Positions 1 through 64,000 of a stretch of 64,000 nt of DNA are shown in pieces; the stretch's first letter is position 1; each line of letters begins with the position of its first letter. The position numbers were made by a program, and so were the translations under genes. The DNA is taken from the NCBI RefSeq assembly GCF_036588685.1, contig NW_026963318.1, positions 1,674,001 to 1,738,000 on the forward strand, in the 5' to 3' direction. A model generated the notes under the pieces. It had not been told where the DNA came from, did not search any database, and was given only the letters and a program-made list of their open reading frames with translations. This DNA is from Mytilus trossulus. Its lineage: Eukaryota.

Positions 1-1172
1 AAAAACAAATGTTAATTTTAAGGACTTTGTTACCAGCTTTTTCTATACGAGAACAGAGTTCATATTGAACTGAGCTGCCAAAAGTCACGCATAGGCATTC
101 TGATTTTTATCACCGATAAAACTTGCCATTATATAACCATACGAAGATATTGTAAGTGGCTTGAACGAGTGTTCATTGCATTAACGGAAATTTATTAGTA
201 TTCTTTGAGTCAACAACTATTCGAGCTCACTATGACTTTTATAAATTCACAAAAAACTATGTAAACTATACATTTACAAGTGCAACCATCTTTTTAAGTT
301 TTTATTACACAGCCGTCACGCTGTGCAAACTTAACGGCGCACATTCGGAATTGCGGATGTAACGTTTGGACTTTGGTTAGAGCTTATCATTTAGATGCTT
401 GAATATTTTTTAAAAAGAACATTATCTAACCGATTACGTGAACTCTTTACAGATATTGCAGAAGTGTGAAAGGATTTTTTAAAGATTATTTTCTAAGTTA
501 AATATGTCATATATCAACGTAAGTATTTTTTTTCGAACTAAGATCAACACAAAACATGTATTATGTTTTATCTTTGGACAAAATTATAGAAAATAAAAAA
601 AAAACTTTTTGAAAAATCCTTTTCTACATAAGGCTATCAACTGAAGGTGAAAATGTCACAGAAAGGTTAAGGAACAGTTCTAACAGACAAACCCAAATGT
701 TTAAAGTGATAGACTGCTTAGTTACAGACGAATGCTGAAGGAAAAAAAAAGACATTACGATAAAAACAAATACGATAACAAAATATTAATGCAATCCAAA
801 CTTTTGGAGTGCAAAGTCAATCATAAAAAAGGATAAATATTATCTAGGAAAAAAGGATATATGGAAATGTTATTTTCTTCACAAAGAAGAGACCCTTATT
901 GAACTAGACTTTACTCTTACAAATGACCAATGGAATCTGACTGGACTTAACTGATGCGCCTGACTTAACATCGCTTATATCTTTTTCTAAACAAATTTTC
1001 ACCTTTATTCTTTTGAAGAGAATGTTTCATTTGTTTTATAAATTATATAATGATAATGTACATGAATTCATCTGTCATTGCATGCTGATTAAGCGACATA
1101 AAACATGACATAACAGTTGTCGTAATAGATGGTTAAACACAAACTGAGTATGTATATTCATGGGAGACCTTT

Positions 1173-1441
1173 CACTTGACAGACACGATGAGCCAGATTT
1201 TTAACGTGCTAGTTAAGAAGGTTGACAGTTCGCAGCAAGACATACCATCTTCTTGGATTAGTTATTCTAACTGCGAGAGGTGACCAGTCTTAAATGCCGC
1301 GTGCGTAGCGGAAAAGCAGTAAATAGTAAATAGTCACCAAATACTAATACTAAAGTCTTTGCTTTGACCCGGTTGAAAATGGTTGAAAATAGAACCTACG
1401 ACCTCAAGCACTCGAGACGAACACACTACTATGAAACCACA
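1173..1441 (-). mobile_element. V-domain-type tRNA-derived SINE, degraded
   Basis: Minus strand has a tRNA-like head (GTGGT...GAGGTCGTAGGTTC), then CCGGGTCAAAGCAAAGACT...CTGCTTTTCCGCTACGCACGCGGCATTTAAG, resembling the V-SINE domain as I recall it. Related copy at 5050-5195. Confidence 0.6.
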
Positions 1442-1469
1442 ATGCAAATGGTTGTTGAATTGATTTATA

Positions 1470-1628
1470 TTTGTCATTTCGGGCCTTTTATAACTGATTA
1501 TACGGTAAGGGCTATGCTAGTTGTTGAAGGCCGTACGATGACCTATAGTTGTTAATTTCTATGTCATTTGGTATTTTGTGGAGAGTTTTCACATTGGCAA
1601 TTATACCACAATTTCTTTTTTTATATTT
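1470..1628 (-). repeat. High-copy dispersed repeat family R1, fragment
   Basis: Reverse complement of the ...ACAACTATAGGTCACCGTACGGCCTTCAACAATGAG... core seen more than 10 times in this window. Confidence 0.8.
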
Positions 1629-1664
1629 TCTGGTTTTTTTTTTTATGTGTCTTATATATAAATT

Positions 1665-2090
1665 TTTGATGCAACACCTTTGGTGTCTTTGGTCTTCCCT
1701 AAACATGTATACATTAAAAATAAAATTGTAATTTGCTCTTAAAAGAACTACACGCAACATATATCCATTATAATTTTAAGCAAGTTTCTCTGTTTAAATG
1801 TGAATCGATGACGAGTTCTAGTATGACGAATTTATCTATTATGCAATAATTACCACTTAATAAATTAAACACCTTGCCCTATTATCTCACACATTATAGT
1901 TAGAATAAAATTTATATTTGAAAACGGTGGGGTGTGATGTGGTTTCCTTTGACTTGGATGCAGACCGATATAACCAGTGTAGATTAAACTGGCTTATTTA
2001 AAGATATACCAACCTGTTTGACAGTTCTGGAAGATGAAGGAAAAAGTATTGTTTGTTTTAAGGCAGTTGGCTTCTCAGTTTCACAATAAC
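1665..2090. promoter_or_regulatory. Repeated non-coding module E, copy 1
   Basis: Aligns by eye with six other copies. TGTGGT Runx-type site at 1938-1943 and TTATCT GATA-type site. Confidence 0.45.
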
Positions 2091-2149
2091 TAACGTTTCA
2101 AAATACTAACATATATATATATATATATTGATAGGGAATTAATAAAGGA

Positions 2150-2467
2150 ATCAAAAAAGCTAACACAATATGTAGGTCACCATACGTGTTTTCGAGGTAT
2201 TAGCCTTGACATTTTGGCGGGAAAATGTTATCTCTTGACTTTGCATAGCTTTATCATTGAGAAGTTTAAATCCTCAAGAAACCAATAAAAAATAATTAAA
2301 AAAATATAAGACTGTAACAGACAGCTTATTTATATATACGTAAAAGAATTATAAAAGGAAAAATGGGGGTCAGCGGGCAAAATTTGTTAAGGCAGTCAAA
2401 TGGATAAAACCTAAGGATTCCGAAAATCTGACCAAAATTCCAAACCATAACAAGCGATCTTCCTTAA
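2150..2467. mobile_element. Truncated TTAA-terminated MITE (Kolobok-like end)
   Basis: Ends in CAAGCGATCTTCC-TTAA and is absent from paralogous blocks. Only one terminus is recognisable. Confidence 0.4.
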
Positions 2468-3191
2468 CATGGCAGTTTCTCAATTAATGTACATGGGATT
2501 ATACTAATTAGAAGTGCCCGTTGATTTTTTTGTGATGTTATCTGTATCGAATTAAAAAGAATAAAATATGATTTTTTTTTCTATCAGCCATATGTCTTTA
2601 TTTGTCGATGGATTAATGCTAAACGTCCATCGACAAATATTTAAGGCTTAGCATGTAAAACATATTAACAAAATCAATCATAAAAAATTCACCCGTATAA
2701 TCTTATATAACACTTATTTAATACTGATATCTATGAATAGTTTAGTTTATCTAACAAACACAAATAGCGAATATTATTTTCCTGACAAAATGGAAACCCT
2801 GATTTAACTGATCTTATTCTTCGAAATAACCAATGGATTCTGACTGGACTGAACTGTTGATCTTGATAAAACATGCTTATACTTTTTCTTTTACAAAATC
2901 ACCTTTATTCTATTGAATTTGAAAAATCCACTTGTTAAATGAATTACCAAATTGTTAAGTATAGGAATAAATCTGTCATCGCATGTTTGTAAAGCGACAT
3001 ATATTATTGCCTCAAAAATAAGAGTTGTCGCAACATATGCTTAAAACAAACTAAGTAAAGTTTGGCCTGTCTAATTTCTGTATACGACTTTGTGTTTTGT
3101 CTGTCCTGTCTCGCTTGATATTTCTAATATATTGTCCATTGCAAAAGTCATGTATTTGTTTGGTGTTATGATTGAATCTGGAACAATCTTG

Positions 3192-3452
3192 AAATAGTAA
3201 ATTAACTCATCATAGATACCAGGACTAAATTTTATATATACCCCAGAACGCTCGTTTCGTCCACAAAAGACTCATCAGTGACGCTCGAATCCAAAAGAAG
3301 TTTTAAAAAGCCAAATTAAGTACAAAATTGAAGAGCATTGAGAATCAAAATTCTTAAAAGTGTTGCCAAATACAGCTAAGGTAATCTATGCCTGAGGTAG
3401 AAAAGCTTTAGGATTTCCCAAAAATTAAAATTAAAATTTTGTAAACAGTTAA
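3192..3452 (+). repeat. Dispersed repeat family R2
   Basis: AAGACTCATCAGTGACGC...TTGAAGAGCATTGAG...AAGGTAATCTATG is shared with 33205-33352, 41228-41508 and 51568-51907. Confidence 0.8.
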
Positions 3453-3535
3453 GTAATTGTTAGAAATTAAGACCAAAACCTGCAGTAATTAGATTTTTTT
3501 TCAAGCCCCCACTTGTTGTAATCAAACAGATATAG

Positions 3536-3880
3536 ACGAGCCGTGGTGTAGTCCATCAGACTACAAACACAAAGGTTCCTGGTTCGATTCCCGTTCCGAG
3601 ATGAACATTCCAGGGACAGAATTTTCGGCTCTTTCTTGACACCATTTGCGAGTATGGTCTTGAGATATTGATGATAGTCCGTCGGAAGTGGACGATAAAT
3701 GACTGACCTGTGTTAAGAGAAAGCTATATCTCTTGCACGTAAACGACATCCTCGTAGATTTCGAAACAGAGCAGGCTTTTGCCGGTACAAGGTATCACTC
3801 GTAACCGCCAAGTGGAAGGGATTAATATAAGTTACAAAACTTCTTTCCCAATCCACTATGAATAAATATGTTGAATCTAC
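3536..3880 (+). mobile_element. tRNA-derived SINE with Deu/Nin-like central domain and 10-bp TSD
   Basis: A-box-like TGGTGTAGT (3544-3552) and B-box GGTTCGATTCC (3581-3591). Central GTCCGTCGGAAGTGGACGATAAA...GCACGTAAA...GAGCAGG. Flanking direct repeat ACAGATATAG at 3526-3535 and 3881-3890. Confidence 0.8.
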
Positions 3881-4049
3881 ACAGATATAGCTTTAAAACA
3901 TTAGGAAAAGTTAAATAAATCACTACAACTCAACATCTAAAATTGTAAGTCTTGAAATTGTGAATTCTACTTTAACACCATCCAATTGAGATGGTGACGG
4001 GTTGCTGATAAATGTCCATGGGCAAATTAATAGGCATATTCAGAATATT

Positions 4050-4660
4050 ATTAGTTACGTTGGGTACTAGTTACTTAATACGATATACATGGCGTCAATA
4101 AATTTCATAGGTGATGAGATCGAAGCTCGAATCCTCATATGGAAATTACTGCCCCTACATATATCTTATAAGGCCACTAACACACTATGTATAACGAATT
4201 ATCTTACCGACTATCTTACCATGTGCGACTAGTGGCTTATCAAGGGAATGAAGTCTTCAATACCGTTACAATTAAAACCTATTGCTATTGGCCTACACAA
4301 AATGCCAACAATAGCAACTTGTTAACTTTAAAATGTTTTTTTATGAATTTATCTTCATCGTTCATCAATACTTTCTTCGTCTGTTGAAACTTTTATGATT
4401 TTTTCATCGGCACGTTTTTTTAAAGGTACGTAACACCATTACTAATTATGTACTGAAATAAGCCACGTATACTTATCTGATATGGAACCCTACTAACCTA
4501 ATACGGAATATACATGGTCAACACGTGATTGCTTTTAACCAAGCATATTCTAAGAAATGTATAGGAGATAAGCTAATATAATTTTTATTGTTTGCTACTG
4601 ACCCCATAAGGATCCATAGAGGGTTAATAAAATCCATAGGGGATGAGGCCGTAGGCAGTA
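4050..4660. mobile_element. Hairpin-bearing non-autonomous element (family H), degraded copy
   Basis: Homologous to 24760-25345 and 36245-36830; inverted arms around a CGAAGCTCGAATCC loop. Confidence 0.65.
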
Positions 4661-4696
4661 TACAGCAAGTTGTATCATATTACCTGTATATATGTA

Positions 4697-5042
4697 TATA
4701 AGATGTGGTATGATTGCCAATGATACAACTGTCCACAAGAGACCAAAATGACACAGACACTAATAACAATAGGTTACCGCACAGCCTTCAACAATGAGCT
4801 AAGCCCATACCGCATACATTTGTAGTCAGGTATGAAAGACCTCGATATGACAATGTAAAACAATTCAAACGAGAAAACTAACGGTCTTATTTATAAAAAA
4901 AGAATGAACAAAAAACAAATACGTCACACATAAACAAACGACAACCACTGAATTACAGGCTCCTGGCGTGGGACAAGCACATACATAAATATTGTGGCGG
5001 GATTAAACATGTTAGCGGGATCACATCCCTCCCCCTAACCTG
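4697..5042 (+). repeat. Dispersed repeat family R1, long copy
   Basis: AAGATGTGGTATGATTGCCAATGA...ACAGGCTCCTG; matches other R1 copies. Confidence 0.85.
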
Positions 5043-5049
5043 TATACAT

Positions 5050-5195
5050 TATTCTCACTCTGAGTAGAGCATCCTTTGCTCCTTTCCTTTAATGCTGCGT
5101 GCTTCGCAGCGAATGAGCCGATACTTGTCTAAAAACATTTTTGACCCGAACGAGGTTAAAGCCCACGACCTCTAGCATCAAGAGGAGAATATGTT
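5050..5195 (-). mobile_element. V-type SINE fragment
   Basis: TTTAATGCTGCGTGCTTCGCAGCGAA...TTTGACCCGAA...CCCACGACCTC is similar to 1173-1441. Confidence 0.55.
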
Positions 5196-5204
5196 ACCGA
5201 TGAT

Positions 5205-5600
5205 ATTTGATGTATTTCTTATCTATGCAACACTTTTGGTGTCATTAGTTTTCCCTACACATGTTCAACCTAAAAATGAAATCGTATTTTGCACTTCAAA
5301 GAACTACACGCGATTTGTATAAGATATAACACGTAGGTCTTCTCTGTTAAAGTTTGATTTAATGATGAATACTACATTGTAGTATACAGAATGTATTCTG
5401 AAATACACAAATTACCACCTTTGAATGAGTCAAACGCCTGTTACTTATCAGCTCACACATTGTATTTAGAATAACAGTTATTTTTGAAAATTGCGGGAGT
5501 TAAATGCGGTTTCTTTTGGTGGCAGTCAGAACGACATAATAATGATAGTTTAAACTGGTTTATTTAAACACATAATACCCGTTTGACAGTTTTGGTCAAA
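5205..5600. promoter_or_regulatory. Module E, copy 2
   Basis: CTTATCAGCTCACACAT and TGCGGT (5505-5510); closest to copy 1. Confidence 0.45.
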
Positions 5601-5717
5601 AAGTCACACAAAGTTGTTTACACGGACATTCTACATTTTAAAACCGACAAAACTGGCCATAATCATGATAATACACCTGTGCGAACATATAGAAAGTGTA
5701 ATATGATTTGTACATCA

Positions 5718-5906
5718 ATAAGGCCGTTAGTTGTCACGTTTCAAATGTTTTAATTTTGTAATTTCGGGGCCTTTTATAGCTGACTAAGCGGTATTAGCTT
5801 TGCTCACTGTTGAAGACCGTTCGGTGACCTATAGTTGTTAATTTCTATGCCATTTAGTCTCTTGTTGAGAGGTCTTTCATAGGTAATCATACCATATCTT
5901 CTATTT
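5718..5906 (-). repeat. Dispersed repeat family R1
   Basis: Reverse complement of the R1 core. Confidence 0.8.
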
Positions 5907-5949
5907 TCACATTACAAGTTATTATTGCAGCATTGCCTACATTTAATTT

Positions 5950-7030
5950 ATATTCTATAGTCCACGACAATTCAAAATAACTATAATATTACTGTTTGTG
6001 CTTCCTTCACGGAAAAATGCTGAATTCCGTTTTTTACGTTTGAGCCTTGCTTAGAGCTTACCTATCAGTTGTTGGTTTACTTTTATATATGATCTAATCT
6101 CTCTATTACGTGAACTCTTAACAGATAGCACAGAAGTGTGAAAGAAAAAAGTTATCTTTGAGTGTTTATTTTCAAAACTCGAATATGTCACATATCAATC
6201 TAGATTTTTCCGAAATTAAGATTACAAAAAACACGTTTCCGTGTTTCACTAAAAACGAGAGAATTAAACCTACAGGAGGCTTTCAACTCTAGATGAAAAT
6301 GTGACAATAAGGTCAACGGAAGATGGCTTAACAGACAAAACCAGGTGTTTAAAGTGTTGACTTGTTGAGTTATAGATGAATAAAGTAGAATACAGACATG
6401 AAGATTAACAAAATTAAATTTAATCTGATCCAGAATTCAGGAGTGCAAAGCCAATCATAAAAACTGTAAAATCTTATAGCAAATATTATTATCAAGACTA
6501 AATCATGAAAAATGAAAACCTGCTTTGTCTGGACTTCACTCTTGGAAATGACAAATGGAATCTTACTGGACCTTTTTGATTTACCACTATAGCATATATT
6601 ATTCTAATGACAAAACGTAACACCCTGCTTTAAATAGACTTGACTTTCTTGTTTTTTTCTTTACACCATATCACCTTTATTCTTTCAAATTTCAAAACTC
6701 TATATGTACATATGTATGATGAATTTTAAATTGGTTAAGTAAAGGAACAAATATGTCATTACATGCTGATAAAACGACAGATAATACTACTTAAAAAATA
6801 GCAGTTGAAATAATATAAACACACAAACTGAGTATGCATTTACATTTCACATTGCAGAGGTTAGTATGTCGATTTCCCGTATATCGTTTGTGTTGTGGCT
6901 TTCCGGTCTCGCTATATATCACTAGCAGCATGTCTTTTAACACATGTATTTGTCTATCGTTATGAATAAATCTTGAAAAATCTTATGATACATGTAGTTA
7001 TCAATAACTAATCAAAGACAATTTATGAAG
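5950..7030. repeat. Segmental repeat block P/Q of the short left-hand unit
   Basis: TTACGTGAACTC, AATGGAATCT..CTGGAC and TGTCATxxCATG blocks are shared with ~300-1160, partly with 2700-3195 and, in degraded form, with 8900-9760. Confidence 0.75.
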
Positions 7031-7559
7031 GTATCATAAGGTTTGTCTACTGTTAGTACATACGATTCATTGATTTTTAAATATGATTGTATGCTAGATA
7101 TGTTGTTACATTTTCTACTTTAAAATCATTTGACTTACATTAACACCAGTTACGTAACCGTCTTGTATTTCACTACTTTCCGATTATAAAAACTGCACGT
7201 GTCGTTAAGATTGTAAAATGTTTCACACGAAGATGGAAATAAATCAACCAATATGTTTGAAGTCAGTAGTAACATAGAAATCTAAGAAACCGTAGTAGTT
7301 TTAGTGCTTCTCGGTGTATTCAACTTTATTATTTTTGAAGTAATACGCTATAGCTTTCAAAGTTCGATGAATGTAAAATTAAGAATTACTTTTTGTATAT
7401 TAAACCGTCGACTATACAAATACAAATAGGGGACAACTAGGGGACAGTACACATAAATCATACTTATCAGTTATCTTCAGATTCATTTGACCTATTGCAC
7501 ACCTATATTTGTCTGGTATTACAATGTGGTATAAGTATTATATATATAACATTAATTAG

Positions 7560-8000
7560 ATAACTCTAATTTGTTTCATTCTGAAGCAATGCTGTGTATT
7601 ATTAATCAATTATTTAATGAATTGATTACACCATGTGAATCAGTTAGAATCAGGAACACGTGGTAACTATCAGCTAACACATTATATGTTGACGAATGAA
7701 ATTAAAGTTGAATTTGTGAGGTTTCCTAAAGTGGTACATATTCCCTAGCTTATATCCCTTTGATGTGGTTCTTTTGGTAGCGGTTGTTGAATGACATATC
7801 ATATTATAATGATAGGTAAATGTAACCCGAAGAACATGTAACATAAAGAAGACGAAATTATTGATACTTCTTGTAGATGAAAGAAGTATTGTTTTAACTT
7901 ATCAAAATTCTATTGTATTTGCACAGGGTTTAATAAAATTTAATTTAGCAAATGCATGCTTTCACCAATACTATTTTGTGATATTGACGTGTGTTCAAAA
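7560..8000. promoter_or_regulatory. Module E, copy 3
   Basis: CCATGTGAATC, CTATCAGCTAACACAT, TGTGGT (7764-7769) and CTTATCAAAATTC. Confidence 0.45.
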
Positions 8001-10149
8001 ATGAAGATGACCAATGCCAAAAAATTACAATGGCATTATTAAAGATTTCATTAAAATCAAGCTGTCTAGTATATTCCATGGGTTATTCACAAGTGACGAA
8101 AATCTATGTTTATCTAATTTTAACCAGATTAGTATTTATCCCCGACCTGTTGATTATTTTGTTTTCAGGCTAGGAACGTATCTTAAAATATTTATGAAAT
8201 TTAAGATACTAGATCGAAACGCTGATTTGTAACGTTCTGAGTAAGATAACAATCAATAAGACGATAAGTCAACTTAACTGGACAAATCATTCTGACCCGG
8301 AGTATAAAAGTGCTCGTACTCTTTACTGCTACGTAATTATTAAACAACTGTGTTTTGATATGAACGAGGGTCCAACCCATAATATGCCATGTTTGAAGCT
8401 ACATGTATGCACACTTTACACTGACACACCAATCGAGCCAAATTTGATTTCAATATACATGTTTTTTAGATCCTTAAGATCAGTTTTAGTGTTTCATTAA
8501 TCTCTACATTCAAGCCGGTAACCTCATTTTAACGAGACGCAGTCGAGTGCGATTGTCTAGTGGTCTAAAAAAACATTAAAAAAGGTAAATTTAACCATAC
8601 AATGAAAAAAGACAGTTTAAAGTATTTGTTGTAAACTTTCCCAATACTGAGACAAGTGTTTTCGACAGCAATGGATGCACATTGACATTGATGTCAGATA
8701 ACATCACAAACGAAAACATATTGAAAAAAGGTAGCTGTAGAAGATATGTTGTGCAACCAAAAAAAAAAAAAGAAAAAAAAAAAAAAGTCGCAATCTCTTC
8801 GTATCTGTAGGAAGGACTGTAACGCTGCAATATTGATTTATGGATAAGCGCGAAATTGTGGAAGCAAGTGACTGTCCTGTCACTTCAGATTTCTCACGTT
8901 AATTCAGCCTCAATAACAATTCGGTTAGTTATTTGTTTTCTTTTGAAAATTATGTAATCGATTATAACATATGACATAGAAGGTAGAAACGGCTATACAT
9001 CAATGTCTATTGTTAATTTGATAGTTTACATATGGATAAAGATTATCATGATTATTTTTCCAAACTTAGACACAAGAATCATTTCAATCTCTCTACACAG
9101 AAAACTCGAGAATAAAAAGACGTTTAAAAACTGGCAGCAACAACAAAACATGAAAGTAATTGTGGAGGGGCAAAATTACCTGGTTTAACTTTCAACTACA
9201 TATGTTTAAAGTAATACATGATTTATGTATAGCTAATAGAGTAGAAGACAGATATTCAGATATAACAACATATAAAAATAAAATTGAATCCGAGCCTGAT
9301 TTAAGACACACAACCTCGTGGAATCTGTGTTAGGAAACGCCACTGTATATCGCATTTACTTTGATAGCAACCCACATGATCAGTAGTTTGAACTGTTGAT
9401 CCTAACAGGAAAACGCTTTATAATTCTATCTATGCAAGATACCATTTTAATTGTTTTGAATTTGAAACTTTTATATCTTCTGTCATCGCAAGCAGGAAAA
9501 GGGACAAAAAATATCACTTACAAACCAGATACGAAACACAAACTAAATATGCACAGGAGAGGTATTATGCAAGATAATGTACAATAATATGTATATATGT
9601 TTTGCCTGTCCTGTCTTGTTGCGAGTTAACTCATGTTTGCTTTGCTATTGTCTTCTTGTAGACCCGATTGCTTTGCGTAATAAATGAATACAAAATTAAA
9701 ATCTTGAAAAATCTTTTAACCTTAGTGAATAAACTATCAAAGACAAACAATGATGTGTATACCACTAATTTGGTGTAATCACACACATAACCAGCAAAAA
9801 GGGCAAACATGTCAAACGGTGTTTACAAATTAAAAAAATCATTAGATAACTAGAAATCAAACCTTGTAAATACGTATGCTACTTTTAAACCATGAAAATT
9901 ATAGTTTTTGTTAGTTTCATTTTTTTTGTTATTCATTTTGGTTTTTATTCAATATCATTATTGATTGCTATGTTGTTTTTATTTATTAATTTTATGCATG
10001 CAGCAAAATATTTTGTATGTTTGTAAACAATGCAACATTTCAATTGTCAGATATAGCTCCTACACCATAAATTGAAATCCCAACGTGTTCTTCATGTACA
10101 AGATGTAATCACAATTTGCATTACAGATACATGTAGTATTGAATGCATC

Positions 10150-10520
10150 TGCTATGTCGAGATCTGAATTAATACTGATACTGTGTATATTAAGAATAAA
10201 TTCTTTAATGCATTAATTAACACATGTGAATCAGTGAAATAGATAACGTTGTACTCATCAGCTAACACCTTTAAATTAGGAATGAAATTTAAATTTCATC
10301 TACATGGATTTCCAGTGTGGTGAAGATTCGCTATCATACATCACTTTATTGTGGTTTCTTTAAGAGTGGTGTAGAACAACCTCATGACACTGTGTGTATA
10401 TCAAAAGAAAATAAAATGGTTGGTTAAATCAAGATTCCATTGTGCATAGGTTTTTAAGAATTTAGATTGGCAAAACAAGGCCCACTGAAATTCTTTTGTG
10501 TTATTGACGCATGTTAACAA
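10150..10520. promoter_or_regulatory. Module E, copy 4
   Basis: CACATGTGAATC, ATCAGCTAACAC, TGGATTTCCA and TGTGGT (10350-10355). Confidence 0.45.
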
Positions 10521-10539
10521 TTATTTTTGTGAACTGAAA

Positions 10540-13500
10540 CTCAAACTAGGGAAAAATAAACCATTCACTGAAAAATTAAGAAAAACATGGAATATCTGTT
10601 AATAAACTATAAAATATCTTGCTGTTTTAAAATGTTATGTATTGTGTAAAATAGTAACAATCTAACTTAATGACGACTAGAATATATCAGAAAACACAGA
10701 ACAGATTGGAAAACAAGTGAAAATGGCACAAGTATATTTTTGTCTAAAAAGTAACGTATCAGTCTCAAATGCGTTCTAAGGACCGTTTTAAACTTGAAGT
10801 GAGGTGGCAGTAATTGTTTGCTTCATGTTGAGGCTTCACTGTGACTTTGAGGCGGAAAACAGCAATAGAAGCGTTATGCCTTGAATTTTCGTTCATCCTT
10901 TGTTATGCATATAAAAACAAGATTTGGTGGGATTGCAAATGAGACAACACTCCACAAGATGCAAAAATGACACAGAAATTGTGGTTACCGCACGGCCTTA
11001 AAAAATGAGCAAAACCCATACCGCATAGTATAGTCAGCCACAACAGGCCCCGAAATCACAATTTAAAACATTCAAACGAGAAAACGCACGGCTTTATTTA
11101 CATAACAAGATTAACGAAAATCAAACATGTAACACAGTAACAAACGACAACCACCGACTTACAGGCTCCTGACTTTGGACAGACATACCCTTTTGTGTCA
11201 TGGATAGATACCCCATATCATATGACTTTCTATTTTAACAGTTTATGTACAGTAAAGTTTTTCTTTATTTCCGACCAATTCGTAAATCTCAGTCAATGAT
11301 TTAAAGTGATAAGTTTCCTAACGTTAGATTCCGACACCCGGAATTAATTATCAGTTAGTAATGCATAGTTCTATTACAATTTCTGGAATAAGAGCCGACC
11401 TTTAAAACTTCAAGTGTTGGCAAGGTTACACAAAGTTGCAAACGAAGATGTAAATAATTCAACCACTTTGTTTGAAGTTTGTATTAAAAATTGAAATCGA
11501 ATAACTTATAGTTATGTTAGTGCTTCTCGGCTTATTGAACTAGCGTAAGTTAGTAGTAAACAGTATTCAAAGATTAAGGAAAGTTAATTTATGTGTATAT
11601 AAAACATTCGAATTAATATAAATAAGGGACAGTACACTATCATAGGTCATCTTAACCACATGTAATCTTGTATTAAAGTATGTTACTATACAAAATAAGA
11701 TGTAAAATAAAACATAACACTTATTCAATTAGCTTACTCGTGTTGTCCTTCTAATATCCTGTTTATATTATGAGAAAACGGCAATCTTCAAATTACTACT
11801 TACACAGAAGTTCAATTGGTGTCATCGTCATTGTTTGCGTAAAAAATCAAAGCAATTACTTGAGAAAAGAGAGAAATTAACATTACATTAACACTGAACT
11901 AATTAAGTTTTCACTTTGAACATTAGATGTATATTTATCGATATTATCTACATGTATAATCGTATAACAGAACATTGATTTAGTTTGCCGTAAGATTAAA
12001 TGCTTGTTTACAATTTAATTTTTATGAACACAGGCTAGAAATTTATGCAGAATCACATTTTCACCTCACAACGTAACGTTAAAGTAGGAAGCACTCAGTC
12101 CTTATAATTACTTATTGATGTTACATAAGTTGCAATAAAATTAAAAATTATAGTAAATTAATGTTTGCTTTAATATACAATGTTGTGAAGTTGTCATGAA
12201 AAGCACGATCTGCCAAGAATTTTGAATTTTATTTAAAACTTCAATTTTCCATTGGAAAGTTTCGCGATTGTTTATGAAAAGTACGGACCTTCGTGAAACA
12301 TATATGTAATGTAATTATTGCATCATATTCATATGATGGCATGTCTGTATCATGAATTCGAATTTTCCAAGGACCAAGATCAAATGTGTATCATTTAATT
12401 CTGACGTAATGCATGTACAATTTCTCATTAAGAAAAATAATAAGACAGTCATATTAAATTGCCGCTCATTGGCAGAAAATTTCTTGTACGATCAAATGGC
12501 ACTTGGTATTTACCGTAACAGTAAAATTATCGGTATTATTTAACAGTCATGATCAGTTGCAAGAAAGTAACATGCACCAATTATATATCATTTGAAGCAA
12601 TAGCTTTGCTAACGCTAGACTTATTGATAAAGAGAAGGTTATTGTTGTAAATTTGCCGCCCCAATGTTAAGTATGTACACAAATAACGTTGTTTATCTTG
12701 ACTTTAATCAAATCGTGATAAAGTATTATGCAAAAGCAATACAACACATTCTATAAAATATACTCTTGACGATTTACAGAACTTAGAGCATTGAATTTAT
12801 TGACTTGCTCATTTGTTGAAGACTGTATGCTGTCCTTACGATATATTATGGTTTGTTTTGTTGTTTGATTGCTGTTTCATTTTATAACAGCCCACATCTG
12901 CCTTTGCTAAAACTCATCTAATTAGAATCACCCAAAGATCTCTTGAAAATTTCATTCACATATTTGCAAGTCAGATAACTCTATAACTTTTAAATTAAAT
13001 TCACGTCTTTAGTTTTTATTTTCATAATATTCTGATGTTGGAACTGAACTCTATGTACTCTAACAATGATATGAATATTTTTTGTGCAAATCCAATACTT
13101 CTTTCGATAATATCTTCACGTGCATTACGTTAAGAAATATGTTGAAAATACATCATATAGTTATTATGTTTATCAACAATGCATCGCAAAAGATCATTTT
13201 GGATCATTGATATGATCTCTTTTCTGTTGTATGTAAACTAATGATGTTTAAGAAAGCTACTTACTAAAGTTGTACTGTGCATATGTTGCAGTTCAAATAG
13301 ATTCACACAATAAAAGAGACAAATGAGATGTAAAGGAAATTCCAACTCGTGATAGGGCTGTTAACAATTCTTTGCAACAAGTTACCTCAATGAGGTGTTT
13401 TAGAGGTTAAGCACTACGACAGCATATACATATAGTTAGGATTGGAACAAATTACACATTGCAAACAAATTAAGTATAACCTAAAGATATTGAATTTATT

Positions 13501-13780
13501 TGACATTTATTAAGTAAGTGGACAATTAACGACACGAAGATCATCTAATTAGCGCTATAAAACCTCACAACGAGCTATTAAGTTAAACTCGTTCACTAGG
13601 TTATGTAATATACATTTTCTAATTGAATGGAATCGTTACTGGGAAAGCTTATCTCCGATTTTTGTAGCTACAACCATTAACTTAAACCATTCTGGGATTC
13701 ATGAATAAGTTCAAATCTGCACAGGTATGTGTAAGCTCACACAATGGTGACTAATCATAGAAATAATTGCTATTTTAAAC
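10540..13780. repeat. Partial (exon-less) copy of the long tandem unit
   Basis: Same ordered blocks as 15500-19080, 25620-29750 and 47900-50950, e.g. TGAAGTTGTCATGAAAA, TTTACCGTA..AGACTTATTGATAA and AAACCTCACAACGAG. Confidence 0.8.
10912..11188 (+). repeat. Dispersed repeat family R1 insertion
   Basis: R1 core; absent from the paralogous site near 15840. Confidence 0.8.
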
Positions 13781-14011
13781 AGTATATAGTGATGTAACTT
13801 ATTTAAAGACATTCTATTAAGTGATCGTTATTACTCTACGACGTTTCCATACTTTTGGAACAACTATAGTTATTTGAAATTACATTCTTTATATCTGGAC
13901 ACATATATTATGATGTGCCTGTTTATTTACTTTGACCTTAATTGTCTATTCTTTATAAATTTTATTAACTATGAAATTGCATTCAGGTATCGAGGATCAA
14001 ATTTATTCGTT

Positions 14012-14737
14012 CATTGTGTGTACATTTGCGTTATTTGATTGAGTTAAGCCTTCCAATTGATATTTTATAGTGTGTTTTTTATGGTGTGATGTTATACTTA
14101 AAAGGGAGAAGGTTTGGTACCGTTAGAACGGTTAATCCCGCTGCAAATGTTTGCACCTGTCCTAAGTCAGGAATCTGATGTACAGTTACTGTAGTTGTCG
14201 TTTGTTTATTTAGTTCATACGTGTTTCTCGTTTCTCATTTTTTTTTATAGATGAGACCGTTGGTTTTCCCGTTTGAATGATTTTACATTAATAATTATTG
14301 GGGCCCTTTATATCTTGCTGTTCAGTGTGAGCCAAAGCTCCGTGTTAAAGGCCGTACATTGACCTATAATGGTTTACCTTTATAATTGTTATCTTGATGG
14401 AGAGTTGTCTCATTTGCACTAATACCACATCTTCCTATATCTATTAACCACGCCACAGCCACATTATATATGCATGTGGCTATCCCAAGTCAGGAACCTG
14501 TAATTCATTTGTTGTTATTTGTTACATATTTGTTTTTCGTTCATTTTTTATACATACATTAGGCCGTTAGTTTTCTTGTATGAATTGTTTTACATTCACA
14601 TTTCGGGACCTTTTATAGCTGACTATGTGGTATAGGTTTTTCTTATTGTTAAAGGTCGTATGGTTAATGTAATGGTTTATTTCTGTGTCATTTGATCTCT
14701 TATGAAGAGTTGTCCAATTGGCAATCATACCACTTTT
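14012..14737 (-). repeat. Two adjacent R1-family repeats (variant 14012-14443, canonical 14446-14737)
   Basis: Both end in ATACCAC on the + strand. The variant matches 57453-57724 in reverse. Confidence 0.8.
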
Positions 14738-17512
14738 TTATACTATATTTATCTGACAATTTGAATTTTTATGACAGTTTCCTTCAAAACTTTACAGATT
14801 ATTTCTTACCAATCGATTTCGTTTTTTTTTTGTTACCAGTGATCAATACTTATTAAAATGAATTACTCACACTCACGATTTGTATAACGATACTGTTTGT
14901 TACAATTGGTATGATAGCGTTACAAAGTAGAATATCTTGTGACGATAATGAAGGCATCAATAACGTTGCCGAATATTTTTTATTATTTTTCACCAAAAAT
15001 CAAGCTTCAAGAGGTTAAAGCTTGAAAACTAGCACAGTTCCTTATGATTTTTTTTGCACAAATAGATTTCTTGTTTATTTTTTAATCGCATTTTGTTTTT
15101 TGTTTAAAATTGTGGACCAATAAATTAGAAAATCTTGATGAAATAAAAATATCTGACGATTTTTTTATGATTTTCACTGTATATCCTTTGTATTTCTGAC
15201 GTATCATGTATCATGATAATAGTTTAATCAGCTTGTATCTGAAAAACGAAAACGGTTAAACCCTTTTTTCATTTTGTATTATGATGTATTTTTACAAGCA
15301 GAAGCCACATGTAAAATTAAAAAAATCTGTGGAGTAGTTTATTACGTACACTCTGCCTGAAGAATCGAAATAATTCTAATAGGCCATGTTCTATGCCAAT
15401 TAAACAATGGTATGCATCTTATTTGTCACTATAAATATATTAATACCTGCGTTGTTAAAACACTTGCAATTTAAATTATGACGTCAATAACGTGCTGTCC
15501 ATGTTGCATTAGAAAAAGAAAACAGTTTTGTTTCCAAAGCGAAAGAAGAACGTCATATAAAATATCTGATTGATTCTTTTCAACTGTGTTTGTTCGGAAA
15601 ACGTTATGGTACATGTAAAATGGCTATATCAACTATTTGACAAGACAGAAAAATTGGCAAAAATATCAAAACCAACAAGAGATGTCTTGTCGACTTTCGT
15701 TCAAACCGGTGTTAGGAACTATTGTAGATTTGTTGTTAGTTTAAAGTTGTTTGCTCCATGTTGAGGCCTCACTATGACTTTATGATGAACAACAGCAATA
15801 AAAGTGCCATTCCTAGACTTTTGTTTGTCTTTTACTATGCATGTACATATTCTGTGTCATGGATGGATACCTCAGATCCTATAGTTTTTTTTATTTTAAC
15901 AGTATGTCAAAGATTTTAAGCAACGTTCATGACGTTTTTTCTCTTTAGTAACGACAAATTCGTACATTTCCGAAAATGATTTCATGATAGTTAGGTTTTA
16001 AAGTTTTTAAATGTAAAACTATCAGATGTGTGTCAGTTATAACTAACCGAAACTAATATCCGTTACATGATTGTATCAAAATTCATGAAATATTAGTGGA
16101 TCATTAAAACTGCACGCGTTGTTAATGTTACACAATGTTTAACACGACGATGTAAACAAATCAACCATTTTAATTGAAGTTTGTAGTAAAATTGAAATAC
16201 AATAATTAACAGGTGTCTTTATGGCTTCTCGACTTATTAAATGAAAACGTGTTTATAGTAGACAATATTCAAAGTCTGATGAATGTTAGGTCAAGCGTTA
16301 TATATTGTTTATAATATTTCCGAAGAAATATACATAAGGGGCAGTGCTCTTTCATAGGTCATCCTAAATGTCTTGCTTCTTTCATTCAGCTATTTTACTA
16401 TACAAAATGTATGTGTGTAAAAAAAAAACTTATAGATATTAAATCAGTGTTATCCTTCTAATATCCTGTTTACATTACGAGCAAACGGTAACATTCAAAT
16501 AACTATTTAAGCAGAGCAATGACTGTAAAACAAGGGAGGGAATAAACGGTTCTATTTGATTTTTTTATTTATTTGAGCATGCTTATCTGGATTTGTGTCT
16601 TTTGTTTAAATTGAACCAAATTAACACTCATATTTATGTAGATTGCTTAAGGATTGCTTAAGGATTAGATAGATGTTTTTTTGCAATTTGTTTGGATATA
16701 AACAGACCATAGATAATAAAAAGGTTTGCACTTCGTTTACTATCCCATATAATTAAATAAGAAGCATGCAGTCCTTATAAATAATAATTTATGCTGCAAC
16801 TATAAACTTACAAGCTTTAGCAAACTTTATGTTTGCTTTTATATGCAATGTTGTAAATTAGTTATGAAAAGCATATGCTGCCATGAATGTTGACCTTAAT
16901 TGAAAAATACAATTATATATTGGAATGCCTCGCGATTGTGTTTATCGCATTGAAAGCATGGATTCATATGTTCTGAAATCATACAAGCACATTATAGTAT
17001 TTCTCTATTGTGTCTTGGAATTATCTAAGCGTTCCGATCACATGTGTATCATCTAATTCTGACGTAAAGCATGTCAAATTAAACTCTAAATAGGAATAAA
17101 ACAGTCATATTTTAATTGCTTCCTACTGCAAGTAAAATTCTTATACAATTACATGGCACTTACGTTAGTATTGCCATTTACCGTATCAGTAATATTATCG
17201 GTGGTATTTAGCAATCTGTTGCAAGCAAGTAACATGCACCAATCAAATTACTTTTGATTCAATAGCTTCGCTAACAATAGACTCATTGATAAAGGGAATG
17301 TAAATTTTGTAAATTTGACGCCCTAATGTTATGATGTATACAAAAATAACGTTGTTAATCTTGGTTTAAATTAAATCCTGTTTGAGTATTATGCAAAATC
17401 AATAGAACAAACTTTATATAATATTATCGGTAAAATTTATACAGCTTAGCATATTGAATATATTATCTTGTTCATTTTACAAAAAAATATTTATGTTGTA
17501 CTTTAGTTGTAA

Positions 17513-18204
17513 AAGAGGGACGAAAGATACCAAAGGAACAGTCAAACTCATAAATTTAAAACAAACTGACAACGCCATGCCTAAAAATGAAAAAAAGACA
17601 CACAGACAAACAATAGTACAAATGACACAATATAGAGAACCAAAGAATAAACAACACGAACCCCACCAAAAAATAGGGGTGATCTCAGGTACTCCGGAAG
17701 GGTAAGCAGATTCTGCTCCACGTGTGGCACCCGTCGTGTTGCTAATGAGATATCAAATCCGGTAAATAGACTTATTCGGTAGGTCACATTCATGAAAGGG
17801 AAGGGGATTGTAGCTACGACGCAATGAACATATCCGATATCATTTGTGAAACGGTAATTCCATAACAGTCAACCAACTCGTGATGGCGTCCGTAAAATTT
17901 ACGAAGGGAGGATTTCAACTTCACCATTTGAAACTCTTGGTTTAATAGCTTCCTTGTGAGCAGCAACCCACTATCAAGAAAATCATGATAGGAAATGCAA
18001 GCACGGGAATATCGTATCAATTAGGAGATATATACCCCGTATGCAGGTGCTGCTGGAATTTTGCTACTTAGAAATGGAAAGTCCACAATTGGAAAGCTGA
18101 AATCATCTCTTTTGTCATAAAGTTTTGTTTTCAATCGACCCTCATTGTCAATTTCTAGATGTAAGTCAAGATATGAAGCCGACTTAACTGTATCTGTAGT
18201 ATCC
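17513..18204 (-). mobile_element. 5'-truncated Penelope-like retroelement (RT C-terminal region plus 3' end)
   Basis: Minus-strand translation KDTTDTVKSASYLDLHLEIDNEGRLKTKLYDKRDDFSFPIVDFPFLSSKIPAAPAYGVYIS*LIRYSRACISYHDFL, with one stop. TTGTAA direct repeats at 17507-17512 and 18205-18210. Empty site in the paralog near 38705. Confidence 0.85.
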
Positions 18205-20872
18205 TTGTAAGGTTGCTGTTTTATTTAATTTTAACACACATTCCTATAAAAAACATCGTCTAACAAATAGTCTTAAGCAAACCAGTCCAAAAATTATTGA
18301 CAAATCGTAAAACCTTATTACTGCAAGATAATATATTTATTTATAAAATATATAGACGTTAGAGGTGAACTCTATACACTTCTTACAATAATATGAACAG
18401 TTTTTGTGAGAATTAAACACTTCTTGTGATAAGATTTTAAGTGCACTGCGTTTAGAAATATGTTGCAAATACATCATATGATTATCATGCTTTATGAACG
18501 TTTATCTAAAATGCATCGTGAAAGATCATATGGGATCATTGATAGAATTTCTTTTCTGTTTTTATACATATTTAATGAATTGTTTTGCAAGTAGCTACTT
18601 CATACAGTTTAACCTTGCATATATTGCTGTTTGAATAGTTAGACGTCAATAAAAAAACGAGAGATACAAACAGGACATTCAAACTTATGTCGGGGCTTTG
18701 ATAAAAGCCTTGAAATAAGTTGCCTTAAAGAGATGATTAAGCGATTAAGCATTTCGACATCATATCGTTTAAGATTGGAAACAAATAAAACCCGAATAAT
18801 TCGAAAGTATTCGACATTTATTAGCTAATTGGGAAATTAACGATGCTAAGATCATCTAATTAGCGTCATAAACCTCACAACGAGATGTTTAGTTAAACTC
18901 TTTCACCAGGTTATGTAATATATATTTATAATTGAATGGCATCATTACGGGGAAATGCTTATCTTGAGCTTTTCTCTCAAAGATCATTAATCTAAACTTC
19001 AGTGGAATGAATCAAACAGTTCAAATCTACACAGGTTTATTGTAGCTCAAGCAATGTTTACTGTACATTGAAATAAATTTTCAGGCGTTAGTTTATTCTA
19101 CATTTGCAAGGAAATGTAACAGTAGATGGTGGTATGTAATCTAAATAATGAGTTTCAAAGAATTAATAAAAGGATGTAAACCATTCCGTTTCAAACTTAA
19201 GATGTGTATGTATCATATAAAGAACTGAAATGTTGAATTATTATAGAGATAGTGCATACAACACTAGCACCAGCACCACTTGCAAGTCATTAAGGGGCAA
19301 GCTGAGGACAGCATCCGGGTACGGGATTATCTTGCTGCGTTGTGTGCCCTTTGGTCGGGTTGTTGTCTCTTTGACATATTCTTCATTTTCAGTCTCAATT
19401 TATTTTCTATTACCGTTACAAATGAATGATGTCTGGTGTACTTGTATGCTTTTTAATAGCCAACTAGGTAGGAACACTTGATTGTCATGAATATATTATC
19501 AATTTCATGCTGGTAGCAAGAACAACATAAAACAAAATGAAATTTTTGTTTCAAACGTTTTAATCATAGTAAGTGAGTTCTTCGTATTAAATAACAACTA
19601 TGTATTAATTACGTATTATGATATAATAATCATTACTTGTATTAATCTAAAATGCATTAACTTTTTCGTTTCTTGTTCATGGGTTAAAACTTGAAATGAT
19701 GCGATAATATAAGATGATTTAGAATCGAACAGACCCGTAACTTAATCATCTTATTATATAAATAAAGATTTATCGGAAAAATATTTATTAAATCAAATTT
19801 GAAGATCGAAAATCGATAGAAATAAACCAATATCAACACGGTGCATCTCAAAACAGATAAGTATAAGACATGAATAGATAATAGTTTTCCTCGCAATTCC
19901 CTCCCTCACCCATCCTCATGATATCTTCACAAGTTTTTTTTGAAATTGATCGCATTTTTTGTTTTCTCTCATTCCACAGTAGTATAACATTTCCTGACTT
20001 AAATACTTCCTCGACAAGAATCGTAATTTTGCGTTACATTTATTAAGCATTTAAGAGTTTAATTTTATTCTGGAACCATGTTGCATTTAATTTGTGGTAT
20101 CGTGAATGGGTATGTTTTGTACGTAAAAAAATGAAAGAATGCAATATGTATTCCAACCATGCATTCTGTTAAATGTTTAACCCCTTGATCATCATATAAT
20201 TAACTAAAAAACTTAGTGTCTTGCATAATTAACGGAATGTTGTCGTTTTTCTTGATGTTTCTCTTACATTTGAATTAACACTTATTAATATTTAGTCTAT
20301 TGATTTATTTTGCGCCGAAAGTTTTGTTCAAAAATTTGCTTTGACCATTTAAGTGCATGTCGGTCTTTGCTTTATTACAAACCTTTTGAGTATTGATATA
20401 GTCGTTGATAATGTTTTTCAGTTTTTAGTTGAATGATTTTGTATCATTAGGGAAAATACATTGTTGCTTCGTCCAGTGTCATTTAAGTGATGTCCTTTTA
20501 ATTGACTCTCTTGCCATTTAAAGCAGATATAGAAATTCTTATGTTATCAAGAAAAGCTAGACAAAAAAGTCATGTAACTGCACATGAATTGCAAAAAAAA
20601 AAACACGTTTGTATTGATCAGTGATGAATGAATAAATTGTACTTATTGATGGGTTTTATGAGGTTGTATTTTACAGAATTCGAGAACTTATTAAGGGATG
20701 GCGTGATTAGATGTCATAAATGTGCAGCATGTTGTGTTTTATCTGCCTTAGATTGATTTGTCTGGATTTTACAAATAATCAATTCCAAAGTAGTCTACAT
20801 CATCGACAGTTAGTCAGGAAGCTAGTTAGTTTGTCATTTTATAACAAACATTATGATAGTATTGCATGGCAA

Positions 20873-21365
20873 TATATGGTCCCCTACCAGTAACAATTCA
20901 TTTAACTTGATCTATAACTTGCAATTGTGTAACCTATATGCATATACAAAAAAATAGCAAGTCAATATCTTCACGCATGACGACAAAAGTGTTGAAAACT
21001 GATTATTTAAGTGATTTGTTTTAGTCCAAAGACTGTAACTCTTCACAAAATCATCAGACCAGAATAAAATTCGAACTTGTGCTGTTACTTGTCAAGATAA
21101 ACTATATACCAATTATCAATAAAATATCTTCAAGAATGACAACAAAAAGTGTGGAAAACAGATTATTTGAGTGACTTTTCAAAGTTTAAGACTACACAAA
21201 TCATCATATTGGAACAAAATTCGAGTTTGATCTGTAACATGTCATGATTAAACAATAGATTAATTATCAAATCAATATCTTCAAGCCAAAAAAGGAAAAA
21301 AATGTGAAAAACTGATTTGCCAGACTTTTAGTGAAGTCCCCTTCGACTTCATCAATAGGGGACGA
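20873..21365 (+). mobile_element. Pearl/Helentron-like non-autonomous element with internal ~150-bp tandem repeats
   Basis: 5' GTCCCCTA, about three internal repeats (AACTTGATCTGTAAC...CAATATCTTCA...GAAAACTGATT) and a 3' hairpin GTCCCC...GGGGAC (21336-21363). Absent from units C and D. Confidence 0.7.
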
Positions 21366-22686
21366 AAAAGACCATTGCTTCTTATAAATATTTTTTTTAA
21401 TTTTGTCCGTTGCAGTCAGGCGATAAAATGCATAATAAGGGCACATGCTGTTGCGTATTTATGAAATATTATTACATCTTTCGTTTTTAAGTTAAAAAAC
21501 GAATCTGTCAAAGCGAGTACCAGAAAAACCCTTAATACGTGCGAATGGAAAACAACTGTCATATTCCCGACTTGATACAATTTACATATTTATCAAGCAA
21601 AAATCTACCAAACTGAACATAAAAATGATATACAGTGAGAAGTTTTTGTTAGATTTACAACCAGGTTTAATCAACCAATTTCTTTATAAGGAAATGTCTG
21701 TACCAAGTCAGGAATATGGTAGTTGTTTTTCAATCGTTGTATGTTCTTTGGCTTTAATTTTACCCCCTATAGAGGGTGTTTCGTTAACTCCTCTTTTTTC
21801 TGTTAAACAAAAATATAAAAAAAGAAGATGAGGTATGATTGCAAATGACACAACCCCCCACAAGAGACCCAAAATAGAAGTACGTTATATCTTAAGAGAT
21901 GTGCCATAAACAAGAAAGATAATTTAAAATCTTATCTTTTCGCATACGAATATCATTCGTCTAATATTGACCGATTAAAAAATAATAGTTGTTTCTTTTT
22001 GAAAGACGATAAATTCTGTTTTATTGATGATGTTTTAATATGCTATTAATAAGTACGTCGCGATTATGCATTCAGTCCAATTACATTTTCATTCGATTTC
22101 GGACCAGGATTTTCGTTGAACTAGACATCTATCCCTTCAGAAGAAATAATGCAAAACTAGGTTATTTTTCATCTCATAATAATTTTTCTGACATCTGAAC
22201 AGGATAATATTTAGATATAACCTACACTGGTCAAACATTGTGAATGACATTTCTTGATTTGATATGTTAAATCAGATCTTGTTTATGTTAAGAAGACTGA
22301 TTCAGACTCAAAGCAATTTACCTGGTGTTCTATAAATAATTGCCATAAAAACGATAGACTTATTTAAAGCTCTAATAGTAAAAAAAGAAACATGGCATTA
22401 TTTTTTATTAATACACTTAATCACATGTATTCAGTACCTATCTCAACAACTGTTATAGTAAATAAAAAACCCATGGTCGATACTTAGACTAAAGTTGATC
22501 CAACTGATATCAAGCTTATATTATCCATCTTTAAGGACACAGTTGAGTACAAGTAGTTTGTTATAAAAAAGAAAACGTAACTGATTACTCGAATAATTAC
22601 CATTGTTAGGACAGTAAAATGTATATAAGATGTTCTCTGCGAATTTTTTCGAAGTGTCACTTCAATCATACTTTCGTGTCGCTAAC

Positions 22687-22747
22687 CGGAGTAGCAGCTG
22701 TAGATAAGCAGTACAAAAGACAAGACGACGATGTATATAATGTCCAT
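22687..22747 (-). CDS. Signal-peptide first coding exon, copy A (MDIIYIVVLSFVLLIYSCYS + phase-1 G)
   Basis: ATG, hydrophobic core, C-x-S cleavage-type end and donor G|GTTAGC. The 61-nt length is identical in four paralogs with no indels or stops. Confidence 0.7.
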
Positions 22748-22927
22748 AAAAATATATCCAACGATGTATATCCTAATATTATATATACATATACATGTAT
22801 TGTTGTACAGGTATATCATATCTAATGAATTGGTTTTTCTATGCTCATTCTATTTGCACTAACGTAGAAAGAACCAGAACGATTATTCAATTGCTTTAAA
22901 GTGTTATAAGTATAAACAAGTACATAA

Positions 22928-23052
22928 GTCAGGAATATGACAGTTCTTGTCCATTCGTTTTTGATGCGTTTTGTTTTTTGATTTTGCCATGTGATTATGG
23001 ACTTGCCAAATTGATTTTCCTCTGAGTTCAGTATTTTTGTGATTTTACTTTT
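22928..23052. mobile_element. Short retroposed fragment inserted in the presumptive 5' UTR/TSS region of copy A
   Basis: TACATAA direct repeats at 22921-22927 and 23053-23059; empty site at ~34565 in copy B. Confidence 0.8.
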
Positions 23053-23059
23053 TACATAA

Positions 23060-23170
23060 CATCTTAAGTTGACTGCACAATAGGTGTTTATAATTCATTA
23101 ATTTATATATAAGATTGTTTACACTAACGTTTAAAACGTTTGGTCTCTATCAGTTAAAATGCACTTGACA
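23060..23170 (-). promoter_or_regulatory. Putative core promoter of copy A
   Basis: TATAAA on the minus strand (23087-23092) and forkhead-type TGTTTAC (23116-23122); the block is conserved in all four units. Confidence 0.4.
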
Positions 23171-23829
23171 TACATACTTCCATTCATAAAATATAAGCTT
23201 TAGATAGACAATACAAAAACGTATATTAATCGATTGTGCATTGATGAACTAGAAAACATACTCTATTACTTGTTACAGCAATTTTAATCATTCCGATGAT
23301 AAAACTTACCATTATTCACATTACAAGAAAGAAAAAAAGTATTTCGTCACATTGGATGGTTTTCATTAACATGTACTTTGTAATTATCATTGACTAATAT
23401 AAATTTCATTGAATCGATTTAGTATATTAATTTATAATAAGAAGAAATGCTTCATACCTAACATGTGAACATGATCAAAGCTTTTACAGAAAAAAAAACA
23501 TTTAATTTCTGATAAATACATGTTATTCTACAATCATGAAAGTTCGAGTTGTAGCAAATTTTCACTTATATGTCCTTGCTCCTTACATTATTGTGGCATC
23601 GTCACATACAACACGTGCTAACATGAATGTTGGAATGTTTTAAGGAAAACCATTTGATTTCGGAGTTTTTATCAATTGTTCTCACCGAATCAAAAGTACG
23701 GATTTTCATGAAACATACACGTTGTTTAATTATATTACACATACATCTTTAAATGTCATCTTGTAAAATACAAATTCTTCTTTAAAACCGTGCAGTTTTT
23801 CTCAATTTCACTTTAAGTTGTTTTTATAT

Positions 23830-24330
23830 TTAATTTTGATGGAATACTTTTGATGAATGGTGTATCTCCCTCATCATAAAATGAAATCATAATTTGTTTT
23901 TCTTACATACGATTCACACGATTTGTATTACACATACAAAAGTAGCATTAAATGAATCAACTTTGTTTCAATTTGAATCAATGCTTAATATTTGGAATTA
24001 ATTCTTTCATGCTCAATCAAGCTGCAATTACCACATGTGAATCCGTCAAACGGAACTCTTGGTGTTTATCAGCTAACACATACTATTTAGAATTGATGAA
24101 AGTTAATTAAGATTTTACGGGGTTTCCCTAAGTGGTGAAGATTCTCTATATATGATGTTGCAGTTTATTTAATGTAAGTGGGATTTAGACCTGTCTCTTG
24201 ACACTTAGGTTAGATCAAAAGAAGACATTTGTTTTTTGTGGAATTTATCAAGATTCCATTGCATGTGCACGGGGTTTATATGGTTGAAAAGGAGCTTCCA
24301 CTAAAAAATGTTTGTGCTATTGTCGATTGT
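23830..24330. promoter_or_regulatory. Module E, copy 5, with consensus kB site
   Basis: CACATGTG, TTATCAGCTAACAC and GGGGTTTCCC (24119-24128); ~1 kb upstream of promoter A. Confidence 0.5.
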
Positions 24331-24759
24331 TGAAAGATAAAAGTGATAAATTTCAAAGAAAAATAAATAATTAAAACACATTCAAATCAAGCTCAGTAGT
24401 TCAATCTAGTATTTTAGAGGGTTGAAAGATACCAGAGGGACATTCAAACTTATAGGTCAAATAATTTGACAACGCCATGGATAAAAAAGAAAAAGACAAA
24501 CAGACAAATAATAGTACACTAGACACAACATAGAAAACTCTGAAACTGTTGATGATCTAGTGTGCTTAGGAAGGGTTAGCAGATCCTGCTGCTCATTGGT
24601 TATGCCCAAGTAGCCAATCAAGTCAAACCAATAATTTACTTCACCCAACTAGTCAATTAACCATCTTTATATTGACCTTACATCGATTATTGAATACTCT
24701 TTTATCAGACATTTCTAACATTGATGAATTAATTGGACGTGTAACGTCAGGCGGAAAAT

Positions 24760-25345
24760 ACTATTAGTTACATAGTGTGCTAGTGACCTAATAAGGTATA
24801 TATAGGGTCAGTAAATTCCATATGGTATGAGAGCGAAGCTCGAATCCCCATATGGAATTTACTGACCCCATATATACCGTATTACGTCACTAGAACAGTA
24901 TGTAACGAATTGATCTTACCGCCTATCTTAACGTGTAAAATTAAAACTAGTGACCTATCAACTATTAGCATTGAGAAACTACTTTCATTCTTCCATTGAT
25001 CTCAATAAAAACAGATGCAAACAGAAACGACTTGTTAGGTTTAAAAGTGTTCCTTAAATTTATTTCTGTCTAAATTATCAATTTCTTCGTCTGTTGAAAC
25101 CTTGAGGATTTTTTCTCAGTAGCGTTTTGTTTTTATAAAGGGACGCAACACCACTACTAACCGTGTATAAAATAAGCCCTGCCTCCCTTCTTACCTTATA
25201 TGGAATATAAAGGGACGTAACACCACTTCTTACCGTGTATGAAATAAGCTCCGACTCCCTACTAACCTAATATGAAATATACACGGTCTCCACGCGGACG
25301 CTTTTAACCTATCATATTCCTAGAAATGTATAGGAGGTAAGATAA
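24760..25345. mobile_element. Hairpin-bearing non-autonomous element (family H)
   Basis: Imperfect inverted arms of ~60 bp around GAGCGAAGCTCG, plus an internal 72-bp tandem duplication (25136/25208). Confidence 0.75.
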
Positions 25346-27392
25346 TAAGTCATATCAAGGCAAAAGAACATTGTATAATATAAACTACTGAAGCACGGAT
25401 TAGGAACATGTTATTTATCAAGATAATAGTCCACATGATGATTGTCATCTTAAAAGGGCAAAGTATTCTGACTCCATGACGAACAGTTTTATTTATATCA
25501 CTAAATGTTGGATTATTAGTGGAAAGCCTAAACAATATCTTTGGCTTTATATGTGACTTTTTGCCATAGCGTTGTCAGTTTATTTTTGATCTATAGGTTA
25601 GAATGTCCTTCTTGTCTCTTTTCATTAAAACTGCACCAGCTGTTAAGGTTACAAAATGCTTCACACGAAGATGTCAATATATAAACTTTTTTTTAAGTTT
25701 GTGTTAAAATGGAATTCGAATAACAAATAGTAATTTTAGTGCTTCTCGGGTTGTTGAAATAAAATTTAGTTCGTCGTACGTTCATGAATATTTATGACAT
25801 GAGACCATTTGTCCGCACTTAAAATCCTTGCGGTCACCTTTCTGACCATCGACTCTCGCTATAGCCTAAAGAAGACGTGTATTCACGGATGATTTAATGT
25901 GAATTTGTAATTGGAATTATGATATTATTGTGTTTATGTTTGTATTTGATACATACAGTGATGCATTATATAGAATTAAAGAGGTTATAGCGAGTAGCAC
26001 ACCTCCATTATGTCTTTTGTTCTTTGTTAAGGTCATAGAATATAATTACTTTATATTCGGACGAACGTATTGAGGGAGAATATAACTAGAGTATATTTAT
26101 AGTATACAATATTCAAAGTCTGATGAATGTTAAGTCATGCGTTATGTGTTCTATATAAAACGTTCAAATCAATATAAATAAGGGACTGTTCACTCTCGTA
26201 GGTCTTTTAAAGATGTCTTTTCATCTCGTAATCATCTGTTTTACAATAAAAATAGCGATGTACACATAATATATAATAGCTATTCATTTAGCTTACTGGT
26301 TTTGCCACACTTATATCCTGTTTACATTAATAGCAAACGGTATCATTCAAATTACTATTTACACAGAAGTTCAATTGGTGGCATCGTCCTGTTTTGCGTT
26401 AAATCTAAGCAATTACTTTAAAAACAGAAGGAAGTTAAATGATTCTATTTGAAAACTCGTATTAATTATTCTATCATGCTTATCTGGAGTTGCGTTTGAA
26501 ATGAGCCATTGGTATAACATTATCACCATATGAATTAAGTCTGTCAATTTGAATAGCAGATAGAAACTTATCAATTTCATCTACATGTTTAATCTTAAAA
26601 CAGAATATTTATGTTGTTTTCGAAAGAAAAAAATGCTTCATTTTGCAATTTTATTAAGAAGTAAACAGTCTACAAATTTGCACAGGTTAACTTCTTTTCT
26701 ATCCCGTGTTCTAATAATACTCATTCAATTCTTATAAATACTTAGTGTTGCAACCATACAACTACAAATTATAGGTATTTTTTTCATATTATAGAAACAG
26801 AAGATGTGGTGTTCTTTTCAATGAAACAGATATTTACTAGAGACCAAATGACACAAAAATTAAAAGCTTTAGTTCACAATACGACCTTTATCAATGAGCA
26901 AAGTTCATACCGCATAGGCAGCTATGAAAGACCCCGAAATGACAAATATAAAACAGTGCAAATGAGTAACCGAACACTCTTTTTCATGTACAAAAATAAA
27001 GTTAAAAAATATATCACCAAGATAACGGCGAGTGTTGTTAAAATGATCAAATGATTGCAATTATGACGGGACTTACTGAGTTTAGTCATAAACTGTGATT
27101 CATAACAGCACTTAAAAAGTTTTCTATTAAAGGTTCAAAATTGCTGTGAAGTTGTCATGAAAAACACGTGATGTCATGAAAGCTGAATTTCATTTAGAAA
27201 TACACTTTTATATTAGAATGTCTTGCGATTGTTGCCATCCTATTAAAAGTACGGATTCTCATGAAACAGATAGGTTTTAAAATTATTGCATCACATACTA
27301 GTATTTCTGTATCATATATTAGAATTGTCTAAGGAACAATATCAAATTTGTATATGATTCATTTAGTTCTTGCGTAATGCATGTACAATTAA

Positions 27393-27971
27393 AGGAGTAG
27401 GTTCAGTAAAGTCCTAAAATGGCCCCCTTTTTTAGCGTAAATTTAAAATTAGGATTTATTGACCAATATCACAATAAAGTATAGCTAATGAAGTGACTAG
27501 ATAGGAAACAAGTCATTTTGTTGAAAATTTAAGTTCCTGCGTTTTATTATGACGTCACAAGTTGTACTAATACTGATTTTTTACGAAAAAAACAATGCAA
27601 ATGGGTTCAATTCCATAGATTATTAGACAGGAAACATAGAGCGCATACGTCGACAACAGAGATCTTTTAAAATAATGTTTGTGAAGGCATTTTACATGTC
27701 TCATTTCAATATTTAATTTGTCGACGCCTGCGCTCTATATTTCCTGGTCCTAAATGTGGTTGAAATCCAGCTGATTTTGTCAAATTTCACCAAAATCTCT
27801 TATCTTGACCTTTTTGGGATGTAAAAATCAACTTGTAAGAATAAAACTTTGGCAAAAAAAGATTTATTTTACTTTATCACATGTCTTTAAAGTCAACTTA
27901 AACCAGTTTTTGTCTTGTAACAATGAACTTTATAATCGGGGCCAAATTAGGCCTTTGCCGAACTTACTCCT
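27393..27971. mobile_element. TTAA-flanked MITE (Kolobok-like)
   Basis: TIR AGGAGTAGGTTCAGTAAAG / CTTTGCCGAACTTACTCCT with TTAA on both sides; absent from paralogous units. Confidence 0.85.
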
Positions 27972-29105
27972 TTAAAACAAAAGAATTACACAGAAATATT
28001 TCAATGTCTGCCCACTTCAAGAAAATTTCTTGTACGATTAAATGGCTATTAATTAGTTTGTATTGCCATTTACCATATCAGTATTATTATCAGTAACTAT
28101 CAATTTATCAATTTAACAATCAATTGAAAGAAAGTAATATGCCCCTATCAAATTACCTTTGAACAAATATCCTCGCTAACACTAAACTTATTGATGAGGA
28201 GAATGTATTTTTTTGGTAAATTTGACGCCCTAATATAAAATATGTTTTATTGATCTCAGATTTTCTCATTTAATTTTAAATATATGTACAAAAATGACGT
28301 TGGCTTTGATAAAACCATGTTTAAGTATTATGCCAAATCAATAGAACAAATTTTATATAGTATTTTCGGTACGATTTATACAGCTTATAGGCGTATTGAA
28401 TATATTAACTTCCTATTTTTGGTAAAAAAAATTATATGTCGTCCTTTAGATGTTTTTCTGTTGATGTTTGTTTTAAGGTTGCTGTTTCATTTACTTTTAG
28501 CACAAATCGTCCTATTAAAAAACTTCTCTAAATCCTCAAGCAAACATTTCCCAATAGTATTGTCAAATCGTAAAACCTTATTACTGTTAGATTATATTTA
28601 CGACTTCAGGTTTTTATTTATAATATATATAGATGTTGAAAACGAACTCTATGCACTTCTTACAATGATGTGACCAGTTTTACTGCAAATTGAATACTTT
28701 TGGTGGTAAGATTTTAAATGCACTGCTTTAAGAAATATGTTGAAAATGCATCATATGATCATCATGCTATTTGAACGTATATCTACAATGTATCGTGAAA
28801 GATCATATGTGATCATTGATAACATGTCTTTTCTGTTTTTATACATATGTATTCAATGATGTTTAAAGAAGCTACTTCATACAGGTAAGCCTTGCATATA
28901 TTGCTGTTCAAATAGTTAGACGTAAATAAAGAAACGAGAGATACAAATGGACATTCAAACTCATCTCGGGTCTTTGATAAAAGCCTTGAAATAAGTTGCT
29001 TTAAAGAGATGATAAAGAGATTAAGCATTTCGACAGCATATCGCTTAAGATTTGGAAACAAATAAAACCCGAATAATTCGAAAGTATTCGACATTCATTA
29101 GTTAA

Positions 29106-29485
29106 GTTCCAGTCTTTGTAAGAATCAGGCAATTTAGGTAAAAATCAAAACATGATCAGAAAAAACCCGACGAGCTTATCAGGCAATTTAATACTTATCA
29201 TCATCCTGAGTTCAAAATAATTGGTCTTTCACATGTGTGTTTCTGGTAATATCAAACAACTTGGTTAGAAAATTGGTTAGAATGATAGCAAATTTCAGAG
29301 TTATCTCCCCTTATTCATTAATTTCGAGTGCATTTCAACCAAATCTTCTATTACCAGAACAGAAAACAGAAATGAATGTTATTTTTGTGAATAACTACAT
29401 TTTATGAACTGAAATCAATGTCAAATTGGGTGGGTTTTTTTTTGGTCTGTTTTCAACACTGCCTGATTCTTAGGCAGACGGGAAC
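29106..29485. mobile_element. TTAA-flanked MITE (Kolobok-like)
   Basis: TIR GTTCCAGTCTTTGTAAGAATCAGGCA / TGCCTGATTCTTAGGCAGACGGGAAC with TTAA TSD; empty site near 18825. Confidence 0.85.
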
Positions 29486-31536
29486 TTAATTGGGAAATAA
29501 ACGGTGCTAAGATCATCTAATCTTAAACTTCATAAACCTCACAACGAGCTTTGCATTTAAATTCCTTCACCAGGTTATGTAATATATATTTATGATTGAA
29601 TGGGATCATTAAGGGGAAACGCTTATCTCAGATTTTCTCTGAACGATCATTTATCTAAGCTTTAGTGGAATTAATCAATAATTTCAAATCTACACAGGAT
29701 TATGGTAGCTCACGCAATGTTGACTGTACATTGAAATAATTGTGTTTACATATTTTCAGCAGTAGGTTTATTCTAAATTTGCAAGGAAATGTAACAGTAG
29801 ATAGTGGTATTAAATCTACATAATGAGTTTCAAAGAATTGATAAAAGGATGTAAACCATTCCGTTTCTAACTTAAGATGTGTATGTATCATATAAAGAAC
29901 TGAAATGTTGAATTATTATAGAGAGAGTGCATAAAACACCAGTACCAGCAGCACTTGCAAGTCATTAAGGGGCAAGCTGAGGACAGCATCCGGGTACGGG
30001 ATTATCTTGCTGCGATGTCTGCTCTTTGGTCGGGTTGTTGTCTCTTTGTCATATTCTCCATTTTCAGCCTCAATTTAATTTTTATTACCTTTACAAATGA
30101 ATGATGTCTGGTGTACTTGTAGGCTTTTAAATAGCCAACTAGGTAGGAATACTTGATTGTCATGAATAAATTATCAATTTCATGCTGGTAGCAATAACAG
30201 CATAAAACAAAATGAAATTTTTGATTCAAACGTTTTTATCGTAGTAAGTTCTTCGTATTAAATAACAAATATGTATTAATTACGTAATATTATGATATAA
30301 TAATCATTACTTGTATTAATCTAAAACTTTTTCGTTTCTTGTTCATGGGTTAAAATTTGAAATGATGCGATAATATAAGATGATTCAGAATCGAACAGAC
30401 CCGTAACTTAATCATCTTATTATATAAATAAACATTTATCGGAAAAATATTTATTAAATCAAATTTGAAGATCGAAAATCGATAGAAATAAACCAATATC
30501 AACACGGTGCATCTCAAAACAGATAAGTAAATGACATGAAGAGATAATAGTTTTCTTAAAATTCCTCGCAATTCCCTCCCTCACCCATCCTCATGATATC
30601 TTCACAAGTTTTTGTTGAAATTGATCGCATTTTTTTGGTTTTCTCTCATTCCACAGTAGTATAACATTTCCTGACTTAAATACTTCCTCGACAAGAATTG
30701 CAATTTTGCGTTACATTTATTAAACATTTAAAAGTTTAATTTTATTCTGGAACTATGTTGCATTTAATTTGTGGTATCGTAACTGGGTATGTTTCGTACG
30801 TAAAAAAATGAAACAATGCAATATGTATTTCAACCATGCATTCTGTTAAATGTTTAACCCCTTGAGCATCATATAATTAACTAAAAAACTTAGTGTCTTG
30901 CATAATTAACGGAATGTTGTCGTTTTTCTTGATGTTTATCGTCCATTTGAATTAACACTTATTAATATTTAGTTTATTGATTTATTTTACGCCGAAAGTT
31001 TTGTTCAAAAATTTGCTTTGACCATTTAAGTGCATGTCAGTCTTTGCTTTATAACAAACATTTTGAGTATTGATATAGTCGTTGATAATGTTTTTCAGTT
31101 TTTAGTTGAATGATTTTGTATCATTAGGGAAAATACATTGTTGCTTCGTCTAGTGTCATTTAAGTGATGTCCTTTTAATTGACTCTCTTGCCATTTAAAG
31201 CGGATATAGAAATTCTTATGTTATCAAGAAAAGCTAGACATGTAACTGAACCTGAATTGCAAAAAAAAACACGTTTGTATTGAATCATTGATGAAAGAAT
31301 AAATTGTACTTATTGATGGGTTTTATGAGGTTGTATTTGACAGAATTCGAGAACTTATTAAGGGATGGCGTGATTAAATGTCATAAATGTGCAGCATGTT
31401 GTGTTTTATCTGCTTTAGATTGATTTGTCTGGATTTTTACAAATAATCAATTCCAAAGTAGTCTACATCATCGACAGTTAGTCAGGAAGCTAGTTAGTTT
31501 GTCATTTTATAACATTATGTTAGTATTGCATGGCAA

Positions 31537-32032
31537 TATATGGTCCCCTACCAGTAACAATTCATTCAACTTGATCGATAACTTGCAATTGTGTAACCTA
31601 TATGCATATAAAAAAAATAGCAAGTCAATATCTTCATGCATGACGACAAAAGTGTTGAAAACTGATTATCTAAGTGATTTGTTTTAGTCCAAAGACTGTA
31701 ACTCTTCACAAAATCATCAGACCAGAACAAAATTCAAACTTGTGCTCTAACTTGTCAAGATAAAACTATATACTAATTATCAATAAAATATCTTCAAGAA
31801 TGACAACAAAAAGTGTAGAAAACTGATTATTTTAGTGAATTTTCAAAGTTAAAGACTGCACAAATCATCATATTGGAACAACATTCGAATTTGATCTGTA
31901 ACATGTCATGATAAAACAATAGATTAATTATAGATCAAATCAATATCTTCAAGCAAAAGAAGGAAAAAACTGTGAAAAACTACTTCGCCAGACTTTTAGT
32001 AAAGTCCCCTTCGACTTCATCAATAGGGGACG
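31537..32032 (+). mobile_element. Pearl/Helentron-like element, duplicate of 20873-21365
   Basis: Same position and sequence in unit B. Confidence 0.7.
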
Positions 32033-32663
32033 AAAAAGACCATTGCATCTTGTAAATATTTTTTTGATTTTTTTTCGTTGCAGTCAGGCAATAAAATGCA
32101 TAATAAGGGCACATGCTGCTGCGTATTTATGAAATATAATCACATCATTCAATAATAAGTTAAAAAAGCAAAACTGTCAAAGCGAGTACCAGATAAACGT
32201 TTAATACGTGCGAATGGAAAACAAGTGTCATATTCCTGACTTGATACAATTTACATATTTATCAAGCAAAAATCTACAAAACTGAACTAAAAAATGATAT
32301 ATAGTGAGAAGATTTACAACCAGGTTTAATCAACCAATTTTTTGATAAGGAAAATGTCTGTACCAAGTCAGAAATATGGTAGTTGTTTTTCAATCGTTGT
32401 ATGTTCTTTGGCTTTAATTTTACCATTTGGTAAGTGAATGTCAGTTTTGGATATTTCTTGGAGTTCGTTTTTTGACTTTGACTGTTTGTGTTTTTTTGGA
32501 AATGATATTTCTTTCACCCCTCTATAGAGGGTGTTTCGCTAATTCCTCTTTTTTTCTGTTAAACAAAAATATAAAAAAAGAAGATGAGGTATGATCGCAA
32601 ATGACACAACCCTCCACAAGAGAACAAAAATGAAGTACATTATATCTTAAGAGATGTGCCATT

Positions 32664-33352
32664 AATAAAGGCAACAGTAGTATACCGCTGTTCAAAACTC
32701 ATAAATCCATGGAAAAAAAACTAAATCGGGGTAACAAACTAAAACCGAGGGAAACGCATTAAATATAAGAGGAGAACAACGACACAACACTGAAATGTAA
32801 CACATACAGAAACGGACCAAGCATCAGACAAAATCCAACGAGAATAACAAATATAACATCAAAACCAAATACATGAATTAGGGATAGACAAGTACCGTGA
32901 CATGTCTTATCGCAATGTGAATTAACACTCAAAAATAAGAGAAAACAAACGACGCAACGTTAAAATGTAACACACACAGAAACGAACAATAATATAACAA
33001 TGGCCATATTCCTGACTTGGTACAGGACATTTTTATAGGAAAAAATGGTGGGTTGAACCTGGTTTTGTGGCATGCCAAACCTCGCACTTTATTGGCAATG
33101 TTAAATATAACATTGAAATGACAAAATAATATTACAGGACTACATTACAAATAAATAGGAGAACGTATTAGACAAAGAAACACATGATTAATAGATAACA
33201 AAAAGCATCAGGTTTAAAATTCAATACGCCAAAAACGCGCCTCGTCCATACAAGACTCACCAGTGACGCCCAGATATAAAAGCTCGAAAGTGAAAAAAAA
33301 GTACAAAGTTGTACAGCACTGAAGATCAAAAGTTGAAAAAGGTTGTGTCAAA
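32664..33352 (+). mobile_element. Unit-B-specific repeat insertion with an R2-like 3' part
   Basis: Absent at the homologous point ~21907 of unit A. Confidence 0.75.
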
Positions 33353-34133
33353 TACAAGAAAGATAATTTAAAATCTTATCTTTTCGCATACGAATATCAT
33401 TCGTGTAATATTGACCAATTAACAAATAATAGTTGTTTCTTTTTGAAAGAAGATAAATTGTGTTTTATTGATGATATTTGTATATGCTATTAATAAGTAC
33501 TTCGCGATTATGCATTCAGTCTAATTACATTTCATTCGATTTTGGACCAGGATTTTTGTTGAACTAGACATCTATCCCTTCAGAAAAAATAATGCAAAAG
33601 TAGGTTATTTTTCATTTCATAATAATTTTTCTGACATCTGAACAGATAACATTTAGATATAACCTACACTGGTCAATCATTGTGAATGACATTACTTGAT
33701 TTGTTATGGTAAATCAGATCTTGTTTATGTTAAGAAGACTGATTCAGACTCAAAGTTATTTCCCTGGTGTTCTATAAATAATTGCCATAAAAACGATAGA
33801 CTTATTTAAAGCTCTAGTTGTAAAAACCAAACATGACATTATTTTTCATTCAGACACTTATCACTAAATCACAAGTATTGAGTACTTATCTCAACAACTG
33901 TTATAGTACAAAAAAAACCATGGTCGATACTTAGACTAAAGTTGATCCAACTGATATCAAGCTTATATTATCCATCTTTAAGGACACAGTTGAGTACAAG
34001 TAGTTTGTTATAAAAAAGAAAACGTAACGGATTACTCGAATAATTACCATTGTTAGGGCAGTACAATGTATATTAGATGTTCTCTCCAATTTTTTTCGAA
34101 GTGTCACTTCAATCATACTTTAGTGTCGCTTAC

Positions 34134-34194
34134 CTGAGTAGCAGCTGTGGATAAGCAGCACATAAGACAATACGACGATGTATATAATGTCCAT
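34134..34194 (-). CDS. Signal-peptide first coding exon, copy B (MDIIYIVVLSYVLLIHSCYS + phase-1 G)
   Basis: Canonical donor CAG|GTAAGC; 3 synonymous and 2 non-synonymous differences from copy A. Confidence 0.75.
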
Positions 34195-34569
34195 AAAAAT
34201 ATATCCAACGATATATATCCTAATATTATATATACATATACATGTATTGTTGTACAGGTATATCATATCTAATGAATTGAATGAGCATGGGTCCAGATTA
34301 GTTATGAAACCGTCACAATATATGTATCTCCTTAGTTCAGTTGCGAAACAAGTTAACAGAGAAAACAAACTGCCCAATAATAAAATAGTTAGTCATATAT
34401 ATGTCCGAATTTTACTTTATAATATTTTCTTTTCCCAAACTTCTTTTTCTTTAATTTCTTGATTTGATATGTTGTTCTCTGCTAGTAAAATCTATTTGCA
34501 CTAACGTAGTAAGAACCAGAACTATCATTCAATTGCTTTATAGGGTTTATAAAGTATAAACAAGTACAT

Positions 34570-34682
34570 AACATCTAAAGTTGACTGCACAATAGGTGTT
34601 TATAATTCCTTAATTAATATATAAGATTGTTTACACTAACGTTTAAAACGTTTGGTCTATATCAGTTAAAATGCACTTGACA
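34570..34682 (-). promoter_or_regulatory. Putative core promoter of copy B
   Basis: TATAAA on the minus strand (34599-34604) and TGTTTAC (34628-34634). Confidence 0.4.
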
Positions 34683-35311
34683 TATATACGTCCATTCATA
34701 AAAAACGTATATTAATCGAGGGCCCTGATGAACTAGAAAACATACTGTATTACTCATTACTGCAATTTTAATCATTCCGATGATAAAACTTACCATTATT
34801 CACATTACAAGAAAGAAAAAAAGTATCTCGTCACATTGGATGGTTTTCATTAACATGTAATTATCATTGACTTATATAAATTTCTTTAAATCGATTTAGT
34901 ATATTAATTTATAATAAGAAGAAATGCTTCATATCTAACATGTGTACATGATCAAAGTTTTTACAGAAAACAAGCATTTAATTTCTGATAAATACATGTT
35001 ATGCTACAATCATGAATGTTCGAGTTGTAGCAAATTTTCACTTATTTTTCCTTGCTCCTTGCATTATTGTGGCATCGTCACATAAAACACGCGCTAACAT
35101 GAATGCTGGAATGTTTTAAGGAAACCATTTGATTTCGGAGTGTTTATCAATTGTTCTCACCGAATCAAAAGTACGGATTTTCATGAAACATACACGTTGT
35201 TTAATTATATTACACATACATCTGTCATACAATGTCATTTTGTAAAATACTAATTCTTCTTTAAAATCATGCAGTTTTTCTCAATTTCACTTTAATTTTT
35301 TTTTATATTTA

Positions 35312-35815
35312 TTTTTGATGCAATACTTTTGATGAATTGTGTATCTCCTTCATTTTAAATGAAACCATAATTTGTTTTTCTTACATACGATTCACAAGAT
35401 TTGTATTACATATACAAATATAGCATTACATGAATCAACTTTGTTTCAATTCGAATCAATGCTTAATATTTGGAATTAATCCTTTCATGCTCAATCAAGC
35501 TACAATTACCACATGTGAATCCGTCAAACGGAACTTTTGGTGTTTATTACCTAACGCATTATATTTAGAATTGATGAAAGTTAATTTAGATTTTACGGGG
35601 TTTCCCTAAGTGGTGAAGATTCTCTCTCATATGATGTTGCAGTTTATTTAAGTGGGATGTAGACCTGTCTGTTGACACTTAGGTTAGATCAAAAGAAGAC
35701 ATTTGTTTTTTGTTTAACTTATCAAGATTCCATTGCATGTGCACTGGGTTTAAAGAATTTTAATGGTTGAAAAAGAGCTCCTACTAAAAAATGTTTGTGC
35801 TACTGTCGATGGTTG
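35312..35815. promoter_or_regulatory. Module E, copy 6, with consensus kB site
   Basis: CACATGTG, GGGGTTTCCC (35597-35606) and CTTATCAAGATTCC. Confidence 0.5.
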
Positions 35816-36244
35816 AAAAATAAAAGTGATAAATTTCAAAGAAAAATAGAAAATTAAAACACAATCAAATCAAGCTCAGTAGTTCACTCAAGTATGTTAG
35901 AGGGGTGAAAGATACTAGAGGGACATTCAAACTTATATGTCAACTAATTTGACAACGTCATGGATAAAAAAGAAAAAGACAAACACAAATAATAGTACAG
36001 TAGACACAACATAGAAAACTCTGAAACTGTGGATGATCTAGTGTGCTTAGGAAGGGTAAGTAGATCCTGCTGCTCATGGGTTAAGCCCAAGTAGCCAATC
36101 AAGTCAAACCAATAATTTACTTCACCCAACTAGTCATTTAACCATGTTCATGTTGACCTTACATCGATTATTGAATACTCTTTTATCAGACATGTCTAAC
36201 ATTGATGAATTAATTGGACGTGTAAAGTCAGGCGGCAAAAAAAT

Positions 36245-36830
36245 ATTAGTTTCATAGTGTGCTAGTGACCTAATAAGGGTCAGTAAATTCCATATGGTAT
36301 CAAAGCGAAGCTCGAATCCCCATATGGAATTTACTGACCCCGTATATACCGTATCACGTCACTAGCACACTATGTAACGAATTTATCTTACCGACTATCT
36401 TAACGTGAAAAATTTAGACTAGTGACCTATCAACTATTAGCATTTAGAAACTACTTCCTTTCTTCCATTGATAAAAAAAAGAAGATGCAAACAATAACAT
36501 GAATAACGACTTGTTATGTTTAAATGTGTTCTATAAATTTATTTCCATCTAAATCATCAATTTCTTCGTCTGTTGAAACCTTTAAGATTTTTTCTCAGTA
36601 GCGTTTTGTTTTTATAAAGGGACGCAACACCACTACTAACCGTGTGTGAAATAAGCCCCGCCTCCCTTCTTACCTGGTATGGAATATAAAGAGACGTAAC
36701 ACTACTTCTAACCGTGTATGAAATAAGCTCCGCCTCTCTACTAATCTAATATGAAATATACACGGTCTCCACGCGGACGCTTTTAACCAATCATATTCCT
36801 AGAAATGTATAGCAGGTAAGATAATAAGTC
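36245..36830. mobile_element. Family H element, duplicate of 24760-25345
   Basis: Same position in unit B. Confidence 0.75.
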
Positions 36831-37817
36831 ATATCAAGGCAATATGTGTTTTATAAGGAACATTGTATAATGTAAACAACTGAAGCACGGATTAGGAACA
36901 TGTTATTTATCAAGATAATAGTCCAAAGGATGATTGTCATCTTAAAAGGGCAAATTATTCTGACTCCATGACGAACAGTTTTGTTCATACCACTACGGTT
37001 GGTATCATTAAAATTACTATTTACACAGAAGTTCAATTGGTGTCATCGTCCTGTTTTGCGTTAAATCTAAGCAATTACTTTAAAAACAGAAGGAAATTAA
37101 ATGATTCTTTTCAGAGACTCGTATTAGTTATTCTATCATGCTTATCTGGAGTTGCGTTTGAAATGAGCCATTGGTATAACATTAACACCATATGAACTAA
37201 GTCTGTCAATTGGAATAGCAGATAGAAACTTATCAATTTCATCTACATGTTTAATCTTAAAATACGACCTTTATCAATGAGCAAAGCTCATACCGCATAG
37301 CCAGCTATAAAAGGCCCCGAAATGACAAATGTAAAACAGTGCCGAACAATCTTATTTATGTACAAAAATAAAATATAAATATAATATCACCAAGATAACG
37401 GCGAGTGTTGTTAAAATGATCAAATGAATGCAATTATGACTGGACTTACTGAGTTTAGTCATTATCTGTGATTCATAACAGCACAAAAACAAATTTTTTA
37501 TTAAAGGTGCAAAATTGCTGTGAAGTTGTCATGAAAAACACGTGTTGTCATTTAGAAATAATTTTTTTGATTTGAATGCCTTGCGATTGTTGTCATCCTA
37601 TCAAAAGTAAGGATTCTCATGAAACATATATGCATCACATACTAGTATTTCTGTATCATATATTATAATTAAATCTAAAAAAAAAGAATAACACAGAAAA
37701 ATTTCAGTTGCTGCCCACTGCCAGAAAATTGCTTGTACGAATACTTGATACTTAATTAGTTTGTATTGCCATTTATCGTATCAGTGATATTATCAGTAGT
37801 ATTTAACAATCAGTTGC

Positions 37818-38387
37818 TATAGTATTAATGAGGCTTTTGGCCCTGTTATATGTCCTCGTCAGTAATTATGGCGTTGTTTCGGGCCATTACAGACATCCTG
37901 GACCGTTATTACAGACCTTGGACATATAACAGGGCCATTATAAAAACACCCATTTCTTAAAACATTTATCAACCAACTGAACAAAAGTGTATGTGTTGCT
38001 GCCACTCTAACTCATTTATTGACAGTTAAGGTTGAAAAAAAAAGTTGAACTTCACCACGATAAAGCTTAAAATTTACCAAATATCCAAGATATTAAGTTG
38101 AAAGAAGTTGTGTGTAGAAAAACAGGATGAACAGTGATCCTTTTATATTTTTCTTTAATGTTGGTTGTTGGTTACTAAATTAGATAAAATACAAAAACGT
38201 ATTCCTCACTCTTTACACCTTAATTTTATTAACTTTATTAAAACCCTAACTGGGATTAACACAGACAAACTGGGCATTAATACAGGGCCATTACAGAAAG
38301 ACAGGGCCATTACAGAACAAAACAGGGCCATTACAGAAAAAAACAGGGCCATTACAGAAAAAAAACCAGGCCCATTACTTGTTTAAT
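37818..38387. mobile_element. Insertion with inverted repeat and ~20-bp tandem repeats
   Basis: TGGCCCTGTTATATGTCC / GGACATATAACAGGGCCA inverted pair, and 4-5 copies of ACAGGGCCATTACAGAA at 38282-38380. Absent from paralogs at ~28130 and ~50012. Confidence 0.7.
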
Positions 38388-40189
38388 AAAAGAAAGTTAC
38401 CTTTGTACCAATATCGTCGCTAACACTAGACTTATTAGTTAGGAGAATGATTTTTTTTTTGTAAATTTGACGCTCTAATATAAAATGTATTTTATAGATC
38501 TCTGATTTTCTACTCAAATGTTAAATATATGTAAAAAAAAGACGTTGGCCTTATTAAAACTATGATTAAGTATTATGCAAAATCAATAGAACATATTTTA
38601 TTTTCGGTACGATTTATACAGCTTATACGTGTATTGAATATATGAATTTCTTATTTTTGAAATTAACTATATGTCGTTCTTTAGATATTTTTCTTTACAT
38701 GTTTGTTGTAAGGTTGCTGTTTCATTTACTTTCAACACAAATCGTCCTATTAAAAAACTGCTCTTAATCCTCAAGCATACAATTCCCAAAAGTATTGACA
38801 AATCATAAAATCTTATTACTGTTAGATTATATTTACGACTTCAGGTTTTTATTTATAGAATATTCAGATGTTGGAAACGAACTCTATACACTTCTTACAA
38901 TGATGTGAACAGTTTTTCTGCAAATTGAATACATTTAGTGATAAGATTATAAGTGCACTGCGTTAAGAAATATGTTGAAAATGCATTATATGATCATCAT
39001 GCTATTTTAACGTATATCTACAATGTATCGTGAAAGATCATATGTGATCATTGATAACATGTCTTTTCTGTTTTTATACATATGTATTCAATGATGTTTG
39101 AAGAAGCTACTTCATACATGTTAACCTTTCATATATTGCTGTTCAAATAGTTAGACGTAAATAAAGAAATAATAATTGGGACATTAACTATGCTAAGATC
39201 ATCTAAACAGCGTCAAAAACCTCACAACGAGCTTTTTATTTAAACTCCTTCACAGTTTATGTAATATATATTTATAATTGAATGGCATCATTACAGGGGA
39301 ACGTTTATCTTCAGCTTTTCTCTTAACGATCATTAATCTAAACTTTAGTGGAATGAATCAATAAATTCAAATGTACACAGGATTATAATAGCTCACGCAA
39401 TAATGACTGTACATTGAAAAAAATGTTGCTTACATGAAATTTTCGGCAGTTTATTCTATATTTGCAAGGAAATGCAACAGTAGATGGTGTTATATAATCT
39501 ACACAAAACGTTTCAAAGAATCAATGAAAGGATGTAAACCATTCCATCTCTTTCTTAAGATGTGTATGTATCGTATAACGAATTCAAATGTTGCATTATC
39601 ATAGAGAGAGTGCATAAAACGAATGTATTGGCACCAATACCATTTGTAAGTTCTTAATACACACAAATTTGAACAAATGACACCGTTTATAAAGATCCAT
39701 TATCTAAGAACGACCGAATTAAAACGATGTTGTTAAGAGTATTTGTTGCTCTGATGAAAAAGAGGAATGAAGAGTCAGAAAGGAGTGTGTCTTTGTTTTT
39801 GAGCTATATTGACATATTAAAATTGACCAGATATGATTTATTCTAGGTTTTTAACAACGCACCCTTTTGGTTCTTTAAAAAAAACTATGAAAAAATTGAC
39901 AAGCACGAATGACTAAGATTTAAATAAATGCTTTTTAAACTTAGTTAAAAAATATAAAAAAAGAAAACGGGGAATACCGGACAAAATGAAAAATATATCA
40001 CCGAGCATCGTTCCATAGCGTTGTGTTAATGGTTTCTTTTCCAGTGCTCCTTTAATATACATTTTATGTTCATCTCATTGTAGTGTTTTCACAAAGTTAC
40101 AATGCATAGTGGGTTTTATTCAAAACAAATCCTCCTTCCTGGTGTTGAAATTGTGCTTGTTTTTTTTTTAATACATATATATATATATA

Positions 40190-40488
40190 TATATACAACT
40201 CGTCTAAACATCAACCCAACAATGTTAGATCTGTAAATTTGCTTTCGCAAATTTTTGGTTCTTCCCTCGCCGGGATTCGAACCCATGCTACTGTGATATC
40301 GTGACACCAAATCGCCTGCACTGCAGCCGTCCCGCTAGTCTAGCGGGACGGCTGCAGTGCAGGCGATTTGGTGTCACGATATCACAGTAGCATGGGTTCG
40401 AATCCCGGCGAGGGAAGAACCAAAAATTTGCGAAAGCAAATTTACAGATCTAACATTGTTGGGTTGATGTTTAGACGAGTTGTATATA
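40190..40488. repeat. Perfect palindrome: head-to-head tRNA-like SINE/satellite units (149-bp arms, 1-nt spacer at 40339)
   Basis: ...GCCGTCCCGCTAG-T-CTAGCGGGACGGC...; mirror ORFs start at 40310(-) and 40368(+); B-box GGTTCGAATCC in each arm. Confidence 0.95.
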
Positions 40489-41227
40489 CATTATGTACAC
40501 AGCCATGTATCACCATCATTGATGCGATCCGATGGATACATCTGTTGTAGGGTTGTCACTGACTCAGACGTACTTATGTATATATATATATATATATATA
40601 AACGAGTCTAAATTGAAAACTACGTTCAAACCTATGACTGCGTTGGATAAAAACCGCAATTTTTATACGTGTGCATGTCAAACAAATTTCGTTGTAGAAG
40701 GGTCTAAAAACAGCACAAACAACATTTTTCCAAAAGACCAAAAGCGTGAAAAAGTATATTTAAACAAAACGCATTTGACTAACAGGTCGAACAACTGATG
40801 TTCTTTAACCCTGCTGACTGCCATTGACGATTGCCAAATAAAATTGATCACAAGATGTTAATATAAATTTAATACGTCACAGAAAAAAAAAATTGTTAAC
40901 TTGTGGACAGGATGTTGTGCCACAAACATTCGGTGTCAATATTTCTTTAGATATACACACAAACGAAACTGATTATATACATAAATATAATCAGTTTCGT
41001 TTGTGTCAATCAAATAATAGATTAACAATATTGGTCGGAATTATATCCACTAGTATTCACATTCTGGACATATGGTCTCTAACGGGTAATCCTATCCAGT
41101 CTAATCAACAGCTCAGTCCAATGCAGTCACGATATTGCACTTTGCAACTATACAGTTTATCGTCTATCCATGATCGGCTTTTTATTTTTTAGGAACTTTA
41201 CAAATGAACGATGCCTGGTGTACTTGT

Positions 41228-41508
41228 AAATAGTTATCAAAGGTTCCAGGCTTAAATACGTCTGACGCGCGTTTCGCCTTTACAAATATATATTAAATAG
41301 TTATAAAGCTAAACAAATACAAAGTTGAAGAGCATTGAGGACCCAAAACTCCCAAAAGTTGTGCCATAAACGGGTAAGGTAATCTATGTCTGGGATAAGA
41401 AAATCCTTAGTATTTCGAAAATTTCATACTTTAGTAAACAGGAAATGTATAAAAATTCTTGTCAACCCCAAAGTGCTGACTACTGGGCTGGGGATACCCT
41501 GAGGGACA
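41228..41508 (+). repeat. Family R2 insertion splitting a conserved unit block
   Basis: Interrupts TGGTGTACTTGTA / CTTTTTAACAGCCAA, which is contiguous at 19433 and 30110. Confidence 0.8.
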
Positions 41509-43016
41509 AAAAAACTTTTTAACAGCCAATTAGTTAGGAACTCTTGGTTGTCATATATGCTGTTATCAATTTCATGTTGGTTTGGCTCTTTTCCGTTTGC
41601 ATGAAGTCTAGGATAATTTGTTTATATATTTAATTTGGTGTTGAAAGTTTTGTTAAAAATGTCGCTTTGAGAAAAGTGCAAGTTGTCGATATTTACTGTA
41701 TCAATTGTATACATTTGGAATATTGGTGTAGTTTTTGAACAATTTTCTTAATATTTTAGTTGGACGATTTTGATTGATTACATTGTATATTTGTTTTAAT
41801 GTGTCGTGCCTTTTAAGTGATTTCTTATTAATTGAGAGTCTTGTCACTTAAAATATATTCCAATTCTAATGTTATTTTCAAAAACAAGACAAGTAACTGC
41901 ACATGAAATTAATAACTTTCCTATTGAATCATTGATAAATGGATAATATTTACTTATTGATGGGTTTTACGTGACAGATTTGGAGATCGTATTCAGGGAT
42001 GGCGTGATGAGAAGTCATAAATGTGCAGCATGTTATGTTTTCTCTGACTGAGATTGATTTGTCTGCAGTTTTTCAAATAATCAATGCGAAAGTAATCTAC
42101 ATTATTCAGTTTGTCAAATCATTTCTTTATATATCTTTTTAAATTTTTCGTTGCCATTTGTAGAAAAATGCAATTAACTGTGTAAAGACTATTAAATACA
42201 GAATGGACATGCTGCATATTCACAAAATATAATGTCGCATTCAATAAAAAATTCCTGACATCTGTAATATTGCACGAATAAAACTCAACTGCCATACTCC
42301 TGACTTGGTAAAATTGATTTGTTTATCAAGCAATAGTCCACTAAACTTAAAAATCGAAATATGATGTGAAGTTCAGCTAGCTCTAAAACCAGGTACAATC
42401 AACCATATCTACATAAAAAAAGTCTGTTGGATTTCATTATTCTTCTTCAGTCTGTTCATCTTTTCTTTGAACATAATGGTGCTTATACGTTTCAACAGAC
42501 AATGTTCGTTTTCCAAACAATCAAGAAGTTAGTTCTATCTGAAGACTCTGTAATAGTTTTTAACTGATATATGATTCATATATAAATGTACCATATACAT
42601 AAAACAAATCACATCTTTTCAAAGAATTCACTTCGCCTAATTTTGAGCTGAACAAAATAATATATATAAATACTGTTTTATTGATGATATTGTTTATAAG
42701 CTAATAATAATAATGTAAAGATTATGTAGTCAGTCCAATACCATATCAGACGATTTTGATCCAAGAGGCCCAGTAAAGTTTATAGCTATCCCTTCAGACA
42801 AACTATGCATAAGTATGAAATTTGTAATCTTATAGTTCCTTTTTCTGACATCTAAACATAACTAAATTAAAGATGACATACACTGTAAAATCATTGTCAA
42901 TGGCATTACTTGTAATGTTATGGTAAATCAGATCATGTGTAAGTTAAAACAACTCATGACAGTTTAACTGGTGCTCTTAAAATAATTGCCACATATACTG
43001 TAGATGTATTGACAAA

Positions 43017-43769
43017 TTATCCAGTTTGCTATATCCTTTAACTTTTGCTTCACAGATGATGTTTTTAAGTAAACAATTCAAAATTTGGTGACTCTGTTGA
43101 AAGAATCTAACCTATCGAACTATAGATAAAGGATACTACAAATACACATAATTCTGCCTCATATCTTGACTTTCAATTGACAATGAGTGTCGGTTGAAAA
43201 CAAAACTTTATGACAAAAGAGATGATTTCAGTTTCCAGATTGTGACCTCCCATTCTATGTAGAAACATTCAAGCAGCGTCTTCATACGCAGTACATATTC
43301 CTAATTGATACAATATTCCTTTTCTTGCATTTCCGATAATGATTTTTTTAATTGACGGTTGCTACTCAAAAAGAAACTAGTAAACCAAGAGTCCAAGATG
43401 GTGAAGTTGAAATCATCCCTTCTTAAATTTTACAGACGCCATCACGATTTGGCTCACATATGATATCGGATATGTTCCTTATGTCGTAACTACCATCCCC
43501 TTACCTTGTCACGAATGTGACCTACCGAAACAGACTATTTACTTGATTTGTAATAAAATAAGCAACACGACGGAGGAAACTTATGAAGCAGGATTTGTTC
43601 ACACTTCCGCAGCACCTGATATCACCCCCAGTGTCTTGTCGCGTTTGTGTTGCTTAATCTTTAGTTTGTCGTGTCCTGTGCACTGTTTGTCTGTTTCTAT
43701 TTTAGCCATGGCGTTTTCAGTTTATGTTTATGAGATTGAACATCCCTTTGGTATCTTTCGCCCCTCCTT
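43017..43769 (+). mobile_element. Degraded Penelope-like retroelement fragment
   Basis: IKDTTNTHNSASYLD...RLKTKLYDKRDDFSF with frameshifts; same family as 17513-18204; absent in other units. Confidence 0.85.
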
Positions 43770-44089
43770 TAATGCTCTTATTGAAACAAGAAAAATGGCA
43801 ATAGTGTTTATTGCAACACTGTTACTAAATCACTGGTATGCAGCACCGATCTCAATAACTTTGATGTCAAATTTTAATTTGCATGCTAATACCCAAATTA
43901 AGGCCTATCTTACTATTTTAAAGCTTACATTATTGATCTTTCAAAAGTTGTTGAATGAAAGTTTTAAGTCGCAAATAAAAAAAATCATTAGCTTAAACAA
44001 TTACAATTGTTTGGACAGTTACATGTATATATGATGTTCTCTTCGATTTTTTAAAAGTTTCACTTCAATAATAATTTTGTGTTGCTTAC

Positions 44090-44150
44090 CTGAGTAGCAG
44101 TTATAAATAAGCAGCACATGGTACAATACAATGATGAATGTGGTGTCCAT
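44090..44150 (-). CDS. Signal-peptide first coding exon, copy C (MDTTFIIVLYHVLLIYNCYS + phase-1 G)
   Basis: ATG, intact frame and donor CAG|GTAAGC. Confidence 0.7.
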
Positions 44151-45250
44151 TAAAACATTTATCCAAAGACAGATTTCTTAATAATACATATACATATACA
44201 TGCATTGCTGTATACAGATGTCATATCAAATGATATGAATGAGCATTATTCCAGTCTAGTTTTAAAAAACCACCATAATATATCTATCTTCTCAGTGCAG
44301 TTGAAAAAAACAAAGTGGATAGAGAAAACAAACTGTCCAATAATCAAATAGTCGGTCAAATAAAAAGATATATTTGCTGTACTAATAAATCCCAACTTTA
44401 TCTTATTTTCTTTTCCTGAACTTTTGTTTTGAATTTTCATACTCGATATGTTTTTATCTGCTAGTAAACCCGTTTTGCACTTTCGTTATAAGAACGAAAA
44501 ATATAGTCCAATTACATTAAAGTGTTTATAAAAAATAAACAAATATGTCACATCTAAAGTTGTCTACACAATTTGTGTTTGTAATTCCTTAATTTATATA
44601 TAACTGTTTACACTTACGTATTAAACGTTTTGTCTGTATCAGTTAAAAAAACCTTAACGAATATACGTCCATTTATAAATTATAAGTTTGAAATAGACAA
44701 TGAAAAAAACGTATATTAATCGATTGTGTCCTGATGAACTAGACATATTACTCAATTTCTCATTACAGAAATTTTAATCATTCCGATGATAAAACTTGAC
44801 ACTATTCACATCATGCACATTACAAGAAAGAACCAAAAAAATCATCATATTGTCTGGTTTTCATTAACACATGTAATTATCATGGATTCGATTTAGTATA
44901 TTAATTTATAATAAGCAGAAATGCTTCATATCTAAAATGTGTACATGATCAAGGTTTTTACCAAAAAAACCCATTTAATTCTAATAAACACATGTTATGA
45001 TACAATCATGAAAGTTCGAGTTGTAGAACATTTTCTTTCATTTTTCCTTGCATTATTGTGGCATTGTCACATGCAACACGTGCTTACATGAATGTTGGAT
45101 TGTTTGAAGGAAAACAATTTGATTTTTGATTGTTTATCAATCGTTTTCAGCCAATCAAAAGTACGGATGTTCATGAAACATACAAGTTGGTTTTTTATAT
45201 TACACATACAACTTAAAATGACATCTTGTAAAATACTTATTCTTCTTTAA

Positions 45251-46694
45251 GAAGTATTCTTCTGACATTTCAGTCTCGTTCAGTCTCGTCGAAATCTCGT
45301 TCTGGAATTATTTCTAAAAATGTGATACTAGTGAAAAATATCAAGGAATTTAAAAAATGTAATAATCCTACTTAATTCTGTGAAAAAAAATGGGTATTTC
45401 CAATGAGAAGTTTTTGAGTAATTTTTTTTATTTTTTTTTATTACTAATCAAGTCAGCATTTTTAGCCACAATTTTGAGAAAATGAGTGAAGGATACAACA
45501 AATGATTTCACTAGAAACATGAACATCCAATATACCTTTTTTCTTTTCAAATTTCTTAGATATATATTTTTCAATCATTTATAACAAAGAAGTTAAAAAA
45601 ATATGCAAATTGTAATTAAAACGGAGAAAAATCACAAAGGAGTAGGTCCGGTAAGGACCGATTTTGTCCTCAAATTTCAGTTTCATCTGACGAAAGATTT
45701 TGACCACTTTTTAAACACTTAAGTGTCTATTTCATTTGATTCCATTATTTTTTGTGACAGATTTTAACTCATTTAGTCATAAAAAACGATCCGATTTCAG
45801 CGAAATATGAAAAATCTACCAAATATGCGAAAAAATGTCACTTTTCAGATAGTTTTTGTCAAAAATGAAAGTGGCCGCATCCGTGTTCATCCTAAATCTT
45901 TATAGATGTTATGTATTATTATCAAGTACAACTTCCATTTTAATATTTTGGATGAACACGAATGCGGCCACTTTCGTTTTCCACGTAAACCGTCTAAAAT
46001 TTAGCTAAAATGCTCGAATTTTGATGATTTCAGTAATTTAGCATGACTTAATGGTGCTAGTACTCAATATATATGCATTTTATTGCAAAAAAACAGCCAA
46101 TATTTATGTAGCCGAACCATTCTACTATCCAATAAATAACTAAAAGTTTACATTTTACCAATTTTGTAAAACTGCTATATTTTGGGGACAAAAAGGGCTC
46201 TTACCGGACCTACTCCTTTACAAAATGGACAACATATAAAAAAGAATATGTGGGATTATTTCTGATGAGACAACTATCCACAAAAGACAAAAATGACACA
46301 AACATTAACAATTATAGGTTACCGTACGGCCTTTAACATGGTAAATTTGAGACAAAAACATCAAAATATGATACAACTTTTTTATATTAACACCTACCTA
46401 TAGGTTTTTTTTTTTAATTCAGATTGATTCAGATTGGTCCCCTTCATTTTTTTTTGAAAGTATTACAAAAAGTTTAATTGTGGAAATGTGACTGTAGCTC
46501 AAAAAAAGGTAAAAATTGATAAAAAATGGAAAAATCATCAAAATTGGCAACTTTTAAATGGCTGTAGAAAAAAAAAGAAGTGCACCATGAATTTTTCTTC
46601 GCCAATTATTTTTTTACAGTCATATAAACCAAAACACAAGTTTAGAAAAAAAGTTTAATTCTAGAATTTTTTGGCTCCTCAGAGGTGAACATTC
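45251..46694. mobile_element. ~1.45-kb composite DNA-transposon insertion between promoter C and module E7
   Basis: Starts after TTAA and ends TCAGAGGTGAACATTC; the site is contiguous in units A (23782) and B (35262). Confidence 0.7.
45638..46217. mobile_element. Nested MITE with AGGAGTAGGTCCGGTAAG TIRs
   Basis: Perfect 18-bp TIR; related termini at 27393-27971. Confidence 0.85.
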
Positions 46695-46742
46695 TCAAAC
46701 AATGCAGTTTTTCTGAGTTTCAATTTAAGTTGTTTTTATTTT

Positions 46743-47200
46743 AGTTTTGATGCAATACTTATGATGAATTGTGTATCTCCTTTATCTTAAAATGAAATCA
46801 TAATTTGTTCTTTTGCATACGATTCACACGATTTGTATAACATATATCAATGTAGCATTAAATGAATCAACTTTGTTTCAACTTGAATCAAAGCTTTATA
46901 TTTGGAATTATTTCTTTCATGCTCAATCAAGCTACAATTACCACATGTGAATCCGTAAAACAGAACTTACGTTATTTATCAGCTCACACATTACATTTAG
47001 AATTGATTGAAGCTAATTTTGATGTTACGGGTGTCCGCAAGTTGTGAAGATTCTTTATCAACTGTTGTTGCGGTTTCTTTGGGATGGATGTAGAACCGTT
47101 TCTTGAAACTTCGGGGAGATGAAAAGAAAACATTTGTGTTTATGTTTAACTTATCAAGATTCTTGTGCATGTGAGCGGGATTTTATGAATTTAGGTAATT
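46743..47200. promoter_or_regulatory. Module E, copy 7
   Basis: CACATGTG, TTATCAGCTCACAC, TGCGGT (47069-47074) and CTTATCAAGATTC; the kB position is degenerate. Confidence 0.5.
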
Positions 47201-50200
47201 AGAAATCTTATTTGCAATTCTCGTCTGTTGAAACATAAAGATGTTACATTTCAAAAGAGATCTATAATTAAAGAACTTTTAAATCATGCAAACCAGTACA
47301 GTCCATGCGCTAAATTTAAATGGTCAGTCCAGTTTAGTCAAGATGTTACATGTTTACGTCATCTTACTAGTCAATTTTCTATGTTCATGTTTACATCAAT
47401 TATTAAAAACCATTTTATATAACATGTCTTACTTTGAGGGATTAACAGGGTGTTCAACGTCCATCTACAAATATCAAAATCATTTCAGGCAAATAATTTT
47501 TAATAGGAACTGTGTTTTATAGTTGACTACTGAAGCGTATATTTATAATGTGCTTTTTATCAAGGTACACTTTGATAACCACAGGGCGACTAGTCATCTT
47601 AAAAGGGCAAATTAATCTGACTACCTGTCAATCGGTCTTTGTTTTTACCCCTAAATATTTGTTTAGTAGCGGAAAACCTAAAAACTTGTTTTTAAGTCTT
47701 TGATTGGATCAGTAACTCTATTCAGATCATACCTACGACCATCTGTAGCTGAGGATGCTAATATTTCAGTCAAACCATTTATGAGGATAATTATCTTATG
47801 CATTTAAGAGTTTTTCGGTGTTTCGTTAATCATACGATTTAACCTTCTGGTTAAAACCTGACGAGAACAAGTCGAGAGTGGATACCTAGGGGTTAAAATA
47901 ATATAATTAACGATACACCCAAAAATTAACAAAAATGTGGAATTTTCGTTTTATATTATTAAACTGTTGCTGTTTTAAAATTTCATGTTCCATTTTAAGT
48001 GTCCACAAAATCTATCTGCAGGACGACTAAAAAAGCGGCCCCAAAAATTAAAGAGAAAAAATAAGAACAGTGGGGAAAGAATAAAATTGATAAAATTATA
48101 CCGTTGATGAAAATGAGAGAATTACCGAAATATATTTTACGCAAGGCTATGCTAGGTAAACTAATTATTTATCTTACCAAAACAAAAACATCAGTTTCAT
48201 TGGAAGATACTAGTTAAAGTTAATTCTAAACACAAAAAGTTATTAAATAAAGTCTAAATATTTCCGATCTATCTATTTTTGGACTATAAAAGTCAATACG
48301 ATCGTTTTAGGGTCGTTTTCGTTTATCTCATACATCTTGTCAGGCACTATATTTATGTTGTTACGTTTCGAAAACGTGAAACTCTGACATCAAATGTGTG
48401 TTAGTTAAAACTAACAGAAATTAATATCTGTTACATAATTTTATCAAAATTCATGGAATAATATCTGACCATTAAAACTGCACCAGTTGTTGAGGTTAAA
48501 CAATGTTTCACACGGAGATGTATATAAATAAACTGTTGTTTTATTAAGTTTGTTGAAAATGGAACTCGAATAATTAATCTGCATTAAAGTGCTTCTTGAA
48601 CTATAGTATGTTTATATCATACAGTATCTAAAGTATGATGAATGTTAAGTCATGCGTTATGTGTTGTATAAACAAAATATGAGGAACTGAACACTATCAT
48701 AGGTCATCTTATGCTTTCATCTTGTACTCAGTTATTTTAATATTCAAAATAGCGCTGTTCACATAACATATACTAGCTATTCAATTAGCTTACTCGTTTG
48801 TTTTTCTAATATCCTGTTTACATTACGAGAAAACGGAAACATTCGAATTACTATGTACCCTAAAGTTCAATCAGTGTCATCATCCTGTTTTCGTTAAATT
48901 TAAGGAATTACTTAAAGAAAAAAGAGAGAAATTTAACGAATATATTGAAAACTCGTATTAGTTATTCTATAATGCCTATCTGGGGATGCGTTTGAATTGA
49001 TACATTGACATTTCATTAACACCATATGCATTTGATTTGGAAACTTGAATAGCAGATATAAACTAATCGGTTTTATCTACATCTTTAATCTCAAAACATA
49101 ATATTTTTCTAGTTTTCGTAAGAAAAAAAATGCTTCTTTATTCAGATGAAGCAGTTTAGACATTTGCGAAGGGTATCTTCTTTTACTACCCCGTATTACA
49201 ATAATAATCATTCAATTCTTCTAATGCTTTTTTGTGTTGCAACCATATAACTACAAATCATAGAGTTATTGCATTTGTTTAAAAAAGAAAGAAGATGTTG
49301 TGTACTTGTCAATAAAACAGATATTCACTAATGATCACATGATTCATGAATTAATAGCTATAGGTCAACGTACGACCTTCAACAATGAGCAAAGCTAATA
49401 CCGTATAGTCTGCTATAATAAAAAAAAAGCTCGAAAAGACTGACGTAAAACAAAGCAAACGAGAAAAGTAACACCATAATTCATGCAAAAAAAATCACTC
49501 AAAGAAGAAAGTTTCATCACGATAACGATAAGTATTGTTTAATCTATCAATTAAATGCAATTAAGACGAGATATACTGAATTTGGTCATAAATTATGATT
49601 CATAACAGCACACGTATTACAATTATTACAAGTCTTCTATTTAAGGTAAATAATTACTGTGAAGTTATCATGAAAAATATGTGCTGTCATTAATGTTAAA
49701 TTTTATTAAGAAATGCATTTTTTATTAGAATGCCTTGCAAATGTTTTCATCCTTTCAAAGTACGAATGTCATATCACATACATGTAATGTAATTAATGCA
49801 TCATATTATAGCATTTCTGTAATATTTATTGAAATTTTCTAGACACCCATATCTTATCTTTATCATTGAATCCTTAAAAAAAGAAAAGAAAACAGTTATA
49901 TTTTAATTGCCACCCACTACCTTAAAATGTTTTGTAACAATTATATGGCACATAAGTCAGTATTGCCATTTACCGTATCAGCAATTTTATCAGTAGTATT
50001 TAACAATCAGTTGCAAGAAGTATCATGCACTTATCAAATTACTTTTGAACCAATAGCTTTGCTACCATTAGACTTATTGATAAGGAGAGTTAATATTTTG
50101 TAAATGTGCCGCCCTAATGTTAAGTATGTGTTCAAAAATAACATTGTTAATCTTGGCTTTAACCATGTTTAATAACATATTGATAAAAGTATTATTCAAA

Positions 50201-51567
50201 AGCTTTACAACAATTTTTATATAATAAACTCTTGCCGCTTTACAGAACTCAGAATATTTGATTATTGACGTGTTTATTTGTTGAAAACTGTATGATGTCC
50301 TTAAGATACACTATGGTAAGTTTTGTTGTCAGGTTGCTGTTTGATTTTCGTTTTGCCCACATTGAAAACTCTTCAAATTAAAATCATAATTAAAACAATG
50401 ATCTCTTGAACAATTCCTTACAAGTTTTGCAAATCTGACAACCCTATAACTGTTAAATTATATTCACGACTTCTGTTTTTTATTTATACAATATGAGGAT
50501 GTTAGAAATGGGCTCGAGCTCTTTGCACTCTTAAAATGATATGTTGTCATTGTGCGTGCAAGTCGAATACTTCTGGTGATAAGATCTTCAAGTGCATTAC
50601 GTTAAGGAATGTGTTAAAACACATCACATGCTTATCATACAATTTGAACGTATATTTACAATGTATCTTGAAAGATCATCTGGAATCATTCAGAAGATCT
50701 CTCTTTTTTTTTTTTACAAACAATGTTTCAGGAAGCTGCTATAGACCTTGCAGATCTAAATAGCTCTACGCAAATAGAGAGGCAAATATACTAAATGGAC
50801 ATTCAAACTGATGACGACGGGGCTTTGATAAATCCTTGCAAAGAGGTGTATAAGTGGTTTAGCCGTTCGACAGCATTTTGCTAGGATAAGAAACAGAATT
50901 TTAAAATGCATATAAATTCCGTAAAACCGAAAGTTATTAGACATTTAATAAAAACAAGTTTTCTATGTTATGTCATGTGTACTATTGTTTTTTCTGTTTG
51001 TCTTTTTCATTTTTAGCCACGGCGTTGTCAGTTTGTTTTAGATTTATGAGTTTGACTGTATCTTTCATCCCTCTTTTAATGAAGTTTATTTCTTCTAAGC
51101 GTTATGATCCTTCTCTCTTTCCCATTACTTATCCAATTTCCCTTTTCATTCCCTTCGTCGATGAACAAAAGAGCATTGCTCAGTAGTGTTGCAGACAATA
51201 TGCATCAATTTCTTTTTTAACAAGACCATATAGTTGATATCAAATCTTTAAAAAAAATGTTTGTTAAAAGTCTTTGATTTACTCAGTTTCATATAGGCCA
51301 ATCATATCATTGATTTTTTGTTGGTCGTAGTTGGATCTATATTATTCGCATCTATGTTTTAAATGGATATGTTGGTAAGTATAGTTACCACGCGTATAAT
51401 TTTTATTTTTCTTATTATTGCATAATGCTCATCAGCTGATGTCAGGGTAATCCAGTCCAATCTAGTAAAGAGCTAAAAAAGTAACTGCCTATCATCCATG
51501 ATCTGCAATCAAAAACGATTTCACAAAAGACCAAAATAATTAAGATATAAATAAACTTTTCATACAT

Positions 51568-51907
51568 AACAGGATTAAATTTTGTATTGACGCTAGACGC
51601 GCTTTTCGTCTATAAACGACTCTTTAGTGACGCTCCTAAAAAGCTTAAAAGACCAAATAAAGTACGAAGTTGAAGAGCATTGAGTACCAAAGTTCCATAA
51701 AGTTTTGTCAAATAAAGCTATGGTAATCTACTCCTGAGGTAGAAAAGTATTTAGTTTTTTCTAAAAAACAGGTTTTGTAAAAAGTTAATTTATTAAAATG
51801 ACCATATCAAGGATGATTCATGTCAGCACAAAGTGCTGACTACTGGTCTAGTGATACCCTCGGGGAATTAAAACTTCACCAGTAGTGGAATCGATCCAGT
51901 GGTTGTA
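51568..51907 (+). repeat. Dispersed repeat family R2
   Basis: Matches 3192-3452 and 41228-41508. Confidence 0.8.
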
Positions 51908-54299
51908 AGTTACACATGTTGATAACTGAGTGAACTATGGCTGGTGTCCTTGTTAATGTTCAATTAGCAATAGAGACAGAACACTTGATTGTCATAAGTG
52001 CTGTTATCAATTTCATGCTGGCTGCAATAGCAGCATAACATCAAACGAATTTGTTGTTTTAAACTATCAAATTGCAGTCAGTAAGTTCTTCGCCTTAAAA
52101 AACACTGAGATATAACTTACGTAACATGATGATATACTACTAATTTGTAATCTAAAATGTTTTAAGTGTTTAACTCATTTAATGCTCATGCATGGGATAA
52201 GATTTGAAATGATGTGATAACAAATTCAGAATTCAGAACTCCGTCGAAACAAATACTATTTTGTGCATAACCTTCATACATTTTACAATGTTATTTCATT
52301 CCTTGAAATACATATTGAATTTTACACTTGAATCTTAAAAGTTTATGTTTCATACTTTATGTCAACCATGCATACAGTTTGATTATTGTTGCACAGACAT
52401 TCATGTAATTATTTATACACTTTACTGTCTAGCGTTATTAACGGAATGTTGTCAAGTAGACTGACATGCTGAAGGTTACCATAGTACTATTGTACTGAAA
52501 CTTGTATGCTTTTCCGTAATTATATTGTCTCGACTTATCGGTTGAATAATCACTTATTTAGAATAAATAATTCGTTAGGTTATGTTGTGTTGCAACCTTT
52601 GTTCATAGTGCAAGTCGGTATTTATTGTTTAACACACAGTAACAATATTGATTGAGTCTCTGATAAATTTCTACAACTTTTAGTCGGCCGATTTTGTATT
52701 TTTGCATCATATACATTTTTGCATTGTGCTTTTCTTTGAACTACTTCCTTTTCTTATGTGAATCATAAAAAGATGACGTGTTACGGCAAATGAAAAATAT
52801 CTTTCGTATTGAATCATCGATTAATGGATTAACTGTTACGCAGTACTTATTGATAGGTTTTACGAGACTTGATATTACAAATTCCGAGAAGTGTTTAAGG
52901 AATGGCGTGATGAGAACTCATAAATGTGCATCATGATGTGTTTTCTCTGCCTAGCATTGATTTGTCTGCAGTTTTACAAATGATCAATACGAGAGTAACT
53001 TACATTATTTAGTTTGTCAATTTATCAAACGAACGTTACTTTATATACTACATTAAATTGTTCTTTGCAATCTGTACACAAATGCAATTAACTGTCTAAA
53101 GATAATAAATAAAGTATATACGTGCTGCATATTAACGAAATCTTATGTCGCCAATCATTAATAAGTTATCAAAATATGAAGTATGAAGCTATATAAAAAC
53201 TCAAAATTAGTACACTACATTAATTTATCAAACAATAGTCTATCAATCATTAGACAGGAACGAAAGATAGTGAAACGTTTAGCCTGCTAACAATTATTCA
53301 TGAGAACATGTCGATACCAAGTCATGAATATAATATGGTAGTTGTTTTCTATTCCTTTGATTTTCTTCTGCTTTTAAGTTTGAAATTTGATAAGTGACTT
53401 TTAGTTATGAATTTTCTTTAGAGTTCCTTATTTTACCTTTGTCTGTTTGTCTTTTCTTTGGACATGATGCTTTTTACTTTTCAATTTTAGATTTTTCGTT
53501 AACTTATCCAAACGTAAGTTCTATCATAAGAAATTGTAATATTTTTTACTAATATATGACCCAAGAACAAAATCTAATCTTTTCGTCAAATTCGCCAAAT
53601 TTTGAGCTTTGAACAAAAAGTAATTGTTTTCTTTTAACAGGACATAAATACTGTTTTATTGATGATATTGTTTATATGCTAATAATGACTACGTAGAGAT
53701 TATACATTACGTCCAATTTAACATCAGACAATTTTGAAACAAAATGAGAACTTGACACCTATCCATTCAAACGAAATAATGCATAAGTATGTATTTTTTT
53801 TTTATCTTTCTTAAAAGTTTTTCTGACATCTGAACTGAACTATATACAAAATGACATAATTACCCTATACAATCATTTTTCATGACATTGCTTGTTATGT
53901 TATCAAGGTTAATCAGATCCTGTGAATGTTGGACGATTGATTCAGACTCATAGCAATCTAATTTGTGTTCTTAAAATAATTTCCACAACTACTGTAGATA
54001 TATTTAATGCTATAATTAAAAAAACAAAAATGGCAATACTTTTTATTCCAACACTGTTTACTAAATCACAGGTGTGCAACACCGATTGCAATAACTATGA
54101 TAAATTTTATTCAACATGGTATATGCTTAAATTTAGGCAGATTTTATTGTTTTATGACTGATGTAATTGATCTTTAGGGTTAAAGTATTTAGGGGCAAAT
54201 AAAAAAAAAACCAAAAAACGGATTAGCTTCTTTAATTATTATAATGAAATCTTGGAATTGGATTAAGTTTCACTCAAGTTAAACGTGTGTGTTGCTTAC

Positions 54300-54360
54300 C
54301 TGAGTAGCAGTTGTAGAAAAGCAGCACATGGGACAGGAGAACTATGAATGTAATGTCCAT
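54300..54360 (-). CDS. Signal-peptide first coding exon, copy D (MDITFIVLLSHVLLFYNCYS + phase-1 G)
   Basis: ATG, intact frame and donor CAG|GTAAGC. Confidence 0.75.
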
Positions 54361-54696
54361 TAAAACATATATCCAACGACAGATTTCCTAATATCATACA
54401 TACATATACATTTATTGCTGTCCACAGATATCATATCCAAGGAAATATAAGAGCATTGTTCCAGATTTTTTTTGAAACCATCACAATATAAGTATCTCAT
54501 CACTGCAGTTAAAAAACACAGTGAACAATGAAAACCAACTGTCCGATAATCATATACTCAGTAAAATGAAAATATATTTTTCCTGTACTAATATATTCCA
54601 ACTTTACTTTATTATGTATTCTTTTCCTGAACTTCTTTTGCTTAATTTCTAGACTCGATATGTTTTTGTCTGCTAGTAATACCTTTCTGCACTTAC

Positions 54697-54830
54697 GTAA
54701 TAAGAACCAGAAATAGCATCCCCTATGACTTTATAGTGTTAATAAAGATTAAACACGTATGTCACATCTGCACAATAGGTGTTTATAATTTCTTAATTCG
54801 AATATTAGACTGTTTACACTAACGTATAAA
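54697..54830 (-). promoter_or_regulatory. Putative promoter and short non-coding leader exon of copy D
   Basis: TGTTTAC (54811-54817), TATAAA on the minus strand (54782-54787) and donor-like C|GTAAGT at 54696. Confidence 0.35.
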
Positions 54831-55534
54831 ACGTATGTTTTCTAACTGTAAAAGTGCAATAGTATTGACGAATATTCATTCATACATAAAATATGGGACT
54901 TGAAATAGGCAATAAAATTCTGATACATATCGATTGTGCAATGACGTATCAGAAAATTTACAGTATTACTCATAAAAGCACATTTCAATTTCTTCCGATG
55001 AAAAACCGAGACACGGTTCACATTTCAGGAAAACAACACCATTTCTTTTAAACATAAATAATTATCAATGACATACAGACATTTCTTTGAATATACTTAG
55101 TGTATTCATTAGAAATTAGTAGACGCGCTTCATACTAAAAATGTGTACATAATAAAAGCTTTTACAAACCTTTTAAATTTCAAAAAGGAAGCACTAAATT
55201 CTGATGATTACATGTTAATTCTATAACTTTTAAAGTTCGATATGTAACTCATTTTCACTTATCTGCCCACACATTATTGTGACGTCGTTATATGGAGCGC
55301 TTGCTACATGTTTCATGAATATTAAAATGTCTTTAGAAATACAATTATCTATTGAAATGTTTATCGATTGCGTTTAGCTATCCAATACGACGGATTGTTC
55401 AGAAACATACATATAACCTAATTATATATTTAATTAAAAGTGACACTGCAGACACTGCTACATTAAATGACAAGAAGATATGCACAAGTACTGCAAACTG
55501 TGTAATCAAAGACTTGAAATCTCCGGTATTATAG

Positions 55535-56327
55535 TATTATTTTCGTACCCTAATCTTGTCGTACCCAGGCAAAATCTTCTTTTTCCTAGACAGACCATTT
55601 CGTACCTTCACTTTGTTGTACCTTGTGTAATATTAACATGTATGCCATTTGTACCTCATGGGAAATTTATATGTATGCAATTTTGTTCCTCATGGAAGAT
55701 TATATGTATACCATTTCGTTCCTCATGGAAGATTTATATGATTACAATTTCGTACCTCATCGAAGATTTATATGTATACAATTTCGTACCTAATGGAAGC
55801 TTTATATGTATACCATGTTGTACCTCATGGAAGATTCATATAAGGTGCAAATGCTTATGGAAACATTTTGAGTCATGGCTTCTTTTTGAGCCAAAATCAG
55901 CTTATGTCCCTTGTCACTACATTTCCTCTGTAAAACAGTTGCAGATAAATAGTTATAGGATGGTTAATAAGCCTTATACTTTTAGAGTTTAACAATTAAT
56001 TAAAACCTAAGCTTCACAGTGTAATTATAACTATTGGAGATTCCAAGTACTGCTTAATCAAACCAATCATCGGCATTTATAGAATTGTTACGTCTAAATG
56101 GATAATTTTATTTTAATATCATATTTAAAAAAAAAATCTAAATCATTAAAAACTTTACCACAAAATGATAACATATATTAAGTCTAGGAAGTACGAATTT
56201 GGTATTATCATGGATATGAAATGGTAAATGTTGGATACGAAATTGCAAATTTGGGAACGAAATGGCGAATTTTGGTTCCAAATGTTAGAGGCAAGAAATG
56301 GTCAAGGTACGAAATGACTTGCTTCCC
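55535..56327. mobile_element. Foldback-type non-autonomous DNA element with subterminal repeats
   Basis: About six 34-bp units CCATTTCGTACCTCATGGAAGATTTATATGTATA at 55645-55845, and inverted GGTACGAAATG ~21-bp units at 56190-56327. Confidence 0.7.
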
Positions 56328-57452
56328 TTTAACTCAGGAAGCTTAATTTTAAAGAACTTTGTAAATAATTACAAATCGCATTGGTTGCATGTTAATCAGT
56401 TTCAAACAAACTTATCGACAATCTCATTTGATTGAATAAATATACACTGAAAACAAAGTATCGTACAGAAGCCACATCAAATTGGTGGTCAACTTCCAAA
56501 AGTTTTAGATATATACGAAACAGAGGACCGAAAGACATATTATTAACATTAAAGCATGAAACAAAATGAATCAGGTTTCTACTCACATAAACAGGCAAAA
56601 GATTAAATTAAGTTGATTTGGTCTTTTCGAATTCGTTTAAATTGATTCACATGTCGTCATATCAGAGCCATTGAGGCTGACTTTATAGATTGAAGGCTAC
56701 TCCTGTTCTTATCATTGTTTAATTCCACATTATTTTGACTTTGATCGATAGTTGTCGCGTTAATAATTGCCATTAATTTTACATCTCCTTATACACTATA
56801 GTATAGGATCCTGTTGATCATGTATCGCCAACCGTTTCTTACTAATTCAAGATATCATATCAATACATAACTTTCAAATGATTAAGTTATAACGTTTATG
56901 GTGAGGAAAATCCCGCAAAACGCTTCAAACGCATATATTCATAGGCAATTGCATGAAGCGGTTATCACATTTTTGCAGTTTTCAAAGTTCTGTAAAATCC
57001 CCCGTATCTTAGCCATGGCGTTGTCAGTTTGTTTGAGATTTATGAGTTTGACTGTCCCTTTGTTATCTTTCGTCCCTCCTTTCCTTTTACCAAAACGCCA
57101 TTTTCTTACTGTTATTATAATTAAATTTATAACCTTGCATTTTAAAGCTCATTTATATAACACAAATAGTTACCCTAAACGCATTACATGATACAAAAAT
57201 ATACACAAATAAGTACACGAAAAAAAGATCAACATACGTTTTTAAGGCATGCAACATCAAATGAACTATAAAAAGGAAAGACTTTAATAAAATCATTTAC
57301 TTGCAATGGTTAAAAATGAATTAAAATAATTATTCATGACATTTGTCTATGAACATTATGTATTGTCTAATCACAACCCACGGTGCTTACTCGTGTGTTA
57401 CGATCATCCACAAAAACTGTCATGTACATATCTGTGAACACTATGTATATAT

Positions 57453-58288
57453 AGGAAGATGTGGTATGAGTGCCAATGAGACAACTCCTCATCCAAATAA
57501 CAATTTCTATAAGTAAACCATTATAGGTCAAGGTATGGCCTTCAACACGGATCCTTGGCTAACACCGAACAACAAGCTATAAAGGGGCCTTAAATTACTA
57601 GACTAAGTGTAAAACCATGCAAACGGGAAAACCAACGGTCTAATCTATATAAAAAACGAGAAACGAGAAACACTTATAATTACATAAATAAACAAGAACT
57701 ACTGTACATCAGATTCCTGACTAGTACATCATGTACATTATGTTCGAGATAGGAATCGATTTTCCCAAAAAATCCAGAACTTATTAAAGAATGTAAAACA
57801 ATATCTTTTGGTATTGTCTGAGAAAATCTCCATAATCTGCAGACGTAACATGAAATAATTACTTTGTACATGATGAAAATTTGAATTGTCAAATTACCAT
57901 TTCGTGAAATATTGAACATATGGATGATAGAAAGGAAACTATATATGACTGTCTTCATGTGTATAGATATCAATTTCAACGGACACTAGTCAATGAGACA
58001 ACTCTACAAGATATCAACTGACACATAAGTTAACAACTACAGGTCACCATACGGCCCTCAACAATGAGCAAAGCGTTTCCATAAAGTCAATTAGAAAAGA
58101 CCCCATAAAACAACAAAACAAACATTATGTTTTTAAAGTATGTACAAAGTGATTAACAAAAAAATAAATGTAAAACACAGGAACAAAAGTCTACCACTGA
58201 ATTATAGGCCACTGATTTGTAATAGGACCATAGAATAAGTGGCGACATTAAACTAGTGTTAAGGCACCAATCTTCACTCTGACCTGAG
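57453..58288 (+). repeat. Two R1-family repeats (57453-57724 and 57990-58288)
   Basis: AAGATGTGGTATGAGTGCCAATGAGACAACT and AGGTCACCATACGGCC cores. Confidence 0.75.
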
Positions 58289-59368
58289 ACATCAACTGGA
58301 TTTAGTTAAAGACGATATTACCATTTAGCTAAAAACACCTCATTGTGCAGTATGTAGATACATGTAGCAACAGAGTGTAGTCGTGTGCAAATGTATTGCA
58401 ATAACGTTTAGTTTGATTTTATATTACTGATATCTAAATCAATATTAATAGCAACTAAATCAATATTTAATGATAAAACTACAGTCTTGAATTGTTAACC
58501 TTAAAGGATAAGTTTATTTGAAAGATATAAGTTGAGTTTTAATTAAGAAACAATTGAGATTATTCGACATTTATTAAATCATTCGATAATCAACCAAACA
58601 AAGATCAATCTATTAGCAAGGAATACCCCACAACGAGCTGTTCAGTCAAAATTCTCACTAGGTTATGTTATAATTGAATAGTAGCGTTACTTAGGCTTTT
58701 CTATCAACGACTATCAATTCAATCTCTGCTGGGATGAATCAATAAGTTCAAATCTACACAAATATACTGTACCTCACGCAACAACTTAATAATTGCTACT
58801 TAAATGAAATTTTCAGCTGTAAAAACTCTTAATTTTCTATGTAAGAAAGATTAAAATAAACTGCTAAATAAACTTCATGAAGATTTCCTTTGCAACAACT
58901 GAATGGCAAGTAAAGAAAACAATACGGTTTCTAACTTGAAAATCTATGTTTCATTTTGAAAGCTAGAATTATTCCATGAAAGAGAAATAAGTAACCAACA
59001 AAGAACATTTAGTGTCGCTAACATAATTGCAAAAAATCTAAAAATAATATGGATAAAATGGTCAGTTCTATTGAGATGCTTGAATTTTATCCGACAAAAA
59101 TAGGTTGCCAGATTGTATAAGCTTTGTGGTTCTCGTCCCTTTTTAAGTTTCCCATTCCATTAACTTTTTCTGTCCATCTTGTCAGTTCACGGAGGGAGAA
59201 TAAACAAAGCAATCAAAAACCCACACATCAGTATTTAAATCAAACACTGTTCAGAAATAATTTGTATTAAACATCAAGTAGCAAATCGTCATAACACGTA
59301 CGTGAATAACTTATTCATTTTAATATCAGACTAGATAATAGTACGGGATACGCACGTAACGTCTTCAC

Positions 59369-59518
59369 AATAAAAATGAGAATGGAAATGGGGAATGTAT
59401 CAAAAAGACAACAACCCGATTATAGAAAAAACAACAGCAGAAAGTCACAAACAGGTCTACAATGTAACGAGAAATTCCCGCACCCGGAGGTGTCCTTCAG
59501 CTGGCCTCTAAACAAATA
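59369..59518 (+). repeat. Dispersed repeat family R3
   Basis: Reverse-complement fragments at 19290-19405 and 29965-30080. Confidence 0.7.
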
Positions 59519-59679
59519 CATATTAGTTATGACTTGCCAGTGACACTAGTACTCGAACCAAAAACAGAGGGAAAGCCAAATCAAAAACGATATTGACGAA
59601 CATCGAAACTAAGTATAAAAAAAACAATGAAACTTAGTCTCATTCTCGTGATAGAAGAAGGATTCATAATATGCAATAC

Positions 59680-62600
59680 ATCTGATTGTTTTCATGACAT
59701 AATATATTGTTTCTCAAACAACACTAAACATATAACAGATTAGTTTGCTTATGCTTATCTGATTGTTTTCTTTCCGTTTTGCATGGCATACTATATAAAC
59801 ATTTGCACAACATGAATACTCATGAGATACTGATACAGATAAACCATTAAAGAACCATATGAGCTCAAGAGTTAGTTCTAGTTAAATAAATTAAAGATAT
59901 AACATTTTGTCCCAAAGCAGGTATGAATTAAACTATATAGCTATTAATCATGTTATACAATCATCATGAATATATACAAACGCACAAATAATCAAAATAT
60001 ACATTTTACAAAATATGATCATCGAATGAGTACCCACATATATAGTGCGTCTGTTAGCATTTACAATGCAAACATTTACAGTCTTAGAAATTGCAATCAC
60101 GACAATATTAGTTAAAAATCGTTGTTCTTTAAGAGAGAGGCGAGAGATTGATGTACCAATTGGTAATTCTCATAAATCGAAAAAAACACAAGATACAACA
60201 CAAAAAAACTAAAGTCTGAGCAATTAGAACCTTGGCAAAAATGAGTGATATGAGGAACTTTCTTAATCTATAAGATACATACTGAACATCAATCTTTTTT
60301 TTGCACATGCAAATCACAAAAAGCTTGATTTTATCAAATCTCAGACCTGTAATTTTACATTTAACTTAACAGCTTTTAAAAAGTAACAATAGATTGTCAT
60401 TATTATTCTTATCAACTTAATACTGGTTGCATCACTAGCATAGAATCAAATGAAATTGTTGCTTTTAATTTTTGTTGCAGTTAGTTAGTTTTTCATAATA
60501 GATTATATTCACTTGTTAAACAACAAAAAAAAAAGCAAAAACAAAAATAAAAATTGTCGTTATGTTTTCAACAACCTTTTCACAATATGTATATAATATT
60601 TTTTAATTATGTAAAATGCATTGTGTAAAAGAAACTTGTAGTTATTTAGATACATTTCTGGCATTTTCTATTGTTTGGGTAAATCTCATTTGAAGTATAC
60701 GCCAATAGTTATGTTTTACATAAAAGCTAGACAATTCCTTATATGGCACGGAACAAAGACCTTGCGTATTGCATCATCAGTAGTAAATGGACACATTGTA
60801 ATGTTATATTCGGAATGACACATTCTAATATATGATTAAGGAAGGACATGATTCTATCTCATAAAGGTGCAGCATGCTTTATTTGTTCTGTGTCTAGAAC
60901 TGATGTGTCTGCAGCTAAATAATCATAAAAATCAAATTAGTCTACATCATCGACAGTACGGTAGTTTGTTTTATAATTCGTAAAACGACCACTGTTATTT
61001 AGTTATTTCAAATATTTATTCGCATCAATCATGTGGGTAAATATTAACGGCTGGGTAAATTTTTAGAGAATGATAATGTCATTGATAAAAACATCCATAA
61101 AACTTATTAAAAAGCAAACAATACCAACAACAAACTCAAAGGAATGAGAAGCATTTTGACATAGTTGCCCTTGCAGGATATTATCTTAGGAGCACACGCG
61201 CCTATAATTTAAAGACAATGCCTCACATGAATTTCGCATAAATTAATTCAAACTGCAACAAATTATTCTGAATAATTTGAATGTCTTTATGTAGAATGGT
61301 ACGTATTTTATAACATTTTCTCGAAGTACTAGTATCATGTGCATGATAGCAAGCGAAAATGACCTTTACAATGATACTACAATTAATTTAAGACTAAATT
61401 GTTTTTTGAAGAAAACTGTAAAACATTATAAAATAAAAAGTACATGAACATTTTAAATACATGCCATTACTAAAGAAGTAGATTAACATTTCATCGTAGG
61501 TATTTTAAAATAAGTTTTCGTTGTCATTACAAACTATGTCGCTTTAGTAGGTAGAAAATGCTACACAGAGGATCAAGTAATCAGTATGCTGGAGCTCTTG
61601 TTACTGACAACATATGTTTTGAATTTGGACGGATACTTTTTTCAACAAATGTCGGCATTCCTATGGGAACAAATTGTGCGGCTCTCCTTGTCGACCTCTT
61701 CTTATGTATACATGAATCGAAGTTCCTTCAGACAATTGTCAAACACAATGAGACCAAAGAAGCTAGATAATTTAATTTAGCATTCAGATATATTGATGAT
61801 GCTCTTTCCATTAACCATCGGAACTATCATTACAGTTGATCCATTAGGGATATGTTTGTCTTTATAGGAAATTATATCCCATCTTGTTATATTTGTTGAA
61901 TAAACTGTAAAACTGTTGACAGGGTTTTTAACAACATTTGATAAAACTGTATAATTTTGATGAACATATTCACAATATGATTACCAGGCCAAACAAGGTT
62001 TACGTTAGTGGGACAGGAAGTCAAACACAAGTATCATCAAAAGAAAAAGAAGAAAACAAATATTCTTGACGAGCACTGAAAACTAAACAAAAACGATAGT
62101 TGATTTAAAATTATACAGAAAATCGCGAAATATCTTTGAAAGTAAGTTATATTCTCATGATACGAGATTTATTTATGATTAACCATAATCATCTACGTCT
62201 TCATGACAGATTAAATTGGTTCACAAACAGTACGTAGCTTCTAGTCGTTAATCAAATATTTGGATTTATTTATCACCGGTTTTTTATTGTGTAGGCATCA
62301 AGATATACACATGCACACAACCTGACTACCAATGTGATATTGATACAGCTAAACGAATAAAGAAGCTAATTTAAATCATGACAATAAAGTCTAGACTCTC
62401 TAGTAAACAGACGAAAAGTCAAAAAGTCAATTCCAGTCGCATCAAGTTAAGACATAACACTTTGTTCCAAGCAATTATGAACTAATCTATATGCGATTAA
62501 TCATAATATGTAATCAAAATTTCGTACACACGCCCAAAATAATTAAAAAATGCATGATACAAAAGACGATCATTGACGGGTGTAATTGTTAACTTTTCAA

Positions 62601-63240
62601 CATCCAATTAAGATGAATTCATGTATATAAATGAACTACATTTTTACGACTACACCCAGGAAAAGAACCAACAATATGAATATAGATAGCATTTACACTG
62701 CTAAATGTACGATCATGAAAACAAATTCATTTACGGCAATATGATGTAAAAAATTATACCCTTTCAAAAGGTGGGAAGCTATTTCAAAGGATAATTTAAA
62801 TTCGTGTCGAAAATAAACTGATAACACCTTGGATAAACGAAAAATCAATATGTAAACGTCCGTACAAAAAACAAAACATTCAAAACTAATGTCTAAGCAA
62901 CAACAACCCCTTCTAAAAATTAAGATGAACTCAAGTGCTCAAATTATCTTTCACAGAAGACATGACAACATTATATAAGATAAACACTAAACAATTAAAG
63001 TGAACGTCAGTCGTATAACACATGCAAATCAAAAATTGCTTAATTTTTTTAGATCTTTGATCCGTAAGTTTAAATTTCAATCAACAGCTTTTAAAAGTAA
63101 CACTTGATTGTCATTAATGTTCTCATCAATTTCAAGATGGTTGCACCACTGGCATTGAATCAAGTAAAATGTTGTTTTTTTTTACTTTAAAGCTGCAGTT
63201 AGCTAGTTCTTCATATTAGACAGCATTCAGTATTAACTTT
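59680..63240. repeat. Local ~2.5-2.7 kb-offset duplication in degenerate distal units
   Basis: 59830-59990 resembles 62340-62545, and 60305-60500 resembles 63018-63220. Confidence 0.7.
61560..61830 (+). mobile_element. Penelope-like RT core fragment
   Basis: VGIPMGTNCAALLVDLFL, then after a stop FRYIDDALSIN (YxDD catalytic motif). Confidence 0.85.
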
Positions 63241-64000
63241 CGTGAAATTAGGATAAAACAACAGTTAATGAATGTTAGGACGTTACAATGTTAGACGATC
63301 ATGCATGATAACGTCACATTAAGAGGACAACCCTTTCAGCATATCTTTGAAAAGGACGGATAGAAATCATAAGAGAAACTGAAACCACTATAACTTGTGT
63401 ATTACGACATTTCTCGACTTTCTACAGTGGGAACTAAAATATTTGAAATGCTCAGCTAATCCTGCACTTTCAATATTACAATTTAAATGTTTTGAGTGGG
63501 GAATATAGTAACACTCGTGTTTCAGAGGTGGAATCAATATTTTCTCTCAGTTGAAATGTCATTATTTTAACAAAATTGTCTTATACTTTGAAGTTCATTA
63601 ATAAAAAAGAATTGATACCTTTAGATAGACAATACAATAACGTTTATTGATTAATGCACTGATGCAACATACTACTTATACTCAAAAGTATTCTTAATTA
63701 TAGTACATAAATAATGTCTTTTAAATCCTGGAATCTATTTACATTTAAGAACAATCAATTTCTTCCACAGTGTCTGGGTTTTCAGTAGATATCTAGTACA
63801 TGCAATATTCAAGGGAATCTACTAGCTCATTGAAAGGATTATGTTTATAAATTCATAAACGACTTTTGTGTGCTTTCTTTTATCGTTGTTTACGCACTAT
63901 GAGTAAATTGAAAGACATTTCTGTTATTTGGATTCAATTAAAAATTCGCTTGGCGAATTGTGGTAGTGTCAGTATTATGATGTAAAGGATTAATTGGAAA

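What the first reader, a model, noticed from the sequence alone, without database searches (positions are those of the whole stretch)
22687..54830. Tandem array of four promoter + signal-peptide first exons with no gene body in between
Seen: four minus-strand 61-nt segments spaced 11447, 9956 and 10210 bp apart. Each has ATG, a 20-aa hydrophobic peptide ending C-Y-S, and a phase-1 GT donor, with no indel or stop even though the flanks are full of indels. Each has its own promoter-like block. The conserved blocks I tested between them held no shared frame. Established: signal-peptide exons commonly end in phase 1, and variable first exons spliced to constant exons occur in clustered protocadherins and UGT1A. 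Inference: these are alternative promoters and first exons of one secreted or membrane protein whose body lies left of base 1. Unlike Pcdh or UGT1A, only the cleaved leader would vary, so the array would diversify regulation or trafficking rather than the mature protein.
Basis: partly seen in the sequence, partly recalled or inferred. Interest (0 to 1): 0.82.

Follow-up and report, generated by a model that had tools for sequence, protein, structure and literature searches.

The report
Tandem leader-exon modules, partner exon unresolved
Four tandem copies (a fifth lies just outside the window) of a promoter plus a 61-base signal-peptide-like first exon are real and were kept by selection, but they look more like small, partly decaying duplicate genes than alternative starts of one large gene, and only RNA data can settle which.

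Summary
Minus-strand ATGs at 22747, 34194, 44150 and 54360 each open a 61-nt frame that ends G|GT; unit A has the weaker donor GTTAGC. The frame shows coding-type substitution: pN/pS is 0.31, against 1.13 and 0.60 in the shifted frames. The peptides are strongly hydrophobic. The family occurs only here and in a collinear array on contig C9.

The copies sit inside whole-unit 10-11 kb tandem duplications, not promoter-plus-exon cassettes. I found no conserved coding body inside the units. I also found none in the 44 kb downstream of unit A, where a convergent C1q-domain gene limits the space.

Every copy is followed 0.25-2.7 kb downstream, on the same strand, by an island starting with an invariant AG|ACAAATCAAT (10 of 10 copies). 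Read in phase 1, it closes after 4-16 codons in most copies and after 38 codons in C. My best reading (0.42) is separate small transcription units, largely decayed or encoding micro-proteins.

Protein searches returned only unspliced genomic ORFs.

The parts
22687..22747 (-). Leader exon A: ATG plus 20 codons plus G. The donor at 22686-22685 is GTTAGC, which is weak.
   Evidence: This module (22502-24205) is absent from the C9 copy.
34134..34194 (-). Leader exon B, donor GTAAGC.
   Evidence: The peptide is identical in C9 copy E9.
44090..44150 (-). Leader exon C, donor GTAAGC.
54300..54360 (-). Leader exon D, donor GTAAGC.
   Evidence: The C9 counterpart is split by a 30.6-kb TIR element.
22748..22850 (-). 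Promoter-proximal conserved block of A, with the TATA-like motif TATATATAAT about 40 nt upstream of the ATG.
   Evidence: 60-81% identity between units, against about 50% at 400 nt downstream.
34195..34650 (-). Promoter-proximal conserved block of B.
44151..44630 (-). Promoter-proximal conserved block of C.
54361..54834 (-). Promoter-proximal conserved block of D.
20643..20763 (-). Block 2 of unit A. It begins with the invariant AG|ACAAATCAAT, so a candidate exon 2 would start at 20761. The phase-1 frame gives DKSI then a stop.
31310..31430 (-). Block 2 of unit B. Candidate exon 2 start at 31428; DKSI then a stop.
41954..42064 (-). Block 2 of unit C. Candidate exon 2 start at 42062. The frame stays open for 38 codons (D then KSISVRENITCCTFMTSHHAIPEYDLQICHVKPINK, then a stop).
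52847..52967 (-). Block 2 of unit D. Candidate exon 2 start at 52965; DKSMLGRENTS then a stop.
60815..60957 (-). Block 2 of a partial unit (H) that has no leader exon.
19423..19707 (-). Block 3 of unit A, a conserved non-ORF island. Other copies lie at 30098-30373, 41515-41581, 51931-52220, 60382-60503 and 63099-63255.
46700..46960 (-). Locus-specific conserved non-coding element, 89-91% identical between copies. It lies 1.0-2.8 kb upstream of leaders A (23791-24050), B (35269-35528) and C (this copy).

Best explanation
The array is a lineage-restricted tandem family of small separate transcription units. It is not one gene with many leaders.

Whole 10-11 kb units were duplicated in tandem. 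The contig holding the window carries five leader-bearing units plus partial ones. A collinear array on C9 carries three or four. Each unit has a conserved promoter-proximal island and a 61-nt first exon. That exon encodes a hydrophobic, signal-peptide-like or transmembrane leader ending in phase 1.

The donor most likely pairs with the nearest conserved acceptor in the same unit. This is the island that begins with the invariant AG|ACAAATCAAT, 0.25-2.7 kb downstream. Read in phase 1, it gives D-K-S-I/M in every copy. The frame then closes after 4 codons (A, B), 11 codons (D), 16 codons (G) or 38 codons (C).

The products would therefore be at most 24-64 residue peptides dominated by the leader. 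The family is either largely decayed or encodes micro-proteins.

Shown: the exons, their coding-type constraint, the whole-unit duplication, the lack of any conserved long ORF, and the invariant acceptor-led island.

Inferred: promoter activity, the donor-acceptor pairing, and translation.
For: Units are collinear from end to end.

The leader frame is constrained. Its length, ATG and GTAAG are kept even in the copies that are 30-40% diverged: G, G9 and the Logan ORF P0002.

The promoter, exon and proximal intron form a conserved island.

Block 2 follows every leader on the same strand. It occurs only on C43 and C9. Its first 12 nt, AGACAAATCAAT, are invariant in 10 of 10 copies, and the window has exactly four exact matches, all on the minus strand.

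The implied introns are 245-2705 nt.

No other coding-like segment was found in the units.

No body was found in the 44 kb before a convergent C1q gene.

Disabling lesions in single copies fit redundancy or decay: the GTTAG donor in A, the deletion of the A module in C9, the TIR insertion in the C9 D-like exon, and the donor GGT to GAT change in P0001.
Against: There is no RNA evidence of any kind.

Block 2 has no frame shared across the clades. It carries 2-, 5- and 10-nt indels and in-frame stops, and it shows no synonymous excess. Its invariance could therefore reflect DNA-level or RNA-level signals, such as an enhancer, rather than an exon.

Its polypyrimidine tract is weak in units A-D.

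Purifying selection on the leader is hard to reconcile with products of only 24-31 residues, unless the hydrophobic segment is itself the functional part.

The pN/pS estimate rests on only 57 nt.
Confidence: 0.42

Rival explanations
1. The modules are alternative promoters and first exons, and their donors all splice in cis, across the downstream units, to one shared body. The conserved islands inside the units are regulatory.
For: No private coding body is detectable in any unit, yet the leader frame is under constraint. First exons lack acceptors, so read-through with distal splicing is mechanistically possible, as in the clustered protocadherin and UGT1A loci (established knowledge).
Against: No candidate body was found in the 62 kb downstream that I could read. 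The space is bounded at 44 kb by a convergent C1q-domain gene. Forty minus-strand ORFs of 60 aa or more gave no significant Pfam match. A conserved AG-led island in each unit would compete as an acceptor. No protein of 50-257 aa carrying any of the leaders turned up in 5.8 billion proteins. The base rate of such clusters is low.
Confidence: 0.2
2. The modules are dead 5' relics. They are promoter-plus-exon-1 leftovers of a gene whose body was lost in this structurally unstable, transposon-rich region. Nothing productive is made, and the conservation reflects past selection and the recent date of the duplications.
For: Lesions segregate between copies and haplotypes. Partial units without a leader exist. 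There is no body, and no spliced protein was found in the databases.
Against: ATG, the 61-nt length and GTAAG are intact in 8 of about 11 copies, including old ones, with a compensated codon shift between G and G9. The promoter-exon island is better conserved than its surroundings even against G. The leader shows a synonymous excess.
Confidence: 0.2
3. Each unit is a complete secreted-peptide gene of the conotoxin or antimicrobial-peptide type. It would have a conserved signal exon, a long phase-1 intron, and short hypervariable downstream exons that my tests could not recognise.
For: In most conotoxin superfamilies exon 1 is the signal sequence and intron 1 is phase 1, with long and poorly conserved introns (PMC3862624). 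My pairwise tests have low power for short, fast-evolving exons: exon 1 itself ranks within the noise in the pairwise tests.
Against: No conserved AG is followed by a phase-1 ORF shared by all units. The one candidate, at D 50113, was rejected because the unit types differ by 2-3 nt indels there. No positionally conserved terminal ORF was found. No cysteine-framework similarity appeared by tblastn.
Confidence: 0.1
4. These are not exons at all, but a chance open frame inside a conserved regulatory island.
For: The adjacent 75 nt of promoter is also gap-free and open in all six copies. The exon is no better conserved than the promoter.
Against: The synonymous excess is frame-specific. An exact ATG and a consensus CAG|GTAAG sit at the two frame ends in all clades. 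The hydropathy is extreme.
Confidence: 0.06

Closest known systems
Clustered variable-first-exon loci (clustered protocadherins, UGT1A)
   Same: A tandem array of first exons. Each has its own conserved upstream block and its own 5' splice site, and none has an acceptor.
   Different: No constant exons were found. The variable exon here is only a 20-residue leader, not a whole domain. Entire 10-11 kb units are duplicated, and each carries an acceptor-like island of its own.
Molluscan secreted-peptide genes with a separate signal exon (conotoxin superfamilies; PMC3862624)
   Same: Exon 1 is essentially the signal sequence. Intron 1 is phase 1. The introns are poorly conserved. The families are duplicated and fast-evolving.
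   Different: No pro-peptide or mature-peptide exon with a conserved frame or a cysteine framework could be identified. There is no sequence similarity to any named family.
Single-pass transmembrane micro-proteins (sarcolipin, phospholamban, sarcolamban type)
   Same: The predicted products are 24-36 residues and consist mostly of one hydrophobic helix with a short polar tail.
   Different: There is no homology. The tail length is not conserved. Translation and function are untested. This is a resemblance recalled from general knowledge, not a test.
Spliced-leader RNA gene arrays
   Same: Tandem promoter plus short exon plus donor, with no gene body.
   Different: Here the exons diverge with a coding pattern and start with ATG. 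The units are 10 kb long, not under 2 kb. No Rfam family matched.

Membership tests
Variable-first-exon cluster (Pcdh/UGT1A type) | Tandem first exons, each with its own promoter | tested here: inconclusive
   The exons and the conserved upstream islands are present. Promoter activity could not be tested.
Variable-first-exon cluster (Pcdh/UGT1A type) | Each variable exon ends in a 5' splice site | tested here: met
   G|GTAAG in B, C, D and G; G|GTTAG in A.
Variable-first-exon cluster (Pcdh/UGT1A type) | Shared constant exons downstream of the last variable exon | tested here: not met
   None was found in the 62 kb read. A convergent C1q gene lies 44 kb away. Forty ORFs gave no significant Pfam match, only chance-level hits at E about 0.06. 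Small or novel exons cannot be excluded.
Variable-first-exon cluster (Pcdh/UGT1A type) | Cis-splicing of every variable exon to the same acceptor | not testable with these tools
Tandemly duplicated complete secreted-peptide genes (conotoxin-like architecture) | Signal-sequence exon followed by a phase-1 intron | tested here: met
   The 61-nt exon leaves one base over. Comparison with PMC3862624.
Tandemly duplicated complete secreted-peptide genes (conotoxin-like architecture) | Downstream pro-peptide or mature-peptide exons with an open frame in each unit | tested here: not met
   Only unit C keeps 38 open codons after the block-2 AG.
Cleavable N-terminal signal peptide | Short n-region, hydrophobic core, and small residues at -3 and -1 | tested here: inconclusive
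   Hydropathy is at the 89th to 99.9th percentile. By inspection, C sits at -3 and S at -1 before G. The n-region carries D and no basic residue. No SignalP-type predictor was available.
Spliced-leader RNA genes | Near-identical non-coding leaders in short tandem repeats, with a matching RNA family | tested here: not met
   Leaders differ at 18-38% of bases in a codon-like pattern. The units are 10-11 kb. There was no Rfam hit.

The most novel reading that the evidence does not exclude
A protocadherin-style cluster in which only a cleaved or anchoring leader varies. Five or more promoter-plus-leader modules would be cis-spliced across one another to a single small-exon body that has not yet been seen. 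Regulation or targeting would be diversified, while the mature protein stays the same.
Probability: 0.2. Interest if true: 0.7.

Novelty: new member of a known kind. Interest (0 to 1): 0.36.

Why it matters
If each leader splices inside its own unit, this is an orphan, lineage-restricted family of tiny genes. It would have been caught in the middle of birth and death by duplication, in a genome region that differs strongly between two assembled copies. That is a useful but ordinary example of gene turnover, and possibly a source of transmembrane micro-proteins.

If instead all leaders feed one body, it would be the first variable-first-exon cluster in which only the leader varies. That would be a clean system for asking what alternative signal peptides and promoters are for.

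A single long-read cDNA or junction experiment separates the two readings.

Tried and rejected
RNA evidence
The sequence more than 40 kb left of base 1, and the C9 flanks, could therefore not be read.

Searches for a private body inside the units
- tblastn of all D-unit ORFs of 22 aa or more against the other units gave only hits with stops.
- Pairwise and six-way synonymous/non-synonymous scans on both strands found nothing beyond exon 1.
- A scan for phase-1 terminal exons found no positionally shared candidate.
- A scan for conserved AG followed by an ORF gave one candidate, at 50113. I rejected it because the unit types differ there by 2-3 nt indels.
- Blocks 3, 4 and 5 and the 37.8 kb/50.0 kb block all carry indels that are not multiples of three.
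- GC-rich islands turned out to be transposon fragments.
- A G/G9 island that is 94% identical (73664-73560) has no conserved frame or donor in A and B.

Protein databases
- Two word searches with read-through ORFs covered candidate lengths of 50-157 and 81-257 aa.
- One profile word search covered all leader variants.
- One full HMMER search ran against 1.84 billion representatives.
- All four returned only two unspliced genomic ORFs.
- A match to the 21-residue leader alone would fall near or below the reporting threshold of the full HMMER search, so that blank is weak.
- I did not build or search any joined exon 1 + exon 2 sequence.

Other searches
- Rfam, tRNA and tandem-repeat scans found nothing relevant.
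- Earlier scan notes held nothing on this locus.
Full report
SETTING

The window is G000:C43:1674001-1738000 of a 1.3-Gb, 541-contig genome. It is 31% G+C and has no N. To the left lie two C1q-domain ORF pairs on the + strand, at window -39891..-37516 and -22608..-21391. A LINE reverse transcriptase lies on the minus strand. I do not know the organism.

THE OBSERVATION

The four segments are exactly as described.
- ATGs lie at 22747, 34194, 44150 and 54360 on the minus strand.
- Each is followed by 20 codons plus one G, then GT.
- The spacings are 11447, 9956 and 10210.
- B, C and D have the consensus CAG|GTAAGC. A has CCG|GTTAGC.

A fifth, more diverged copy (G) lies 11 kb right of the window, with its ATG at window 75082. 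It reads MDITYSIVRFSLLVNCCFFS plus G|GTAAG.

A collinear second array lies on C9 at 54.64-54.78 Mb. It is 75-98% identical, so it is either the other haplotype or a recent duplicate. It holds:
- two intact copies, E9 and F9;
- a G-like copy, G9, reading MDITYAVVVIPLLIIFCCFSG|GTAAGT;
- a D-like copy whose exon is split by a 30,569-bp element with TIRs of about 397 bp.

C9 lacks the A module altogether: window 22502-24205 has no counterpart there.

A whole-genome pattern search for ATGGACA-N50-TCNGGTAAG found the seven intact GTAAG copies, all on C43 or C9. It also found one unrelated site, against four hits for the reversed control. DNA and protein searches of the genome found no other members.

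IS IT A CODING EXON?

Summed over seven pairs, pN/pS is 0.31 in the ATG frame, against 1.13 and 0.60 in the two shifted frames. The two youngest independent pairs give 6 synonymous to 4 non-synonymous changes where 22% synonymous is expected (P = 0.011).

In a six-way alignment of whole units there are 31 gap-free, stop-free stretches of 12 codons or more, counting all six frames. The leader is the only one with a synonymous excess.

The peptides lie at the 89th to 99.9th percentile of hydropathy among 759 open ATG+19-codon windows. By inspection they end C-Y-S before G, which fits the small-residue rule at -3 and -1.

G, G9 and a database ORF (P0002) keep the ATG, the 61 nt and GTAAG at 30-40% divergence. 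G and G9 differ by a compensated one-codon shift that preserves the length.

Two cautions apply. The sample is only 57 nt. The 75 nt of promoter next to the exon is also indel-free and open in all six copies.

I accept the segments as real leader-type first exons. They sit in a conserved island from about -100 to +60. That island is 60-82% identical between units, against about 50%, which is unalignable, at 400 nt downstream.

WHAT THE ARRAY IS

The copies are not cassettes. The 10-11 kb units are collinear along their whole length.
- A and B are 90-93% identical.
- C and D are 70-84% identical to them.
- Partial units without a leader follow A (window about 11300-18200) and lie between G and D (blocks at 60.4-63.3 kb).

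LOOKING FOR A BODY INSIDE THE UNITS

No ORF of 70 aa or more looks like protein. The other tests were these:
- tblastn of all D-unit ORFs of 22 aa or more against the other units gives only matches interrupted by stops.
- Synonymous/non-synonymous scans of unit-unit, C43-C9 and G-G9 alignments give nothing beyond chance. The best P is 0.003 among 961 tests.
- There are 82 conserved AG columns. Only one non-trivial one is followed by a phase-1 ORF of 12 codons or more in all six sequences, at D 50113. It fails because the unit types differ by 2-3 nt inside it.
- Several conserved islands (blocks 3-5) carry indels that are not multiples of three.

LOOKING FOR A SHARED BODY

Transcription runs leftward. 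I could read 62 kb downstream of A, to window -40000. The + strand C1q gene ending near -21391 converges on the array, so a body would have to lie in the 44 kb between them. The minus strand there has only transposon-like ORFs. Forty ORFs of 60 aa or more gave no significant Pfam match at E up to 0.1. Four had chance-level hits at E about 0.06 and about 13 bits, far below the curated cut-offs. Small or novel exons cannot be excluded, because no comparator sequence exists for this stretch.

DATABASES

I searched with read-through ORFs that contain the leader. These are stop-free references, not spliced models.
- The word searches covered candidate lengths of 50-157 and 81-257 aa.
- A profile of all leader variants was searched.
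- A full HMMER scan ran over 1.84 billion representatives.

All returned only P0001 and P0002. Each comes from a single Logan contig shorter than 1 kb, and both read straight from the promoter through the exon into the intron, so they are unspliced. P0001 is an E9-like allele with the donor GGT changed to GAT and a Y to C change.

The blank has limited weight. A match to the leader alone would score near the reporting threshold of the full HMMER scan. Products under 50 aa were outside the length windows. I neither built nor searched a joined exon 1 + exon 2 peptide.

THE IN-UNIT ACCEPTOR-LIKE ISLAND

Every leader is followed on the same strand by block 2, which occurs only on C43 and C9. Its first 12 nt, AGACAAATCAAT, are invariant in 10 of 10 copies, including G, G9 and two units that have lost their leader. 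A second invariant run, ATGCTGCACATTTAT, follows.

The window holds exactly four exact matches, all on the minus strand, at 20752, 31419, 42053 and 52956. The implied introns are 1925, 2705, 2027 and 1334 nt. For G the intron would be 783 nt and for G9 about 245 nt.

Read in phase 1, all copies give D-K-S-I or D-K-S-M. The frame then closes after:
- 4 codons in A, B, E9 and the leaderless C9 unit;
- 7 codons in the C9 D-like copy;
- 11 codons in D;
- 16 codons in G and G9;
- 38 codons in C and 45 in F9.

There is no shared frame across the clades, since they differ by 2-, 5- and 10-nt indels. There is also no synonymous excess. The island is therefore constrained at the nucleotide level. It could be a real second exon that is non-coding or decayed, or it could be a regulatory element.

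JUDGEMENT

Base rates strongly favour tandem duplicates that are separate transcription units. The invariant AG-led island in each unit gives a nearby splice partner. The only stretch where a shared body could lie shows none.

I therefore rank [quoted passage not shown] first, at 0.42.

It lacks any positive evidence.

Dead relics (0.20) fit the lesions that differ between copies. They do not fit the retention of every exon feature in old copies.

Undetected hypervariable exons, as in conotoxin genes where exon 1 is the signal sequence and intron 1 is phase 1 (PMC3862624), get 0.10.

A chance frame gets 0.06.

LIMITS

Noticed in passing
C9:54720054-54750622 (L021-L025; c9 local 80054-110622): A 30,569-bp element is inserted inside the D-like leader exon of the C9 array. 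Its terminal inverted repeats are about 397 bp long and start TATGGAACGCCGGAACTGTC. By eye it is flanked by a 6-bp duplication, TAATGT. It may be related to the giant long-TIR element noted elsewhere in this genome.
   Followed up: partly
window 22502-24205 versus C9 local 8874-9243: The whole A module, meaning about 1.46 kb of promoter region plus leader exon A, is present on C43 and absent from the collinear C9 array. This is presence/absence variation of a single leader.
   Followed up: partly
window 23791-24050, 35269-35528, 46700-46960: A 260-nt non-coding element is 89-91% identical between copies, which is better conserved than the leader exons. It exists in only five copies in the genome, all 1.0-2.8 kb upstream of leaders A, B, C, E9 and F9. 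There is none upstream of D or G. It is a candidate enhancer.
   Followed up: partly
L012:9560-9664 (window 73560-73664) and L027: A 100-nt island is 92-94% identical between G and G9, against a 75% background. It has no conserved reading frame, and it is only partly present in units A and B (20112-20165, 30782-30842).
   Followed up: partly
P0001 (Logan contig of 910 nt): This is an allele of leader B/E9 from another data set. Its splice donor is changed from GGT to GAT, and the leader carries a Y to C change.
   Followed up: no
L008:109-2484 and L009:7392-8609 (window -39891..-37516 and -22608..-21391): Two + strand genes, each with a coiled-coil exon and a C1q-like exon (Pfam C1q at E 2e-4, just under the cut-off). 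They converge on the array. A LINE reverse transcriptase lies between them at L009:4380-6170 on the minus strand.
   Followed up: partly
window 17480-17868, 43411-44031, 50941-51183, 56886-57188: A dispersed short repeat gives the pseudo-peptide ...LAMALSVCFRFMSLTVPLVSFVPLL... in either orientation. It accounts for several of the GC-rich islands and is probably a SINE or MITE.
   Followed up: no
window 25134-25281 and 36613-36760: A 72-nt unit is repeated 2.1 times at the same relative place upstream of leaders A and B.
   Followed up: no
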